Source: an uncultured bacterium (GTDB lineage: Bacteria; Chloroflexota; UBA5177; JANWHV01). Taken from it: a stretch of DNA of 64,000 nucleotides. Of this stretch, positions 1-64,000 are shown in pieces. The first letter of the stretch is position 1, and each line of letters opens with the position of its first letter. Made by a program: the position numbers and the translations under genes. Location of the stretch: contig CAWHAE010000012.1 of assembly GCA_963827235.1 (NCBI GenBank), positions 64,001 to 128,000 on the forward strand, read 5' to 3'. The notes under the pieces are model-generated. The model did not search any database and had not been told where the DNA came from. It saw nothing but the letters and a program-made list of their open reading frames with translations.

Positions 1-1
1 C

Positions 2-3000
2 GATGAGCTGCGCATCGCCGAGCTATATGGGCGGCGCGTCTGCCCGCTCTGGGTCGAGGGCGAGCAGTGGATGGAGTGCGTGCCCCTGGGCTGGGGTGGC
101 TTGCAGTACCTCGACGCGCGGGGCGATGGCTACGAGGCGGCGCTCGACGCGCTGGCGACGGAGGTGCCGCATCACCGGGACCAGCAGGTGGCGGGTAGCG
201 CGCCGGCACCCGCTTCGCCGCCGGCCGCGGGCGAGCCGCGGAATCCCTACAAGGGCCTGCGCCCCTTCACCGGGGCGGACGCTGGCGACTTCTTCGGCCG
301 CGAGCGGCTGGTGGGGACGCTGCTGGCGGTGTTGCCGGCGGCGGGAAGCGACGCGCCGCGCTTCCTGGCGCTGGTGGGGGCCAGCGGCTCGGGCAAGTCG
401 AGCGTGGTGCTGGCGGGCTTGCTGCCGCGGCTGCAGGCCGGGGCGCTGCCGGGAAGCGCCGCGTGGGTCTATCTGCCGCCGATCACGCCGGGGGCGCAGC
501 CGCTGGATGCGCTGGCCCAGACCCTGTGCGCCGCGCTGTCCGAGCCTGTCGATGTGTTGAGCACCCGCGGCACGCTGGCGGAGGAGCCGGACGGGCTGCA
601 CCGACTGGCGCGGCGACTGGTGACCAGGCCGGAACAGCGCGTGGTGCTGGTACTCGACCAGGGCGAGGAGCTGTTCGCGGCGGCGGTGGCGGAGGAAGAA
701 CGGCGGTGTTTCGTCGACCTGCTGGTGACGGCGGCCACCGCGCCGGGTGGACCCTTGCTCGTGGTGCTGACCCTGCGCGCCGACTTCTATGACCGGCCCC
801 TCCGCTACCCCGCCCTGGGCGCCCTGCTGCAGGCGCACGACGTCGCGGTGCTGGCGCCGACCGCGGCCGACCTGCGGCAGGCGATCGAGGGACCGGCGGC
901 GTTGCCGGACGTGCAGGTGACCTTCGACGAGGACCTGGTGGGCGACTTGTTATTCGACCTGCGCGGCCAGGCCGGGGCGCTGCCTTTGCTGCAGTTCACG
1001 CTGGATCAGCTGTTCGCGCGCCGCGAGGGGAAGCGGTTGAGCGGAGCGGCCTATCGGGCGCTGGGTGGCGTGCGCGGCGCGCTGAGCCGGCACGCCGAGG
1101 CCACGTACGCCGCGCTGCCGAGCGAAGAGCATCGGACGCTGGTGCGCGCGCTGTTCCTGCGGCTGATCGACCCCGGCGAGAGCGAGCAAGACACGACGCG
1201 ACGCCGCGCCACGATGGGCGAATTCCTCCTGCCCGATCAGGCGCAGAGCGATTGCTTGCAGGACGTCATCCAGGCGTTCATCGGGGCGCGGCTGCTGGTA
1301 ACACAGCGCTCGACGCTTGGGAGGAAGGGTGGGCCGGAGACCACGGTCGAAGTGAGCCACGAGGCGTTGATTCGCGAGTGGCCGCGGCTGGCCGGCTGGC
1401 TGCGCGAGGCACGCGAGGATGTGCGCATGCAACAGGCGATCAGCGCGGATGCCGCAGCCTGGGCGCATCACGGGCAGCCGGCGGACCGCCTCTACCGCGG
1501 CTCGCTGCTGCTGGAGGCGGAGGCCTGGGCCGCGCGCAACACGCCGAGCGCCCAGGAGGCGGCCTTCCTCGCAGCGGCACGGCTCGACCGCGACCTGCAG
1601 GCACTGGAAGAGCGTGAGCGGCAGGCAGGGCAGCTGGCGCTGACACAAGACGCACTGGCGGCGAACCGGCGGGCAGGTAGTCGGCTCCGCTGGCTCGTGG
1701 GGATCCTGGCCCTCTTCCTGATGGTGGCGGCAGGCTTGAGCATCGTTGCGGTGTGGAGCGCCTTGCAGGCGCGCCAGGCGGAGTCACGCGCCCAGCAGAA
1801 CCAGCGCAGCGCCGAGGCCGCCGCCACCGCGGCGTCCGTTGCCCGCGTCGCCCTCAGCGAGAAGGATCTCGCGCTCTCGGCCTCACTGGCGGCGCAGGCC
1901 GTCAAGCAGCTTGGTAAGCAGGAGGACCTGGCACTGCTGCTAGGCGTGGAGGCGGAGCGCACGGCCAATACGGTCGAGGCGCGCGGGGCGCTGCTGGCCA
2001 GTCTGGAGAACGTGCCACCCTGCCTGGTCCGTTTCCTCGGCGGGCACAGCGGCAGCGTGCGGGCGCTGGCGTTCAGCCCCGACGGCACTCTGCTGGCCTC
2101 GGGCGGCGACGACGGCACCGTCCGGCTCTGGGATGCGGCGGGTGGGCGGGCGCTCGGCTCGCCGCTGCGCGCGGGTGCGGTGAACAGCGTGGCCTTCAGT
2201 CCGGACGGGTGGCTGCTCGCCGCGGGCAGTGCAGACGGCGCGGTGCAGCTGTGGCGGCGCACCGGATCGGGTACCCGGTGGGCGCCCTGGGGCGGGCCGC
2301 TGCGGCGCCAGCAGGACCAGGTACGGGTGGTCGCCTTCAGCGCGGACGGCAGGCTGCTGGCCTCGAGCAGCTGGGACGGTAGCATCTGGCTATGGGACCT
2401 GAGCGGCGCCACGCCACGCGGCGCCGCGCTGACCGCCCATGCCGCCTACTCGGGCGCGCTGGCCATCAGCCCGAGGGGGAACGTGCTGGCAGCTGCCGGC
2501 GGGCTCGACGACGAGACGGTCCAGCTCTGGGATATGAGCGGACGGCGACCGCTGGGCGCGGCGCTCACCGGGCCGTGGGACACGGTGGAGCAGCTGGCGT
2601 TCAGCCCGAACGGCCAAACGCTGGCCGCGAGTGCCGGGGACGGCACGGTCTGGCTCTGGGACATGCGGCGACGGCAGCAGCAAGGCGTGCTGCTGACTAC
2701 CGGGAGTGCCGCTGCGAATGCGCTGGCCTTCAGCGGCGACGGCACCACGCTGGCAGTGGCGAGCGGCGACCGGACGCTGCTCTGGGACGTCGCGACGCGC
2801 CGGCCACGGGGAGGGCCGCTGTCAGCCCATGCCGGCGCCATCTACGGCGTGGCCTTCAGCCCCAACGGCAGCGAACTGGCCACGGCCGGCGCCGGCGATG
2901 CTATTCAGGTCTGGGATGTCGCGCCGGGCGCCGGCCAGGACAATCCACTGGCGACCACATTCAACGCGCCAAACGGAATCACGAGTGTGGCGCTGGCACC

Positions 3001-3947
3001 CACCGGCAGCACCATCGCGGTCGGTGACGAAGCAGGCCGCGTGCAGCTCTGGGATGGTGCGCATGGCCGGGCGATCGGCGTCCTGTCCGGCGGGCACGCG
3101 AGCAGCATCATCGGGGTGGCGTTCACCCCGGATGGCAACCTGCTGGCGGCCGCCGATGCGAGCGGGCCCATTCAGCTCTGGGACATGGCGCAGAGACGGC
3201 CATTCGGCGCGCCGCTGGATGCGCATGCGTTGGCTCTGCAGAGCATGGCCATGAGCCCCGACGGCAGGCTCCTCGCCGCGGGCTACGCCGACTTCACGAT
3301 CCGCCTGTGGGACGTGGCGTCGCGCCGGCAGATCGGATCGCCGCTGGCCAGCAAGTACGGTGATGTCTCTGCACTCGCCTTCAGTCCAAACGGCAAGATC
3401 CTGGCGTCCGGCAGCTTTGGCGCCGTCGTGCAGCTCTGGGACGTCGCCACGCGCCGACCGCGAGGCACACCGCTCCTCGGCCACGGCGACGCCGTGTTCG
3501 GCCTGGCCTTCAGTCCCGACGGCACGCTCCTCGCCTCGGCAAGCCTCGATCGGACGGTCCGGCTGTGGGATGTGGCGCTCGACCGCCCATCTGGCGCTCC
3601 CCTGCGTGGCCACACCGGCGACGTGTGGAGCGTAGCCTTCAGTGCGGATGGGAGCATGCTGGCTTCGGGCAGCGCCGACGGCACCGTCCGGCTCTGGAGC
3701 GTGGCCTATCGCCGGCAGACTCGGCCCGTCGCTGGTGATCGGCACCATGCTCACGGGTCTCACCTTCAACCGCGCCGGCACGCTGCTGGCGGTGGGCAGT
3801 GCCGGCGGGGTGCGGCTGTGGGACGTCAGCGTGCCGTCCTGGCTACAACGTGCGTGCGCCATCGCCAACCGGAGCCTGACGCTCCAGGAATGGCAGACCT
3901 ACCTGGGCAGCGCGCCCTATCACGCGACCTGTCCCGCCGGTCGTTGA
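2..3947 (+). CDS. TIR-like / nSTAND1 NTPase / TM / WD40-repeat protein (bacterial NLR-like), 5'-partial, frameshift near 3715-3720
   Basis: Frame open from nt 2 (DELRIAELYGRRVCPLWVEG, TIR-like tail); NPYKGL, Walker A GASGSGKSS, LVLDQGEELF, LPLLQFTL, EVSHEALIREWPRL; one TM helix; >10 WD40 repeats. The typical C-terminus (ACAIANRSLTLQEWQTYL..PYHATCP) lies in ORF 3642..3947, another frame. Confidence 0.9.
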
Positions 3948-4031
3948 GGGATCCGCGCCCCAGGGCCCGGCACCGGCAGGCGGTGCGCGAGGCCCTGGGG
4001 CGGTCTGTGAGTAGCGCCAGAAACACGCTGC

Positions 4032-4717
4032 TCAGCGGCGAATCGTGAGGTGGTACGTGACGTCTCTGGCCCACGAGTTGGAGGGCCAGACCGAAAGCGC
4101 AGGTCGAGCGCGTGCCGTCCCGCTGCCAGCGGAGCGAGCATGACGAGGAGGCCGTCTGCCACCGACTTGGTGGTCCCAGGCCCAGGCACGCCCAGCACGT
4201 TGTCGGCGGGATACGCAAAAGTGAAGAGAGGAGTCGTGAACCGGTACCGGGTGAGCAGGTTCGTGAGGTGCACCCCATCCACCGTGACGTCAGCTTCTGT
4301 CACCGATCCAATGCTTGGCGCAGCTGCGCAGTGCCGCGAAGGTGTTGCCGTTTCCTTGCGCGGTCGAACACTCCCAGAGCCGGCGCGATGAGGAGCGCCT
4401 TGCCGGCGGGCACCGTGCAGGCCCGGATATCGGCGCCGCCCATCATGTCCGGTCGAGGTACCAGACCGGGCCGGACTGGCCCACGGCGCAGTGCGCACCG
4501 GTGTGGTCCAGCATGGGGTTCTCCGGTGCGGGTATAGCCATCCACCACTGGACGAGCCGGACGTGCCATTCGCTGTACGAGTGGCCGTAGGGGTGCGCCT
4601 GGGGTGGGAACACGCTGAGGCTGTGCGCTTCCCGCCTGGGCGGCAGGCGCCGGTGCCAGTGGCGAGGACGGCGAGCATGACTACCAGCAACGCGACCAGC
4701 TTCCTCGTGCTTTGCAT
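4032..4717 (-). pseudogene. Secreted hypothetical protein, paralog of 15096-15788 and 15839-16525, several frameshifts
   Basis: MQSTRKLVALL signal peptide; PPQAHPYGHSYSEW, CTVPAGKALLI and ADGLLVMLAPLAAGRH are spread over three frames (ORFs 3920..4771 and 4443..4748, 4300..4569). Confidence 0.8.
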
Positions 4718-4771
4718 GTCTTTCTCCTTCCTGCATGGCGCCGGGCACAAGAAACCCGGCGCACGATCCAT

Positions 4772-4922
4772 ACCATCGTGGCCGGGTTCACCAGTTGCTC
4801 GCCGCAGTCCAGGGGTGGCCAGACAGGAGCAGGCGTCGGCAGGAGAGGAGCGGCCTCGCCGCTCGCGGTGCTTGAGGCGTCAGACCCTTTCTCGGGCTGC
4901 AGGTCAGCGCATCCACTTCGAC
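4772..4922 (-). ncRNA. c-di-GMP-II-like riboswitch variant with ~70-nt insertion, copy 1
   Basis: GG-A-UGC-GCU-GA-C-CUGCAGCCC...UGGCCACC..GGACUGCGG-C-GA-GCA-ACUGGUGAACCCGGCC gives the P1/P2/kink-turn/P3/pseudoknot pattern of c-di-GMP-II (RF01786); TATAAT at 4926-4931 immediately upstream. Confidence 0.7.
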
Positions 4923-5028
4923 CCGATTATAGGCCCGCATGTGCGCCCTGCCCATGAACAGCGCAGCGCACACTAGCGTGCACAGTTGCCGGAGCGACCA
5001 CGTTAGGCTCCAGACAGCGCCCGTACCA

Positions 5029-6042
5029 TCAGGAGGCGGTGGAGATGAACTGCGACGCGGCCTCCGAGCTGGGCGTCGACGTGCTGGATGGGACTCTACA
5101 AGTGCGGTCGGACGAACTGCCTGTCTCACGCCAGAGGTTGCCGTCCATCCCCAAAACGTATACGGTCGTGCTGTCCAGTGCCTGGAACCCACGGACGTTC
5201 GGGTCGACCAGTTTGCGACCAGAGTAATTGTCTGTCTCACGCCAGAGGTCGTAGTTGGTTCCCAAGACGTAGACGGTTGTGCGGTCCAACGCTTGGAACT
5301 GCCAGAGGTGCGCGTCGACCAGGGCTTCACGGGAGTGATTGCCTCTCTCACGCCAGAGCCTGTCATCGGTTCCCAAGACGTACACGGTTGCGCTATCCAG
5401 CGCCTGGAACTGCCAGACGTTGGCGTCGACTTGGGCGCGATTGGAGTAATTGCCTCTCTCACGCCAGAGTCTGGCGTCGGTTCCCAGGACGTAGACGGTC
5501 GTGCTGTCCAGCGCCTGGAACCTGGAGACGTGCGCGTCGACCAGGGTACGATGTGAGTAGCTGCCCATGTCACGCCAGAGCCTGTCATCGGTTCCCAGGA
5601 CGTAGACGATCGTGCTGTCCAGCGCCTGGAACTTGGCGACGTTCGCGTCGACCAGGGTGCGATGTGCGTCATTGCCGATCTCATGCCAGAGCTTGGCGTC
5701 GGTGCCCAGGACATAGACGGAGGTGTCGTCCAGCGCCTGGAACGTGGAGACGTTCGCGTCGACCAAGGCGCGAGACTGATTGCCTGTCGTCCGCCAAAGC
5801 TTGCCGTCGGTTCCCAGGACGTAGACGGTTGTGCCGTGCAGAGCCTGGAAGTGCTCGACGTTTGCGGCGGACTGGGTGCGATAGCCCGGGGTGCCTGAGT
5901 CGTGCCCGAGGTTACCGTTGCCGGTCAGGACGATCACCCGATGGTTCGTGAACATGCCGGCCTGCTGTGGGAGCGATGCGAGCTGACGTGACCCAAGTAT
6001 GCCGGCGCATACCAGGCCTATCAGCGCGGCAAGTACCTTCAT
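5029..6042 (-). CDS. Secreted beta-propeller (lectin/tachylectin-like) repeat protein, 7 x 37-aa repeats; 3' end cut at a junction near 5100
   Basis: Signal peptide; repeats VDANVxxFQALDxTTVYVLGTDxxLWRExGN; homology with 13050-14024 stops at ~5102. Confidence 0.8.
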   Translation of the reverse strand: MKVLAALIGLVCAGILGSRQLASLPQQAGMFTNHRVIVLTGNGNLGHDSGTPGYRTQSAANVEHFQALHGTTVYVLGTDGKLWRTTGNQSRALVDANVSTFQALDDTSVYVLGTDAKLWHEIGNDAHRTLVDANVAKFQALDSTIVYVLGTDDRLWRDMGSYSHRTLVDAHVSRFQALDSTTVYVLGTDARLWRERGNYSNRAQVDANVWQFQALDSATVYVLGTDDRLWRERGNHSREALVDAHLWQFQALDRTTVYVLGTNYDLWRETDNYSGRKLVDPNVRGFQALDSTTVYVLGMDGNLWRETGSSSDRTCRVPSSTSTPSSEAASQFISTAS

Positions 6043-6199
6043 CGGAATTCCTTTCTCGTGCTCGAACGTGATTTGTCCTTTCTCCGTACCTGCTGACCTT
6101 GCGCCGGAGTCCCCTTACCCATGTATCCCCCGTCTCCTGAGCACACAGAGCGCAGTCGCTGCTCCTCACCAAGCTGGGTCACACCCAGTGATAGCCGAC

Positions 6200-7495
6200 C
6201 TATTTCTTCGTCACGAAGCGTCGAGGCCGTCGTGCAAGGCGCTCATGAGCACGCGCGTAACTACCGTCACTCACCGAGGCGTTGAGCGATAGCTCTCCAG
6301 CCAGACAGAGTGCCGCACAGAGGTTGGCAAACATACCCGCGTTACCAGCTCCGGCAAGTCCCAGGAGCTTCAGGCATGCAAACTGGCTGGGCAACTGTGT
6401 GCCACCTCCAACAGTGCCTACCGGCACATTGGGCAGCGTCACCGATGCATAGAGATTGCCGTGCGGTGTAAGCTCCATCCGAGTGATGCCGACAGCAGCT
6501 TCCGCTACACAGGCCACGTCCTGGCCGCATGCCATGAACAGCGCTGCGAGCGCATTCGCATAGTGTCCCTCGATGCCCATGGCACCGGAGAGGCTGCTAC
6601 CGATCGCAACCAGGCGCCACAACTTCTCCATCCGCTCAGGCGAGGTATGCAACCGCTCCCGAACCAGCTCGGCGGGCAGCTCCACCTCAGCCGTGACTCG
6701 TTTGCCTCGAACCGTGCTAAATGCCTGATAGCTTGCCTTCTTATCGCCAGACAGGGTGCTCTCGAGAAAGCAGTCTTGGGGGTGAATGGGGCTGTTAGCG
6801 AGAATATAGTTGACGATCGCCGCCGTAGCTATCGTAACCATGTTTTGCCCGGCAGCATCGCCGGTCGTGAAGGCGAAGATGAGGTGGACGTGGTTACCTT
6901 CGGGGACGGCGCGCAGGTTCTCCAGCCTGCCATGATGCGTGGTACGTGCAGCCTCCTTCTGAAACTGCATGAACTGCTGTTCCAGCCAAGACTGAAAGAG
7001 CGCGCCATCGTGGAGGCTACGGAAGAAGAAGCATGGTGCGCGGAGCATGCCGTCTGCGACCACCCTGGCCCTGCACCCACCGGCCTCGGTGATCACTTGA
7101 GCACCCCGGTCTAGGGAGGCAACCAGTGCCGCCTCAGTGGTGGCGAGCGGCACCATGAAGTCCCGCCCATTGACTCGGAGAGGGCCGGCCTTGCCTAGAG
7201 GTATCCGGGCCTCCCCGATGAAGTTTTCGATGTTGGCATTGTAGAGGGTCATGCGTTCCTGCGCTGGAGCGTCCAACAAGATGTCACGTGCCGGCGCGGC
7301 TGCAGGGTGCACTGTGGCAATGTGCTGCCATAGCCGCGCGACACTTCGAGTTGTGGCAGCTGGACAGAGACGAAGCATCGGCGGGTCAGGCGCCGGCGCT
7401 AAGGGCATCAACGCGCCAAGGCCTGCATCATCAAGCGACTGGCTACAACCCGAAGATTGACACTGTTCACTTTCCCGATTTGGATTCGCGATCAT
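6200..7495 (-). CDS. hmgA: Hydroxymethylglutaryl-CoA reductase, class I
   Basis: ENFIG, PLATTEAALVAS, TGDAAGQNMV, DKK, GTVGGGT, GELS and C-terminal catalytic His motifs. Confidence 0.92.
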   Translation of the reverse strand: MIANPNRESEQCQSSGCSQSLDDAGLGALMPLAPAPDPPMLRLCPAATTRSVARLWQHIATVHPAAAPARDILLDAPAQERMTLYNANIENFIGEARIPLGKAGPLRVNGRDFMVPLATTEAALVASLDRGAQVITEAGGCRARVVADGMLRAPCFFFRSLHDGALFQSWLEQQFMQFQKEAARTTHHGRLENLRAVPEGNHVHLIFAFTTGDAAGQNMVTIATAAIVNYILANSPIHPQDCFLESTLSGDKKASYQAFSTVRGKRVTAEVELPAELVRERLHTSPERMEKLWRLVAIGSSLSGAMGIEGHYANALAALFMACGQDVACVAEAAVGITRMELTPHGNLYASVTLPNVPVGTVGGGTQLPSQFACLKLLGLAGAGNAGMFANLCAALCLAGELSLNASVSDGSYARAHERLARRPRRFVTKK

Positions 7496-7667
7496 TGGCT
7501 TCTCCCGCCTGAACAAGACGGCCAACAGGCCTCCGAGGGCAAGCGCATCCCTGAAAAGGCGCTGCGTCTGCCGAACACCGAACTCCGTGCGGAGCGGGTG
7601 ACATTGACGAGAGCATCAGCGCTACGGCGATCACCGCGGCCATCACGGGCACGAACAGGTAGACCAT
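7467..7667 (-). CDS. Small hydrophobic peptide MVYLFVPVMAAVIAVALMLSS...
   Basis: GGAG RBS and one TM-like stretch; N-terminal 30 aa conserved in the second copy (14184-14282). Confidence 0.45.
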   Translation of the reverse strand: MVYLFVPVMAAVIAVALMLSSMSPAPHGVRCSADAAPFQGCACPRRPVGRLVQAGEANDRESKSGK

Positions 7668-8006
7668 GGCTGGTATCTCCGAGCACCCGTCGAGCTATCT
7701 CACGTCTCGGTGAGCGGCGGCACATCAGCCAGGCCGTGAGATGCCGCCTACGCACCGTGCGTCGATCTGCAGGGCCCATAGTAGGTTCACCCGCGCTCAC
7801 CGGAACAGCGCAAACACTATCAAATACTGTCAATCCGGTTGGTGGAGCTCGAGGAGGGATCCAACTGACCTCCGTGCCCAGAGCGCGACAGCCCGCACCG
7901 TCTGCCCGGGACGACCTCCGGCCGGTCCTTCCTGCGGCTCAAGCCGTGCGGGAGTTGCCCGCCGCCACTCCCCAGCTGATTGGCTCCGTCAACTGCCGGG
8001 TCGCGT
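7579..8006 (-). repeat. 428-bp cassette B copy 1 (direct-repeat operator, TACTAT -10, structured leader, small hydrophobic ORF)
   Basis: Near-identical to 14194-14621, same length. Confidence 0.9.
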
Positions 8007-8163
8007 GCTCGCGTGGGTTGCAGCAGCATGCCGGATTCTCCAGTCGAGCAGAGCAGACACGCAGCCAACAGGCGCGTCGAGCAAGGGCTTTCGCCCGACG
8101 CGGGGAAGGCTCGGACCGGCGCGGTGCCAGCGCACGTCTGTGTAGCGCGGCGCTGCCCCCGGG

Positions 8164-8649
8164 TTACCGGGCAATCTGCATGGGGCGGGACTTCGGATTC
8201 AGTTCCTCCTGGCTGGGGAGCACGCCGAGCTGCTGGAACGCGCCCAACCTATCCCACAACGACCGTACTTCCACGACTTTGCCGCCGGCGAAGCGGAGAA
8301 TAGAGAATGAGGTCCAATGTACGCTCTTGCCTGTGGGGGCGAGATCCAGGAACCCAGCGCCGGCATGTGTGCCGCGGAACGTTTCGCACAGCACCGCGAT
8401 GTCGCCTTCTGCCGTCAGCTCTTCGATCGTAAACATGCCGTCGGGAAAGGCAGCGCGACCCGTTGGGAAAGCTTCTTTCATGGCCCGAGTGCCTGTCGCG
8501 GTGCCAATAGAGCTTGGAACCCGCGGGTCAGGCCACAGGGCGATCTCCTTGAAGTCGGGGGCGAAGACATCGTCGACGACATCCACGTTGCCTCGGTTGA
8601 TCTCCTCCACGAAACGGCGAATCAAAGCCTTGTTGTCTTCTGCTGACAT
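8164..8649 (-). CDS. SnoaL-like ester cyclase (NTF2-like)
   Basis: MSAEDNKALIRRFVEE, AFPDGMFTIEEL.AEGD, GTH.G, PTGKSV, D.LG..QQLG; GGAG RBS. Confidence 0.9.
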   Translation of the reverse strand: MSAEDNKALIRRFVEEINRGNVDVVDDVFAPDFKEIALWPDPRVPSSIGTATGTRAMKEAFPTGRAAFPDGMFTIEELTAEGDIAVLCETFRGTHAGAGFLDLAPTGKSVHWTSFSILRFAGGKVVEVRSLWDRLGAFQQLGVLPSQEELNPKSRPMQIAR

Positions 8650-8820
8650 CGGCTGCTCTCCCATCGTCTGGACGCTTCCGGCCATGGACAAGGCTGATAG
8701 ATCTGGTTCTTCGGCGTAATCAATGCACGAGCACCAGCAACGCGACCAGCTTCCTCGTGCTTTGCATGTCCTGCTCCTTCCTGAGCGGCGCCGGGCACAA
8801 GCAACCCGGCGCACGACCAT

Positions 8821-8971
8821 GCCATCGTGGCCGGGTTCACCAGTTGCTCGCCGCAGTCCAGGGGTGACCAGACAGGAGCAGGCGTCGGCAAGAGAGGAGC
8901 GGCCTCGCCGCCCGCGGTGCTTGTGGCGTCAGACCCTTTCTCGGGCTGCAGGTCAGCGCATCCACTACGGC
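8821..8971 (-). ncRNA. c-di-GMP-II-like riboswitch variant, copy 2
   Basis: Same 151-nt fold; P1 GCCGUAGUGG/CCACGAUGGC; TATAAT 8975-8980; followed by a 15-aa truncated ORF (8720-8767). Confidence 0.7.
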
Positions 8972-9006
8972 TCGATTATAGGGTCGCATGTGCAATCTGC
9001 CAATGA

Positions 9007-9035
9007 ACAGTAGAGCGCACAGTAGCGTGCACAGT
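9007..9035 (-). promoter_or_regulatory. Three ACAGT direct repeats at 12-bp period upstream of the cassette promoter (putative activator site)
   Basis: ACAGT at 9007, 9019, 9031; also at 25336, 25348, 25360, with variants in copies 1 and 3. Confidence 0.55.
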
Positions 9036-9078
9036 TGCCGGAGCGACCACGACAGACTCCAGGCAGCACCCGTACCAT

Positions 9079-9564
9079 CAGGAGGCGGTGGAGACGGTCC
9101 GCGACCCGGCCGGCGAGCTAAGCATCGACGTGCTTGATGGGCTGCAGTCGCTGCTGGACAAGAGCCTGCTGCGGCGGAAAGATGGACCGGGCCGGGAGCC
9201 GCGGCTGGTGCTGCTGGAGACGATACACGAGTATGCGCGGGAGAAGCTGGGGGCGAGCGGGGAGCAGGCGGCACTGCGGCACCGGCACCTCGCCTGGTGC
9301 CCAGCTCTGGCCGAAGACGCCCGGTCCGAGCTGGGCGGGCCGCGGCAGCTGGAATGGCTGGACCGGCTGGAGGTCGAGCACGACAATCTGCGGGGCGCGC
9401 TGAGCTGGGCGAAGGAGTCCGGGGCAGCTGACGAAGGGCTGCGGCTGGCGGGGGCCCTCTGGGGTTTCTGGTCTATTCGTGGCTACTTCGGCGAAGGGCG
9501 GCGCTGGTCGTGGTGCTCGTACCCGCCCCGCAATCGGATGCTGCCCGAGCGCGCGAGGCTCTGA
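9079..9564 (+). pseudogene. Internal fragment of an AfsR/COG3903-type ATPase-TPR regulator
   Basis: LDGLQSLLDKSLL, PRLVLLETIHEYAREKL, WLDRLEVEHDNLRGAL.W, RGYFGEGRRW; no N-terminus or TPR tail. A ~55-bp piece is repeated at ~5030-5092. Confidence 0.85.
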
Positions 9565-9689
9565 CGCCAGTGCTCGGTCCCGTCGCCACGACCTGTCCAG
9601 TCAACCCGGCACCGACCAGCATCGATCCGTTCTTTGGCTCGGCGATCGGGATGCGACCGGTCTTGGCGCTTGGCTTCATGCGGTGCCGG

Positions 9690-10142
9690 CTAATGCCCAG
9701 TCGTGAAGTCGATCGCGGCGCCGGCAGCATCCTCGGGGCCGTGCGCAACGGATACGACCAGCATGAATTTGGTTTGGGGATTGAGCAGCGCCAAGGGCGC
9801 TGTCGTAACGGTGAAGGTAGCCGGATCGTACATGATAGGCATAGTCATCAGGCCGGCACCGCGCTTCGAGAGCTCGTAGAGTCTCGCGTCAATCTGATCG
9901 CCGATTGGTGCAATGGATGTGGTAACGCGAATGACCAGATCGATTGGCACGCCGACTGCCCCGTCCGCAGGGACTATTCTGGTGATGCGTATCCTGCCCG
10001 GGTGCTCGTGCCCGCTGGCGTTGGAGTCTGCATTCCTGAACGCAAGGTAGCTCGCGGCGACAGGCGGATGCGAGATGCCGGCCGAAGCCATGGCACTGAG
10101 GAGAGCAAATGTGGCAAGCTGCCGGGAAAGGTGATAGCTCAT
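9690..10142 (-). CDS. Secreted protein with SbsA/Big_5-type Ig-like domain
   Basis: Signal peptide; P.DGAVGVP...I.V, YDPAT.TVT..P...L.P.T.F, FTTG; AAGGA RBS. Confidence 0.7.
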   Translation of the reverse strand: MSYHLSRQLATFALLSAMASAGISHPPVAASYLAFRNADSNASGHEHPGRIRITRIVPADGAVGVPIDLVIRVTTSIAPIGDQIDARLYELSKRGAGLMTMPIMYDPATFTVTTAPLALLNPQTKFMLVVSVAHGPEDAAGAAIDFTTGH

Positions 10143-10207
10143 CGTACATTCCTTTACGGTGTTCGCATGTCCGCGGCAACGGAGGCGTGCCCTGTCTCGC
10201 CGTGCCA

Positions 10208-11359
10208 TCACGCAGCAATGTCCTGCACGGTCCAGGTGGCACCGCCGGTCTTGCTGGCAAGCACCACGCCGTTGCCCGTAGCGACGTAACACGTGGAACT
10301 GCTGGGGCAGTCGAGAGCCAGCAGGTCAAGAGCACCCTGCCTGGTGTGAGTGCTGTTAAGCGCCGCCCTCCACGTGGCAGCACTGTCTCTGCTTATCCAG
10401 ACAGTCCCGTTCGCGCCGGCCGCGAAGCATACCTGGTTGGTCGGGCAGCTGACCTGGCGCAGCCCGCCTTGCGTGGGCGGATCCTTGCGGGTCCATGTAT
10501 CGCCCCCATCAGTTGTGCGATAGATAGTGCCCGTGCTTTCAAATCGTGAGCTCAGTACCGCGCTGCTGACCACGCACGTGGAACTGCTCGCGCAACTAAC
10601 GCTCACGAGCGTATCAAGCGTGTTGATGTGGTAGGCGGTCCAGGCGCTGCCGCCGTTCTTGGTCATGAGGATGGCGCCGAAGAGGCCGGCCGCGACGCAG
10701 ATGCCGGATCTCAAACAACTGAGACCATAGAACGCGCGAAAGACGTGAACCGGCCCGTTCGTCCAGGTATCGCCACCATTTGCAGTCGTCAAGAGGATGC
10801 CCTCGCCGGTGGCGATGCATTTGGTGCTGCTCCAGCAGCTGACACTGAACAAGGTACGGTCGGTCCGTGAGATTCGCTTGGCCCACGTGGCGCCGCCGTC
10901 GCTGCTCGCCAAGATTGCCCCGTTCCCGCCAACGGCGATACAGCGTCGATCCTGGCAACTGACGCCAAATAGATCCTCGCCGGAGTGTGAGACGCGCCGG
11001 ATCCAGGACGCTCCGCCATCCTCGGTCGCCGCGATGGCGCCGTCATGTCCGGCCACGACGCAGTTCGTGCTGTCCGAACAGCTCACGGAGGTAGGCAGCA
11101 TAGAATAGCGCGGTGCCGTCATGTCACCGCGGCTGTGGCCCGGTACGGCTGCTCCCGCGGCACCCTTCTGTGCCACGACAGCGGTTCCGCCGACCACATC
11201 GTGCTGCGGCCGGCCTCTGAGGACCTCATTGTGACTCGTGGCGACGATACCGCGCGACTGCGTACCGCCAGCCTGTACGGGGTGCGCTGCGCCTGTGGTC
11301 ACGACGATTGGTGCCAGGCATAGCAAAAGCGTGGCAAGTCGCTTGCACGTTACGCTCAT
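10208..11359 (-). CDS. Secreted Ycf48/BNR-repeat beta-propeller protein
   Basis: Repeated L..VSC.....C.A.G..G.I..T.DGG.TW units; signal peptide. Confidence 0.85.
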   Translation of the reverse strand: MSVTCKRLATLLLCLAPIVVTTGAAHPVQAGGTQSRGIVATSHNEVLRGRPQHDVVGGTAVVAQKGAAGAAVPGHSRGDMTAPRYSMLPTSVSCSDSTNCVVAGHDGAIAATEDGGASWIRRVSHSGEDLFGVSCQDRRCIAVGGNGAILASSDGGATWAKRISRTDRTLFSVSCWSSTKCIATGEGILLTTANGGDTWTNGPVHVFRAFYGLSCLRSGICVAAGLFGAILMTKNGGSAWTAYHINTLDTLVSVSCASSSTCVVSSAVLSSRFESTGTIYRTTDGGDTWTRKDPPTQGGLRQVSCPTNQVCFAAGANGTVWISRDSAATWRAALNSTHTRQGALDLLALDCPSSSTCYVATGNGVVLASKTGGATWTVQDIAA

Positions 11360-11591
11360 CTTCTCTCTCCGCATGTGTGAGGTGGCTGATGCAGTTTTCA
11401 GCTGTCCGGGCCTGCGCACGGCTACGCGTTCAAGCAGTGAAATGTCCAGCAAGGAGTGCTAAGCGACCATCAGTGCTCCTCCTCTCATCCGCCACTGCGA
11501 TAGCACCGCTGCTGAACGCTCTTCGCCGCCGACCACGCTACGGGAGTCGCCGCCCACAACCTGTATGCGTCGGCCAGCGAAACCCATACAT

Positions 11592-11609
11592 GTTGAACGG
11601 CAGTTCAAC
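11592..11609. promoter_or_regulatory. Palindromic operator GTTGAAC-GGCA-GTTCAAC (contains GAAC-N4-GTTC, LexA-box-like)
   Basis: 7-bp perfect inverted repeat; minus-strand TTGACA at 11621-11626. Confidence 0.4.
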
Positions 11610-11825
11610 TACTCGACTCGTGTCAAGGGATACCATGGGAATGCTGCGGTCCCGCGGGCCGGAGCCCAGAGCCACGTGTGCCTGTCGAGGCCAACCAGGA
11701 TGCGACCACACGCGCTAGCGACCAGTGCAGATCGGGGATCCGGTTGGCAGCGACGGCGCCAGCGCTACGTGTCGCTGCGATCTCACACCGTAGCTCCGCC
11801 TGATGACAGCGCACCGTGTCGCACC

Positions 11826-12752
11826 TCACGCCTTTGTGAGGCGCTGCTCGATGGTCTGGATACACGGTGCCTCACATGCTCGCGCCGGCCGGTCACCTGT
11901 CGCGCTACAGATGGCGGCCGTGAGGTAATTGGCGTTGCCGATAACTGCCCGCGCTACACTGCTGTTGGGGTGACAAAAGGCGCCGGCAATCGCGGCCCAG
12001 TCCATGTCCGCGCTGAGTACGCCCTCGTACCCGAATCCTGCCGCGCCCCAGAACCGCCCGGCAATATCCACAAAGGGCACGTAGCTGCCCATGTACTTTT
12101 GCTGCAGTTGCAGTTGCTGCGTGCTGGGTGTCTGGAGCGAGTGACCGTCACGATCCGCTTCCTCAACTGGCGTGAACGCTACATACGGGCTCGCGAACCG
12201 ACTACCGGCAAAGGTGAACGTGGCCAGATCACCATCCGTATCAGCCGATCGCGTGAGGCGGAGGTTGGAAAACGTGCCAAATCGGCTGAGCGCGTTGACC
12301 AGGCTCCAGCGTTCGGCGGCGCAGTTTGGGCAGGATTCGCTGCCCAGGAAGAGCACGTCCGGCCTGCCATTCGCGGTCAGCATCGGATCGACGATTGCTG
12401 TGAGCGGATTCCTCAGACCACCTGTGTTGATGGCAGCAATCACCGCTGGAGAAGCAGCTGTGGCTTGCTGCACGACGGCCGCGGGAGCCGCCTGTCCCAG
12501 CCACTTATTGGTAGGGCTCGTTGACACCATTGTGGCAGCAATGAGGAAAGCGAAGCACGCGAGAGCGCCCAGGGCAATGCCAGTGAGCGCGCTCAGTCCA
12601 AGAGGAGTGCGCCACCACGGCCGCTTGAACCGACGCCGGCGGTCGTGGGCACGCTTTCGCGATGCGCCGGGCCGCGCTCCTTCATGCAAGCGGACCTGTC
12701 TTACGCCTTTCTGATGGGAGCCGTGCCTGCTCGCTGAGCCCTGGCTTTCCAT
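11826..12752 (-). CDS. DUF929-family thioredoxin-like membrane-anchored protein
   Basis: TM helix; G.ESCPNCAAERW.L..ALSRFG.F, IG.ANYLTAAIC; GAGGAG RBS. Confidence 0.85.
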   Translation of the reverse strand: MESQGSASRHGSHQKGVRQVRLHEGARPGASRKRAHDRRRRFKRPWWRTPLGLSALTGIALGALACFAFLIAATMVSTSPTNKWLGQAAPAAVVQQATAASPAVIAAINTGGLRNPLTAIVDPMLTANGRPDVLFLGSESCPNCAAERWSLVNALSRFGTFSNLRLTRSADTDGDLATFTFAGSRFASPYVAFTPVEEADRDGHSLQTPSTQQLQLQQKYMGSYVPFVDIAGRFWGAAGFGYEGVLSADMDWAAIAGAFCHPNSSVARAVIGNANYLTAAICSATGDRPARACEAPCIQTIEQRLTKA

Positions 12753-12950
12753 GTCGATCTCCTCACAGGATTTCGTGCGGCCACACGCGCCGCATCCGCT
12801 TGCGCACCACTCATCGTGACAGCGCAAGGAGCACGCGCATGACATCGACGGGAACTCTGGCCACCTCTGCGCCATCTGAAGAGCTTGCAATACGTCGACG
12901 CACGTGGGCGACGATCACGCTGGTGCAGGCAGCTCTCATCGCCGCTCATC

Positions 12951-13085
12951 ATGGAACTGCCAGACGTTCGCGTCGACCAGGGTGCGTAGCCCGAAGTGCC
13001 TGTCTCGCGCCAGTGGTTACCGGTGTGATCCAGGGCGATTATCGGATTGCTAGTAAGCATGCCGACCTGCTGTGGGAGCGATGCA
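12951..13085 (-). pseudogene. Degenerate fragment of a third propeller-repeat gene
   Basis: Reads ASLPQQVGMLTSNPIIALDHTGNHWRETGTSGY/TLVDANVWQF, homologous to the N-termini of the two propeller genes. Confidence 0.7.
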
Positions 13086-14024
13086 GCAGTCGCAGAGCGC
13101 CTGGAACCCTACGACGTCCGCGTCCACCGCGGTGCGGTCGGACGAACTGCCTGTCTCACGCCAGAGGTTGCCGTCCATCCCCAAAACATATACGGTCATG
13201 CTGCCCAGTGCCTGGAACTGCACGACGTTACGGTCAAGCAGTTTGCGATCGGAGTCATTGGCTGTCTCACGCCAGAGGTCGTAGTTGGTACCCAAGACGT
13301 AGACGGTGGTGCCGTCCAGTGCCTGGAACTGCCAGACGTTCGCGTCCACCAGGGTTTTGCGGGACTGATTGTCGATCTCACGCCAGAGCCTGTCATCGGT
13401 TCCCAGGACGTAGACGGTGGTGCCGTCCAGCACCTGGAACCTGGAGACGTTCGCGTCGACCAGGGTTTTGCAGGACTGATTGCCGATCTCACGCCAGAGC
13501 TTGCCGTCGGTTCCCAGGACGTAGACGGTGGTGCCGTCCAGCGCCTGGAACCTGGAGACGTTCGCGTCCACCAAGGTGCGATGTGCGTGGTTGCCGACCT
13601 CACGCCAGAGCTTGCCGTCGGTTCCCAAGATGTAAACGGTGGTGCCGTCCAGCGCCTGGAACCTGGAGACGTTCGCGTCCACCAGGGTGCGATGTGCGTA
13701 GTTGCCGACCTCACGCCAGAGCTTGCCGTCGGTTCCCAAGATGTAAACGGTGGTGCCGTCCAGCGCCTGGACCTGCCAGACGTTTGCGGCGAGCAGCGTG
13801 CGGAGGCCCGGAGTGCCTGAGTCGCCCCAGACATTACGGTTGCTGTCCAGGACAATCACTCGATAGTTCGTGAGTATGCCGGCGTGCTGTGGGAGCGATG
13901 CTCGCTGAACTGACCCAAGTATGCCGGCGCATACCAGGGCTACCAGCGCAGCAAGTACCTTCAGCTGAAGTGACCCAAGTATGCCGGCGCACACCAGGCC
14001 TGCCAGCGCGGCAAGTACCTTCAT
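13050..14024 (-). CDS. Secreted beta-propeller repeat protein, 6 full 37-aa repeats, tandemly duplicated signal peptide
   Basis: Paralog of 5029-6042; KVLAALxxLVCAGILGS occurs twice (60-bp tandem duplication). Confidence 0.85.
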   Translation of the reverse strand: MKVLAALAGLVCAGILGSLQLKVLAALVALVCAGILGSVQRASLPQHAGILTNYRVIVLDSNRNVWGDSGTPGLRTLLAANVWQVQALDGTTVYILGTDGKLWREVGNYAHRTLVDANVSRFQALDGTTVYILGTDGKLWREVGNHAHRTLVDANVSRFQALDGTTVYVLGTDGKLWREIGNQSCKTLVDANVSRFQVLDGTTVYVLGTDDRLWREIDNQSRKTLVDANVWQFQALDGTTVYVLGTNYDLWRETANDSDRKLLDRNVVQFQALGSMTVYVLGMDGNLWRETGSSSDRTAVDADVVGFQALCDCCIAPTAGRHAY

Positions 14025-14193
14025 CGGAATACCTCTCTCGTGCTCGAACTTGACTTGTCCTTTCTCCGTAACTGCTCATCGTGCGCCGAAGTCTCCTTCC
14101 CCGTGTATCCCCGTCTCCTGAGCAAATAGTGCGCAGTCGCTGCTCCTCACCAACCTGAGTCACACCCGCCCTGGTGACCCTGCTCACATGGAA

Positions 14194-14621
14194 CGAACTC
14201 CGTGCGGAGCGGGCGGCACTGACGAGAGCATCAGCGCTACGACGATCACCGCGGCCATCACGGGAACGAACAGGTAGACCATGGCTGGTATCTCGGAGCA
14301 CCCGTCGAGCTATCTCACGTCTCGGTGAGCGGCGGCACGTCAGCCAGGCCGTGAGATGCCGCCTACGCACCGTGCGTCGATCTGCAGGGCCCATAGTAGG
14401 TTCACCCGCGCTCACCGGAACAGCGCAAACACTATCAAATACTGTCAATCCGGTTGGTGGAGCTCGAGGAGGGATCCAACTGACCTCCGTGCCCAGAGCG
14501 CGACAGCCCGCACCGTCTTCCCGGGACGACCTCGAGCCGGTCCTTTCTGCGGCTCAAGCCGTGCGCGAGTTGCCCGCCGCTGTTCCCCAGTTGATTGGCG
14601 CCGTCAACTGCCGGGTCGCGT
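14194..14621 (-). repeat. 428-bp cassette B copy 2 (32-aa peptide ORF at 14184-14282)
   Basis: Near-identical to 7579-8006. Confidence 0.9.
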
Positions 14622-15045
14622 TTGCCGCGCTGCTGCGCCGCGATCTATCTGCAACTGCCCAGCCGTGTGGACGATCGAACGCGGGCCGGTTCAGTAGAAG
14701 GCTATATGTGGAAGGGGTAGCCGTGTCGTCGTCATAATTGGCCACGTAGGCGCTCTTGCCGTTCGGCGTGATGGCGAGGCCCTGAGGATCACTGCCAACG
14801 TTGATCGCCGGGCCGGCCGTGTTGGTGGCGGCACCGGCCGCTCCGCTGCTCGGCGCAGCGCATGCCACCGTCGCCGGGCCGACCAGCAACGTCGCGACGA
14901 ACACGCCCGCACCGGCGTATGGATAGGCCAGTGGCGGGACAACGCGGGGATGGTCGTTGTGCGCCCGAGCGCCAGGTGCCGGTCCCAGGGCCAGCACGGC
15001 GAGCACGACCGCCAGCAACGCGACCAGCTTTCTCGTGCTTTGCAT
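14554..15045 (-). pseudogene. Chimeric ORF: N-terminus of a third tandem paralog, a YVTN/YncE repeat shard and the cassette B edge
   Basis: MQSTRKLVALL...PPLAYPY, then INVGSDPQGLAITPNGKSAYVANYDDDT. Confidence 0.7.
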
Positions 15046-15095
15046 CTCCTGCTCCTTCCTGCGCGGCGCCGGGCAGAGCGCCAGAAACACGCTGC

Positions 15096-15788
15096 TCAGC
15101 GGCGAACGGTCAGATGGTAGGTAACTTCTCCGGCCATCAAGACGGGATGACCGAACGAAAAGCGCAGGTCGACAGTATGCCGTCCCGCTGCCAGCGGCGC
15201 GACCATGACATAGATGCCGTCAACCTCCGCCGTGGTGATCCCAGGCCCGTGCACGCCCAGCTCATTGTCGGCCGGATACGAAACGCGGAAGAGCGGAGTC
15301 TCGAACCGGTAGCGGGTGAGCAGACTCGTGAGGTGCTCCCCATCCACCGTGACATCAGCTTCTGTCGCCGTATCCATGGTCTTCTTGGCGCAGCGGCACA
15401 GCGCCTCGGATGTTACGCTGTGCGCTGACGGGTTCTCGAAGTCCCACGCGGCAGCTGGATTGATGAGGAGCGCCTTGCCGGCAGGCACCGTACAGGTCCG
15501 GACATCGGTGCCGCCAAAGTTCGAGGTGAGGTGCCAGACCGGGCCGGACTGGCCCTCCGCGCAGCGTGCCCCGGTGCGGTCCCGCGCAGGGTCCTGCGCT
15601 TTGGGTATGGCCACCCACCACTGGAAATCCCGGACGGCCCATTCGCGGTACGAGTGCCCGTAAGGGTGCGCCTGGGGCGGGTACACGCTCGGCGGTGCGC
15701 TTGCCGCCCGGGCGGCAGGCGCGGGTCCCAGGGCGAGGATGGCGAGCACGACCGCCAACAACGCGACCAGCTTCCTTGAGCTTTGCAT
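15096..15788 (-). CDS. Secreted hypothetical protein (tandem paralog 2)
   Basis: Signal peptide; PYGHSYREW..W, C..GQSGPVW.L, RTCTVPAGKALL, DG.YVM.APLAAGRH; AAGGAG RBS. Confidence 0.85.
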   Translation of the reverse strand: MQSSRKLVALLAVVLAILALGPAPAARAASAPPSVYPPQAHPYGHSYREWAVRDFQWWVAIPKAQDPARDRTGARCAEGQSGPVWHLTSNFGGTDVRTCTVPAGKALLINPAAAWDFENPSAHSVTSEALCRCAKKTMDTATEADVTVDGEHLTSLLTRYRFETPLFRVSYPADNELGVHGPGITTAEVDGIYVMVAPLAAGRHTVDLRFSFGHPVLMAGEVTYHLTVRR

Positions 15789-15838
15789 GTCCTTCTCCTT
15801 GCTGCGCGCCGCCGGGCACAGCGCCGGAAACACGCTGC

Positions 15839-16525
15839 TCAGCGGCGAACGGTCAGATGGTAGGTAACTTCTCCAGCCATCGAGACGGGATGGCCGAACG
15901 AAAAGCGCAGGTCAACAGTATGCCGTCCCGCTGCCAGCGGAGCGAGGATGACCAGGGTGCCGTCGGCCACCGCCTTGGTGGTCCCTGGCCCAGGCACGCC
16001 CATAGAGTTGTCGCCAGGATACGCAAGCGTGAACAGGGGGGTCTGGAACCGGTAGCGCGTGAGCAGGTTCGTGAGGTGCACCCCATCCACGTTCACGTCA
16101 TCTTCTGTCACCGCATCCATACCGCTCTTGACGCAGCTACGCAGTGCCGCGAAGGTGGTGCCGCATTGCCCGGGCGAAGCTTCCACGAGGGCCGGCGAGA
16201 TGAGGAGCGCCTTGCCGGGGGGCACCGTGCAGGTCCGGATATCGGCGCCGCCCTCGTTCGACATGACGTACCAGACCGGGCCGGACTGGCCTACGGCGCA
16301 GTGCGCACCGGTGTGGTCCAACGTGGGGTTCTCCGGTCTCGGCGCACCCAACCACCACTGGACGTCCCGGACGAGCCATTCGCTGTACGAGTGGCCGTAA
16401 GGGTGCGACTGCGGCGGGAACACGTGAATCTGTGTGCTTCCCGCCCGAGCGGCAGGCGCCGGTCCCAGGGCGAGGATGGCGAGCACGACCACCAGCAACG
16501 CGACCAGCTTCCTCGTGCTGTGCAT
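15839..16525 (-). CDS. Secreted hypothetical protein (tandem paralog 1)
   Basis: Same family; directly downstream of riboswitch copy 3. Confidence 0.85.
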   Translation of the reverse strand: MHSTRKLVALLVVVLAILALGPAPAARAGSTQIHVFPPQSHPYGHSYSEWLVRDVQWWLGAPRPENPTLDHTGAHCAVGQSGPVWYVMSNEGGADIRTCTVPPGKALLISPALVEASPGQCGTTFAALRSCVKSGMDAVTEDDVNVDGVHLTNLLTRYRFQTPLFTLAYPGDNSMGVPGPGTTKAVADGTLVILAPLAAGRHTVDLRFSFGHPVSMAGEVTYHLTVRR

Positions 16526-16578
16526 GTCCTTCTCCTTCCTGCGCGGCGCCTGGCACAAGCAACCCGGCGCTCGACCAT

Positions 16579-16729
16579 GCCGTCGTGGCCGGATTCACCA
16601 GTTGCTCGCTGCAGTCCAGGGGTGACCAGACAAGAGCAGGCGTCGGCAAGAGAGGAGCGGTTTCGCCGCTCGCGGTGCTTGAGGCGTCGAACCCTTTCTA
16701 GGGCTGCAGGTCAGCGCATCCACTTCGAC
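16579..16729 (-). ncRNA. c-di-GMP-II-like riboswitch variant, copy 3
   Basis: Same 151-nt fold; P3 3' strand GGACUGCAG; TATAAT 16733-16738. Confidence 0.7.
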
Positions 16730-16824
16730 CCGATTATATGCCCGAATGTACGCCCTGCCATGAACAGCCAATCGCACAGTAGCGTGCACAGTTGCCGGAG
16801 CAACCACGACAGACTCCAGGCAGC

Positions 16825-17037
16825 GTCGTTCCTGCGCGCCGCCACCACGCCCATCCCGGCAGTGTCTACCACGGCTACCCCGCCAACCCTGATCGGCACG
16901 CCGACGATCTGGGTGCCTACGGCTGCAAAACGCGACTCATCGGCCCCAGCCTCGCGACAGGCTTGTGGCCGCGCCGCGTAGTGCCTACCATCGTGAGCAA
17001 GGTTGACAATGCATCTGCATGCAAGGGCCCGGTATGA
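16825..17037. repeat. ~210-bp flank shared by cassette A copies 3 and 4 (~25395-25609)
   Basis: Visible similarity ending at ...CAAGGGCCCGGTATGAC. Confidence 0.8.
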
Positions 17038-17181
17038 CACGCGAGTCGTCTGGCCACTCTGGCATTGCGTGCCGGAGCGACAACTGAAGAGCATGCTATG
17101 GGCGCAGGGCTTGCGTCTCAGCGTGCGGGTGCAGTTCCCTTCGCCGCGAGACCATGGCGCAGGTATTTAGCCTCTTGTTGT

Positions 17182-17650
17182 TTAGGAAAGTCCGGCAGTA
17201 GAGGAGCAGCCTGCCGTGCGTTCGCCGCCGGGCCCTGGCGCCCCCGCGGCGCTGGGAAGCAGGATGGCCAGCAGGGCAGCGATGTTCCAGGCATCGTCAC
17301 CGCCCCGGTGGTGCGTTCCCTCGAGCGGTAGCTGCGCGAAAGCCAGGGCCCGCGCCATGCCCAGCTCGCGCGGCAGCCGATGCCAGAAGGCGAACAGCGT
17401 CTTGGCGTTGACGTGGCTCGGCCCGAACGGATAGGCGATACCAAGGTCTCGGCACTGGTACTCGAACTGCTGGCAATCGTAGTCACCCCAACGGGCCCAC
17501 GCCTGCGAGCGGCTGAGGTAGTCGCGTTCGAGCACGCTGCACGCCTCGCCGAAGTCCATGCCCTGCTCCACCACCTGTGTGAGCGAGGTCAAAGCTGTGC
17601 AGTACTCGCTGTCCGTGGAGCGCGTGGGGCGGACCAGCAGGCTGCGGCGG
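17182..17650 (-). pseudogene. DEDDh 3'-5' exonuclease (ERI-1/KapD-like), N-terminally truncated
   Basis: LVRP..S..SEYCT.LT, WGDYD, HHRGGDDAWNIA; no ExoI D-x-E motif or plausible start. Confidence 0.8.
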
Positions 17651-17830
17651 TATATAGTGATGTATGAATCGCGGCAACAGGCAAGCGAACGCGGCGGAAA
17701 GCCGTGGCAAAGGCGCAGACGCATGCCCGGCAGAGCGGCATGTCCTACGTGTCGCTGCTCCCGCCCGTGAAGCTATTGCTGCCCCGCGCCGCGTGCAGGC
17801 GAAGCACAGTTGCCGGAGGGTGGGTCGACC

Positions 17831-18793
17831 ATGAACACCGCTGAGACGTCGACAGACGGCGGACAGGCCCCGGCGGAGGGATGGCAGGCGATGGCCCTGC
17901 GGCAGATGCGGCTGCAGCGCCGGTTGACGCGCGTAGCTCTGGCCCAAGCAGCAGGAGTGGACGAGAGAACGGTCGAGCAGATCGAGTCCGGCACCCTCGC
18001 CGCACCCAGCAGCGACGTATGGTCGTCCTTGATCCGGGTGCTCGACCCGAATCACCAGTTCGACTGGTCAAGTGAGCGGGCCCGGGAGAGAGCCTTCGCC
18101 GATCTCTCCAGCATTGATGCGACGGCGCAGGCGGCGTCTGGCAGTGCGGGAGCGCCGGACAGCCGGCCAAATGCCGTCTTCCCGGTGGAGATCGCTCCCA
18201 TGTCTGCATGGCTCACCGGCGGCAGCGGTGGCGTTCGCGCGGTAGCTGAGGCCAGGAACGCCGGCCCGGCGGTCGCGGAGGTGCACCTGGCTGTGCAGCT
18301 GCAGGATATCCGCCGCCTCTTCGAGGAGCTTCGCGACGGCGTGAGCAGGCACCTCGAGCAACTAGGCGGCAGTATCGACGAGCGATCTGCTGAGCGGATG
18401 CAGCTTCTCGCCAGCGATCTCGGCGACGCCATCCAGCAGGCACTCCACGCACCTGCGCCGGTACCCACGGGACAGGCCCTGGCGGTGAAGCTGGCGCCGG
18501 CACACCTCCTTGACCGGCTGGAGGAATGCCGCGCAGATGAGAAGACATGGACGGCCGCCGCCGTGCTGTTTGTCGGCGGCACCCTGGGCGTACTGGGCGG
18601 CGGTGCCGTGGCAGGCTCGGTTGCGGCGGGCGCGTGGGTCCTCTGCGTCGCCTTTGTCCTGGCAGCTGGCGTCTTCGCCTACCAGGCCTGGCAGGCGCGG
18701 CGACGCGCGGAGGCGCAGAAGAAATACATGCTCCAGGAGACTGTCGAGCCGGCTGCCGCCATGGCGGCACGGCAGAAGGTGGCAGCGCGCTAG
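17831..18793 (+). CDS. XRE-family HTH protein with coiled coil and two C-terminal TM helices
   Basis: LRQMRLQRRLTRVALAQAAGVDERTVEQIESG; hydrophobic hairpin near the C-terminus; GGAGG RBS. Confidence 0.75.
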   Translation: MNTAETSTDGGQAPAEGWQAMALRQMRLQRRLTRVALAQAAGVDERTVEQIESGTLAAPSSDVWSSLIRVLDPNHQFDWSSERARERAFADLSSIDATAQAASGSAGAPDSRPNAVFPVEIAPMSAWLTGGSGGVRAVAEARNAGPAVAEVHLAVQLQDIRRLFEELRDGVSRHLEQLGGSIDERSAERMQLLASDLGDAIQQALHAPAPVPTGQALAVKLAPAHLLDRLEECRADEKTWTAAAVLFVGGTLGVLGGGAVAGSVAAGAWVLCVAFVLAAGVFAYQAWQARRRAEAQKKYMLQETVEPAAAMAARQKVAAR

Positions 18794-18927
18794 CAGAGCG
18801 GACGGCGATCGGTCGTCGTGCGCGTACCAGAGCTTCGATGAGCCGGTAAGACCGCAAGATGCCGTGATCTTGCCGAACAGTGAGACCCAGCGTCGGCACC
18901 GGCTCTGAAGCTGAGGCCGGCGAGTGC

Positions 18928-19245
18928 ATGTACATAGCACGGACTGGCCAGTCTAGGACCTACACTACGCGTACGACCTTCCATCGCATCGCCGCGCTCG
19001 ACAGCGTGGCACTGGACGCGCAGCATCAGGACCAGATTCGGCTGCCGTGTGATACCCCTGTCGCCTTTCCGGAGACGGATCCGCTTGACCAGCGCGAACT
19101 TGTGAGGGGGACCGGTGGTGCCGAGACCATTCTCCTCTCTTGGCGTTCCGCGATCACCAAGAGCCCTTGTCCGAGTGTGAAGCACATCTGCCTGTGCGCT
19201 ACAAGTGCGACCCGCGGGGACCTGGAAGACGCCGGGTACCAGTGA
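18928..19245 (+). CDS. Hypothetical protein (possible fragment)
   Basis: ORF fills the gap; no recognised motif. Confidence 0.3.
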   Translation: MYIARTGQSRTYTTRTTFHRIAALDSVALDAQHQDQIRLPCDTPVAFPETDPLDQRELVRGTGGAETILLSWRSAITKSPCPSVKHICLCATSATRGDLEDAGYQ

Positions 19246-19268
19246 TGTGCGCCAGCCAATCCTGCCTA

Positions 19269-21245
19269 CTAGCCACGGTCCTTGACGACCTCGTCGCCTA
19301 ACAGGCCGATTTGCACGCTAAAGCGAGGATCACGGACCTCCGGGTGCCACTCCAATCGAGCATTGGTGAAGTACTGCATGCGATAGGTCCGCCCGCTGCC
19401 GTCCATGTTCTGCGCGCTGAACTCCTCGCTGATCGGCGCGCCGAACACCTCCCTCCCACCATGCTGCCGCCAGAATCGCAGGAAGTCGCCGCGCAGCGTG
19501 TGATGGCTCTGCGGGAAGTACATCGCCGCACCGCCTGAGCCGACGGGTGACGTCGCCGTCCTTGGGCAGCGCAGGGCGCAAGAGTCCGCGCCCAGCGCAG
19601 CGATCACCGCGCCGCCCTTGCCGCCGGGTTGGACCAGCTCGAGTCGCTCGAAGTCTTGCACCAGATCACCATTCCGCCAGTAGGCCTCGTCGATCGGGTA
19701 GCCGATGCGGGATAGGCCGAGGCTGCGATCGAGTGGCACGAAGGCTGGCGCCAGGCTGTGTCGGGTCGCGGCAACATAGACAGCGCCGGGAGCGTGGCTC
19801 GCCGCCGCATGGGTGGGAAGCGTGCCGGCGAAGGCCTCCTGCCAGTGCAGGCCACCGTCCGCGCTGCGGTAGATCAGCCCCGGCGCCTTGGGGTCGACGT
19901 TGCCGAGTACGAATAGCGGGTCGCCGGCGTGCGGACCTGCGGCCAGGGCACGGATAGCCAGGGGCGGCAGCGGCAGGTCATCGCTGACGGCCAGGCGCGG
20001 CCCCGCCGGTCCGGTGCCGCGGAACGCATGGATGCCGTCGGCGTACAGGCCATATGATTGGCCGGCGCCCAGCGTGTTGGCGATCACGGCCGAGGGACAG
20101 GTACCTCGCAGGACGCCCGGGCAGACGAGCTGCCGCCAGGTGGCCCCGCCGTCCGTGGTGCTGTAGAGGCGGTCGGCGGGGAGACCGGACCCCGGCGTCG
20201 GGTAGAGCAGCAGCTGACCCGGCAGGCGGGAGTCCGAGCCAATCCGGACCTTGGCGGTCTGGAGGCCGGACGGCAAGGTCACGCGACGCCACACGGTGCC
20301 GTCGTCGGTGCTCCAGGCCTCGAAGGACGGCACGTCCTGGTGCTGATTATTGATCGTGGCGTAGAGCCGGCCCGCTACGGTGACATCGGGGATGAAGGCG
20401 GCTATCCCCGCATCGTCTGGACTCCAGGACTGCGGTGCGAGGTCCGTAGGGCTGGCGATCTCCGTCCAGGTCTTGCCGAAGTCGGTGGAGCGCTGCAGCT
20501 CGGCGCCTCCATTATCGTCCCAGGCATAGGTCTTGCCGTCGGACAGGGGACTGACCGCCAGGACCTGATGGCCATAGTCTTCGCTCTCCGCCGTACTCCC
20601 GTCGGGATTGTCTGGTTCGGACCAGTGTGCGCCCCCATCGGATGAGGTGACGATGCCCTGGTTGAAATTGTCGGGGTCGTTCACTGCATACTGCTCGTTG
20701 ATGTACAGGTGCGCGCCATCGATGGCCACGAGCGGCGCCGACCAGTCAAAGCCCGTGGGCGCGCCGGCAGGCATCACGAGGCCGTCGGGAAAAGGCAGCG
20801 ACGCCCACGTCGCCCCGCCGTCCGCGCTGCGGAAGGCCCAGGCGACCGGAACGAGGACATGCGAGGAATCCAGCACCGTGGCGAGCACGGCACCAGGATT
20901 CTGAGGCGCCACCGCGAGCGTATCGGCAGTCACGACAGTACCCTGACAACACAGGCTGGAGGCGCGATCTTGGGCGAGCCAGGTAGCGCCGCCGTCTGCC
21001 GTGTGCAGGATCGTGCCGGCATCACCCACGGCCCAGCCGTGCTGCCTGTCGGGAAAGGTCACGGCATTGAGGTTGGCGCTACCGGCGGGCACGAGCATCC
21101 TCGGAGAACTCTCTCGCAATGCCAGTCCGGCCCGGGCGCCGGCCCCGTCTGTCATGGTCGGCACACAGACGAGCAGCAACGCCACAACGGCGCCTGCCGC
21201 GATCGTTCGATGCAACGCCACTGTAGACTTGCGTAGTGCTGCCAC
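19269..21245 (-). CDS. Secreted BNR/sortilin-like propeller protein with Chloroflexi-type C-terminal surface repeat
   Basis: Multiple S.DGG.TW Asp-boxes; YFPQSHHTLRGDFLRFWRQHGG..VFGAPISEEF, QYF..ARLEWHP, LGLLG-like end. Confidence 0.85.
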   Translation of the reverse strand: MAALRKSTVALHRTIAAGAVVALLLVCVPTMTDGAGARAGLALRESSPRMLVPAGSANLNAVTFPDRQHGWAVGDAGTILHTADGGATWLAQDRASSLCCQGTVVTADTLAVAPQNPGAVLATVLDSSHVLVPVAWAFRSADGGATWASLPFPDGLVMPAGAPTGFDWSAPLVAIDGAHLYINEQYAVNDPDNFNQGIVTSSDGGAHWSEPDNPDGSTAESEDYGHQVLAVSPLSDGKTYAWDDNGGAELQRSTDFGKTWTEIASPTDLAPQSWSPDDAGIAAFIPDVTVAGRLYATINNQHQDVPSFEAWSTDDGTVWRRVTLPSGLQTAKVRIGSDSRLPGQLLLYPTPGSGLPADRLYSTTDGGATWRQLVCPGVLRGTCPSAVIANTLGAGQSYGLYADGIHAFRGTGPAGPRLAVSDDLPLPPLAIRALAAGPHAGDPLFVLGNVDPKAPGLIYRSADGGLHWQEAFAGTLPTHAAASHAPGAVYVAATRHSLAPAFVPLDRSLGLSRIGYPIDEAYWRNGDLVQDFERLELVQPGGKGGAVIAALGADSCALRCPRTATSPVGSGGAAMYFPQSHHTLRGDFLRFWRQHGGREVFGAPISEEFSAQNMDGSGRTYRMQYFTNARLEWHPEVRDPRFSVQIGLLGDEVVKDRG

Positions 21246-21608
21246 TGGTGGCTCACCCCTGTGCCCCCTTCTTTGCCTTCTACACGCCTACACGCCGGCC
21301 CTCTGGGCGTGCCCGCTTTCGTGTCCGCTACTCCCGACTGCGAGTTTGGCCAGGCATACGGCCGCCAACCCGCAGCAGCTTCGACGCGAGAACCACTGCC
21401 GTCGTGCCAGGTTGCGGTATGCGTCCACTGGTGCATCGTCTGCCAGAGCGCAGGTGGACGCCGTGCCGGCCACTGCGGTGCCTGGCTGCCGTAACGCTCT
21501 GCAGAGTCCGGATAATCCTCGGCGGTTGTCCCACCCAGCGATGTGCTCCGCGCGGAGGCATGTCACCGCTGACCTCCAGCACGTGGACTACCGAGCGCAC
21601 ACGGCGCG

Positions 21609-23063
21609 TCAGGCCGCATCGGGCACACGCGGGTCGACGAACAGGCTCACTGCCGCTTGGGTTGCCAGCCCAGCCTCGATTCTCGCGCTGTCCGTCGAGG
21701 TCGCATACCGCCGCGCCAGGTTGGTGAAGGTGCTGAAGTACGGGTACACCGACACGCCGTAGGTGAACGCCAACCCGCGCACGGTGATCGCGCTGCCGCG
21801 CACGATGTAGACGCGATGGTGATAGCTCGCCACCAGCACCACGACCTGGGCCTGGCCGTAGTCGCCTGAGCGGAAGGCGACCGTCACGCCGGGCGCGGCG
21901 GCAATCGTGTACGGCACGCCGTTGAGCTGTCCCGATTGATACCCAATCACGCCGAGCGCGTTGCCCACGGCAGCAATCTGGCCGCTGGCGAGTGCTCGCA
22001 TGGCGGCGTCCGAGAGCATAGGATCGCTGCTCGCCTGCTCAGCCACACTTACCTGGGCATTCTGGTCAGCCGACTGGAACACGCGAGCGGTCCCCGACCC
22101 GGCGACGGCAGACCACTGCGCCGGGTACCACACGGTAGACCCAGCCGCCGGATCGACCAGCCGGGCGAAGCCATCCACGTTCACGGCCGGAGCTGCGTAG
22201 CCGTCGTCGGGTGCCTGCGCTTGGATGGTCACGCTCGAGAAGACCTGCAGCAGCAACGCCCCCTCACTCGCCGCAGCGCAGTTCTTGTCGAAGAAGGTCA
22301 GGCCGTTGTCGGTGGACTGAGGACATGGGTTGCCGCGCAAAGCATCGACCGGCCGCAGGGAGGAAGGCGACATGATGACACGCGCCGGCAACGCTGCTGC
22401 CGGACCAATGTCGTTCACCGGCATGGTGTGTGACGCTGCACGGCCAAGCAGACCCAGTATGGCGTCCGGCGTGGGGGTCGGGGAGAGTCCGGCCGGCGGC
22501 GTGTGCGCGATCGCGATATACACCAGGCTGGCAAAGACAAAGAGCCGATGGTTGCGCTGGGTCACCGCCACGGTGAGCGAGCTGAACGTCGGGATGCTGC
22601 CGCCGACCAGCAGCACGGTGTCGACCTGAAAGGGGAGCCCGTTGACCACCACGCGCTTGGTCTGGCCGTACTCGCTGGCCGGCAGGTCCTTCTTATAGAT
22701 GAGGAGGGGTGTCCCATGTTCCTGGGCGATCAGCCGCGCGGCGACACCTTGCAGCTCACTGTCCGAGAACACCTTCGACCCCGTGGGTGCCACCATCACC
22801 CCGAGCGCTGCTTGATGGTCGGGCGTCATGATCGTGATGTCGGCAGCAGGGCCGTTTGGCGTCCACCGGACGCCTGGAATGCGCTGCAGCTGCTGCGGAA
22901 TCAGCAGCGCATAGCCGTGGACCGTACTGGCGTAGCGCACATCGCCGCTCGCTGCCCGCACCGGCCCGGGAGATGGGAGCAGCACAGCAAGCGGACTTAC
23001 AGCGATCGCGAGCAGCGCCGCAGCCCAGACAAGCCAACGCAGACGACGGGGATCAGCGTGCAT
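21609..23063 (-). CDS. Secreted hypothetical protein (two loosely similar domains)
   Basis: Signal peptide; GGAGG RBS; long ORF with coding-like codon usage. Confidence 0.75.
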   Translation of the reverse strand: MHADPRRLRWLVWAAALLAIAVSPLAVLLPSPGPVRAASGDVRYASTVHGYALLIPQQLQRIPGVRWTPNGPAADITIMTPDHQAALGVMVAPTGSKVFSDSELQGVAARLIAQEHGTPLLIYKKDLPASEYGQTKRVVVNGLPFQVDTVLLVGGSIPTFSSLTVAVTQRNHRLFVFASLVYIAIAHTPPAGLSPTPTPDAILGLLGRAASHTMPVNDIGPAAALPARVIMSPSSLRPVDALRGNPCPQSTDNGLTFFDKNCAAASEGALLLQVFSSVTIQAQAPDDGYAAPAVNVDGFARLVDPAAGSTVWYPAQWSAVAGSGTARVFQSADQNAQVSVAEQASSDPMLSDAAMRALASGQIAAVGNALGVIGYQSGQLNGVPYTIAAAPGVTVAFRSGDYGQAQVVVLVASYHHRVYIVRGSAITVRGLAFTYGVSVYPYFSTFTNLARRYATSTDSARIEAGLATQAAVSLFVDPRVPDAA

Positions 23064-23487
23064 CGTTCCTCCCTCTGCCGCGCTCTTCGGCACCAGGCGC
23101 GACCATCACCACCGGCAATCAACCGCGTTTCCGGACCCGGGTCTTGGCACTATCATACTACCGGCCTCATGCGGTGATCACGCCTGGGCACGCACACCGA
23201 CTCGCGCATCCAGAGCAGCCGGCTGTGTGCTGCGGACTCGGGTCATCACCGGTATTCGCGGTGGCGTCAACGCTACGAGGTGCGCAGCTGCCGCTCGTTC
23301 CCGTCAGTGCTCCGTCAGCCCGCATCCGCACGGTCTCTGGGTCGAACGGATCCATAGAAAAGGAAATGCCGGTCTGCACGCCGATCACGTCTCCGATCGC
23401 TCCGCCATCGATCAAGGGCACGAACGCGTATGCCGCGGACCTCTCGCCCGTCCTCCGTGGCGGACGTGCGCACGGGCATGAGTGCCT

Positions 23488-23520
23488 GTTCACAGATCGT
23501 TTGCAAATCGTTCACAGGTC
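23488..23520 (+). promoter_or_regulatory. Three 11-bp direct repeats GTTCACAGATC/GTTTGCAAATC/GTTCACAGGTC (winged-helix regulator-type site)
   Basis: Exact 11-bp periodicity ~95 bp upstream of the gene at 23614. Confidence 0.55.
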
Positions 23521-23613
23521 ATCACGCTGCGGTTATGGCACGGTAATCAGCCACCACTACGATGTCGGCAGTGCATCAGATCCGGTGCGCACAGGTCGAA
23601 AGGAACGAGGACA

Positions 23614-24186
23614 ATGAAGCGAGGCACTGCCAGGCGCGTGTTTCTTGGGGTAGTTCTGACCACCGCGGTGGCCGTGGCCGCGTCCACTGCCGTGAGCAAC
23701 CCGGTTCCTGCCGCGCATGCCGGCAGCGGCTGCAGCGGGCTGCTCCAGGGCTTGCAGTCGTGGGTGGAAACCCCGGGACAGGACATGAGCACCAACGTTG
23801 CTGACTTTGAGCTCGTCTCCAGCCGGGGGGACAACCACTACGCGTCCTACACCACGGGCAGTCTGTCGCTTGATGGAAACGCGTTGACCACCGCCTACCT
23901 GCCGTTCGGTGCAACGAGCGGCACGCAGTATTTCAGCGACCGCGCCTACAGGAGTAGCAATGGGTGGCAACCCTTCGAGGCCCAGGCAACCGACCGGCTA
24001 GGCGTCTCGATCAATACCGCTACCGGCGCCACCACGCTGACGCTCCTCAGCTGGGGCAACGGGAAGGTGCGAATCCCGACCATGCAGTGCAGCGATGGCG
24101 TGATGTACGGGTTCAGCTCCGATACGACGCACTCCCTGTATGCCTTCAGCTTCTCCGAGGGCAACGTACCGCAGGAACCCAAGTAG
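23614..24186 (+). CDS. Secreted hypothetical protein
   Basis: MKRGTARRVFLG signal peptide (AHA cleavage); GAGG RBS. Confidence 0.75.
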   Translation: MKRGTARRVFLGVVLTTAVAVAASTAVSNPVPAAHAGSGCSGLLQGLQSWVETPGQDMSTNVADFELVSSRGDNHYASYTTGSLSLDGNALTTAYLPFGATSGTQYFSDRAYRSSNGWQPFEAQATDRLGVSINTATGATTLTLLSWGNGKVRIPTMQCSDGVMYGFSSDTTHSLYAFSFSEGNVPQEPK

Positions 24187-24353
24187 CCTCTGGGGGACGA
24201 GGGCATCTTGGTGAGCAACCCTCGCCTGGTCGAGGCACGCTGATTCCCATCCACGAGAGTTCACGGGAGGGCCGCGCCGCCGACATGCAGCGCGGCCTCG
24301 CCGTCGATGCCGGCTGCGCCGACAGGCATTGCCACGTTGGTACCGGCGGCGGC

Positions 24354-25092
24354 GATCAGGGCGGTATCGCGGTAGGCGAGTGCATGGAAATGGAAGGCCG
24401 CTGTGCGCGCAACGACCCTCTGGCGAACCCGCCCGAGCGGCAGATCAGCCTCGTTCGGCGCGCACGCGAGGGGCGCATGTGTGCACCCTCCGCGACGAGT
24501 AATTGGCGCGAATGGCGTGAGCGGCAGCACCGTCGAGGACGACCCCGCCGACGCCCTGGTCTCCGCGGAGGCGATTCTACAGCTTGTACCCGATCATGCG
24601 CAGGAAGTCTTTGCGTTGCACCTTGGCCGCTTCGTCCTCGATGCCCAACGGCGACTGACCGTCTATCACGCCCACAATGCCCCGCCCTTGTTCGGTCTCT
24701 GCCACGATGACCTGGAGCGGGTTGGCCGTCGCGCAGAAGATACGGCACACCTCGGGCACGTTCTTGACGGCATTCAGCACGTTAATCGGGAAGGCATTCC
24801 CCAGGAAGATGATAAACGCGTGCCCCGCGCCGATCGCTTGAGCCGTCCTCTCAGCCAAGCCAGTCAGCTCTGCATCAGTGCCGGCTGACCGCACGAGCCG
24901 CGGGCCGGATGCCTCGCAGAAAGCCAGGCCGAACTTGATCCCAGGCACACTGTTGACCACTGCCTCAAAGACATCTTCGATGGTTTTGATGAAGTTGCTT
25001 TGCCCGAGGATGAGATTGAGGTCCGGGTCAGGTCTTTCGATAGGGACAAGAGAGAGCTGGACAGGCATATGACCTCCGAAAGCTGTGGCAAT
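24354..25092. repeat. 739-bp duplicate of 35723-36461
   Basis: Same length; no differences seen in the stretches compared; ORF translations within the repeat are identical. Confidence 0.95.
24577..25068 (-). CDS. COG1839 / adenosine-specific kinase family protein, copy 1
   Basis: NLILGQSNFIKT.ED, FGLAFCEASG, IGAGH, FPINVLN..K.VPEVC.IFCATANP, RG..GVIDG, LR.IGYKL. Confidence 0.92.
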   Translation of the reverse strand: MPVQLSLVPIERPDPDLNLILGQSNFIKTIEDVFEAVVNSVPGIKFGLAFCEASGPRLVRSAGTDAELTGLAERTAQAIGAGHAFIIFLGNAFPINVLNAVKNVPEVCRIFCATANPLQVIVAETEQGRGIVGVIDGQSPLGIEDEAAKVQRKDFLRMIGYKL

Positions 25093-25149
25093 GCATGTCC
25101 TTCTCCTTCCTGCGCGGCGCCGGGCACAAGCAACCCGGCGCACGACACT

Positions 25150-25300
25150 GCCGTCGTGGCAGAGTTCACCAGTTGCTCGCTGCAGTCCAACGGTGACCAG
25201 ACAAGAGCGGGCGTCGGCAAGAGAGGAGCGGTTTCGCCGCTCGCGGTTCTTGAGGCGTCGGAGCCTTTCTCGGGCTGCAGGTCAGCGCATCCACTACGGC
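25150..25300 (-). ncRNA. c-di-GMP-II-like riboswitch variant, copy 4
   Basis: Same 151-nt fold; P1 GCCGUAGUGG/CCACGACGGC; TATAAT 25304-25309; pocket strand GGUGAACUCUGCC. Confidence 0.65.
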
Positions 25301-25747
25301 TCGATTATAGGGCCGCATGTGCGCTCTGCCCATGAACAGTCCATCGCACAGTAGCGTGCACAGTTGCCGGAGCGACCACGATGAGCTCCAGGCACCACGG
25401 TTCTCAGGCGCCTCGACTTACCCCATCACAGCAGTGTCGACCACGGCCACCCCTCCGGCTCCGACCGGCACGCCGACGATCTGGGTGCCTACGGCTGCAA
25501 GACGCAATTCATCGGCCCCAGCCTCGCGACAGGCTTGTGGCCGCACCGCGTGGTGCCTACATCGTGAGCAAGGTTGACAATGCATCTGCATGCAAGGGCC
25601 CGGTATGACCCACATCGTATAGACGTGAACGACTTCGCATCTTCATGCACTTGCTCGTGCGCCGGACGAGGCGCTCGGCAACGACGGCACTTTCGGGCGA
25701 CCCGACCCGACCATTGCGCCGTGCGCTCGAATTGGGGGCCACTCCAG

Positions 25748-25776
25748 ATCCTGTTCGCATGGCGCGCGAACAGGAT
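25748..25776. terminator. 11-bp stem hairpin ATCCTGTTCGC...GCGAACAGGAT
   Basis: Perfect inverted repeat without a U-tract. Confidence 0.3.
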
Positions 25777-26111
25777 GCGATAGTTGCCGGCCATCACATG
25801 CAGCGCGAGGAGGACTAGCAGGCAGCGGACGTCTCGACCGACTTCAAACCGCAGTGTCCCACACATAGCACAGGTACGGACTCCAGTGACACACGCGGGA
25901 CTCCGCGTATGTTGCTCGACCGATCTGTGTACAAACCTATTGACAGACGATGCAGGCTGCCCATATGAAGCGTAACTTTTTCCACACAGCGGCGTTCTCT
26001 TAGTAGGTCCGCTGTTCCGCGAAGAGAGCGCTGCCGGAATGTGCGTCACACCACAGCTGAGCTACGCGAGGACACACGGCGCCGCCGAGAACGAGTTGGG
26101 AGTGCGCGAGG

Positions 26112-27578
26112 ATGTCTGGAGTCTGGCGCTCATGTGTCGTGTTCGTGACGCTGCTGGGGGTCGCCGTTTACGGCACCTCTGTCCTGGTGCCGGCCGGAGT
26201 GCGCGCGGCGCCTCATGCAACACTGCTCCTGCAGCCAACGCTCCTGGTCGCGCGGGTCGGTGCCGGTAGGCAGGCAGCCTTGTTCGTCCACGCCCCCGCG
26301 TTCACGCAGCTGCGGTTATCGCTCACGTATCCGGGAGGCGCCTCGTCCCACCTGGAGGGCACAACCGACGGCCAGGGACGCTATGTCTTTTCGTGGGTCG
26401 TACCGGCCAATCTGCGGCAAAGCGGCACGGCGCGGCTGCAGTTGATCGCTCAGCGTGGTGGCCGGGTCGGCCGCTGGCTGGGCGCGCTGCCCGTGCGTAA
26501 AGCCTACGCGCCGCCGTTGTTTGTCGTGCCGCTCGCCCCGCGCGTGCTGGCCGGCACGCCGGTCGAGATCTTCGTGAGCACCGCGCCCACGACACCTATC
26601 AGTTACAGCCTTTCGGTACAAGGTGGCGCAACGATCAGCCGTGGCAGGGCGAGAACTGACGCGCGCGGTCGCTTCGTGGTGAGCGTGCCCGACCGCTACC
26701 TTCCGCACCGCGCAGTCGTCGTGCTGGCGACTATTACCGTCACGACGCCGGCGGGAGCGCGTACCGCGCAGACACGTCTGACCCTGTTGCCGCGCCCACC
26801 ACTGCCGCTGACCGTCACGCTTGCCCACAAGGCCGTGCGTGTCGGCCAGTCCTGGTCGGTGCAGGTGTCGAGCACGCCGCACACACGGGTGAGCCTGACC
26901 GTCATCCTGAACCACACGGTGCTGGCACGGGGCAGTGGCATCACCAATGCGAAGGGACGATGGACGTATACGACCGCCATCACCACCGCACTCACGCGGG
27001 TCACGGCAGCACGCATCGTCGTGTACGCTCAGCATGGTATCGACCAAAGCAGGGGCCGAATCGTTGTTCTGCTGCAACCAGGTCAGCCTGGAATTCCTGA
27101 CCGCCTCTCCAGCGCCGGCAACCCCTCACCCAACTTGGCGCGGTATTTCGACACGCTACCCGACAAGGTCATCATGGTCTCGGTAGCCACGACTGGCCAG
27201 ACCTTGCGCGCTTACCAGGATGGCGTCCTCGTGCACGAAGACTACGTGACCACCGGCGAGCCACAGCTCCCCACGCCGCCCGGCATCTACCACGTGCAGG
27301 CCAAGTACTCGCCCTACGAGTTTATCTCGCCCTGGCCTCCCGGCTCTCCCTTCTACTATCCGCCCAGTTGGACCCACTTCGCCATGTTGTTCCGGGAAGG
27401 GGGCTACTTCCTGCATGATGCGCCTTGGCGTGCCGTCTATGGTCCGGGCACAAACCTGCCCCACGCCAGCGACCCGGGCGAGCCCATCGGCACACACGGC
27501 TGCGTGAATCTTCCCTACCCGGACATGGTCTGGCTGTGGAACTGGACGCCGATCGGCACGACCGTCGTGGTGTATTGA
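26112..27578 (+). CDS. L,D-transpeptidase (YkuD) with N-terminal Ig-like modules
   Basis: TTGEP.LPTPPG.Y, GYFLHDAPWR, THGCVNL, W.W...GTTVVVY. Confidence 0.9.
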   Translation: MSGVWRSCVVFVTLLGVAVYGTSVLVPAGVRAAPHATLLLQPTLLVARVGAGRQAALFVHAPAFTQLRLSLTYPGGASSHLEGTTDGQGRYVFSWVVPANLRQSGTARLQLIAQRGGRVGRWLGALPVRKAYAPPLFVVPLAPRVLAGTPVEIFVSTAPTTPISYSLSVQGGATISRGRARTDARGRFVVSVPDRYLPHRAVVVLATITVTTPAGARTAQTRLTLLPRPPLPLTVTLAHKAVRVGQSWSVQVSSTPHTRVSLTVILNHTVLARGSGITNAKGRWTYTTAITTALTRVTAARIVVYAQHGIDQSRGRIVVLLQPGQPGIPDRLSSAGNPSPNLARYFDTLPDKVIMVSVATTGQTLRAYQDGVLVHEDYVTTGEPQLPTPPGIYHVQAKYSPYEFISPWPPGSPFYYPPSWTHFAMLFREGGYFLHDAPWRAVYGPGTNLPHASDPGEPIGTHGCVNLPYPDMVWLWNWTPIGTTVVVY

Positions 27579-27579
27579 G

Positions 27580-27710
27580 TGCTGTCCGCTGCCAAGATGC
27601 TCGCGCATCTGGAGGATGCCGTCGGCACACTTTCGCTGAAGCTTACCCAGGACGAGGTCGCCTGCCTGGAAGCGCCTTACGTGCCGCATCACATCACCGG
27701 CCAGCAGTAA
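27580..27710 (+). pseudogene. C-terminal shard of an aldo/keto reductase
   Basis: Reads AKMLAHLEDAVGTLSLKLTQDEVACLEAPYVPHHITGQQ*, a typical AKR tail. Confidence 0.7.
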
Positions 27711-28004
27711 CGGGACGGCTTTCCACAGACTGTCCGCCGTGGACCGCAGCCAGAGGCGGCAGGCGACCCACGGAGCGGTACGGACATCCAGATCGGCAAG
27801 GGTGGAATGCACGAGCATGACCAATCGGAAACCGCCGCTGCAGGCTGCCCCGCCCGCTGATCCGCCGAGATGGCAGACACGCGCCCATACCGGGCTCGTC
27901 AGATGGCCCCGAAGGTACACCGTCGGTGCATGCGCTTCGTGCTACCGCCGTAGCGACATCTTCGCGAAAGTAGGACAATTGATGCAGAGAGGGAGATTGC
28001 GATC

Positions 28005-28937
28005 ATGAATACTCCGACCAGACCCAGCGGCACCCTCCCCACCGTGTGGCCGTCCCTGCCCTACGCGGCATGGAAGGAGACCTGCACGACGCTGCAACTC
28101 TGGACCCAGATCGTGGGCAAGGTGCAGCTCGCGCTCACCCCGTTCCTCAACGAGTGGTGGAACGTCGCCTTCCACCTGACGGCGCGCGGCATGACGACGG
28201 GCCTGATCCCCTATCGGGATCAGGCCTTTGAGATGCGGTTTGATTTCATCGACCACAAGCTCAGCATCGACACCGACGCGGGAGCGACCAAGACGCTCTC
28301 CCTGGTGCCTCGCACGGTCGCCGCTTTCTACGCCGAGGTCATGGGTGCGCTGCAGGCACTCGACATCACCGTCGCCATCAATCCCGTGCCCTGTGAGGTA
28401 CCCAACCCCATCCCCTGCGACGTCAATGAGACGCATGCCTCGTACGATGCGGCCTACGTCACCCGCTGGTGGCGAATTCAGCTGCACATTGCCAGGGTGC
28501 TGCAGGTCCACCGCTCCTCCTTCGCCGGCAAGAGCAGCCCCATCCAGTTCTTCTGGGGCTCCTTCGACTTGAACCACACGCGCTTTTCTGGTCGGCCCGC
28601 CCCGGTTCCACAAGGGATGCCGCGATTCTTTCAGCTCGCGGAGGACCAAGAGAATGTGGCCTGCGGCTTCTGGCCCGGCAATCCTAACTTTGCCGGCGTG
28701 GAAGTGGGCGAGCCCGCCTTCTACGCCTACATCTACCCGGAGCCGGCCGGCTTCAAGTCGGCGCCGGTGCGGCCGGATGCGGCACACTATGACGCCAGGC
28801 TCGGCGAGTTCATCCTGCCCTACGAAGACGTGCGCCGTGCCGCCGAGCCGGAGCGGGCACTCCTGGAGTTCTTTCAGAGCGCGTACGCGGCCGCGGCGGA
28901 CCTGGCAGGGTGGGACCGCGCGGCGCTGGAGCGCTAA
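28005..28937 (+). CDS. DUF5996-family protein
   Basis: W..T..TL.LW.QIVGK, F.GKSSP..FFWGSFDL..TRFSGR, GFWPG, P.FY.Y.YPEP. Confidence 0.88.
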   Translation: MNTPTRPSGTLPTVWPSLPYAAWKETCTTLQLWTQIVGKVQLALTPFLNEWWNVAFHLTARGMTTGLIPYRDQAFEMRFDFIDHKLSIDTDAGATKTLSLVPRTVAAFYAEVMGALQALDITVAINPVPCEVPNPIPCDVNETHASYDAAYVTRWWRIQLHIARVLQVHRSSFAGKSSPIQFFWGSFDLNHTRFSGRPAPVPQGMPRFFQLAEDQENVACGFWPGNPNFAGVEVGEPAFYAYIYPEPAGFKSAPVRPDAAHYDARLGEFILPYEDVRRAAEPERALLEFFQSAYAAAADLAGWDRAALER

Positions 28938-29050
28938 CGAGATGCGCCGCGCGAAGGGCTCTCGTGTGGAACACAAGTGCCGTTGAGCGCGATGCTCGTA
29001 GGCGCCAACGTGTGAGGAGCACATGTGGACGCCAACACCCGCACCAGGAC

Positions 29051-29084
29051 GGCCGTGACATCCCAGTGCCGGGATGTCACGGCC
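29051..29084. promoter_or_regulatory. 14-bp perfect inverted repeat (operator or hairpin) upstream of the VOC gene
   Basis: GGCCGTGACATCCC-AGTGCC-GGGATGTCACGGCC followed by TACACT at 29091. Confidence 0.5.
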
Positions 29085-29161
29085 ACGATCTACACTGGCT
29101 GCGTAGGCCGTACGCCGGCCCCCCGACATGGACTGGTAGGTTACAAGAGGAGGAATGCCCA

Positions 29162-29554
29162 ATGCCGCTCACACCGCGATTTGCGTTCGCCTTGGCGTAT
29201 GTCTCAGATATTGAGGCGGCCAAGCGGTTCTACACCGATGTCATTGGGCTCACGGTCGAACGGGAAGCACCGGTATTTGTCCAGTTTATTGACCGAGCGG
29301 GCACCCGTTTTGCCGTCGCGAGCGACGAGTCGTTGAGTGGCGAGCGCGGCGTGGAGCTGTACTGGGTCGTGGACGATGCCGAGGCCGCCTTCCGGGAACT
29401 GGCGCCCAAAGCGGAGGTCCGACTCCCGCTCACGCAGAAACCGTTCGGCACGATCTTTGGCCTGAGTGATCCAGCCGGGCATCCGCAATACCTGATCGAG
29501 TTCGCTGCAAACCGGCCAAGCGAGCTGCGCGAATCGGGCCAAGCAGGCAAGTGA
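29162..29554 (+). CDS. VOC/glyoxalase family protein
   Basis: YVSDIEAAKRFY..V.GL, V.D...A, PFG..F...DPAG; GAGGAGG RBS. Confidence 0.88.
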   Translation: MPLTPRFAFALAYVSDIEAAKRFYTDVIGLTVEREAPVFVQFIDRAGTRFAVASDESLSGERGVELYWVVDDAEAAFRELAPKAEVRLPLTQKPFGTIFGLSDPAGHPQYLIEFAANRPSELRESGQAGK

Positions 29555-29976
29555 CAGCATCACCTACGTAGCCCTGAACGAGCGACGCCACTGTGTGCGG
29601 CACCGGCTTGCCTTTCTCAGCACCAGTCGCGGCTGAGTTTGCCTGAGTAGATGTACAGGCCGTTCGCCACGCTGCCGCCTCCGGTGCGCCTTTGCTTCCC
29701 TGTGTCGGCGTCGCCCTCACCGGGGGCATGTCGTTGACGAGTGTATCTCAGTATCGATGCCTGCCGCGCCGTCGCAGCCACGGTGGCGATGTGACGTCGT
29801 CGGCTGTCAGAAAGCGGTCGGCGCGTTGACTTCGAGTTTGGGGTGAAGGCAAGGGCGGTCGCGGCGCCGCAGGGCGGCGGTATTGCCGGTCGCCTGCCCG
29901 ATATTTGCCCTGCAGGTATATTCGCAAGTGTTGGGAGGAACGCTGCCGGCGTGAGGAGCAACCGAGCCCGAGACTG

Positions 29977-32900
29977 ATGCCCAGAATTCCCGCACACACG
30001 CTCGTCTGGTCCGAAGAACTACGGCTCTATGAGCACTACACGCGAGGTCGGCGTGAGCGATCGGTGCGACCAGCAGATGACGCCGATTGGCAGGGCTGGC
30101 TGGCTCTGGCCGGCTCCTTCGCCTTCCATGGCGCCTCGGGCAGTCTGAACGTCTACCAGGAAGCCCGCCCGCGGGGCGGAAGGTACTGGTATGCCTACCA
30201 CACCGTCGGCAGGCGCACCCGCAAGCGGTACCTGGGATCGTCGGCCGGGATAACGCTCGCCCGCCTGGAAGAAACCGCGGGATCTCTCGCAGGCGAGACC
30301 GCGGCGTCCGTTCCGGCCGGCGCAGATGCCGGGCCACCGGCTGTGCAGCATTTCCCGATTCTGGCAAGCTCACTGGCTCCGCCGCATCTTCCGCACGCGG
30401 TGGTGGAGCGGCAGCGCTTGCTGGCCCTGCTCGACGGTGCGCTGTCGACCCCGCTGGTGCTGCTCTCGGCAGCGGCCGGCTGGGGCAAGACGACAGTGCT
30501 CACCGCATGGGCGAGCAGGCGCGCCGGCCCCGTCGCCTGGCTCTCGCTCAGCGAGCCAGACATGAGCGTGGCGCGCTTTTGGGCCGCACTGATCGCGGCG
30601 TTGCGCCGCAGCGACGCCTACGCGCCAGGCATGGGGGACACAGCGGCGGCGCTGCTGCAGTCGCCCCAGCCGCCACCGCTCTCCGCATGCGTGTCGGCCC
30701 TGCTGCGCGATCTGGACCGTTGTACGGCAAATCAGGGCCCGGTGGTACTCATCGTGGACGACTATCACGTGCTCGGCGACCCGGTAGTCCATGAGGGTAT
30801 GGGCTTCTTCCTGGAGCATCTGCCGGCGCATCTGCACGTGATCGTCTCCAGCCGGATAGATCCACCATTGCCCCTCGCGCGATGGCGCGTGCGCGGACAG
30901 CTCACCGAGATTCGCGCCGCGGATCTGCGCTTTGAGCTGGACGAGGCGCAGCGCTTGCTGGGTGCGCTTCTCTCTCCTCCGCTCGCGGACCACGAGGTGC
31001 ATGTGCTGGTCCAGCGTACGGAGGGCTGGGCCGCCGGACTCCACCTGGCAGCACTGGCCGCGCGGCAACGCATGGACCGCGCGGCGTTTGTGCAGGCGCT
31101 GACCGGCAGCCAGGGTTACCTGCTGGACTACGTACAAGAGGAGATCCTGAGTCGCTTGCCCCCGGACGCGCGCGACTTCCTGCTGCAAACCGCCGTCGTC
31201 ACGCCGCTCGACGCGCCTTTGTGCCAGGCCGTGACCGCACAGTGTACGAGCGCTATAAGCCGGCAGATGCTCACGCTCCTGGAGCGCGGCAATCTCTTCC
31301 TGGTTCCTCTGGACGAGCAGCGGGTCGTCTATCGTTTGCACGATCTGTTTCGCGAGGCGCTACTGGCGGTACTGCACGCCACGCAGCCGGAGATGGTGCC
31401 GATCCTGCATCACCGCGCGGCCGACTATTACGTGGCAGCAGGTCAGTGGCCTGACGCTATCGGCCATGCGATCGCCGCCACCGAGTATGGTCTGGCGGCA
31501 CGATTGCTCGCGCAGACGGCCGAGCAGTTCTGGCTGCGCGGAGAAGCGGCGAGGATGGCGAACTGGGTGCTGGCGCTCCCGCATTGGCTGGTGCGCGAGC
31601 ACGCCCAGCTGGTCCTGACCACGGCGCTCCACCTGCTCAACACCGTGGCGCAGACAACGCAGGAGCAGCGTGCCAGAGTCCAGCAGCAGGCGCGGCAGCT
31701 CATGGCCCGGGTCGAGGGCGCGCTGCTCCCGGTGGTGGGCGATGCCGGCGACCGGCACACTACCGCCCCGGCGGCTGCGCTCGGGGATGTACGTGTGGAC
31801 GAGCAAGCGCCCCGCCCAGACGAGGCGTTGCTGCGGCGGCGGCTGCGCCTGCTGCACCTGTTCCTGGTGGGGAGCGACGCGACGGCGCACGGTGACCTCG
31901 AGCGGCTGAGGAGCCTGGAGCCGGAGATAGAAGAGGAGCTGGACGCAGAGGACGAGCCTCTCTGGAAGATGGTGCCGCTCGCCCACAGCTTCGTGCTGCA
32001 TTTTGCCGTCCGGGGCGAGGGAGCGCGGCTGCTGCCACGGCTGCTGGACGCGAAAGAGCGAGCACACAGGGCGGGCAGCCGCTACGCCACGCTCAAGGTC
32101 ATGCAATGGCTGGCTCTGGCGGCTCTGCAGGCGGGTCAGCTGCGGCTGGCCTATCGCGAGAGCCTTGCGGCCCTGGACCTGATCGAGCAGGTAGCCGGAT
32201 ACGCCCTGCTCACGGGGTACTTTGAGCTGGTCCTGGCACAGGTGCTCTACCAGTGGAACCGGCTGGAGGAGGCGCAAGCACGGCTGCACGCGGTGCTGCA
32301 GGCCGCCACGGCCTGGCACGCCTGGCAGCAGGTCGACCTGCTTGGGGCCGGCTACATCGAGCTGCTTCACGTCGCACTCGCCAAGCGCGACGAGACCCTG
32401 GCACGGCAGGCACTGGGAGAGGTAGAGCAGCTGGTCGAGCGCGAGCGCTTTGGTCATCATCCGGGCTGGTTGCCGGCGGTGCGCGCCGAATGGTGGCTGT
32501 CACAGGGACGCGTCGAGGAGGCAGCCGCCTGGGCTGTCGACGCCGACTTTCCCGTGGTGACCTGGGTCGGCGCCGCGCACGCGGCGTTCCGCGTGGTTAT
32601 CCGCGTGTATTTCGCGCAGCGGCGCTGGCGGGAAGCGGTGATCCGGCTGGAGCAATGGCGCGACCGCCTGGATCGCTCTCTCGCGAGCGAGGATACGATC
32701 GCGTTCCTTGCTCAGTCGCTGGTCGCCCGCTACCATGCCGGCGACGAAGAGCAGGCGCGCGCGGTCGCAGCGCGCCTGCTGGCGCTGACGCGGGATGAAG
32801 GCCACCGGCGGGTGTTCCTGGACGAGGGGGAGCCCATGCGCCAGGCGCTCCTGGCGCTGCACCCGTCGCGCGCAGCGTGCGAAAGTCAGGATCCTACAGC

Positions 32901-33180
32901 CAGGACCCATGTTGCCGCGGTCCTGGCCGCCTTCCCACAGCAGGAGCCGGCCACGACCATCTCGCTGCCGAGGGCAGCCGCGTCGAGTGCCGCGCTCACC
33001 CGGCGAGAGCGGGAGGTGCTGCACCTGCTCGCCACCGGCGCCTCGAACCAGGAGATTGCGACGACCCTGGTCATCGAACTCTCCACGGTCAAGAAGCACG
33101 TGAGCAATCTGCTCGGCAAGCTGGGCGCCCGCAGTCGCACCCAGGTAGCCATCCGGGCGCGCGATCTCGCGCTGTTCTGA
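29977..33180 (+). CDS. MalT-like ATP-dependent LuxR regulator with an extra N-terminal domain
   Basis: YWYAY....RKRYLG N-domain, AAAGWGKTT, LIVDDYH, TEGWAAGL, C-terminal LT.RE.EVL..A.G.SNQEIA HTH. Confidence 0.92.
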   Translation: MPRIPAHTLVWSEELRLYEHYTRGRRERSVRPADDADWQGWLALAGSFAFHGASGSLNVYQEARPRGGRYWYAYHTVGRRTRKRYLGSSAGITLARLEETAGSLAGETAASVPAGADAGPPAVQHFPILASSLAPPHLPHAVVERQRLLALLDGALSTPLVLLSAAAGWGKTTVLTAWASRRAGPVAWLSLSEPDMSVARFWAALIAALRRSDAYAPGMGDTAAALLQSPQPPPLSACVSALLRDLDRCTANQGPVVLIVDDYHVLGDPVVHEGMGFFLEHLPAHLHVIVSSRIDPPLPLARWRVRGQLTEIRAADLRFELDEAQRLLGALLSPPLADHEVHVLVQRTEGWAAGLHLAALAARQRMDRAAFVQALTGSQGYLLDYVQEEILSRLPPDARDFLLQTAVVTPLDAPLCQAVTAQCTSAISRQMLTLLERGNLFLVPLDEQRVVYRLHDLFREALLAVLHATQPEMVPILHHRAADYYVAAGQWPDAIGHAIAATEYGLAARLLAQTAEQFWLRGEAARMANWVLALPHWLVREHAQLVLTTALHLLNTVAQTTQEQRARVQQQARQLMARVEGALLPVVGDAGDRHTTAPAAALGDVRVDEQAPRPDEALLRRRLRLLHLFLVGSDATAHGDLERLRSLEPEIEEELDAEDEPLWKMVPLAHSFVLHFAVRGEGARLLPRLLDAKERAHRAGSRYATLKVMQWLALAALQAGQLRLAYRESLAALDLIEQVAGYALLTGYFELVLAQVLYQWNRLEEAQARLHAVLQAATAWHAWQQVDLLGAGYIELLHVALAKRDETLARQALGEVEQLVERERFGHHPGWLPAVRAEWWLSQGRVEEAAAWAVDADFPVVTWVGAAHAAFRVVIRVYFAQRRWREAVIRLEQWRDRLDRSLASEDTIAFLAQSLVARYHAGDEEQARAVAARLLALTRDEGHRRVFLDEGEPMRQALLALHPSRAACESQDPTARTHVAAVLAAFPQQEPATTISLPRAAASSAALTRREREVLHLLATGASNQEIATTLVIELSTVKKHVSNLLGKLGARSRTQVAIRARDLALF

Positions 33181-33529
33181 GATGGTTCCTCCCAACGACC
33201 AGGCGGGCCGGGCCGCGACGCTCCGTGCAGTAGACTTTTGGCGGCTGTCTGGTATCTGTCGGCTCTCTATGCTGATCGCAGGAGCGAATCAGCGGAGATG
33301 GGGGGACAGCAATGGACGATGCCGGCCGGATACCGGAACACCTTCGCCAGTTGTCGCGTCGCCAGGTTTGGCACTCTGAGCTTGCCAAGAGGGGGGTATG
33401 ATGGCGCTCTGGGCCTATCGGCAGATGCGGCGGACGCTGGCCGCGCGGGCCGTAGCAGCATCCGCGCCGCGCGGACTCGCCGCGGTGCGCGCCGTGCCAC
33501 GCGAGGCGCGCACCGCGGGAGGATCATCC

Positions 33530-34450
33530 GTGAATGCGGATGCCGCCATCAGCGTGCGCGGCTTGCACAAGGCGTATGGTGATCGCGACGCCGTGCGCGG
33601 CATCGACTTCGACGTGCAGCACGGCGAGATACTGGCCCTTCTGGGACCAAACGGCGCGGGGAAAACCACCACCGTCGAGATCCTCGAGGGATATCGCCAG
33701 CGCTCCGCCGGACTGGTGCAGGTACTTGGCGAAGACCCGGCCAGCGCACCGCTCCTGTGGCGCGATCGGATCGGCATCGTGCTGCAGGAGTCCGAGATAG
33801 AGCCGGACCTGAGGGCCGAGGAATGCGTCGAGCTGTACGCCGGCTACCACCTCCACCCCAAGCCCGTACGGGAAACGCTGGAACTGGTAGGCCTGACAGG
33901 GCAGGCTTCGACGCGCGGCTCGCACCTGAGCGGCGGGCAGCGGCGTCGCCTGGACGTAGCGCTCGCGCTCATCGGCGACCCCGAGCTGATCTTTCTCGAT
34001 GAGCCGACGACGGGCTTCGATCCGTCGGCTCGGCGCCAGGCCTGGGAGGTCGTGGCCGGGCTGAGACACCTGGGCAAAACGATCCTTCTCACCACCCACT
34101 ACATGGATGAAGCTGAGTATCTGGCCGACCGGATCATCGTCGTCGCGGGAGGGACCATCGTGGCAGAGGGCCCGCCCCAGACCCTGGCAGGCCGTGAGAT
34201 GCGGCCCGCTACTGTGACCTTCACACTTCCCGTCGGCGTCGATCCGGGCTCGCTGCCGGCCACGCTTCTGCCGCTCTCGCCCTCGGCACGAGACGGCCGG
34301 GTGCGCCTGGCCAGCGAGCAGCCTCTTTCCGACCTGGCGCTGCTGGCATCTTGGGCGCGCGAGCGCGGCATCGATCTGCCTGACGTCGAGGTCAAGCGTC
34401 CGACGCTCGAAGACATCTATATCGAGCTTACGGAGGAGAAGTCCGCATGA
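33530..34450 (+). CDS. ABC-2 exporter ATP-binding protein
   Basis: GPNGAGKTT, LSGGQ, DEPT, TTHYM. Confidence 0.93.
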   Translation: MNADAAISVRGLHKAYGDRDAVRGIDFDVQHGEILALLGPNGAGKTTTVEILEGYRQRSAGLVQVLGEDPASAPLLWRDRIGIVLQESEIEPDLRAEECVELYAGYHLHPKPVRETLELVGLTGQASTRGSHLSGGQRRRLDVALALIGDPELIFLDEPTTGFDPSARRQAWEVVAGLRHLGKTILLTTHYMDEAEYLADRIIVVAGGTIVAEGPPQTLAGREMRPATVTFTLPVGVDPGSLPATLLPLSPSARDGRVRLASEQPLSDLALLASWARERGIDLPDVEVKRPTLEDIYIELTEEKSA

Positions 34451-35274
34451 GTCCGGCCATGAGCATCACCACCACCCGCGCCACGGGACGCACGCCGGCA
34501 GCGCTGCTGGCGCTGGTCGGGCATCAGTTTACCTTCGAGCTGCGCAGCTTCCGGCGCAACCGGCAGGCGCGCTTCTTCACCGTGATTCTTCCGGTGCTCT
34601 TCCTGGTGATCTTCATCACCGTCTTCGGCAACGGCACGGTGCATCTGTCAAGCGGCGTTAGGGTCAAGACATCGACCTACTATGTACCCGGGCTGACCGC
34701 GATGGGCATCATCTCGGCCTCATTTGCCAGCCTGGTCGTGTCGGTGGTAGCGCAGCGGGAGTCGGGCATCCTGAAGCGGCGGCGTGCAGCACCTGTCCCG
34801 GCCTGGGTGCTTATCCTTGGCCGGGCGCTGCTCGCCGTACTCACAGCGCTGTTCATGTGTGTGCTCCTGCTCGCCATCGGCAGCATCTTCTTCGGCGTGA
34901 GTCTGCCCACGCGCACGATACCGGCGGTGGTAGCGGCAGCAGTTCTTGGGGCGATTGCCTGCTGCAGCGTCGGCTTCGCCATGGCGAGCTTCATCGGCAA
35001 CCTGGACTCAGCGCAACCAGTTGTGCAAGCTATCTTGCTGCCGCTGTATTTCATCTCCGGCGTCTTCGTGCCGCAGAGCGAGATATCTTCGTGGCTCAGC
35101 ACTCTCGCCGGCGTGTTCCCGGTGCGTCACCTAAGCGGCGCCCTCGTGGCAGCGTACGATCCCGGCACTACGGGCTCGGGCATCAGCGGAGCCGACCTAG
35201 CCGTGCTGGCAGCCTGGGCGGCCGGCGGACTCGTGGTGGCGCTTCTACGCTTCTCCTGGGAGCCTCACGATTGA
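34447..35274 (+). CDS. ABC-2 exporter permease
   Basis: Six TM helices; RESGILKR; overlaps the ATPase stop. Confidence 0.9.
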   Translation: MSPAMSITTTRATGRTPAALLALVGHQFTFELRSFRRNRQARFFTVILPVLFLVIFITVFGNGTVHLSSGVRVKTSTYYVPGLTAMGIISASFASLVVSVVAQRESGILKRRRAAPVPAWVLILGRALLAVLTALFMCVLLLAIGSIFFGVSLPTRTIPAVVAAAVLGAIACCSVGFAMASFIGNLDSAQPVVQAILLPLYFISGVFVPQSEISSWLSTLAGVFPVRHLSGALVAAYDPGTTGSGISGADLAVLAAWAAGGLVVALLRFSWEPHD

Positions 35275-35945
35275 TGCATCTTCCGGTCGTTTGTGGACCG
35301 CGCCGGCGCACGCCAGCCTAATAAGTCCATATTTGTCGAAGCACCAGCTATCGACCATCGTCTATTGGCTTGACCAGGGTGCGAAGAACAACTGTCTACT
35401 ACAAGCTCATCCACGCTATCGCCCTATCAGGCAGACCAGTTCGACCTGCACGCTCGCCGTCGGCCCGAAGTCCGCGGTACTACCATGTGCTTGTCGGATG
35501 TGGGACCACTGCCGGCGCACAGGACGTCAGGCGGACACCCGCCGCGATGCCTTTTGCAGCCGGCTCCGGTAGCCGTTGAGGCCGGAGCAATAGGGGGTGG
35601 CGTACGTGCAGGTCCGGCCGGCGCGGCTGCAGCATGTGCAGCAGCCGCATGGTGGCCAGGGCGCTCGTGGGCATTGCGACGTCGGCCGCTGGTTGGTTGA
35701 GCGCTTCATAGAGGTCCAATGGGATCAGGGCGGTATCGCGGTAGGCGAGTGCATGGAAATGGAAGGCCGCTGTGCGCGCAACGACCCTCTGGCGAACCCG
35801 CCCGAGCGGCAGATCAGCCTCGTTCGGCGCGCACGCGAGGGGCGCATGTGTGCACCCTCCGCGACGAGTAATTGGCGCGAATGGCGTGAGCGGCAGCACC
35901 GTCGAGGACGACCCCGCCGACGCCCTGGTCTCCGCGGAGGCGATT

Positions 35946-36437
35946 CTACAGCTTGTACCCGATCATGCGCAGGAAGTCTTTGCGTTGCACCTTGGCCGCT
36001 TCGTCCTCGATGCCCAACGGCGACTGACCGTCTATCACGCCCACAATGCCCCGCCCTTGTTCGGTCTCTGCCACGATGACCTGGAGCGGGTTGGCCGTCG
36101 CGCAGAAGATACGGCACACCTCGGGCACGTTCTTGACGGCATTCAGCACGTTAATCGGGAAGGCATTCCCCAGGAAGATGATAAACGCGTGCCCCGCGCC
36201 GATCGCTTGAGCCGTCCTCTCAGCCAAGCCAGTCAGCTCTGCATCAGTGCCGGCTGACCGCACGAGCCGCGGGCCGGATGCCTCGCAGAAAGCCAGGCCG
36301 AACTTGATCCCAGGCACACTGTTGACCACTGCCTCAAAGACATCTTCGATGGTTTTGATGAAGTTGCTTTGCCCGAGGATGAGATTGAGGTCCGGGTCAG
36401 GTCTTTCGATAGGGACAAGAGAGAGCTGGACAGGCAT
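35946..36437 (-). CDS. COG1839 / adenosine-specific kinase family protein, copy 2 (probable original)
   Basis: Identical protein to 24577-25068. Confidence 0.92.
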   Translation of the reverse strand: MPVQLSLVPIERPDPDLNLILGQSNFIKTIEDVFEAVVNSVPGIKFGLAFCEASGPRLVRSAGTDAELTGLAERTAQAIGAGHAFIIFLGNAFPINVLNAVKNVPEVCRIFCATANPLQVIVAETEQGRGIVGVIDGQSPLGIEDEAAKVQRKDFLRMIGYKL

Positions 36438-36787
36438 ATGACCTCCGAAAGCTGTGGCAATTAGTGGTCATAGTCTACCGCCGAGTGCTCTCATCCGCAA
36501 CGAAGGGAGTCACCTGCTCCAGGCGGAAGGGACGCCGCGCAATAAACTTGCAGGCATACTGAAGTGTGGGATGGCTGTCGCTGCAACCGCCTGGTAGGGA
36601 GTGCCGGCTGGCGACGTCAACCCACACCTCCTCCACATATTCGCGCAGAGGGACCTGAGCGCCTCTCACGGGTGGGGAAATCGCCTCCGGCTGCGCCGGA
36701 CGGCAGGCATGCCCCGACCACGCCCGCTTGCCGGGGTCTTGTTCAGCGGAGATCGCCCCGGCAACAGCCGGAGGCCGGTCGGCCGCC

Positions 36788-38416
36788 TCAGCGCATGTAT
36801 GGATACCGGTAATCGCGCGCAGGATCGAAGGTTTCCTTGATCGATCGCGGGCTCGCCCAGCGGATCAGGTTCCACATCGAGCCGGCCTTGTCGTTGGTGC
36901 CCGACGCCCGCGCGCCGCCGAACGGTTGCTGCCCGACCACGGCGCCCGTAGGCTTGTCGTTCACGTAGAAGTTGCCTGCCGCGTGGCGAAGGGCGCCGCT
37001 TGCCTGGAGAATCGCCCGTCGATCCCGGGCAAACACGGCCCCGGTGAGCGCGTACGGGCCGGTGGCGTCGATAAGCTTCAGGGTCGCTTCATATTCGTGA
37101 TCGGGATACACGTACGCGGTGAGGATCGGTCCGAACAGCTCCTCGCGCAGCAGCCGGTACGCGGGGTCGCGAGTCACGATCAGGGTCGGCTGCACGAAGT
37201 AGCCGGTCGTGTCGTCGGTGCCGCCGCCGGCCATGATGTCCGCCGCGGCACTGCCGCGCGCCTCCTCGATGGCCTGCCGGTGCGTGGCGAAAGCGGCGTC
37301 ATCGATCACCGCGCACATGAAGTTGTGGAAGTCGGTCGGGGCGCCCATGGGAATGGAAGCGATGTCCTCGACCAGCCGTTCGCTCAGCCTGGGCCAAAGG
37401 CTGGACGGCACGTAGAGCCGGGAAGCCGCGGAGCACTTCTGTCCCTGGTACTCGAAGGCGCCGCGCACGATCGCGGTGGCCAGGGCATCGAGGTCCGCGG
37501 AGCGGTGCGCCACGATGAAGTCTTTGCCGCCGGTCTCTCCCACGAGGCGGGGATAGTTCCGGTAGGCGCCGATATTCGCGCCCACGGTTTGCCACATGCC
37601 CTGAAAGACCGCCGTCGAGCCGGTGAAGTGGATGCCGGCCAGGTCGGGGTGTCGCAATGCCGTCTCGCCGATCTCCGCACCCGGTCCGTGAACGAGGTTG
37701 ATCACCCCGTCCGGCAGGCCGGCCTCTCGTAGCAGGCACATGATCACATGGGCGGAGAAAGCGGCGGTCGAAGCCGGCTTCCACACCACGGTATTGCCCA
37801 ACAGCGCCGGCGCCGTGGGCAGGTTGCCGGCGATAGACGTGAAGTTGAACGGCGTGACCGCGAAGACGAAGCCCTCCAGCGGCCGGTAGTCGAAGCGATT
37901 CCAGGCGCCCGGTCCCGACAGCGGCTGCTCGGCGTAGATGCGTGCCGTGTAGGCGACGTTGAAGCGCCAGAAGTCGCACAGTTCGCAGGCGGCGTCGATC
38001 TCCGCCTGATGCACCGTCTTCGACTGTCCGAGCATGGTGGCGGCGTTCAGCCGGTCACGCCATGGGCCGGCCAGCAGGTTGGCGGCGCGCAGGAGGATGG
38101 CTGCTCGATCCGGCCAGGGCGTCGTCGCCCAGTCCGGCCAGGCGCGGGCGGCTGCCTCGATGGCCGACTGCATCTCCCGCCGACCGCCCTGATGCACGTC
38201 GGCCAGCACGTGGCTTTTCTCATGGGGCATGACGGCGGGACGGAGCCTTCCCGTGCGCACGTCCTCGCCCCCGATGACCAGGGGAATCTCGGCGCGCTCG
38301 GCGCTCATGCGGCCGAGGCACTCTTCCAGGGTGGCGCGCTCGGGTGAGCCGGGCGCGTAGGCGCGCACCGGCTCGTTCAGCGGAATGGGTGGGTTGGCAG
38401 CTCCCGCGATACTCAT
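36788..38416 (-). CDS. pruA: L-glutamate gamma-semialdehyde (P5C) dehydrogenase
   Basis: NEPV..YAPGS.ER, GQSKT..QAEID, PFNFT, FTGST, ETGGK, YQGQKCSA, QPFGG.R.SGTNDKAG. Confidence 0.95.
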   Translation of the reverse strand: MSIAGAANPPIPLNEPVRAYAPGSPERATLEECLGRMSAERAEIPLVIGGEDVRTGRLRPAVMPHEKSHVLADVHQGGRREMQSAIEAAARAWPDWATTPWPDRAAILLRAANLLAGPWRDRLNAATMLGQSKTVHQAEIDAACELCDFWRFNVAYTARIYAEQPLSGPGAWNRFDYRPLEGFVFAVTPFNFTSIAGNLPTAPALLGNTVVWKPASTAAFSAHVIMCLLREAGLPDGVINLVHGPGAEIGETALRHPDLAGIHFTGSTAVFQGMWQTVGANIGAYRNYPRLVGETGGKDFIVAHRSADLDALATAIVRGAFEYQGQKCSAASRLYVPSSLWPRLSERLVEDIASIPMGAPTDFHNFMCAVIDDAAFATHRQAIEEARGSAAADIMAGGGTDDTTGYFVQPTLIVTRDPAYRLLREELFGPILTAYVYPDHEYEATLKLIDATGPYALTGAVFARDRRAILQASGALRHAAGNFYVNDKPTGAVVGQQPFGGARASGTNDKAGSMWNLIRWASPRSIKETFDPARDYRYPYMR

Positions 38417-38700
38417 GGACGCCCTCCAGTTGCCTTGCTTTGCGGCATACGCAGGCGTAGCCCGAAGCGGACCCGGGATCTGGCGCGGCACGTCGTGCGT
38501 GGCGGCGAGCGCCGTCCGAGGGTGCTCAGGCAGGCGACGCAGTGAGTAATATACCAGGGCGTCACGTTGCGCAGGACGATGCTGCTTCGCATCACGGATG
38601 CCGACTGCGTGTACATTAATCTGCGTACGGAAGCCATGGATATGCCGAGCCTCGACGCCCGGCAGGCCAGTCTGTTCTGGAGCCACCCGGGGAGGATCAC

Positions 38701-39336
38701 ATGGAGAAGCTTACGATCGACGCTTACGGCCGGACTGTGACCGGCAAGAAGGTGAAGGCACTTCGGCGCAAAGGCCTCCTGCCCGCCAATCTCTATGGGC
38801 ACAACGTGCCGTCGCAGTCGCTGCAGGTCGATACCACCACGTTCATGCGCTTGCAGCCGCACCTCTCCGCGACCTCACTGCTCACGCTCAAGGTGGACGG
38901 TAAGGCGGAGAGCCTGGTCATGATTCACCGCGTCCAGCATGACTCGTTGACCAGACGGCCAAAGCACATAGAGTTCTTCCAGGTCAACGCGGCGGAGCGC
39001 CTTACCGCGAGCGTTCCTCTGGTCCTCACCGGGGTGCCCGAGGCAGCGCGCAACAACGACGGCTTTGTGCTCCTGCACGAGCTCGCCTCCCTCGAGGTCA
39101 CCTGCCTGCCGGGCGATCTGCCGTCGGCAATCGAGGTGCCTTGTGTAACGCTGGTCGAGGCCGGCGACGCGATCTTCGTGCGCGATCTCGCGATCGACAG
39201 GTCGAAGATCACGGTGCGAGCCGACGGCGCCACGATGATCGTGAGCCTCGCCACGAGCCAGATTGCGCCTGAGGATCAGGTGGCCCCGGCCGCCGAGTCC
39301 GCGCCGAGCGAAGCGGAGGCGGCAAGCGAGTCGTAG
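38701..39336 (+). CDS. rplY: 50S ribosomal protein L25 / Ctc
   Basis: GKKVKALRR.G.LPANLYG, HIEF, LP..IEV; GGAGG RBS. Confidence 0.92.
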   Translation: MEKLTIDAYGRTVTGKKVKALRRKGLLPANLYGHNVPSQSLQVDTTTFMRLQPHLSATSLLTLKVDGKAESLVMIHRVQHDSLTRRPKHIEFFQVNAAERLTASVPLVLTGVPEAARNNDGFVLLHELASLEVTCLPGDLPSAIEVPCVTLVEAGDAIFVRDLAIDRSKITVRADGATMIVSLATSQIAPEDQVAPAAESAPSEAEAASES

Positions 39337-39807
39337 CCGGAGGCAAATCCCCGCGGATCGCGCGGTCCGTCGTCAGGCGCCGAGTCACCCCTGCGGTCCG
39401 GCCGCCCGTCGTGACTCGTCCTCTGTGGAGCGGTCCCTGAGAGCGGTTCGGAGTTCCAGTAATCGGGCAATGCCGTGAAAGCGGCATCGCCCGATTGTGC
39501 TGTGCCGGGGCAAGGCCGGTGCTCCGGCGATCTTGCCTACCTGGCCAGCGTTCACAGCGATCGCCTCGACCGCATTCGTTACCGCCGATGACCGGATCTG
39601 ACCCCAGGGCGTTGCGCGACCGCTGCTATTGCACTATGGTGAGCGCGCGGCGGCAGTAGCATGAACCGCGAGCCGGTATCGCGGTAACCACGCGCAGTTC
39701 TGCCGGTCGTGGACGGCCGCCCGGCACTTCGGTGCGCTTGGTCGCCGGTCGGATTCCGGGCACGTGCGGAGGACGGCAACGTGCCACTCCGAGCAGAGGA
39801 GGAGACG

Positions 39808-42210
39808 GTGGTGGAGCACGAGCATCCGGACACGGAGCCACCCTGCACGCGGGATGCGGCAGGCCGGGGGGACATCTACGAGCTGCTGGGCTTCGCCACC
39901 ATGAGCGGTGAGGACCCCCTCAAGCTGTGGGCACGGTTGCGCGACACGAGGGAGTGGCTCGTGGGACCCCTCGCCCCCGATGCGTGGGCCGGCCAGGTCT
40001 TCGTCGCCGACCATGCCGACATCTTCGCCTTTCGCTTTCTGGCCCTGCCCGCCGGGTGGTCGGCCGAATGCTCGGGCGACCACCCGGCGATGGCGGCGGC
40101 GGAGCGCTTTGCCGGCTGGTGGTCCGGCTCGGCAAGCTGGTGGGAGCAGATCGGCCCCAAGGCGCCCGACGACTCCTATGCTCACATGTCCTGGCGAATG
40201 CCGGACGGCGGTCCCGCGGTGACCTACGAATGGGCCCGGACCGCCGACAATGAGGTGGTATGCCGCGTCACCCTATCCGAGTCTGCCGACCTCGTCGTGC
40301 AGGCGTACGTTCCCTGGGACGACCAGGCGCCGCGCTTCTCGGTGCTCTACTCCGAGTCAGCGGACCGGCGCTTTCTGCGTGGGCGCTCCTGGGTGCCCGG
40401 CACGCGTGACGGCATGCGCTGGGTGCTCGGATTCAGCACCTGCCCTGCGGACACCTCCCGGCAGGCTCTGGCCGCTCACACCATGCCCCGGGACGTGCAC
40501 CGGGGGCGCAAATGGCACGGCTATTTCCGCGGCCAGCGGACGCTCTACCTGTGCGGGCGCCAGGGCCGGACGTACGAGGCCCTGGAACGGGCGGTGAGCG
40601 ATCGCCTCGACGCGCAGGCGATCGACGCGCTCCTGGCGGCGAACCGGGATCGCTATCTGCGGACCCGGCCCGACGGACAGGGTTGGCTCGCCGGCGTCCC
40701 GGCGGCGATCAACGATCAGGTCCAATGGAGCGAGGTGTACACGCCGTTGCGGCGGCGGCCCTACATCACCGTCAGCCGCTCCTGGGCCGAGGAAAACAAC
40801 TCATGCCCGGACTTTCTCTGGGACAGCTTCTTCAACGCCCTGCTGATCTGCCAGGAAGACGAAGCCCGCTGCTTCAACATGGTGAGAGACATCGTCTCCT
40901 GGCAGAACGACCAGGGAATGTTCGCCCAGTACGGCCAGTGGATCGGCCATCCCGAACAGTGGAAGTTCCCGATTGCCTGGGGACACACGCAGTACCCAAT
41001 CGGCGCCCTCGCCGTGGCGAAGATCTACCTCCGGCGGCCCAACAGGGCGTTCCTCGAAGAAGTCTACCCGCGGTTGCTCAGAGCGCACCGCTGGTTCTTT
41101 GCCGATCGTGGCGACGGCCAGCCCTGGCGCGACGGCAACCGGAACGGCCTCCTGGAGTTGGGAGCCAACTACCCCGCCGAGATCCCGTACGCGGATCGGC
41201 AGCAGGTCGCCTACTTCGAGTCGCACGACGACAGCCCGCAGTGGTGGAACGTCGCTCGTTACAACGAGCACACGCAGACGATCGAGCAGGACGTGGTGGA
41301 GCGAAACTGCCTGTACGCGCTGGACTGCTGGGTGCTCGCCTGGATGGCGGGAGTGCTCCGCCGGACGCAGGAAGCACGGGAGCTGGAGGCGGAGCACGGC
41401 GTGATGGCGGAGCGGATCAATCGCCTGCTCTGGGATCCGGCGCGAAGCTGCTACTTCAACCGGCGCTGGCAGCCCGTGCACGGGGATCCGTTCTTCCCCC
41501 AGGTGGCGCCCGACGTTTTCTTCTCCCTGCTCGGGAAGGTGGCGGATGCCGAGCGCCGGGAGCACCTGCGCGCGATCTTTCACGATCCCGCGAGATTCGC
41601 CGGCGAGTGGATCCTGCCGACGATCAGCCGGGACGATCCTGCATATACCGGGCAGCACTACTGGCGGGGCAAGGTGTGGGCGCCGATCAACTGGTTGGTC
41701 TACCAGGGCTTCAAGCTTCATCAGTGGGACACCGAGGCGCGGATGCTGGCGGAGTCCAGCGCCGCCATGTTCCTGCGGCAATGGCGAGAACTCGGTCATT
41801 GCTACGAGAACTTTCTGTCCACGACCGGGGAAGGCTCGAGCGACCCGCACTACACCTGGGGCGCACTGATGGCGTTGATCGCGGTGGAGGAGCTGATCGA
41901 TGCCAACCCCTGGCACGGTCTGCGTTTCGGCAATCTCGATCCGGTGGCGGACGCGGCGATCGAGCGTTACTACGTCGCGGGGTCGCACTACGATGTGGCG
42001 ATGTCGTCGCGGCACGTGGAGGTGAGGAAGGACGACCGCCCGCTCTTCTCGTCGGATGCTCCGGTGGAAATCCGCCACGTCCGCTTCGAGCAGGACGAGG
42101 TCCGTTTCGAGCTGCGGTCGGCGAGTCCGTGCACGCTCGCCGTGGGATCAGGCCGGCCGACGTCGTACTCGCCGGGAACTCATCGAGGCGCCGGCCGCCT
42201 TCACGCATAA
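39808..42210 (+). CDS. (alpha/alpha)6 glycoside hydrolase, GH63/MGH1/trehalase-like
   Basis: FLWDSFF, ES..DDSP, YWRG.VW.P.N, ENF, YTWGAL. Confidence 0.85.
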   Translation: MVEHEHPDTEPPCTRDAAGRGDIYELLGFATMSGEDPLKLWARLRDTREWLVGPLAPDAWAGQVFVADHADIFAFRFLALPAGWSAECSGDHPAMAAAERFAGWWSGSASWWEQIGPKAPDDSYAHMSWRMPDGGPAVTYEWARTADNEVVCRVTLSESADLVVQAYVPWDDQAPRFSVLYSESADRRFLRGRSWVPGTRDGMRWVLGFSTCPADTSRQALAAHTMPRDVHRGRKWHGYFRGQRTLYLCGRQGRTYEALERAVSDRLDAQAIDALLAANRDRYLRTRPDGQGWLAGVPAAINDQVQWSEVYTPLRRRPYITVSRSWAEENNSCPDFLWDSFFNALLICQEDEARCFNMVRDIVSWQNDQGMFAQYGQWIGHPEQWKFPIAWGHTQYPIGALAVAKIYLRRPNRAFLEEVYPRLLRAHRWFFADRGDGQPWRDGNRNGLLELGANYPAEIPYADRQQVAYFESHDDSPQWWNVARYNEHTQTIEQDVVERNCLYALDCWVLAWMAGVLRRTQEARELEAEHGVMAERINRLLWDPARSCYFNRRWQPVHGDPFFPQVAPDVFFSLLGKVADAERREHLRAIFHDPARFAGEWILPTISRDDPAYTGQHYWRGKVWAPINWLVYQGFKLHQWDTEARMLAESSAAMFLRQWRELGHCYENFLSTTGEGSSDPHYTWGALMALIAVEELIDANPWHGLRFGNLDPVADAAIERYYVAGSHYDVAMSSRHVEVRKDDRPLFSSDAPVEIRHVRFEQDEVRFELRSASPCTLAVGSGRPTSYSPGTHRGAGRLHA

Positions 42211-42426
42211 CGCTCGTGCCGATCGATTGGCGTGATGTTGCGCGGCCTGCGGCCCGGTCTCGAGGCGCCGGTGCGCTGCCGGCGAGGTGAATACGGTGCA
42301 CTTGCGCGGCTCGGCTCGCCCGAGGTAGGTTTGCAGTTCGGGGCGGGAGATCGCCGCTGAGCCGTCTCCCCTCCGTGTAGGCCGCGCGCGACAGGCCGCG
42401 GAGAGCGGGGCGAAGCAGGTACGAAG

Positions 42427-44244
42427 GTGTCGAAGCAGCATTGGTGGGCTCGTATCGTCTGGCGGCTAACCCACCGTCTCCACTATCGTCTCCTCTCGGC
42501 GATAGTGCTGCTGGTGCTGTTGCAGACCGTGCTCTGGGCCGTTCTTTCCCTGTCGATCGCCACGCCGATCGCACGCGACCAGGCGGTGCAGGACCTCACC
42601 GATCTGGTGCAAAGCGCCGGCGGGCGCGTCGACCGGACCATGAGCACGGTCGATGGCCTTTCTCTGCAGATCGTCGTCGACACGTCGGTGCAGAGCACGT
42701 TGCAGCGGGAGGCGCAGGGCATCGCGATCAACTACTACAACCAATCCGACAATTCCCCCGTCGAGAATGTGATCGCCCGCGCGCTCTCCTGGACGGATCT
42801 CTCCTCCCTGAAGATCGGGGTGCTCGGACCACGTCGAGCCACATACGGCGAGCCGCCTGCCATGGGCTGGCACCTGAACGTCGACCCGCAGTTCGAGGCG
42901 GCTCTCGCGGAACATGATCAAGCCAGCCTTCTGCGCTGGACCGCACCCTATCTGAGCACACAGCCCTCGGATAACCATACTACCCTCTGGGTGGCGGCAG
43001 TACGGCCCGTGCTCGACTTCCAGACACTCAAGAACATCGGGATTGCCGTGACGGAGCTACCGGTCAGCCAGCTCGGCCTGGAGTTGCCTGCCACATCTCC
43101 CGCCGGGCACCGTCAACTCGCTCTCTTCAGCTCAAGCGGGCGCCTGATCTTCGCCACGACCGCCAACGTGCCGGTGGGGCCGATAGGGGCGCAGCTCGAG
43201 GCGCGGACGAGCGGCGACGTGATCTGGCAGGGCCAGCGGTACGTTATGGTCACGGAGCGACTGCAGCACGCTGGTTGGATCGCGGTCGGTTTCGTCCCCT
43301 GGGCCGACGCGAATCTGATCGTCACGCAGATAGAACGCACGATCGGCGCTGCCGCCGTCGTCGAGTTGTGCCTGGCAATCGCCATCGCCTGGCAGGTGTC
43401 GCTGCAGATCAACCGCCCTCTGCAGCGCCTTCTCACCGGTATCCGGCAGGTGCGCACGGGGCAATGGTCGGTCAGCGTGCCGGTAACGCCGCCGGACGAG
43501 ATTGCAGAGCTGAGCACGAGCTTCAACGCCATGGCCGAACAGATACGCCTCACCATGGCGTCGCTGGAAGAGACGAAACGGCGAGAGCTGAACGCGCGGC
43601 TCGAGATGTTGGGTGGGCAGATCAATTCGCACTTCCTGTTCAACGCGCTCGAGGTGATCACCTGCGTCGCCTACACCGAGGGGCCGGAGGCAGTGACCCG
43701 GGTGGCTGTAGCCCTGGGCAAGCTTCTTCACTACACGCTGGACACCCACGAAGGCCTGGCGAGCGTGGCGGAAGAGGTCAAGCAGGCCGAGAACTATCTC
43801 CTGATCCAGAGCGAACGATTCGAGGACGTGCTTTCCTACCGTGTGGACGTCGACCCGGCCGTGCAGACCGTCGTCATGCCGCGCTTCTCGCTCCAGCCGC
43901 TGGTGGAGAACGCGGTGAAGCACGGCGTGTACCCGGCGAACCGCGCCTGTACCATCACCGTGCGCGCGTACCGCGACGCCGATCACGTCGTGGTAGAGGT
44001 GGAGAACGACGGCGTCGACATTCCGGCGGCCCGGGCCGTGGAGCTGGCGGAGGGCCTGCGGGCGGAATCCGCCACGGCGCTGGGCATTGGGCTCATGAAT
44101 GTACATCGCCGCCTGAAGCTCCACTTTGGCTCCAGCGGCGGCGTGGAGATTGATGCGCGCACGGGGGCCACGATCGTGCGCATCCGTTTGCCGATCGCCG
44201 GGCCAAAGGAGATGCACGATGTATCACCTGCTCATGGTGGATGA
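42427..44244 (+). CDS. YesM-like sensor histidine kinase
   Basis: Two TM helices, HAMP, QINSHFLFNAL, LQPLVENAVKHG, GIGL.NV. Confidence 0.92.
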   Translation: MSKQHWWARIVWRLTHRLHYRLLSAIVLLVLLQTVLWAVLSLSIATPIARDQAVQDLTDLVQSAGGRVDRTMSTVDGLSLQIVVDTSVQSTLQREAQGIAINYYNQSDNSPVENVIARALSWTDLSSLKIGVLGPRRATYGEPPAMGWHLNVDPQFEAALAEHDQASLLRWTAPYLSTQPSDNHTTLWVAAVRPVLDFQTLKNIGIAVTELPVSQLGLELPATSPAGHRQLALFSSSGRLIFATTANVPVGPIGAQLEARTSGDVIWQGQRYVMVTERLQHAGWIAVGFVPWADANLIVTQIERTIGAAAVVELCLAIAIAWQVSLQINRPLQRLLTGIRQVRTGQWSVSVPVTPPDEIAELSTSFNAMAEQIRLTMASLEETKRRELNARLEMLGGQINSHFLFNALEVITCVAYTEGPEAVTRVAVALGKLLHYTLDTHEGLASVAEEVKQAENYLLIQSERFEDVLSYRVDVDPAVQTVVMPRFSLQPLVENAVKHGVYPANRACTITVRAYRDADHVVVEVENDGVDIPAARAVELAEGLRAESATALGIGLMNVHRRLKLHFGSSGGVEIDARTGATIVRIRLPIAGPKEMHDVSPAHGG

Positions 44245-45502
44245 CGAGCCGAAGGTACGCTGGCGCGTACAGCACATGGTCGACGGTTTCGAGCTGGACT
44301 GGGACTGCACGAGCGCCGGACACGGCGGCGAAGCGCTGGACATTCTCGAAGACGGTGGCATCGACCTCGTCGTCACCGACATTCGCATGCCGACCATGGA
44401 CGGCCTGGCGTTCCTGGAGGAGCTGCGTGGACGCGGCAACCGAACGCTGGTGGCCATGCTGAGTGCGCACACGGATTTCGCCTACGCGCGGCAGGCCCTG
44501 CGGCTGGGGGCGCTCGACTACCTCGTCAAGCCGCTCGATGCGCCCGACCTTCGCAACGTGCTGCTTCGAGCGGCACAGATACTTGCCGTCGAGGTTCCCG
44601 GCAGCCAGGGTAGGGATCAGGAGGGTGCCAACGGCGATCTCCTGAGAGTTCGGCTGCTGATGGAGCTTCTCGAGGGGCATCTTCCAATCCACGATTGGCA
44701 CGCGCGGGCGGGAGCGCTGGGCATCGACGCGGTGGCCGGCCGCGTGGTATCCGTGGGGTACGAGCAGGAAGCGCACGACGCCGTGAATCAGTGGGTTGAA
44801 GGGCTGCAGAGACTGATCGCGCACGACCAGGCGGTGCTGAGCATCGTGTGGGATCGGACTCAACTCTCGCTCGTGCTCCTGGCCCGCTCCAACGCAGGGC
44901 CGCCGGGATCGAGCACGACCGGCTTGACGAGCTCGCCCGCCGCGCGGGCTATCTGCGCATGTCCGGTCGAGGGCGCGCAGGTGGGTGCCGGCAGCGTCTG
45001 TGCGATCGACCAGCTCCGGTCCTCGTATCTGGAGAGCTTGCGGGACCTGCACGAGCATGCGGGCCCCGGCTCCGGCCGGCCGCATGCATCCTGTTCGTCG
45101 CGCCCGGCCGGCGCCGTCTCCGCCAGCGCCCAGCACGCCGTAGAGCAGGCCTGCGCCTGGCTTGCCACGCACTACGCGCAGACCGTGACGCTGGCCGACA
45201 TCGCGCGCGCGGTGCACTTCCATCCGAAGTATCTCTGCGCGATATTCCCGGCCGTCACCGGCCGGAGCTTTGGCGAGTACCTTGCCGCCGTCCGCGTCGA
45301 GCGCGCGAAGAGCATGCTGGTTGAAAGCTACATGCCCTGCCACGCCATTGCCGAGGCCGTGGGCTACCAGAACGAGCGCTGCCTGGCGCAGGCCTTCCGG
45401 CGGCTGGCAGGGATCACGCCCACGGAGTATCGCCAGGCGCACGCCGCGCGGGCGGATCTGCTCGTAGCGAGCGGCGAGCCGATCGAAGACGCCCGATCAT
45501 AG
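44219..45502 (+). CDS. YesN-like response regulator (REC + AraC HTH)
   Basis: VDDE, TDIRMP.MDG, DYLVKP, C-terminal AraC GITP.EYR. Confidence 0.92.
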   Translation: MYHLLMVDDEPKVRWRVQHMVDGFELDWDCTSAGHGGEALDILEDGGIDLVVTDIRMPTMDGLAFLEELRGRGNRTLVAMLSAHTDFAYARQALRLGALDYLVKPLDAPDLRNVLLRAAQILAVEVPGSQGRDQEGANGDLLRVRLLMELLEGHLPIHDWHARAGALGIDAVAGRVVSVGYEQEAHDAVNQWVEGLQRLIAHDQAVLSIVWDRTQLSLVLLARSNAGPPGSSTTGLTSSPAARAICACPVEGAQVGAGSVCAIDQLRSSYLESLRDLHEHAGPGSGRPHASCSSRPAGAVSASAQHAVEQACAWLATHYAQTVTLADIARAVHFHPKYLCAIFPAVTGRSFGEYLAAVRVERAKSMLVESYMPCHAIAEAVGYQNERCLAQAFRRLAGITPTEYRQAHAARADLLVASGEPIEDARS

Positions 45503-45855
45503 GGCATGCTGTCGCTCGCCGGCACACCTGACCTCGAGTGCCTTACTCCCAATGACACAATCTGACTTCGCAACGTTGTGCTCGGTTCCGACCTGACCTA
45601 CAGTATCCTCACTGGAGCCCGCGCCTCGCCGACGCCGCGAATGGCGGCCGTGAGGGTCCGGCACTCGGTACCGAGAGAGCGAGCGGCGGTCGCTCCAGTC
45701 GCCGGCTCGCCGGGACAGCATGACGAAGAGGTTCCCTGGGAAGGAGGCGCTCGATCGAGGAAGATCAGCCTGACCCGATGGCACAGCCCGCCGTCTGGGG
45801 GGCTGTCATGGTGCCAATATCGGTCATTATGCGTTCATTTGCAAGGAGCACACCT

Positions 45856-47190
45856 GTGAAGAATCGATTGCGCGCTGCCCGCGTCGCCGGTGCGTTGACA
45901 TTGCTGTTGGCATCGCTTGCATATACCGCGACTCCGCCGGCCTCGGCTGCCGGCCAGGTCACCATAAAGCTGACCACATGGGACACCCCTGGGCCGATCG
46001 AGAAGGCGGTCAAGGTCTACGAAGCTGCCCATCAGAACGTCACGGTGCAGGTGACCCAGATCCCCTATACCCAGTACCTGACTCGCATCAACACGCTACA
46101 GGTGTCGGGATCGATCCCGGACATCTACGAGCTCCAGGAGTACAATCCCCCCGTCTACGGCGCCAAGGGCGTCTTGCAGCCGCTCGATTCCTACCTGAAG
46201 GCCGATCTCACCTCTGCGGACATGGAGCCGCAGGCGCTGCTGCGCTCCAACGGCAAGACCTGGGGTATCGCCGGCGGGCTCGCGACCATGGCGCTGTACT
46301 ACAACAAGGCGCTGTTCCAGAAGGCCGGCGTCACGCCGCCTCCCACTGATCCGGCTCACCCGTGGACATGGGCGCAGTTCGTGTCGGCGGCGAAGAAGCT
46401 GACTGTCGATGAGAATGGGAAGCATCCCGGAGACGCCGGGTTCGACGCCAACAAGATCAAGGTCTACGGCACGAACGAGCAGACTGGGTGGCTGTACCTC
46501 CTGCCCATGGTGCGCTCGGCGGGCGGCGGCTTCTTCAGCAGCGACGGCATGAAGATCACGCTGACCAGCGCGGCTTCGCAGAAAGCCCTGCAGGCCATCG
46601 CCGACCTCTCCCTGGTCGATCACGTGGCGCCGAGCGCCAGTCTCTCGGCATCTTTCCCGGCGGCGGCAACCATGCTGATCAACGGTCAGATGGCGATGGA
46701 CTATGACGGCACATGGAACCTGGCAACGTTCAGCGCGGCGAAGTTCAGCCCCGGCATCGCGGCGATTCCAGAGTTCGCCAAGCCGCAGAACAGCGTCTGG
46801 GGCGCGGGCTACGTGATCAGCAAGAACTCGAAGAACCCGGCGGTGGCCTGGGACGTGCTGCACAGCATCCTCGCCACTGCCACCTTCTACAAGGAAGGTG
46901 GCAATCTGCCTATCTTCAAGTCCTGGTACACGGACGCCGCCAAGATCGCCCTGTGGACGAATCCTGCCGTGCAGCCCGCCGGCTTCATGTCCGTGGTCCA
47001 GGGCACGGTCAACAATACGACGATCGGTATCCTCGGGGAAAACGTCTGGGTGAAGAACTTCGGCCAGATGATGGACAACTACGTGACGCCCGGACTCGAC
47101 GGCGTGTGGACCGGACATTCGACTGTCTCCGATGCCACGGCCACGGTCTCCAAGCAGGTCCAGTCTCTGCTTGCCGGTGCCTGGAAATAG
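45856..47190 (+). CDS. Sugar ABC transporter solute-binding protein
   Basis: Signal peptide, PDI, LYYNKALF, WTW..F...AKKL; AAGGAG RBS. Confidence 0.92.
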   Translation: MKNRLRAARVAGALTLLLASLAYTATPPASAAGQVTIKLTTWDTPGPIEKAVKVYEAAHQNVTVQVTQIPYTQYLTRINTLQVSGSIPDIYELQEYNPPVYGAKGVLQPLDSYLKADLTSADMEPQALLRSNGKTWGIAGGLATMALYYNKALFQKAGVTPPPTDPAHPWTWAQFVSAAKKLTVDENGKHPGDAGFDANKIKVYGTNEQTGWLYLLPMVRSAGGGFFSSDGMKITLTSAASQKALQAIADLSLVDHVAPSASLSASFPAAATMLINGQMAMDYDGTWNLATFSAAKFSPGIAAIPEFAKPQNSVWGAGYVISKNSKNPAVAWDVLHSILATATFYKEGGNLPIFKSWYTDAAKIALWTNPAVQPAGFMSVVQGTVNNTTIGILGENVWVKNFGQMMDNYVTPGLDGVWTGHSTVSDATATVSKQVQSLLAGAWK

Positions 47191-47373
47191 CCTGCAGTCG
47201 GGCAGAGAGGTGGGGCCGGAACCGTTCTCCGGCGCCGCGAGACGGCGCGGGGTTCCGGCCCGCCCTCCGCAACGGTGGGCGGCGCCCTGCCGCCCTGGCG
47301 GCCGTCCCGGCGGACGCAGCTTGTGCCGCGTCGTCATTGCCACATACGGCCCGGATCGAGTGGGAAAGACAGC

Positions 47374-48342
47374 ATGAAGGTGACACCGTCGCCGGCCGGA
47401 GGCGATTCTGCCGCGGCTGTGCAGCGCTGGCTCTCGCGTGCGGCAGTGCGGCGCAATCTCTGGGGATACCTGTTCATCGCGCCGGCAATCTTGGGCTTCA
47501 TTCTGTGGACCGCCGGACCCATGATCGTTAGCCTGGTGCTGAGCTTCACGCAGTGGGACATGCTGTCGGATCCCCGCTGGATCGGCTTCGACAACTTCCG
47601 CACCATGCTCACCGGCACCGATCCGCTGTTCTGGCAGTCCGTCCAGGTTACCGCCGTCTACACGGCGCTCACCGTACCCCTGGTGGCGGTCGTTGCCAGC
47701 CTCGGGCTCGCCATGCTCTTGAATCGCCGGATGCACGGTGTAGGGCTGCTGAGGACGGTCTTCTATATGCCGAACGTCGTTCCTCTGGTAGCCAACGCCG
47801 TGCTCTGGGCCTTTCTCTACGGGCGCGACAACCCGCAGTGGGGACTGCTCAATCAGATCATCGGCTATCTCGGCATTCCGCCGCAGCCATGGCTGCTCGA
47901 TCAGGGCCAGGTCATACCGTGCATCGTGTTCATGACCATGTGGTCGAGCTCGGGCGCGGCCATGATCATCTACCTGGCAGGGTTGCAGGGTATCCCCGAG
48001 CAGTTGTACGAGGCAGTGGCGATCGACGGCGGTGGCGCCTGGGCACGGTTTCGCCACGTCACCTTCCCGATGATCACGCCGCTCGTGTTGTTCAACGTGG
48101 TCCTGACGTTTATCGGTTCGGTGCAGGTGTTCGTGCAGCCGTACATGATGACGAACGGCGGTCCCGGGAACAGCACGCTGTTCTACATGCTCTACCTGTA
48201 TCGCAGCGCCTTCCAAAACCAGGCAATGGGCTACGCCTGCGCGATGGCCTGGGTGCTGTTCATCGCCGTGGCGGTGATCAGCGGGCTCGTCTTCTGGTCG
48301 TCGCGGTGGTGGGTCTACTACGAGGGAGACATCAGAGGCTAG
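47374..48342 (+). CDS. Sugar ABC permease (UgpA/MalF-like)
   Basis: EAA loop LYEAVAIDGGG; GYA.AMAW. Confidence 0.92.
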   Translation: MKVTPSPAGGDSAAAVQRWLSRAAVRRNLWGYLFIAPAILGFILWTAGPMIVSLVLSFTQWDMLSDPRWIGFDNFRTMLTGTDPLFWQSVQVTAVYTALTVPLVAVVASLGLAMLLNRRMHGVGLLRTVFYMPNVVPLVANAVLWAFLYGRDNPQWGLLNQIIGYLGIPPQPWLLDQGQVIPCIVFMTMWSSSGAAMIIYLAGLQGIPEQLYEAVAIDGGGAWARFRHVTFPMITPLVLFNVVLTFIGSVQVFVQPYMMTNGGPGNSTLFYMLYLYRSAFQNQAMGYACAMAWVLFIAVAVISGLVFWSSRWWVYYEGDIRG

Positions 48343-49208
48343 TGGCAGCGATCAGTAGTACTCGCCGGTTCGATCGGCACAGCGTGGGCCGCATCGCGGG
48401 GCGAATCGTGTTCTACGCACTCATGGCTCCACTCTGCCTCGCGTTCCTCTTCCCGTTTCTCTGGCTGGTGCGAAGCTCGTTCATGACTCAGGCCGAGATC
48501 TTCACCATGCCGGTACAGTGGCTCCCGCGTCAGTTGCTGTGGTCGAACTTCTCGGATGCGTTCAACTATGCGCCGTTTGGGCTCTACTTCCGAAACACCT
48601 TCATGATCGAAGCGTTGAATATCGCCGGCACGGTGTTCAGTGCGAGCTTCGTCGGTTTCGGCTTCGCGCGCATTCAGTTCTGGGGCAAGAACGTGCTCTT
48701 CACGATCCTGGTGGGCACCCTGATGCTGCCGAGCGTCGTGACACTCATTCCCACGTTCATCATCTGGCACCAGATAGGTGCCATCAACACGTACTATCCC
48801 ATGTGGGTGCCGGCCTTCTTCGGCAACGCCTTCTTCATCTTCATGGTGCGGCAATTCTACATGACGATTCCCCGCGACTATGACGAGGCGGCGCTGATCG
48901 ACGGAGCGAGCTACTTCACGATCTACTGGAAGATCGTGCTTCCACTATCCCGGCCCGCGCTCGTAGCCGTAGCCATGTTCACCTTCCTCCAGGTCTGGAA
49001 CGACTTCCTCACGCCGTTGATTTACCTCAACGACACGGATCTCTACACCGTCGCCTTGGGCCTTCAGGCGTTCGTGGGGCAGTACAACACACAATGGAAC
49101 CTGCTCATGGCAGCCTCTACGGTGACGGTCCTTCCCGTGGTGATACTCTTCTTCCTTGGCCAGCGTTTCTTCATCCAGGGCGCGACGCTGAGCGGACTCA
49201 AGGGCTAG
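48342..49208 (+). CDS. Sugar ABC permease (MalG-like)
   Basis: DEAALIDGA, WNDF..PLIYL, SGLKG. Confidence 0.92.
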   Translation: MAAISSTRRFDRHSVGRIAGRIVFYALMAPLCLAFLFPFLWLVRSSFMTQAEIFTMPVQWLPRQLLWSNFSDAFNYAPFGLYFRNTFMIEALNIAGTVFSASFVGFGFARIQFWGKNVLFTILVGTLMLPSVVTLIPTFIIWHQIGAINTYYPMWVPAFFGNAFFIFMVRQFYMTIPRDYDEAALIDGASYFTIYWKIVLPLSRPALVAVAMFTFLQVWNDFLTPLIYLNDTDLYTVALGLQAFVGQYNTQWNLLMAASTVTVLPVVILFFLGQRFFIQGATLSGLKG

Positions 49209-49211
49209 CAC

Positions 49212-50528
49212 ATGGAAGAGATGATGTTGAGCGCGGATCGCGGTACCGCCCAGGCACGGAGCCTCATCCAGCCGGCCACGCTGTTGTCGCCGGATCTCGA
49301 TTTCGATGCTCGGGATCGGGCTATACTCCGGGAGCTCGCCGCCGAAGCGGCCGAGCTCGCCCGGCGGCCTATCGAGCTGGAGAAACGAGAGCTATGGCGC
49401 CGGCATAACGCGCTGGAGCGCACCCGCCCGATAGTCTACGTCTCGCCGGAAAACGCCTGGAACGAGATCTTTCCACCCGCATCCCTGCGCTGCAAAGAGA
49501 CCGTGGCGCGAGAGTGGGAGATGCGCCTGCGGCAGCAGGTGTTCTACGGCCGGCACATGGGCGACGATTACGCCATCTTCCCCTTCTTCGGCGTGGATTA
49601 CGTGCGCGAGGAGCCGGACTGGGGACTCTCCCCGCGGCGCGTGGGAGAAGCCGGCAACGCGGCCTACACCTGGATTTCGCCCATCGTCTGCGCCGAGGAT
49701 ATCGAAAGGCTGCATCCGCCGATCGTGCGCGTGGATTTCCAGGCGACCAGGCACCTGCTCGCTCTGGCAGGCGACATCTTTGCCGACGTGCTGCCCGTGC
49801 GCGTGGTGTCTCGCTGGCCCGGCTCGGTCGGGCTGACACGAGCTCTGGTAGACCTGCGCGGCATGGAGCAGGTGATGTTCGACATGGTCGACGCTCCTGA
49901 CATGCTGCATCGCCTGATGGTGCTGTTGCGGGACGGCACGGCGGCCCTGCTCGACGCCTTCGAGGCGGCGAAGCTGCTGGATCTCAATAACGACGGGAGC
50001 TACGTCGGGTCCGGCGGCCAGGGATGGACGGACGAGCTGCCGCGTCAGGACTACGCGGGTGTGCCGCGGTTGTGCGACCAGTGGGGCTTTGCCGACAATC
50101 AGGAGACGGTGGGCATCTCGCCGCGCATGTTCGAACGCTTCATCGCCCCGTACGTGGCAACGCTGATGGATCGCTTTGCACTCAACTGCTATGGCTGCTG
50201 CGAGCCCCTGGAAAAGCGCTGGCGTGTGGTCGAGCAGCTTCCCCGGTTGCGTCGAATCTCCGTCCCGCCGGCCTCCGATCGCCGGCAGATGGCGAACGCG
50301 CTCGAGGACCGGTATATCTACTCGATGAAGCCGAGCCCGACCGATCTGGCGATGGATACCTTCGATGAGGATCGCATTCGGATCGATATGAGGCACGATC
50401 TCGAGGTGACCAGGGACTGTTGCCTCGAGATCATCATGAAGGATACGCACACGATCCGCGGCGATCCCGGCAGACTGCTGCGCTGGGTGCACATCGTGCG
50501 CGAGGAGGTGGACGCGCTATGGCGATGA
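49212..50528 (+). CDS. UroD/MetE-like fold conserved hypothetical protein
   Basis: LRGMEQ.M.D, QETVGISP.MF..F, YGCCEPL, EIIMKD.HT. Confidence 0.75.
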   Translation: MEEMMLSADRGTAQARSLIQPATLLSPDLDFDARDRAILRELAAEAAELARRPIELEKRELWRRHNALERTRPIVYVSPENAWNEIFPPASLRCKETVAREWEMRLRQQVFYGRHMGDDYAIFPFFGVDYVREEPDWGLSPRRVGEAGNAAYTWISPIVCAEDIERLHPPIVRVDFQATRHLLALAGDIFADVLPVRVVSRWPGSVGLTRALVDLRGMEQVMFDMVDAPDMLHRLMVLLRDGTAALLDAFEAAKLLDLNNDGSYVGSGGQGWTDELPRQDYAGVPRLCDQWGFADNQETVGISPRMFERFIAPYVATLMDRFALNCYGCCEPLEKRWRVVEQLPRLRRISVPPASDRRQMANALEDRYIYSMKPSPTDLAMDTFDEDRIRIDMRHDLEVTRDCCLEIIMKDTHTIRGDPGRLLRWVHIVREEVDALWR

Positions 50529-51280
50529 TGAGCTTCACGCTTCAAGACCACGTCGCGCTTGTCACGGGTGCCTCGAGAGGACTCGGCGCCGCCATCGCGC
50601 GGGCGCTGGCGGAGGCAGGCGCGCCCGTGGTCGTGAACTACGTGGCGAACGCTCAGGGCGCCGACGCCGTGGTCTCCGGCATCGTCCGGGCCGGCGGGCG
50701 CGCACTGGCTATCAAGGCAGACGTCTCCGATGAGAAGGCCGTCAAAGTCATGTTTGCTCGGGCCGAGCAAGCCTATGGCCCGGTCGACGTCGTGGTGAAC
50801 AACGTTGGCCGCGAGGAAGCGATGGCGGCGCCGTTCGACCTCACGCACGGCGACTATCAACGCATGCTGGACCTGAACCTCCACGCCGTGGTGAACACCT
50901 GCCGCGCCGCTTTCCCGGCCATGGCGGCCCGGCATTGGGGCCGCGTGATCAACATCTCATCGATGGAGCTGCATCGTCCGGGTCCCGGGTTCTCGGCGTA
51001 CGCGGCCGGCAAGGGCGCGATGGTGGCTCTGTCGCGCAACCTGGCGCTCGAGCTTGGTCCCTCCGGTGTGACCGTTAACGTCGTGTCTCCCGGCTGGATC
51101 GTGGTCGAGCGGCATGCCGAGGTGCTGCCGGAAGCGATTGCACGCCTGGTGGCGGAGACGCCGCTGGGCTTCAAGGGCCGACCGGAGCACGTTGCCGGTG
51201 CCGTGCTGTTCTTCGCTTCGCCCCTGGCGGATTTCGTGACCGGCGCCGACCTGCCGGTGGCGGGCGGCCACGGACTCTGA
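50519..51280 (+). CDS. SDR family oxidoreductase (FabG-like)
   Basis: TGASRGLG, NNVG, Y...K, VTG..L.V.GG. Confidence 0.92.
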   Translation: MAMMSFTLQDHVALVTGASRGLGAAIARALAEAGAPVVVNYVANAQGADAVVSGIVRAGGRALAIKADVSDEKAVKVMFARAEQAYGPVDVVVNNVGREEAMAAPFDLTHGDYQRMLDLNLHAVVNTCRAAFPAMAARHWGRVINISSMELHRPGPGFSAYAAGKGAMVALSRNLALELGPSGVTVNVVSPGWIVVERHAEVLPEAIARLVAETPLGFKGRPEHVAGAVLFFASPLADFVTGADLPVAGGHGL

Positions 51281-51309
51281 CACGGCAGCAGCCTGACTCC
51301 GGCTTAGCC

Positions 51310-51428
51310 TGAGCAGCAGCACCACGATCACTTGGTTCTTCCCACGCGGCAGCTACACGCTGAGCATGAGCGTAACGGTCGGGAGTGGCGACAGCGCATG
51401 CGCAAGAGCGACGGTCACCGTCGTGTAG
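51310..51428 (+). pseudogene. PKD/Ig-like C-terminal shard
   Basis: Reads TITWFFPRGSYTLSMSVTVGSGDSACARATVTVV* with no start. Confidence 0.4.
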
Positions 51429-51482
51429 GTGCGGCGAGTCGGGGTCATTCCGGAGATCGATCCATCGGGACTGCCGGGTCGC

Positions 51483-51881
51483 TCAGCTCGCGAAGAGGCT
51501 GAGCACGGCCGAGTTGGCCTGGCTGGTCTGCTGAAGTGCGCCGAGACTGGCCTGAAGCTGTGTGGTCCGGTCGGCGGTCGACGTAACGCCCGAGGCGCTC
51601 GACGAAGCGTTCACCGCCGACATGAACTTGACCGCCGTGGAGAGTCCCTGCGCGGCGCTGCTTTGCTGGGCAGTCGAGGTAGCGGCATTCGCGGCGGATC
51701 CCGTCATGAGGCTTCTTGCCGCGCCGGAGATCGTGACGCGGGTTGCCGGACCGGTCGCCTGCTGCGTAGCGACGGACTGCTGGGACGCTGCTTGCGTCGT
51801 CTGCTGGGCGACGGAGGACGATTTCTCCAGGCTCTTGGATGTCCCGCCGGATAGGACGCTGTTGCTGTTCGATACGTTCAT
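51483..51881 (-). CDS. 132-aa Ser/Ala/Thr/Gln-rich protein with flagellin-like termini
   Basis: SKSLEKSSS near the N-terminus; C-terminus QLQASLGALQQTSQANSAVLSLFAS; GAGG RBS. Confidence 0.65.
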   Translation of the reverse strand: MNVSNSNSVLSGGTSKSLEKSSSVAQQTTQAASQQSVATQQATGPATRVTISGAARSLMTGSAANAATSTAQQSSAAQGLSTAVKFMSAVNASSSASGVTSTADRTTQLQASLGALQQTSQANSAVLSLFAS

Positions 51882-52140
51882 GCCCAGGTCCTCGTCTCGT
51901 CATCGCCGCCAGCTCCTCAGGAGGGCGGCAGATCTTCGCTGTGGCCGATCGGACAAATCATAGGTGCAGCCGTGTACGATGGGCAATGGTACCTTCGGAT
52001 AGCCCAACAGGGCGTGCGCTCCGCTGGTCCGGGCGGCGTCACCTGCTGATCGCCGCCCTTGAGCTACCGCACCATCGCCGAACCGGTCCTGCGTCCGCTG
52101 GGATACCCCCGGACGGCGACGCAGCGCCTGCCGGTCGCCT

Positions 52141-52205
52141 CTGTTAATCCCGGCTAACAGGAATAATAACCGACGTTGACGTATATCCGAGTGCCAGGAT
52201 AAGAT
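52141..52205 (+). promoter_or_regulatory. Palindromic operator CTGTTA-N8-TAACAG plus sigma70-type promoter TTGACG-N18-TAAGAT
   Basis: Seen directly, upstream of the iron permease. Confidence 0.55.
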
Positions 52206-52310
52206 ATCACTGCTGCCCGTGCGGTCCTTCGCGCTGGGCAGGCGCGACGAGAGCAGGGAGCGCGCCGCGGGCCTCGAGCGACTGGACAAAGAGGGGAGCT
52301 GTCTCACCGC

Positions 52311-53372
52311 ATGGCATCGCAAAGAGGCGAAACCCGCCGCGGCCGGCACGGGCGTTTGCTCTGGAGAACTCTGCTGGGCACGAGTGCTTTGCTCGTCGTC
52401 GCGGTACTGGTCTGGCAAGGGATAACTGCGTCGGGCGCTCCCGACCCCACGGCGCCGCACACCGGCACATGGATGGCCGTTCTGGACACCGCCGTGCTCG
52501 TCTTCCGCGAGGGTTTGGAATGCGTACTGGTACTGTCCGCGATCACGGCCGGGCTCATGGGAGCCACGCAATCCTATCGCCGGCCAATCGGCGCCGGCGC
52601 CGCGGCCGGCTTTGTCGCCACACTTCTCACCTGGTTTGTTGCTGCCGGCATCGTCGCCGACCTGAGCCGCGACGTGCCGGCGCTGGCAATCCAGGCCTGG
52701 ACCGGCATGCTGGCGATCGTGGTGCTGCTCGTGGTGATGAACTGGTTCTTCCATAAGGTCTATTGGACCGGCTGGATCTCCTTCCACAATCGTCGCAAAC
52801 GCTCTCTGCTGCAGGACGCGAGCCGCGGCGACTCGTCGCGGGCGCGCGTGCTGTGGGGTCTGGCGCTGCTCGGCTTTGCCTCGCTCTACCGCGAAGGCTT
52901 CGAAGTGGTGCTGTTCCTGCAGAGCTACCGCCTGCAAATGGGCGACCGTGTCGTCCTCTTTGGCGCGCTCCTCGGCCTGCTTCTCTCCGGAATCGTGGCC
53001 GTGCTGACCTTCCTGGGTCACCATCACCTGCCGTACAAGAAGATGCTGATCTTGACCGGCGTGCTCCTGGCCATGGTGCTTGTCGTGATGGTGGGCGAGG
53101 AGATCGCCGAGATGCAGCAGGCGGGCTGGATCGGTGCCACGGCGATACCCTGGCTGGGTTGGCTGCCGGCGTGGTCCGGAACCTGGCTCTCGCTCTTTCC
53201 CAACTGGCAGACGGTAGGCGCGCAGGCGGCGGCTATGCTCCTGGTCCTGGGCAGCTACTTCCTGGCCCGTTACCAGGCGGTGCTGCTGCCGCTGAGACGC
53301 GGCCTGCGGCCATTCCACCTTCGCGAGGCACCTCCGGTCGAGGACGCCGGCGGTACCGTCGCCAGCACCTAA
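52311..53372 (+). CDS. FTR1/EfeU-family iron permease
   Basis: Two REGxE motifs (FREGLE, YREGFE) and ~7-8 TM helices. Confidence 0.92.
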   Translation: MASQRGETRRGRHGRLLWRTLLGTSALLVVAVLVWQGITASGAPDPTAPHTGTWMAVLDTAVLVFREGLECVLVLSAITAGLMGATQSYRRPIGAGAAAGFVATLLTWFVAAGIVADLSRDVPALAIQAWTGMLAIVVLLVVMNWFFHKVYWTGWISFHNRRKRSLLQDASRGDSSRARVLWGLALLGFASLYREGFEVVLFLQSYRLQMGDRVVLFGALLGLLLSGIVAVLTFLGHHHLPYKKMLILTGVLLAMVLVVMVGEEIAEMQQAGWIGATAIPWLGWLPAWSGTWLSLFPNWQTVGAQAAAMLLVLGSYFLARYQAVLLPLRRGLRPFHLREAPPVEDAGGTVAST

Positions 53373-53592
53373 GCGGCGTGCCTGATATCCGATATCCCCA
53401 CCATCCTCGCAGCTGGAGGCTCATCGAGCTCGCCGTGCCGCGCAGTCAAGCGGGAAGCATCTCGAGCATTCGCCGACAGAGCCAGTATCCAGGTGTGCTC
53501 GCGCCTTGGTCGCCGGTGGCGCCCTCGCCGTGCAGGCGTCTATGCTGAGAGTAGCGCCGCCCTGAAAGCGCGCGGCGCGTACCGGGAGGCCG

Positions 53593-55425
53593 ATGCTCTT
53601 CCGGATCGGGCGCTCTGCCGGCATTGCCCATGCGGTCAGCGTGTGCGTGGAGGACTACCGGGGATATGATGCGAGGCACGCGGCTGCGCGCGCCGGCCCT
53701 GAGCCGAGCCTTGCCAGGCGTCGCGCCGGCGTCGCGCCGGCTGGGCCCGCCCTGTACGTGCTGCCCGCCGCCGTGGTCTACGCCCTGTTCGTGCTGTGGC
53801 CGCTGGCTCGCCTGGCATGGCTCTCGTTCGAGCGCTGGGATGGCTACGGAGCGGCGACGCCGGTGGGCCTCGCCAACTACCGGGGCCTGTTCGACGATCC
53901 GGGCTTCGGCCCCGAGCTGCAGCACAGCATCCTCTGGCTGGCGGTTACCCTCGTTTTTCCCGTCCTTGCCGGCCTCGGCCTGGCCCTTCTGACCGCCACC
54001 GCGCCCGCTCGCCTCGCCGCCGGCTGCCGCGCCCTGCTGCTCGTGCCGCTCCTGCTTCCCAGCGTGGTCATTGCCGTGATCTGGAAGCTGATCTACACGC
54101 CGCTGGACGGCTTCCTGAACGACCTTCTCCAGGCTACCGGACTGGGCATGCTGGCGCAGGACTGGCTCGGCGATCCCGGCCTGGCGCTCGACTCCTTGCT
54201 GGCGGCGTCGTGCTGGGCCTCCTTCGGCCTGAGCCTGCTGGTGTTCGGCGCCGCCATCGCCTCGCTGTCGCGCGAGACCCGGGAGGCGGCCGCGCTCGAC
54301 GGCGCCGGCGTCTGGTCGCGCTTTCGTCACCTCACGCTGCCCGAGCTGCGGCACGCGCTGCCTCTTGCCACCGTCGCCACAGCGCTCTGCGCGGTGCCGT
54401 CGTTCGACCTGGTTTCGCTGTTGACCAACGGCGGGCCCGGCTATGCCACGACGACACTCGATCTGGACATGGAGGGGCGGGCGTTCGGCCAGGGTCAGGT
54501 GGGAAGTGGCGCCGCACTGGCCTGCATCTCCGCCCTCTTCGGCCTGGCTCTCAGCCTGGCTGCTCTGGCGGTCGCTCGCGGCTACGAACAGTCCGGCCAG
54601 GACGGGGCCGCCACCTGGCTCGTCGAGCGGCGGGCGGGCGGTCGCGGCGCGTGGTTGGCGATCGCGGCCCTGGCGTTGGCCACCGTGCTGGTGCTCGTGC
54701 CCGTGTTATGGCTCGTGATCCGCGCCGGTCGCATGGATTGGGGCGAAACCGGCCCCTGGGCCAACGTGGTCACGGTGTGGTCCGGCGGATTCGGCACCGC
54801 TTTCCTGACCAGCACGCTGATCGGCTCCGCCACGGCCGTGGCTACCGTGGCCCTGGCCCTGCCCGCTGCTTTCGCGCTGCACCAGGCGCGCAGCCGTGCC
54901 GTGCAGGTCGCGGGCATTTCCCTGCTGGCGATCGGTCTCTTCCAGCCCGTACAGGTCCTGATCATCCCGCTGTTCTTCCTGTTGCAGGCCATGGGTCTGC
55001 TGAACTCGACCGTGGGCGTAGTCCTGCCCGAGATCGGGCGCGCCCTGCCGCTGGCCGCCTTGCTGCTGTGGGCGGCGCTCCGCGCCGTACCCAGATCCGT
55101 GCTGGAGGCCGCGACGGTGGATGGTGCCGCGCCGTGGCAGGTACTGTGGCGCGTAGCGGCGCCGCTGGCGGCGCCCATGCTCGCGGTCACGGCGGTGTGG
55201 GCGTTTCTGTCGAGCTGGAACGAGTACCTGCTGCCTACGGTCGTGCTGCAGGACGAGAGCCTGCAGACGGTGCCCATCGCGTTGGGGCACTTCATTGGGC
55301 GCATCGATACGCAGTACGCCCTGATCGCCACCGGCGCCCTGCTGGCGGCGGCACCGCTCCTGCTCATCTACGCCGTGGGTTACGGCGTGCTCAGCGCCGG
55401 GATACGTCGCCTGCGCGTTACATAG
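53593..55425 (+). CDS. Fused double sugar-ABC permease (MalF- and MalG-like domains); start uncertain
   Basis: Two EAA loops (EAAALDGA, EAATVDGA); WNEY.LP. Confidence 0.85.
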   Translation: MLFRIGRSAGIAHAVSVCVEDYRGYDARHAAARAGPEPSLARRRAGVAPAGPALYVLPAAVVYALFVLWPLARLAWLSFERWDGYGAATPVGLANYRGLFDDPGFGPELQHSILWLAVTLVFPVLAGLGLALLTATAPARLAAGCRALLLVPLLLPSVVIAVIWKLIYTPLDGFLNDLLQATGLGMLAQDWLGDPGLALDSLLAASCWASFGLSLLVFGAAIASLSRETREAAALDGAGVWSRFRHLTLPELRHALPLATVATALCAVPSFDLVSLLTNGGPGYATTTLDLDMEGRAFGQGQVGSGAALACISALFGLALSLAALAVARGYEQSGQDGAATWLVERRAGGRGAWLAIAALALATVLVLVPVLWLVIRAGRMDWGETGPWANVVTVWSGGFGTAFLTSTLIGSATAVATVALALPAAFALHQARSRAVQVAGISLLAIGLFQPVQVLIIPLFFLLQAMGLLNSTVGVVLPEIGRALPLAALLLWAALRAVPRSVLEAATVDGAAPWQVLWRVAAPLAAPMLAVTAVWAFLSSWNEYLLPTVVLQDESLQTVPIALGHFIGRIDTQYALIATGALLAAAPLLLIYAVGYGVLSAGIRRLRVT

Positions 55426-55432
55426 CAGCTCG

Positions 55433-56281
55433 TCAGCCGACGTTCGAAGGCTGCACGGGATTCATGCTGCCGCTGCGAAATCCGTCCAGATCGAGGGTGA
55501 CAAACCGGTAGCCCAGACCGTGGAGCTGTTCGGCCAGCCGCGCGCGCACGGCGGGAGCGATCAGGCGCGGCAGATCATCGGGCATCACCTCGAGCCGAGC
55601 AATCTCGCCGTGCGTTCGCACGCGTACCTGCTCGAAGCCCTGGAGCCGCAGGATGCGCTCTGCCGCCTCGATGCGCCTGAGCGTGTCGACGTCGATGGCG
55701 GTGCCGTGCGGAATGCGCGACGAGAGACAGGCCATGGCGGGCTTGTTCCACGTTCGCAGGTGCAGACGTCGCGACAGGGCGCGGACCTCCTGCTTGGTGA
55801 GCTTTGCTTCCTGCAGCGGCGCGCGCGCGTGCCACTCACGGGCCGCCTGCTGGCCGGGGCGATAGTCGCCCAGGTCGTCCTCGTTGGCTCCGTAGGCCAC
55901 CCACGCCAGGCCGAGCCCGGTCGCCAGGGGGGCGAGCGTGGTGAACAGCTCCTGCTTGCAGTGGTAACAGCGATCGGGCCCGTTGGCGCGGAAGCCCTCG
56001 CGCTGCATCTCATTCGTGTGCACCATGCGCAGGTCGATGCCGATCTCCTGAGCCAGCGCCAGCGCGTCCGCGACCTCTGCCTCTGGAATGGTCTCGGACA
56101 CGGCAATGGCACCGATCGCGCGGTCGCCCAGCACGTCGTGGGCCGCGCGCAGCAGCAGGGCGCTATCCGCTCCACCGCTGAAAGCCACCAGAACCGACCG
56201 CATGTCCTGCAGGATCGCCTGCAGGGTCTCGTACTTGCCATCCAGGACGCTCGTGTCGACGCTAAGTGAAATCAGACTCAT
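55433..56281 (-). CDS. larE: ATP-dependent sulfur transferase LarE
   Basis: FSGGADS PP-loop, RCYHCK, DYRPG, ACLSSRIPHG, GFRSGSMN. Confidence 0.93.
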   Translation of the reverse strand: MSLISLSVDTSVLDGKYETLQAILQDMRSVLVAFSGGADSALLLRAAHDVLGDRAIGAIAVSETIPEAEVADALALAQEIGIDLRMVHTNEMQREGFRANGPDRCYHCKQELFTTLAPLATGLGLAWVAYGANEDDLGDYRPGQQAAREWHARAPLQEAKLTKQEVRALSRRLHLRTWNKPAMACLSSRIPHGTAIDVDTLRRIEAAERILRLQGFEQVRVRTHGEIARLEVMPDDLPRLIAPAVRARLAEQLHGLGYRFVTLDLDGFRSGSMNPVQPSNVG

Positions 56282-57489
56282 GTCTCCGTATCCTCGCACT
56301 CGCATTCTGTGCCCAGCAGCGGAAAGGCTGCCGCCTGCGCGGCATTGGCTACCGCGCCGAGGCTGACCCCGGCCTGTCGCGCCAGTGCACGGCAGTCCTC
56401 GTATTCGGGCGCGGCCTGAGTGATCCGCCCGCCGGAGATGCGCAGCTTGACCGGCAAGCTGCCGTACGGCGTCTCGACCGTGGCGAAAGAGCGCCGGGCC
56501 GCCCGCCTGAACACCATGTGTTGCCGCACGCCCAGCGTCGTCGTTTCCAGCAGCAGAAGGTCGGTGAGCGGTACCGCGTCTGCTTCCCGGCACAATACGT
56601 TCAGCACGTGCCCCGGGCGTCCCTTCTTCATCAAAGCCGGCGCGCAGGTAACGTCGAGCGCGCCGCGGGCCAGCAGCAGCTCGAAGAGGTTGCCGTACCA
56701 CTGCGGATTCATGTCGTCGATGTTGCAGCCCAGCATGACCAGCCGCTCGTCCCGTCCGTCCCGGCTTCCAGCTGCCGGCGTGCCCACGGTCAGCCGCAGC
56801 ACGTTGGGCTCCGGCCGGGAGCGGCTGCCGGCGCCGTAGCCCACCACATGCGGGCGCATTGCCGGCCTCTCGAAGCGCGCCAGCGTCGTGAGGATCGCGG
56901 CACCCGTGGGGGTCAGCAGCTCGAGGGTGGACGGGTGCGGATAGGTCGGCGCCTGGGCACTTGCCAGGAGCTCGAGCGAGGCCGGCGCCGGCAGCGGCAA
57001 CACACCGTGCGCGCTGATCACGCTGCCGCCGCTGTTGAGCGGAAGAGGAGCGCTGTACAGAGTGTCCACACCCAGAAGGGCAAGGCCCGTTGCCACGCCG
57101 CATATGTCTACGATGGCATCCAGCGCTCCCACCTCGTGGAAATGCACCTCCTCGATCGGGATGCGATGCACCCGCGCCTCCGCTTGGGCCAGCCTGGTGA
57201 AAATCGCGCGTGCCTGGCAGGCTGCCGGGGGCGGCAGGCTGCCCGCGTCGATGCAACGCAGGATGCCGGCCAGCTGCCTGTGCGCCGGGTCGGGCTCTTC
57301 CGCGATCACCCGGACAAGGGCGGCGCCGATGGCACCGCGTTGCACGGGCTCCACCTCCAGGCGCCAGGCTGGCAAAGGCAGCGTATGCAGCGCCTCGGCA
57401 AGAGCCGGCAGGGACAGCCCGGCGTCGAGGAGGGCGCCCAGCAGCATGTCGCCGCTGGCGCCGCTGAATGGCTCGATGAAGGCGATCAC
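56278..57489 (-). CDS. larC: Nickel insertion protein LarC
   Basis: SGASGDMLLGALLDAG, VHFHEVGALD, TPTGAAI, MKKGRPG, PEYEDC. Confidence 0.93.
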   Translation of the reverse strand: MIAFIEPFSGASGDMLLGALLDAGLSLPALAEALHTLPLPAWRLEVEPVQRGAIGAALVRVIAEEPDPAHRQLAGILRCIDAGSLPPPAACQARAIFTRLAQAEARVHRIPIEEVHFHEVGALDAIVDICGVATGLALLGVDTLYSAPLPLNSGGSVISAHGVLPLPAPASLELLASAQAPTYPHPSTLELLTPTGAAILTTLARFERPAMRPHVVGYGAGSRSRPEPNVLRLTVGTPAAGSRDGRDERLVMLGCNIDDMNPQWYGNLFELLLARGALDVTCAPALMKKGRPGHVLNVLCREADAVPLTDLLLLETTTLGVRQHMVFRRAARRSFATVETPYGSLPVKLRISGGRITQAAPEYEDCRALARQAGVSLGAVANAAQAAAFPLLGTECECEDTET

Positions 57490-58247
57490 CAGGCCGGCGC
57501 TCCCATCGCGTTGATCAATGCCGCCATGCGGCCGGCGCCGAAGCCGTTGTCGATGTTCACCACTGCGACACCCGGCGCGCACGAGTTCAGCATGGCCAGC
57601 AGCGCCGCCACGCCGCCGAAGCTGGCGCCGTAGCCGGCGGAGGTCGGCACGGCGATCACGGGCGCGCGCACCAGGCCTGCCACCACGCTGGGCAGCGCAC
57701 CCTCCATGCCCGCCACGACGACGAGCACTCTGGCTTTCTGCAGCCCGGGCAGCACGTCCAGCAGGCGATGAAGGCCGGCCACGCCCACGTCGAACAGGCG
57801 CTCGACCGATTGCCCGAGCATCTCTGCCGTCACGGCCGCCTCCTCCGCCACCGGCACGTCCACCGTGCCCGCCGTGAGCAGCATGATACCGGGCTTGCCC
57901 GGCGGCTCGTCCGGCGGGCGCACGGTAATCGTGCGGGCCACGGGGTGAAACACGGCCGCCGGCAGGGCCAGACAGGCGGCCTCCGCCTGTTCCGCGGTAG
58001 CGCGGGTAGCAAGCACGTGGCTGTGACTCTCGGCCAGCCGGCCCATGATCGTGGCCACCTGCTTCGGCGTCTTGCCCGGGCAGTAGACGACTTCCGGCAT
58101 GCCGGTACGCACCTGGCGATGGATATCAAGTCGTACGTCGCCGTGATCTTCGAACGGTAGCAGCCGCAGCAGCTCCACCGCCTCGTCTTCGCTGAGCGCG
58201 CCGGCCCTCACCTCGCCCAGCAGGGCGCGCAGGCGTTCCTCATCCAT
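57486..58247 (-). CDS. larB: NPN cofactor biosynthesis protein LarB
   Basis: PEVV..PGKT, DVGVAGLHR, AGMEGALPSV, VPTS.GYG, VVNIDNGFGA. Confidence 0.94.
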   Translation of the reverse strand: MDEERLRALLGEVRAGALSEDEAVELLRLLPFEDHGDVRLDIHRQVRTGMPEVVYCPGKTPKQVATIMGRLAESHSHVLATRATAEQAEAACLALPAAVFHPVARTITVRPPDEPPGKPGIMLLTAGTVDVPVAEEAAVTAEMLGQSVERLFDVGVAGLHRLLDVLPGLQKARVLVVVAGMEGALPSVVAGLVRAPVIAVPTSAGYGASFGGVAALLAMLNSCAPGVAVVNIDNGFGAGRMAALINAMGAPAW

Positions 58248-58380
58248 GCTGCCCCGGGCCGTTCTCCGCAGTGGTCGTCATGGTCTCTAGGGTAGCACAT
58301 GGGCCGGTGCGTGCCCGCAGCCCCTCCGGACCGGCGGCGTACCTGAGCTCCGGTCCTGTTGGCGAATGGGCGAGCCGGCG

Positions 58381-59397
58381 TCACCCCGCCTGCCTTAGTC
58401 CGGCATCAGTCTTGCGACCTGGGCGGAGCCGGAGCGCGATGGCTATGAGGAGGATGCAGAGCCCGCCGCCGGCGCCGGCCAGCAGACCGCTCACGGGGAG
58501 TGCGGAAGAGGGCGACGAGCTCGAGCGGGCGACCGGCGCGCTGGCGGAGCGCGCGCTGCGCTGAGACGAGGACAATCCGGCCTGCCGCGCTACGGCCGGT
58601 GCTCGGGCACCGCTGCCGAGCTGCGACGAGCGCGCAAACGACGACGAGAGGTCCGCCGGGGTGCTCGACGCGCCCGGCGTCGCGGCGCCTCCGGTGCCCA
58701 TCATCCTCGGCACCGAGACGGCCAGGTTCTGGATTACCGACTGCCAGGAGACGGTCGCCAGCGTGGCTCCTCCTGCCTCGAGGACCGTCGCGGCGGCAGG
58801 CGTCACGCCGTCCGTGGCGCGGAGGTCGCCGGTCACGCTGAGGGAGTTGCCGACGGCGAAACTGCCGAGCATGGTGAGCGCGGGCTCCCCGGCCGGCGCA
58901 CCCGTACGCGCCAGCGAGAGGGCGAGATGGACCGTGTTGTCGAAGAACGCTTCGGCGAGCACGCTACCCCAGAAGGCAATCCGGCCGTCGCCGCCCACCA
59001 GTGCCGCCTTTCCCTGGAAGAAGCCCGCCAGCGAGGTAGCCACCTGATCGGGGTGCAAGAGGTCGGGTAGCTCCGGGGCCGTGCGCGGCAGGAAGTTCTC
59101 GAGGTACATGGAGAGCACGAGCTTGAGATCCCGGTAGCCGGCCGGTCCGGCGACGCGAACCGTGGCCGAGATCACCGCGCGGTCCAGCGGATCGCCGTCC
59201 GGCTCGAAACCGACCTGGTCGAAGACGACGAATTTGCCCTGCAGGTGCGCCTGGAGCGCCGGAGCTGCCTTGCCGGCGAAGGCACTTCCCGATTGCAGCA
59301 GCATGACAAGGCAGACGCACGCCCACGTGGCGAGCCGCTGGGCTCGCCCCTGGGCGCGCATCCGCTCGAGCGTGGTGAGCATAGGGGGTTTAGCCAC
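58381..59397 (-). CDS. Secreted surface protein with LPxTG-like sorting signal (LPVSG, TM helix, basic tail)
   Basis: Signal peptide, Ser/Ala-rich linker, LPVSG-LLAGAGGGLCILLIAIAL-RLRPGRK. Confidence 0.7.
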   Translation of the reverse strand: MAKPPMLTTLERMRAQGRAQRLATWACVCLVMLLQSGSAFAGKAAPALQAHLQGKFVVFDQVGFEPDGDPLDRAVISATVRVAGPAGYRDLKLVLSMYLENFLPRTAPELPDLLHPDQVATSLAGFFQGKAALVGGDGRIAFWGSVLAEAFFDNTVHLALSLARTGAPAGEPALTMLGSFAVGNSLSVTGDLRATDGVTPAAATVLEAGGATLATVSWQSVIQNLAVSVPRMMGTGGAATPGASSTPADLSSSFARSSQLGSGARAPAVARQAGLSSSQRSARSASAPVARSSSSPSSALPVSGLLAGAGGGLCILLIAIALRLRPGRKTDAGLRQAG

Positions 59398-59454
59398 GTC
59401 TTCTCGCTAGACAGGCGGCCTGCCGCCATCCACGTGCATCGTACCAGCCGCGCA

Positions 59455-59570
59455 TTAAGCCCACGTTAAGCACATCGTTAGCGCAGCCCCGAATGTCCAA
59501 TACGAAGCTCTGCCTTGTGTGGACGTGCTGATTTAACGCGCCCTTCAACTCTTCTTAAAGCACGCTTAAC
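59455..59570. promoter_or_regulatory. Two sets of 11-bp-period TTAA direct repeats (Pho-box-like)
   Basis: TTAA/TTCA at 59533, 59544, 59555, 59566; TTAA at 59455, 59466. Confidence 0.65.
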
Positions 59571-59579
59571 ACTATCGTG

Positions 59580-59945
59580 CTACCGTCAGAACTGGCCGCG
59601 CACGGGAAGTGCCGGCACGCGTCGCACGGGCGATGCCGCCCGGCAGGCGTGACAGGTGGGTTGATCGGCTGGTTGGCAGCCTTCTATTTGGGTTGCCGGC
59701 AGGATACCACAGGCAACCGTGGCCGCAGCGCCGGCAGTCGCCACGCGGCGCTGGCGCTTACCACGCTTGGTGTGGGAGGCACGATCCGTGGTACCGGCTC
59801 CGCGGATGAGGCCGGTGCCCCATGCCCTGGCCGCGTCCTTCGCGGGCATGGCAGCCGGTTGCTGCTTCCGCGAGCAATCACGGGGGGGTTCTCGCCGCCC
59901 GTGGGGAGACATTCGTGCCTCGAGACCTGAAGGTCGATGAGTTCC
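59580..59945 (+). ncRNA. Candidate long structured leader RNA
   Basis: Run of hairpins plus a 9-bp long-range helix 59776-59784/59913-59921 enclosing four stem-loops. Confidence 0.4.
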
Positions 59946-59962
59946 TAGGAGAGGGGATCACC

Positions 59963-61906
59963 TTGTATAGGTTCAGGCTTCTCGCCCTGCTCGGCGCGGC
60001 CGCGCTGGTGGCCAATGCTTCGGGCCTTTCGGCGCGGGCAAGCGCGCGCAGTGGAGCCACCGCCGCGGTGCAGCCGTCCGCGCTGTCTGGTGCCGCGCTC
60101 AGCGACGAAATCAGCCAGTTGCGCTCCAAGGTCAAATACGTGTTCGTGCTGTATCAGGAGAATCGGTCCTTCGATTCCTACTTTGGCACCTTCCCGGGCG
60201 CCAACGGCATCTACTCGCAGCCGGCCTCGCAGACACCCGGGTACACGCAGCCGATCACGGACACCAACGGCACCGTCACCACCATCAAGCCGTTCCGCAT
60301 CGGTCCGGACCAGTACGCCGCCGATACCGACGATATCGATCACAGCCACCCGCGCATCGTCGCCAAAATGGACTTGGTGCAGAGCCAGCCGAAGATGGAC
60401 AGGTTTGCCCAGGTCGAGGAGGCGAAGTATGTCGCGGCAGGCAAGCCGATCCTCACTGCCAAGCAGATGGGCGAGCTTGCCATGGCCTATGAGGACTGCG
60501 ACACCGTGCCGTTGCTCTGGAACTATGCCAGCCGCTTCACGCTGTTCGACAACGTCTTCCAGGACATGACCGGTCCTTCAACTCCCGGCAACCTCACGAT
60601 CATTGCCGCGCAGTCCGGTCTCACGCAGTTCGTCTTGCACCCCAGTGAGGCCTACACGGGAAACGGCAGCAGCGGCTCCGGCGTGCCTGTGCTCAACGAC
60701 GCCGATCCCTTCTGGGGCTCGCAGCTCGACAAGAGCGCCAATCCCTTGCCGGTCAATCCCAGCGATTTCTCTGGCACCCCCAAGGCCGAGTATTCCACGC
60801 AGATCAACCTGACATTCGCCTCGCTGCCCCTCACCCTCGCCGGCTCCAGTCTGCCCGGTCTGGTGAAGACCGACCGCAGCCCGTCGACAGATCTGGCCGA
60901 CGTTCATCAGGACGTGACGGCGATTGGCGCCGGCAAGCTGGCCTCGGTTCCCTGGGGTTGGTACGAGGAAGGCTACGATCGGGAGCCCACCGATCCCAAC
61001 ACCGGCCCGACCGACGCCAACGGCACGCACGCCTCGTACATCACGCATCACAACGGGCCGCAATACTTCGGCTACATTGCCAACAACCCCAACATGTCGA
61101 GCAACCTGCATGGCCTGGAGGACATGTTCAACGCGCTCGACAATCACACGTTGCCTTCTCAGGGCGGCGTCTTCTACGTCAAGGGCGGCTACCAGAACAT
61201 CCTGGGCCTCAAGCCTGCCGACCCTGACCCGGCCGTGCAGAAGAACTTCCTGGGCGACGACGATCACCCCGCGTATTCCGACGCCCAGATCAGCGAGGCG
61301 CTGGTGGCCAGCACGATCAACAAGATCGCGGCCAGCCCCTACTGGAGCCAGAGCGCCATCATCCTCACCTGGGACGACTCCGAAGGCGACTACGACCACG
61401 TGCCTCCTCCGTCCGTCGCCGCCGGCCCCAACAGCCAGGATGTCAGTCTCGGGCCCCGTGTGCCGCTCCTGGTCATCTCGCCGTATGCCCGTACCCACTA
61501 CATCTCCCACCAGCAGGGCAGCCAGTCATCCGTGGTGAAGTTCGTGGATGAGCTGTTCAACCTGACGCCGCTGGCCAAGCTGCCGGACGAGCTCGGCGCC
61601 CGCGTGACCGGCAAGCAGAAATATGGGCTGGACAACATGGGCCCCATGGACGCCCTCACGCCCGGCATCGGCGACCTGCTTTCCGCCTTCGATCCGGCCC
61701 GCCTGGCCGGACGCGCGGCGCCCCTGCCGGCGTCATACGTTGAGGTGCCGCAGAGCCTGATCACGACTCTGCCGCAGCAGAGCGGCTACGGCTGCAAGGA
61801 CCTGGGCATCGTGCCTACCGACCAGGAGCTGGGCATCAGCAACCCGATCCCGCCGGACTTCAACGCGCGGCCGCTCACCGATCCCAGTGTGAAGGCTAAG
61901 AGCTGA
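59963..61906 (+). CDS. Secreted phosphoesterase (AcpA / phospholipase C family)
   Basis: QENRSFDSYFG, GPSTPG, DDDHP.YSD, TWDDS.G.YDHV.PP, GPRVP..VISPYA; AGGAGAGG RBS and TTG start. Confidence 0.92.
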   Translation: MYRFRLLALLGAAALVANASGLSARASARSGATAAVQPSALSGAALSDEISQLRSKVKYVFVLYQENRSFDSYFGTFPGANGIYSQPASQTPGYTQPITDTNGTVTTIKPFRIGPDQYAADTDDIDHSHPRIVAKMDLVQSQPKMDRFAQVEEAKYVAAGKPILTAKQMGELAMAYEDCDTVPLLWNYASRFTLFDNVFQDMTGPSTPGNLTIIAAQSGLTQFVLHPSEAYTGNGSSGSGVPVLNDADPFWGSQLDKSANPLPVNPSDFSGTPKAEYSTQINLTFASLPLTLAGSSLPGLVKTDRSPSTDLADVHQDVTAIGAGKLASVPWGWYEEGYDREPTDPNTGPTDANGTHASYITHHNGPQYFGYIANNPNMSSNLHGLEDMFNALDNHTLPSQGGVFYVKGGYQNILGLKPADPDPAVQKNFLGDDDHPAYSDAQISEALVASTINKIAASPYWSQSAIILTWDDSEGDYDHVPPPSVAAGPNSQDVSLGPRVPLLVISPYARTHYISHQQGSQSSVVKFVDELFNLTPLAKLPDELGARVTGKQKYGLDNMGPMDALTPGIGDLLSAFDPARLAGRAAPLPASYVEVPQSLITTLPQQSGYGCKDLGIVPTDQELGISNPIPPDFNARPLTDPSVKAKS

Positions 61907-62084
61907 GCCCCGACTTCGATCCCAGGGCGAGGCAAATGGGCGCCGGATATACGTGCATCCGGCGCCCATGCGCTTGTCCGCCGGCCCGGCTCCGTCATTG
62001 CCGGGTGGAGAAGCGGAAGTAGGCGCCTACCCAAGGCAGAATCGATGGATAATTGAGTAGAGGCATTGCGGGAAAGGATTTGGT

Positions 62085-63455
62085 ATGACGTTTTCATCGT
62101 GCGCGCGGCGCCTCCGCCGCGCGGGCCTGGGCGCGCTCGTGCTGGCCGGCATGCTGCAGGGAGCCGCGTCGCTCCACGCGGCGCCTGCCGGCCGGCAGGC
62201 GGAGGCGCCGACCACACTGCGCATCTGGTACGCCTCCGACGATCCCACCGAGGGACCCGTGATCCAGGCACTGGCCGCCGCCTTCCAGGCCTCGCACTCG
62301 GGAGTCACGGTGAGCCTGTCCACGTACTCCCTCGACGACATGAACGACAAGATGCAGCTTGCGCTCAGCTCCGGAAACACGCCCGACCTGGTCTACACGA
62401 CGCCGCGCGGGCCGGGACTGCCGACCTACGTGCGCGCCGACAAGCTTCTCGACCTTACCTCCGCCGCCCGGCGCGACAACTGGGCAGGCATGCTGCGGCC
62501 GGGGCTACTGAGCTCGTACAATGATCTGCTCAGCCCATCCGGCAGCGCGGGCGGCCACGTCTACGGAGCGCCGTACATGATGGCGGTGGTCGGCGTGCTC
62601 TACAACCAGGCAATCTTCTCGCGCCTGCACCTGTCCATCCCGACCAGCCTGGCCGCCTTCGAGGCTGCCTGTGCCAAGGCAAAAGCCGCCGGCCTCGTCC
62701 CCCTTGGCCTCGGCAACGCCGACGGCTGGGTGGGTGACGACTGGTACCTGACGTTGGTCAACGCGATCACGGGACCGGCGCCGCTCGTACCGGAGCTGCA
62801 CCTCGACCGGCATTTCAGCTTTGGCGGCCCGGCCTTCTTGCAGGCCGCTACCACACTGCAGAGCTGGGCCGACCAGCAGTACTTCACGCCGCAGTTCGGC
62901 GGCCTGGATGCCCAGGACGGCATGAACGCGTTCTTCCAGGGCAAGACGGCGATGGCGCTGATCTCCAGCACACAGAACGGACAGATCGTTTCCCTGGCCA
63001 AACAGACCGGGATCTCCGCCGGCGTCTTTGCCTTTCCCAGCGCGGACGTGAGCAGGGCCCCTGTGATGCCGCAGGCCGGATATTCCGGCTGGGCCGTCCC
63101 CAAGGCAGGCCGCCAGCTCGCCCTGGCGGAGGACTTCATCACCGCCATGCTGACCGATGCCACGGCGCAGAAGCTGCTCGGACATGGACTGCTCCCGGCG
63201 CGGCGACTGAGCGCGCACGATGTCGCCATGACGTCGGCATTTCAGCAGTCCTATCTGCATGCCCTGGCCACGGCCACGCCCGGTGTCTACATCGACGGGG
63301 CGCCGGTGCCCAACCTGAATGCCACCATGGAGGCCAACGTGCAGCTTCTGTTGCAGAAATTCGAGAAGCCCTCGTTCCTGGTGCGCAGCCTGCAGATGGT
63401 CTATTCCTCGAACGGATCCAAGGCCTCGAGCACGCGGACCGACGGGGAGTTCTAG
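62085..63455 (+). CDS. ABC transporter sugar-family solute-binding protein
   Basis: Signal peptide, PDL, LYN..IF, F..GK.AM. Confidence 0.88.
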   Translation: MTFSSCARRLRRAGLGALVLAGMLQGAASLHAAPAGRQAEAPTTLRIWYASDDPTEGPVIQALAAAFQASHSGVTVSLSTYSLDDMNDKMQLALSSGNTPDLVYTTPRGPGLPTYVRADKLLDLTSAARRDNWAGMLRPGLLSSYNDLLSPSGSAGGHVYGAPYMMAVVGVLYNQAIFSRLHLSIPTSLAAFEAACAKAKAAGLVPLGLGNADGWVGDDWYLTLVNAITGPAPLVPELHLDRHFSFGGPAFLQAATTLQSWADQQYFTPQFGGLDAQDGMNAFFQGKTAMALISSTQNGQIVSLAKQTGISAGVFAFPSADVSRAPVMPQAGYSGWAVPKAGRQLALAEDFITAMLTDATAQKLLGHGLLPARRLSAHDVAMTSAFQQSYLHALATATPGVYIDGAPVPNLNATMEANVQLLLQKFEKPSFLVRSLQMVYSSNGSKASSTRTDGEF

Positions 63456-63490
63456 CCGGTTCGGCCGGCGGTTCGCCCGCTCCACGCACT

Positions 63491-63533
63491 GACACCCCCG
63501 GTCGCCCAGCCTTGCCGGCCGACCGGGGGTGTC
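63491..63533 (+). terminator. GC-rich hairpin after the SBP gene
   Basis: GACACCCCCGGTCG...CGACCGGGGGTGTC 14-bp stem; no U-tract. Confidence 0.5.
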
Positions 63534-63857
63534 GCCCGTCTCATCCGCTGCGTCGAGGTCGGTGGCGAGGTGTTGCTCGATCACCTGCCGCGGCGGCGCG
63601 GGCAGACGCTACCCTGCCTGCACGCGTGAGCCGGACTCCCTACCCGCAAGCCGGGATGCGGCTTCTGCCTGCCTTGCCAAGCAGCTGCGCACGCTCCTAC
63701 CACTCATGAGGCGGTCCGTGGCTAGCCCTGGGAGCCGGCAGCGCGCGGGCTCGCGCGTGGCCGTCGGCATTGACAGGCGCTGGAAAACGGAGTCAACTAA
63801 TCTGCAGCAGGCTCGACGCCGCATTCAGGCACCCTGAAACCGGCTAAGGTGGCAATC

Positions 63858-64000
63858 ATGACAGTTGGCGCGAAGGCGTGCGCGGCCGAGCTGCTTCAGC
63901 GGGGCACTCGCCTCCTGGTGGGCACCGGCCTCGTCACCACCATGGTTCTGCGCATCGGCGGTGCCGTCCTGATGCTCTTTGCCTTCGTCTCCTGGCTCAA
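63858..64000 (+). CDS. Membrane protein, 3'-partial
   Basis: MTVGAKAC...LRIGGAVLMLFAFVSWL runs off the edge; AAGG RBS and upstream TTGACA. Confidence 0.4.
   Translation, partial: MTVGAKACAAELLQRGTRLLVGTGLVTTMVLRIGGAVLMLFAFVSWL

Follow-up and report, generated by a model that had tools for sequence, protein, structure and literature searches.

The c-di-GMP-II riboswitch aptamer (RF01786) is built of P1, an unpaired A, P2, a kink-turn, P3, and a pseudoknot between a UGGNCAC loop and a GGUG...CCG strand. In the structure 3Q3Z, G-alpha of the ligand bonds A69, and G-beta bonds both G73 and the A70 ribose, while A70 itself only intercalates. A70 is a conserved capital in the RF01786 consensus (GUGCAACCGg, in agreement with the canonical pocket given in the initial annotation of this locus), so that losing it may have larger consequences than a purely stacking role implies. 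Two pocket variants are catalogued in Rfam, GAG (RF03169) and GCG (RF03170). Read as pocket strings, which we inferred from the consensus sequences, they are GAGACCG (G69, A70) and GAGCCCG (G69, C70, with a loop C pairing with G73), respectively. No reported ligand for either variant was found in the literature searched. An engineered derivative of c-di-GMP-II-Bh, BhP1-5delC, binds 2'3'- and 3'3'-cGAMP (PMC13715770); the fold and the A, A and G pocket residues are kept, but the dinucleotide preference is changed. BhP1-5delC carries an engineered P1 deletion and no insert, whereas the copies described here carry a natural change at the intercalating base.

Four long-form elements of the c-di-GMP-II clan

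Four elements of 153 nt each, with boundaries set by cmscan, lie on the minus strand of the window, which is the whole stretch of 64,000 nucleotides that was analysed (Table 1). They were found where the initial annotation had placed them, each with a TATAAT 3-4 nt upstream. All four match model positions 1-86 or 1-85 in the Rfam clan CL00127 with significant E-values (1.6e-4 to 8e-3 against the clan models in a 20.8-kb search), and the best family was RF03169 for copies 1-3 and RF03170 for copy 4, at 34-39 bits. These matches establish the family relationship: the four elements belong to a branch of the c-di-GMP-II (GEMM-II) clan that bears the insert and is specific to this lineage.

The matches are visible in an Rfam search by E-value, while a search at gathering thresholds gave no match in the window. 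An insertion of about 71 nt in the P3 loop keeps the copies slightly below the gathering scores. On RF03169, with a gathering score of 40, all four window copies stay below the cut-off (Table 1), which is passed by four other copies in the genome (40.0-43.4 bits). The best score in the genome was 38.6 bits on RF03170 (cut-off 47.9) and 20 bits on RF01786 (cut-off 53.5), with long-form copies at 19.6 bits or less on the latter. A model of the compact form (R1) aligned the long forms wrongly and matched them only in part, at 21-39 bits, so a MAFFT alignment (A4) and R2, a covariance model built here for the long forms, were used instead.

Table 1. Positions of the four elements and their associated features in the window.
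Feature	Position	Strand	Evidence
Copy 1 aptamer (c-di-GMP-II clan, long form)	4771..4923	-	RF03169 34.0 bits, E 5.7e-05 (401-nt search); R2 172.2 bits
Copy 2 aptamer	8820..8972	-	RF03169 39.0 bits; R2 173.6 bits
Copy 3 aptamer, U at position 70	16578..16730	-	RF03169 37.4 bits; R2 179.9 bits
Copy 4 aptamer, probably degenerate (C71U, G73U)	25149..25301	-	RF03170 34.5 bits; RF03169 23.1 bits
Insert of copy 1 (~71 nt)	4822..4893	-	P3 loop, from P3 5' strand to pseudoknot loop strand; cmscan [71]
Pocket strand of copy 1	4783..4788	-	A68 4788, A69 4787, C70 4786, C71, C72, G73 4783
Position 70, other copies	8835 (C), 16593 (U), 25164 (C)	-	Sequence
Promoter-like site of copy 1 (TGGGCA, 17 nt, TATAAT)	4926..4954	-	10/12 positions match
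Promoter-like site of copy 2 (TTGGCA, 17 nt, TATAAT)	8975..9003	-	11/12 positions match
Terminator-like hairpin, copy 1	4753..4788	-	Minimum-free-energy fold; U-rich tail 4744-4752
Terminator-like hairpin, copy 2	8803..8837	-	Minimum-free-energy fold
Terminator-like hairpin, copy 3	16561..16595	-	Minimum-free-energy fold
Shine-Dalgarno GGAAGGAG and ATG of copy 1 gene	4715..4731	-	Sequence
Copy 1 gene, paralog of 228-aa signal-peptide family	4035..4717	-	Homology split over three reading frames
15-codon remnant of signal-peptide ORF behind copy 2	8720..8767	-	Sequence
Genes behind copy 2	5029..8649	-	ORF list; Pfam
SnoaL-like gene behind copy 2	8164-8649	-	PF07366, 1.2e-26
HMG-CoA reductase gene behind copy 2	6200-7525	-	PF00368, 6.3e-108
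Gene for protein with 37-aa repeats behind copy 2	5029-6042	-	ORF
Two tandem paralogs behind copy 3 (15096..16525)	15839-16525, 15096-15788	-	~228 aa each, signal peptide
Third paralog behind copy 3, truncated	14914-15045	-	tblastn
Gene behind copy 4, PF04008 'adenosine specific kinase'	24577..25068	-	Pfam 2.3e-73

The insert of copy 1 contains a hairpin, GAGCGG/CCGCUC at 4848-4864, and the insert hairpin shows compensatory changes among the paralogs (alignment columns 60-64 with 75-79). Run on sets of 20 and 40 long forms, RNAalifold recovered one hairpin in the insert and no further structure. The genome holds 18 long-form copies in total, and the 40 long-form copies that were collected consist of 27 in three genomes and 13 on metagenome contigs. 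We found the long form in this genus and, beyond it, on 15 of 16 metagenome contigs only, and relatives lacking the insert are frequent in the same class. Of four genome matches in one exact-motif scan, three fell in DNA that looks AT-rich or protein-coding and lacks a surrounding aptamer, and 24 of 43 matches in a second scan had no R1 match above 29 bits.

Five insert-free A-A-C relatives carrying the GGUGAACCCG strand were taken as natural stand-ins for copies freed of the insert. Three of them scored 60-63 bits on RF03170; the best Rfam family was GCG for three, canonical for one, and GAG for one. This result shows, for the five tested, that the three clan models of Rfam divide one homogeneous A-A-C group among themselves.

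Conservation of the fold

P2 (UGC/GCA), the GA/GA kink-turn, P3 (CUGCAG.CC/GG.CUGC(G/A)G) and the pseudoknot strands (UGG(U/C)CACC with GGUG) are present in the window elements, so that, together with P1, they share the complete RF01786 fold, and every structural element named in the initial annotation was recovered. In an alignment of 64 sequences, 83.5% of cells were paired in the fold including the pseudoknot, compared with 28-42% when the partners were slid. Compensatory changes were observed at 23 of 29 pairs, and the pseudoknot was 92% paired with three covarying pairs. The G-A pairs of the kink-turn were invariant in 20 of 20 copies. Covariation among homologs, on which the initial annotation had made its assignment depend, is thus present, and pairing is kept through compensatory changes.

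Downstream genes

The gene behind copy 1 is broken: ungapped tblastn gave six segments in frames -3, -2, -1, -2, -3 and -2 with 62-86% identity. Behind copy 3, the three paralogs showed tblastn identities of 100%, 67%, and 66%. The ~228-aa proteins encoded there had no Pfam match, and a protein atlas gave hypothetical proteins only. A search for related loci with the 228-aa protein found no relatives, and the same search with HMG-CoA reductase matched many phyla and was therefore uninformative on taxonomy. Copies 2 and 4 are cassettes that carry ORF remnants and stand ahead of unrelated genes; in copy 4, the remnant of the cassette ORF lies upstream of the gene. Most of the downstream genes encode proteins that start with a predicted signal peptide and are probably secreted, which is also the case for the neighbouring canonical RF01786 copies.

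Pocket strand, position 70, and the ligand

Pocket residues were numbered by alignment to the RF01786 consensus and by the contact list of 3Q3Z. The pocket strings are GUGAACCCGG in copies 1 and 2, GUGAAUCCGG in copy 3, and GUGAACUCUG in copy 4, as the initial annotation wrote them. A69 is present in all four window copies and G73 in three, copy 4 being the exception, while A70 is present in none, so that no window copy has the full A69, A70 and G73 set of RF01786. The loop UGG and A61 match those of RF01786 and 3Q3Z. A takes the place of C68 of RF01786, which turns the pair that closes the pseudoknot into U-A or a C.A mismatch; the loop base opposite position 68 is C, U or A, and its pairing is not constrained.

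The copies resemble GCG in A68 and C70, the latter in three of four, but all four have A69 and the loop U of the canonical class in place of the G69 and loop C of RF03170. They also differ from GAG: where RF03169 has GAGACCG, the window reads GAACCCG, GAAUCCG and GAACUCU (GAA(C/U)CCG in copies 1-3), and both mismatched pocket columns are blank in the cmscan match line.

All four bases occur at position 70 among close paralogs. The count was C10, A5, U2 and G1 in the 18 copies of the genome, and C20, A16, U3 and G1 in the 40 long-form copies. The remaining columns of the pocket strand were each conserved in at least 18 of 20 copies, including A69 (20/20) and G73 (19/20). A pyrimidine at position 70 thus holds for every window copy, but not as a fixed rewiring.

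The ligand is most likely still c-di-GMP, because the two residues that read the ligand bases are retained and variation is confined to the stacking residue 70. The signalling context agrees with this, as the genome has 27 GGDEF and 13 EAL matches. A different reading is that the A68-A69-(C/U)70 pocket senses another signalling nucleotide such as 3'3'-cGAMP, c-di-AMP, pGpG or some other dinucleotide. We consider this doubtful, although several observations agree with it. Position 70 lacks the A that RF01786 conserves there, and in the compact insert-free elements C70 is nearly fixed (AAC in 27 of 44), as expected of a selected change of specificity. Most A-A-C types also have a correlated change two bases past P2 (AC, not AG), and some compact copies stand ahead of genes for the NiFe-hydrogenase small subunit, an unusual target of c-di-GMP. 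The sister variants GAG and GCG are reportedly suspected of sensing other signals. The fold also changes its specificity readily, as BhP1-5delC recognises cGAMP isomers through an unaltered set of pocket residues. Some genomes (G001, G012 and G018) have canonical aptamers alongside A-A-C ones, and the genome under study already holds six class-I c-di-GMP riboswitches, which together leave room for a second signal.

Against this stand the unchanged A69 and G73 and the behaviour of position 70 among close paralogs ahead of one gene family: a single ~229-aa family lies downstream of U70 (L006), G70 (L010) and C70 (L011, L137, L044) copies. SnoaL-like genes likewise lie behind copies with different bases, C70 here and A70 in the genome G002. 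In the divergent long forms A70 is the commonest base (9 of 13 metagenome copies and both copies in G002), canonical and A-A-C aptamers have similar targets, mostly signal-peptide proteins, and a SMODS-type cyclase was not found in the genome, which is 95.9% complete. Given how freely this one pocket base changes between related copies, a new ligand is less likely than c-di-GMP. The variant class proposed in the initial annotation stands as a set of c-di-GMP-II-type aptamers, but pocket variants had already been catalogued, and an altered ligand or affinity is weakened to a minority reading, with A69 and G73 kept in three of the four window copies and position 70 variable.

Taken more broadly, it seems rather unlikely that the C70, U70 and G70 copies either have another dinucleotide, cyclic or linear, as their ligand or manage to bind c-di-GMP although the adenine that normally intercalates is missing. 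The latter could occur by a one-base register shift, in which the invariant A68-A69 would replace A69-A70 and position 70 would be flipped out. If the ligand is c-di-GMP, the variation at position 70 may tune affinity.

Promoters, terminators, and a possible mechanism

Copies 1 and 2 also have a -35-like hexamer spaced 17 nt from the TATAAT; a promoter scan gave two sites of this kind (Table 1), compared with 0.6 +/- 0.9 in shuffles. The predicted folds of copies 1-3 contain a terminator-like stem whose 5' half runs from A68 through the pocket strand to the P1 3' strand, an arrangement of shared nucleotides consistent with a transcriptional riboswitch. This stem was 96.6% paired in 27 long copies, compared with 28-41% in slid controls, and position 70 covaried with its 3' half (CG 16, AU 7, UG 2, other 2; n=27). 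A70 copies are trailed by U runs such as UUUUUUU. The U-tracts in the window are weak (GUUUCUUGU, GUUGCUUGU), and a simple terminator scan did not flag the terminators of the window copies. Copy 4 had no terminator in its minimum-free-energy fold.

Contigs covering 4740-4911 were found in three metatranscriptome runs of one study. In two runs they were less than 90% alike, with 23 differences, and in the third a shorter piece was 90-95% alike. These contigs are too divergent to come from this locus and derive from a related copy in another organism. As they cannot show RNA ends or prove transcription, they are neutral on the window locus.

We think it somewhat probable, judging from the sequence, that the elements are transcriptional ON switches, most likely still sensing c-di-GMP, ahead of mostly signal-peptide-bearing proteins. 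Each copy would be transcribed from its own sigma-70-like promoter, and the pocket strand A68-A69-N70-C-C-G73 together with the P1 3' strand would double as the 5' half of the terminator stem. Ligand, presumably c-di-GMP with affinity perhaps tuned at position 70, would lock P1 and the pseudoknot, block the terminator, and let the gene be read; the ON direction is suggested by this layout. Copy 4 has neither G73 nor the terminator any longer, and it is probably either constitutive or in decay.

The state of copy 4, which lacks G73, C71 and the terminator fold, also agrees with the view that the elements are ligand-independent leaders, that is, decaying or co-opted aptamers serving as structured 5' UTRs, as attenuators, or for protein binding through the insert. 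The broken gene of copy 1, the remnant-bearing cassettes of copies 2 and 4, and conserved GACGCC repeats within the insert point the same way. However, the core strands are almost invariant in the 40 long copies, in which P1, P3 and the pseudoknot pair through changes, and terminator pairing is kept by compensatory change at position 70. An almost invariant core with compensated stems argues for purifying selection on the switch, and ligand-independent leaders are a quite improbable account of the elements.

Implications

The four elements are members of a catalogued group of RNA switches, c-di-GMP-II, and what is new is an insert-bearing structural variant, whose long form with the 71-nt insert is missed by standard Rfam annotation. 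For the organism, they are part of a regulon of 18 leaders, mostly ahead of proteins that bear signal peptides and have no known function. The paralogs are nearly identical apart from position 70, where A, C, U and G all occur, and this natural series is a ready-made experiment on the role of that base in affinity or specificity. If binding of a different dinucleotide, or of c-di-GMP without A70, were true, the copies would be a natural allelic series at a key stacking position and would also add a 71-nt peripheral domain, new to a riboswitch fold whose structure is solved.

Family assignment and copy number

A scan of the window against Rfam at gathering thresholds gave no match. With E-value thresholds, scores were obtained for all four elements: copies 1-3 reached 34.0, 39.0 and 37.4 bits with RF03169 (c-di-GMP-II-GAG; gathering score 40) and copy 4 reached 34.5 bits with RF03170 (c-di-GMP-II-GCG; gathering score 47.9), each alignment spanning the whole model with an insertion of 71-79 nt in the P3 loop. 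The cmsearch proposed in the initial annotation thus matched every copy with the variant models, below their gathering scores, whereas the canonical RF01786 did not exceed 20 bits at any place in the whole genome of the window (G000).

G000 was searched whole (8.0 Mb, 21 contigs). RF03169 found 13 true copies, four of them at or above the cut-off; a further match, L014, showed no similarity in the alignment and was discarded as not a true copy. A covariance model of the long form, the aptamer with an insert of about 71 nt in the P3 loop, had also been proposed; once built (R2), it found 18 copies in G000 at 93-180 bits.

Conservation of the fold

Reading the window sequence bore out the positions first assigned to the four elements. 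To count the pairs of P1, P2, P3 and the pseudoknot, 20 long and 44 compact (insert-free) elements were aligned together, 64 in all. In this alignment 83.5% of the cells were paired, compared with 28-42% when the partners were slid, the covariation score was 0.453 versus 0.08-0.16, and changes on both sides were found in 23 of the 29 pairs. A shuffle control overstates significance because the sequences are related, which makes sliding the fairer comparison. In the pseudoknot, pairing reached 92% and three pairs covaried (CACC/GGUG, CGCC/GGCG and CACU/AGUG), and the kink-turn G-A dinucleotides were invariant in the 20 long copies. From the pairing counts and the invariant kink-turn, we concluded that the c-di-GMP-II architecture had been described correctly.

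Distribution among relatives

RF03169 detected clan members in 20 of 41 related genomes, in a collection where the class is represented by only 21 genomes, and nearly all of these elements were compact (82-104 nt). In a clan competition among the Rfam models on 20 loci, RF01786 was the top model for compact elements with GGUGCAACCG (57-61 bits) and RF03170 for those with GGCGAGCCCG; those with the strand of the window, GGUGAACCCG, were split among RF03170 (three, 60-63 bits), RF01786 (one, 54.5 bits) and RF03169 (one, 50.7 bits). Positions 68-70, in the canonical numbering, read AAC in 27, CAA in 8, UAA in 4, AGC in 2, and AAA, GAC and ACA in one each of 44 compact elements, including L015 and L059 from the unpublished genome G018, two loci on which no statement rests.

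Among genomes, the long form was found only in the genus of the window, with 18 copies in G000, 7 in G001 (all RF03169 matches of 150-154 nt) and 3 in G002, one of them degenerate. The R2 search found none in the other 149 genomes of a 151-genome phylum sample. Exact-motif scans gave one extra long form, on a record titled Chloroflexota MAG. Of 16 metagenome contigs from these scans, 15 also carried a long form: 14 of these were complete, two being identical, and one was truncated at its 5' end. An 18-mer of the compact A-A-C type had 43 matches, of which 17, on 15 loci, were true elements, scoring at least 70 bits with the compact-form covariance model R1. By title, 13 of these loci were Chloroflexi, Chloroflexota or Chloroflexia and two were Proteobacteria.

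The ligand pocket and position 70

In the 3Q3Z structure of c-di-GMP-II, A69 takes three hydrogen bonds from G-alpha, G73 and the A70 ribose are bonded by G-beta, and A70 is intercalated between the ligand bases (PMC13715770). An excerpt of a review lists A13, A14, U37, G39, U60, A61 and C68-A74 as contacting nucleotides. Relative to the RF01786 consensus, A13, the loop UGG, A61 and A69 are retained in the window copies, as is G73 except in copy 4, and the changes are A at position 68 and C or U at position 70. Compared with the GAG and GCG consensus, names whose meaning we infer from the consensus strings, the window copies have A instead of G at position 69 and U instead of C at the loop base opposite G73. 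Judged by these two differences, the pocket of the window resembles the canonical pocket more than that of the GAG or GCG variant.

Weinberg et al. (PNAS, 2017) reportedly suggested that variants of c-di-GMP-I and -II may respond to other signalling molecules of bacteria. The initial annotation had suggested a different ligand for the window copies on the ground that A70 is replaced by a pyrimidine. The pyrimidine is present in the window copies; across the long forms, however, this position is polymorphic. In A1, an alignment of 20 long copies, all columns between the kink-turn and P1 on the 3' strand were conserved in at least 18 copies except position 70, which was C in 13, A in 4, U in 2 and G in one. 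Over 40 long forms the counts were C 20, A 16, U 3 and G 1 (G000, C 10, A 5, U 2, G 1; G001, C 7 and no other base; G002, A 2 and no other base; metagenome contigs, C 3, A 9, U 1, no G), tallies that are inflated by recent duplication, the copies not being independent events. The more divergent long forms mostly have A70, giving GGUGAAACCGG, a pocket strand also found in L024, a compact element that clears the RF01786 threshold with 58.5 bits. The same gene family of about 228-229 aa lies downstream of U70 (window copy 3), G70 (L010) and C70 (L011, L137, L044), and where a SnoaL-like gene is downstream, the leader is C70 in the window and A70 in G002; therefore, the regulon is not partitioned by the base at position 70. 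A different ligand is possible but not favoured.

A predicted terminator overlapping the pocket

In copies 1-3, the A68-G74 strand and the 3' strand of P1 pair with a downstream segment in a hairpin of 13-14 bp, followed by a U-rich run. This stem was 96.6% paired in 27 long copies, compared with 28-41% in slid controls. Position 70 and its terminator partner were C-G in 16 of the 27, A-U in 7, U-G in 2 and other combinations in 2, the compensating U being present in all seven A70 copies. U-runs were clear downstream of A70 copies and weaker in the window copies, whose hairpins were not flagged by a simple terminator scan. Compact A-A-C relatives have the same design, in which AACCCGAUCC pairs with GGAUCGGGUU ahead of U-runs. 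Because the 5' half of the terminator is the ligand pocket and P1, termination should be prevented by ligand, and we infer that the leaders are ON switches.

Past the terminator and ahead of the Shine-Dalgarno sequence, a second strong hairpin reuses the 3' half of the terminator and encloses the U-tract. The Shine-Dalgarno sequence (GGAAGGAG), invariant among the cassette copies, is partly complementary to the pyrimidine-rich tract CUCCUCUCCU, which could be an anti-SD element.

Duplication of the cassette and state of the copies

TATAAT lies 3-4 nt ahead of each of the four elements, with -35-like hexamers at 17-nt spacing in copy 1 (10 of 12 positions matching) and copy 2 (11 of 12). The promoter scan gave two such -35/TATAAT sites versus 0.6 +/- 0.9 expected. 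Similarity between copies exceeds 151 nt: it begins about 100 nt upstream of TATAAT and reaches into the initial codons of a signal-peptide ORF. A cassette of promoter, leader and ORF start has therefore been duplicated. A conserved block that precedes the -35 region, and which contains a direct repeat of ACTGTGC (CAACTGTGCACGCTACTGTGCG), may be an operator.

The aptamers of copies 1-3 are intact. The gene behind copy 1 shows homology in six segments over three reading frames, yet a 265-aa ORF is open; either it is a pseudogene or the assembly contains indels. Copy 2 retains 15 codons of the cassette ORF ahead of a SnoaL-like/HMG-CoA reductase operon, and copy 3 (U70) is followed by two complete tandem paralogs. 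Copy 4 has C71U and G73U, a weakened pseudoknot and no terminator fold; it is probably a relic, leaving the PF04008 gene unregulated. At copies 2 and 4 the promoter-riboswitch cassette apparently recombined onto these unrelated genes.

Two paralogous genes of the window each contain five tandem repeats of 111 nt (37 aa), and Pfam gave no confident family for either.

Features of the window and of three related loci
Feature	Position	Strand	Remark
Copies 1-4	4771-4923, 8820-8972, 16578-16730, 25149-25301	-	
Gene behind copy 1	4035-4717	-	paralog of the signal-peptide family of about 228-229 aa
Remnants of cassette signal-peptide ORF	8720-8767 (copy 2), about 25085-25097 (copy 4)	-	
Conserved block preceding -35 region	4955-5020, 9004-9050, 16745-16800, 25325-25380	-	common to six copies in the genome
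Predicted terminator of copy 1	4753-4788	-	U-rich tail at 4744-4752
Second hairpin, GCGCCGGG/CCCGGCGC	4737-4760 and equivalent sites in copies 2-4	-	
Pyrimidine-rich tract	4841-4850 and equivalent sites	-	directly 3' of insert hairpin
111-nt repeat arrays	5103-5846, 13133-13876	-	within genes 5029-6042, 13050-14024
Direct-repeat pair D7	24354-24653, 35723-36022		at least 300 nt, 100% identity
Direct-repeat pair D8	7579-7878, 14194-14493		at least 300 nt, 98% identity
1325-aa ORF	71-4048	+	many WD40-like repeat units of 129-132 nt (families D4, D6)
NiFe-hydrogenase small-subunit gene behind compact element	L021:1650-2669, L036:1694-2056, L066:1376-2395		PF14720/PF01058 for L021

Downstream genes and signalling context

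For most of the 18 G000 leaders, the downstream ORF has an N-terminal signal peptide or membrane segment. The family of about 228-229 aa, which has no known domain, lies behind five leaders, with tandem paralogs; other targets include a lactonase-like beta-propeller, a beta-helix protein, an AhpC/TSA-type redoxin, a family-5 solute-binding protein, a patatin-like lipase, the SnoaL-like gene with HMG-CoA reductase, and the PF04008 gene. In related genomes, elements with the canonical pocket likewise lie ahead of genes for signal-peptide proteins, most of which have no Pfam family.

The compact elements in front of NiFe-hydrogenase genes, in three related genomes, have AAC or GAC at positions 68-70; the small subunit is an unusual target for the c-di-GMP-II clan.

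G000 has 27 GGDEF and 13 EAL matches; no SMODS cyclase was found in this genome (95.9% completeness). Six class-I c-di-GMP riboswitches are also present (RF01051, 39.7-69.8 bits; contigs C19, C16 and C12).

We concluded that the elements are real, regulatory and members of a catalogued clan. What is new is the form with the 71-nt insert, overlooked by annotation, the A68-A69-N70 pocket, to which no consensus string of the three Rfam models corresponds, and the expansion to 18 copies.

Follow-up and report, generated by a model that had tools for sequence, protein, structure and literature searches.

The GAG family of c-di-GMP-II-type aptamers takes its name from the J3/1 letters that contact the ligand. 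To our knowledge, the c-di-GMP-II-type GAG and GCG variants are orphans, and their ligand has never been published. In the literature searched (mostly abstracts, the paper describing the variants not being covered), no c-di-GMP-II-type aptamer bearing a long insertion in its loop was found, and the passage of PMC9943018 on the c-di-GMP-II-GAG model only names it. The preQ1-III riboswitch, as described in PMC11625349, carries its anti-Shine-Dalgarno (anti-SD) sequence in an embedded P4 stem-loop, and the helix between the anti-SD and the Shine-Dalgarno (SD) sequence belongs to the family consensus model.

The window analysed here is the whole stretch of 64,000 nucleotides, and it holds four copies of an RNA which is clearly derived from the c-di-GMP-II clan (RF01786, RF03169, RF03170; CL00127). 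The likeness extends to the P1-P2-P3 arrangement, the pseudoknot between the P3 loop and J3/1, and a terminator-like stem that overlaps the 3' half. At the loop site, however, the clan models have about 7 nt, as compared to 73 nt in the RNA described here.

Aptamer copies and the insert in the P3 loop

The promoter, the aptamer and the insert of copy 2 of the window are located as follows.

8975..9003, minus strand: sigma-70-like promoter TTGGCA-17-TATAAT (11 of 12 matches; 1 found against 0.1 expected)
8820..8972, minus strand: c-di-GMP-II-GAG/GCG-like aptamer including the insert (cmscan 39.0 bits, gathering score 40)
8972-8962 / 8830-8820, minus strand: P1
8960-8958 / 8847-8845, minus strand: P2
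8951-8944 / 8858-8851, minus strand: P3, with the 5' strand CUGCAGCC at 8951-8944 by direct reading
8871..8943, minus strand: P3-loop insert of 73 nt, 5' of the pseudoknot strand (direct reading)
8863..8870, minus strand: pseudoknot 5' strand UGGUCACC, pairing with GGUGAACC at 8841-8834 (homology with short relatives)

The promoter TTGGCA-17-TATAAT is kept in all four window copies, and the transcript should start at about 8968, the 5' edge of P1. The other copies lie at 4923-4771, 16730-16578 and 25301-25149, and the identity among the four is about 90% from the promoter to the start codon. P1, P2 and P3 occur in the order of the RF03169 model, and the cmscan alignment spans the full model (1-86). 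Across 25 copies, paired cells amount to 100% for inner P1, 97% for P2 and 88.5% for P3. No gathering score of an Rfam model was reached in the window: with RF03169 (gathering 40 bits), copy 2 scored 39.0 and two other copies 37.4 and 34.0 bits, and copy 4 scored 34.5 bits with the GCG model RF03170 (gathering 47.9). The scores fall below the cut-offs because of the cost of the insert.

In L016 and L017, short relatives from the same class, 7 nt separate the P3 5' strand from UGGYCACC; the order is the 7-nt loop, then UGGUCACC or UGGCCACC, and then the P3 3' strand. Since the pseudoknot strand UGGUCACC of these relatives recurs at 8870-8863 directly after the extra sequence, the insert is assigned to 8943-8871, before UGG. 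A preliminary description of this DNA had placed it at 8871-8942, between the P3 5' strand and UGG, which agrees with the direct reading to within one base; its claim that all four window copies are enlarged in the same way is borne out by the 71-79 extra nucleotides present in each P3 loop.

The pseudoknot between the P3-loop strand UGGYCACC and GGUGAACC of J3/1 is present, as RF03169 demands. It consists of CACC:GGUG plus GG:CC, and CACC:GGUG is paired in 28-34 of the 34 long copies. As CACC:GGUG is invariant, the support comes from homology with the short relatives and not from covariation. In the cmscan alignment, a GGGUC early in the loop occupies the position of the pseudoknot strand and the insert follows on its 3' side, which is a misplacement. 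GGGU (8936-8933) was rejected as the pseudoknot strand, as it clashes with the base of the hairpin arm described below and the short relatives show UGGYCACC instead.

The source genome contains 18 aptamer copies as detected by nhmmer, all of which carry the insert; the Rfam model detected 14 at E ≤ 1, four of them with at least 40 bits. A covariance model built on the long form (R1) revealed 34 long copies in the genus, distributed as 18, 11, 3, 1 and 1 over all five of its genomes, and gave just 76-92-nt matches or none elsewhere in the class (16 genomes). In a sample of 151 genomes of the phylum, long matches occurred solely in the two genomes of the genus included; the class, genus and phylum-sample counts include the unpublished genome G018. 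Pattern scanning across 185,579 species genomes yielded 54 stretches, six of which are true long forms. Three of the six are additional to the 34 genus copies, as judged by their differing bit scores (97.2, 67.8 and 65.2), and occur as one copy per genome in MAGs titled Ktedonobacterales and "uncultured Chloroflexia". A metagenome pattern scan matched 120 stretches with a pattern that proved too loose, and the 80 screened with R1 contained no true long form. With 37 copies in eight genomes, the insert as a conserved feature exceeds chance.

Pairing within the insert

The elements of the insert in copy 2 are listed below in the order in which they are transcribed.

8933..8938, minus strand: AAGGGU, purine-rich 5' strand at the base of the arm, pairing with GCUCCU (8879-8874) inside CU tract 2
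8925..8930, minus strand: GACGCC motif 1, facing motif 2 (8886-8881) in a 6-bp duplex with two A.C mismatches
8897..8913, minus strand: apical hairpin GGGCGGC-GAG-GCCGCUC, with changes on both sides in 5 of 6 pairs (unfitted alignment)
8887..8899, minus strand: CU tract 1, CUCCUCUCUUGCC, in the 3' strand of the arm, with GCUC in the apical stem and CUUG paired to CAAG (8923-8920; helix 50-53/83-86)
8871..8882, minus strand: CU tract 2, CCUGCUCCUGUC (direct reading), the first two C of which are the last two bases of GACGCC motif 2

The insert most likely folds as its own long imperfect hairpin arm, referred to here as the rod. When the insert is folded alone, the rod is the minimum-free-energy (MFE) topology in nearly all of the 34 copies. 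Its base helix is formed by the purine tract (AAGGGU in most copies) and CU tract 2 (GCUCUU); above it follow the facing GACGCC motifs, the CAAG/CUUG middle helix, an internal loop and the apical hairpin GAGCGG/CCGCUC. An apical hairpin in the insert had already been pointed out in the preliminary description, and direct reading confirms it in copy 2 at 8913-8897.

The pairing of the rod is accompanied by compensatory changes. In alignment A5 (MAFFT, 34 copies, not fitted to structure), 79.8% of the rod cells pair, and both-sided changes are found in 16 of 27 pairs as compared to 10.4 ± 1.8 after shuffling, where 2 of 500 shuffles reach 16. The cells with both-sided changes number 43 against 16.1 ± 3.2 in the shuffled alignments (0 of 500), and slid controls gave 6-12 pairs with both-sided changes. 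Alignment A2 (25 copies) and the model-fitted alignment A4 agree with A5 on the rod pairing. At the rod base, three pairs counted over the 34 copies read A-U 22 and G-C 5; G-U 20 and G-C 12; and U-G 18, U-A 5 and C-G 4. Among the diverged copies, the pairings are GAGGAU/AUCUUC in L004, GAGGGU/ACCUUC in L047, AAAGGA/UCCUUU and GGGCGGC/GCCGCCC in L058, and GGGAG/CUUCC, CGAGG/CCUCG and GAGCGGCA/UGCCGCUC in L059. The counterpart of the CAAG/CUUG pair is CGAGG/CCUCG in both L059 and L060, and the rod-base pair of L224 and L242 is ACGGCU/GGUCGU.

Three results speak against the rod. RNAalifold on A5 recovered P3 and two short helices, not the rod; on the MAFFT alignments overall, it recovered P2, P3, the apical hairpin and the terminator, and neither the whole rod nor a pairing with the SD. 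Rod stability shows no excess over dinucleotide shuffles (mean z = -0.45, with 3 of 34 copies below -2), and forcing the terminator, P3 and the rod together costs 10.4-25.5 kcal/mol relative to the terminator-only ensemble (median 14.5; 22 copies). We read these results as those of a mismatch-rich helix in a very G+C-rich RNA, for which the energy model finds many competing pairings. A further helix, CUAGA/UCUGG (A2 columns 30-34/103-107), was dropped from the final model though it is part of R1; it overlaps UGG of the pseudoknot, and its pair 34:103 is formed in 12 of 25 copies.

The relatives L026 and L030, from other members of the phylum, carry hairpins of 17 and 16 nt, respectively, which are inserted at the same point in the P3 loop, 5' of UGGYCACC. 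The L030 hairpin, AAGAG...CUCUU, has the purine-5'/pyrimidine-3' polarity of the rod base. Both hairpins are, however, far shorter than the 73-nt insert and are without the GACGCC motifs and without CU tract 1.

Pyrimidines make up 70-88% of the rod 3' strand in all 34 copies, and this strand contains CUCC or CCUC in 30 of the 34. Helix formation alone needs no pyrimidine bias in this strand, and a plain structural arm leaves this bias, CUCC/CCUC and the near-invariant GACGCC motifs unexplained.

Within the insert, conservation is highest in the two GACGCC motifs. In their duplex, standard pairs occupy the four Watson-Crick positions in 32-33 of 34 copies (the commonest pair in 30-32, plus G-U, U-G or A-U), and the two A.C positions hold a standard pair (G-C or A-U) in 8 and 3 of 34. 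The conservation of the motifs, the four fixed pairs and the occasional standard pairing at the A.C positions would suit a rod that acts as a second functional module. Centred on the symmetric GACGCC duplex, it could be bound by a protein or by a second ligand, or could respond to pH or ions, and could tune aptamer folding via the adjacent pseudoknot strand, from which the rod end is 3 nt away by direct reading. Such a module is nevertheless quite improbable: no candidate partner emerged, near-invariance yields no covariation, and GACGCC resembles the pseudoknot strand GGACGCC of GAG-type relatives and could be a relic of duplication.

Downstream stem, start regions and the Shine-Dalgarno match

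Downstream of P1, copy 2 of the window contains the following features.

8803..8837, minus strand: terminator-like stem, AACCCGGCCACGA (8837-8825) / UCGUGCGCCGGGUU (8816-8803), then UUGCUUGUG
8788..8812, minus strand: hairpin H2, GCGCCGGGU (8812-8804) / GCCCGGCGC (8796-8788), the MFE fold of the local 53 nt
8765..8782, minus strand: purine box / SD AGGAAGGAGCAGG and the cassette ATG at 8767-8765 (direct reading; kept in four copies)
8720..8767, minus strand: 15-codon relic ORF (MQSTRKLVALLVLVH, then stop), the signal-peptide remnant of the gene for a secreted protein that follows the cassette elsewhere
8164..8649, minus strand: gene of a SnoaL-like protein of 161 aa, preceded by an SD of its own, GGGAGAG (NF033407, E = 6e-6, below the curated cut-off)

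The 5' strand of the terminator-like stem, AACCCGGCCACGA, contains the pseudoknot and P1 3' strands, and the stem is therefore mutually exclusive with the pseudoknot and P1. It comprises 13 bp and is conserved in 25 of 25 copies, with 96.3% of the cells paired; its pair 140:173 is C-G in 17 copies and A-U in 4. An alternative downstream partner, GCCGGGUU, had been proposed in the preliminary description for the aptamer 3' strand AACCCGGC; it does exist, and is the 3' half of this stem. A strict terminator scan found none in copy 2, and the U tract UUGCUUGUG is weak in the window copies. A U5-U7 run after the stem is clear in L001, L012 and L050 and also in L214, L224 and L242, and the same stem with a U run occurs in 8 of 13 short relatives inspected (one of the eight, L015, belongs to the unpublished genome G018). 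A terminator-like stem overlapping the aptamer implies antitermination with the ligand bound.

The weak U tracts of the window copies bear on another idea, in which Rho would load on the 3' strand of the insert, rich in C (46%) and poor in G (17%), once unfolding of the rod or aptamer exposes it, so that Rho-dependent termination would be added to that by the intrinsic stem. All 34 copies share this composition, and a rho gene is present in the genome (635 bits, above the cut-off). However, the tract is only about 33 nt long and is paired in the covariation-supported rod, and the 3' strand is G-richer in L224 and L242; a role of Rho through the insert is very unlikely.

Hairpin H2, which the preliminary description had also listed, was confirmed by direct reading. 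In most long copies, its 5' strand is shared with the terminator 3' strand; 89.2% of the cells are paired, with one-sided changes only. H2 is conserved and lies downstream of the termination point, and a purely transcriptional switch gives it no role.

In copy 2, the SnoaL-like gene starts 70 nt past the stop of the relic ORF. The cassette ATG of copy 4 (25096) opens an ORF of 22 codons in a frame that differs from that of the gene starting at 25068. Other regulated genes include those for a family of 228-aa secreted proteins and for a 163-aa unnamed protein; for the 228-aa protein, no NCBIfam or Pfam family was found, and its Atlas clusters are named "hypothetical protein" only. A search of RNA runs found 2 of 50 sampled words, and five contigs of 85-95% relatives from two metatranscriptome libraries cover parts of 8725-9050; one contig reaches upstream of the promoter, and the contigs say nothing on transcript ends or expression.

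The preliminary description proposed a translational switch partly nested inside the aptamer, with the CU tracts as anti-SD. In an extended form of this model, the nested anti-SD would add translational control to termination, giving two levels. With the aptamer unfolded, the terminator-like stem would form and free the H2 3' strand, and CU tract 1 with GACGCC motif 2 (CU tract 2 in copy 2) would pair with GGCGCC...GCAGGAAGGAG and hide the ribosome-binding site (RBS). With the ligand bound, the aptamer and H2 would form, the CU strand would be kept in the rod and the RBS would be open. The complementarities on which this rests do exist by direct reading: CU tract 1 (8899-8887) forms 11 bp with one bulge with the GCAGGAAGGAG-type RBS, CCUGCUCCU of CU tract 2 (8882-8874) matches AGGAGCAGG (8778-8770) at 9 of 9 positions in copy 2, and L002 is complementary at 12 of 13. 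The conserved pyrimidine bias with CUCC/CCUC and the conservation of H2 also favour it, as does the precedent of an anti-SD in the embedded stem-loop of preQ1-III (PMC11625349). On balance of the results given below, we nevertheless consider a nested anti-SD unlikely.

The complementarity between the CU tracts and the RBS is real but generic, and does not exceed chance. Duplex energies were compared with those of 600 SD-bearing start regions of the same genome for 23 of 25 copies, two without a recognisable purine box being left out. The duplex with the own RBS has a median rank of 0.23 for CU tract 1 and 0.32 for CU tract 2, and ranks below 0.05 were obtained only for CU tract 2 of copy 2 (0.023), CU tract 1 of L002 (0.025) and CU tract 2 of L051 (0.028). 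RNAduplex on long segments was discarded as uninformative, as it gives about -29 kcal/mol with any start region (400 longer ones); the own RBS is no better a partner than either the 600 or the 400 regions. A 24 x 24 matrix of CU tracts and start regions (L047 left out) revealed no preference for the own RBS, the mean fraction of others at least as good being 0.57 (permutation p = 0.69). L002 and L012 are the sole exceptions in this matrix, and the covariation of anti-SD and SD among homologues to which the preliminary description had looked is absent. Pairs are possible at 73% for CU tract 1 with the SD and at 59-70% for CU tract 2, in a downstream alignment that is unreliable for diverged copies. 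The RNAalifold consensus of 18 copies leaves the SD unpaired.

Folding with and without aptamer constraints gave a divided result. In unconstrained whole leaders, pairing of the SD with the insert has P ≥ 0.5 in 12 of 22 copies, and with the aptamer enforced the SD becomes mostly free, its pairing decreasing, for instance, in copy 2 (0.82 to 0.33) and in L044 (0.65 to 0.06); part of this drop arises by construction, as pairs of the SD with the insert are not available to a nested algorithm once P3 is closed. Native inserts pair the SD more than dinucleotide-shuffled ones (mean 0.53 vs 0.30; 14 of 25 copies tested), and for 6 of these 14 the native value is equalled or exceeded by no more than 8% of 25 shuffles. 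The support that folding lends to the anti-SD is weak, because in this energy model the covariation-supported fold lies 10-25 kcal/mol above the optimum.

The genomic context also argues against it. The matched RBS of copies 2 and 4 heads a relic ORF of 15 or 22 codons and not the downstream gene. The outgroup copies L214, L224 and L242 keep the insert with the conserved start codon and SD about 95 nt beyond a strong U6 terminator, and in L224 and L242 CU tract 2 is replaced by GGUCGUCGUC, which pairs with ACGGCU. The persistence of the insert with so distant an SD, the loss of CU tract 2 in these two copies and the want of any own-RBS preference cast doubt on the need for an SD. Of the nested translational switch, the anatomy and the alternative downstream partner stand, whereas its anti-SD is not supported in view of the missing covariation, the generic match, the relic ORF in copy 2 and the fact that the CU tracts form a strand of a covarying hairpin.

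Interpretation and comparison with known riboswitches

The insert is best explained, with a probability of about 0.58, as a lineage-specific peripheral hairpin arm of a c-di-GMP-II-type variant aptamer which exerts control by the terminator-like stem. The rod would have grown out of the P3 loop, at a point which in relatives has either no insertion or a small hairpin. Its purine-rich 5' strand and pyrimidine-rich 3' strand would pair and bring the ends of the insert together, so that the loop would still deliver UGGYCACC to its partner GGUGAACC. In the absence of ligand, the downstream strand would capture the pseudoknot and P1 3' strands to form the terminator-like stem, which presumably terminates transcription in vivo. 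In its presence, the aptamer would hold these strands and permit read-through, as in the short relatives, which suggests an ON switch. The rod itself may serve the folding or stability of the aptamer or bind a partner, and the match of the CU tracts to the RBS would be a by-product of the strand bias of the rod.

It is doubtful that the insert is instead a regulatory module within the aptamer. Such a module could work in either of two ways: the pyrimidine strand with GACGCC motif 2 would capture the RBS and the freed H2 3' strand when the aptamer is unfolded, gating both termination and translation, or the A.C-mismatched GACGCC duplex would be a second sensor that sets the threshold of the aptamer.

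Within the clan, the long form is best seen as an RF03170 (GCG) type with an insert. Its core is near letter-for-letter that of the short relatives L016 and L017 (60.1 and 62.3 bits with RF03170), which have the same J3/1, GGUGAACCCG, and the same pseudoknot letters as the window copies. This J3/1 differs from both the RF03169 consensus GGCGAGACCG and the RF03170 consensus GGCGAGCCCG; it reads GGUG-AA-CCCG, as compared to GGCG-AG-ACCG (GAG), GGCG-AG-CCCG (GCG) and GGUG-CA-ACCG (c-di-GMP-II). Since it matches none of the three consensus sequences exactly, the ligand may differ as well. RF01786 is never the best clan model for the long copies. As true RF01786 riboswitches (L029 and L038, 58-60 bits) occur in the sister genome too, the variant probably senses something other than c-di-GMP.

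Expansion of an orphan-type variant has yielded 18 copies in one genome and 11 in its sister, mostly before secreted proteins without a known family, and these copies give a defined regulon for ligand hunting. The series from short loop to small hairpin to long rod is a natural one, and raises the question of what peripheral domains do for a pseudoknotted aptamer.

The arrangement resembles that of preQ1-III in that a hairpin is embedded in a loop of a pseudoknotted aptamer; pairing between hairpin and SD belongs here only to the model of the preliminary description. The RNA described here further differs from preQ1-III in showing neither SD covariation nor own-RBS preference, in having a terminator-like stem, and in an SD whose distance downstream of this stem varies between about 20 and about 95 nt. 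If the arm does gate the RBS, it would be the second natural embedded-hairpin expression platform after preQ1-III.

The riboswitch unit and its upstream repeat

The four c-di-GMP-II-GAG/GCG-like riboswitches (copies 1-4) and the repeat beside them lie in the following regions.

8720-9040, minus strand: cassette region of copy 2
25066-25370, minus strand: cassette region of copy 4
4560-4990, minus strand: region of copy 1, for comparison
16370-16800, minus strand: region of copy 3, for comparison
about 9005-9040, minus strand, with counterparts at copies 1, 3 and 4: ACTGTGCACGCT / ACTGTGCGCT-type direct repeat, a short distance upstream of the -35 box

Unrelated genes are preceded by copies of the entire unit, comprising promoter, riboswitch, terminator-like stem, the downstream hairpin H2, RBS and ATG; in copy 2, the first codons of a signal peptide have been carried along as well. 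Copy 2 is left with a relic ORF of 15 codons, and copy 4 with an out-of-frame ORF of 22 codons that overlaps the real start. The riboswitch unit behaves like a portable regulatory cassette.

The direct repeat upstream of the -35 box is kept in seven genome copies, and one cassette copy, on contig C10, has three repeats of this type. The repeat may serve as the operator of a transcription factor that acts on these same riboswitch cassettes.

Genes downstream of the cassettes and related units

3920-4716, minus strand: gene downstream of copy 1, resembling the secreted 228-aa protein of copy 3
15096-15800, minus strand: tandem paralogue of the 228-aa protein, following the riboswitch-controlled gene

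Different frames of the 3920-4716 gene encode the signal peptide, the N-terminus of the mature protein and the C-terminal part, which could reflect a pseudogene or assembly indels. The tandem paralogue has a similar RBS (AAGGAGAAAGAC-type) without an aptamer of its own, and several aptamer-less units of RBS and signal peptide were found elsewhere in the genome by nhmmer. At the riboswitch loci L051 and L045, a perfect AAGGAGGUG box about 20 nt 3' of H2 precedes a reading frame that resembles a signal peptide. In the vicinity of the box, this frame has AUC as its sole in-frame start candidate, either because the start codon is unusual or, alternatively, because of an error in the assembly.

Insert motifs and relation to known aptamers

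8925-8930 and 8881-8886, minus strand: GACGCC motifs of the copy 2 insert
L029:1501-1586 and L038:1501-1586, sister genome G001: genuine c-di-GMP-II riboswitches, scoring 58-60 bits on RF01786

The two GACGCC motifs resemble the GGACGCC pseudoknot strand of the GAG-type relatives L026 and L030. Through CGCC, either motif could pair with GGUG of the aptamer strand J3/1. The insert may have originated when the pseudoknot strand of the loop was duplicated. Both RF01786 riboswitches of the sister genome have U-rich terminators, and they occur there alongside 11 copies of the long-form, insert-bearing variant; the two aptamer types coexist.
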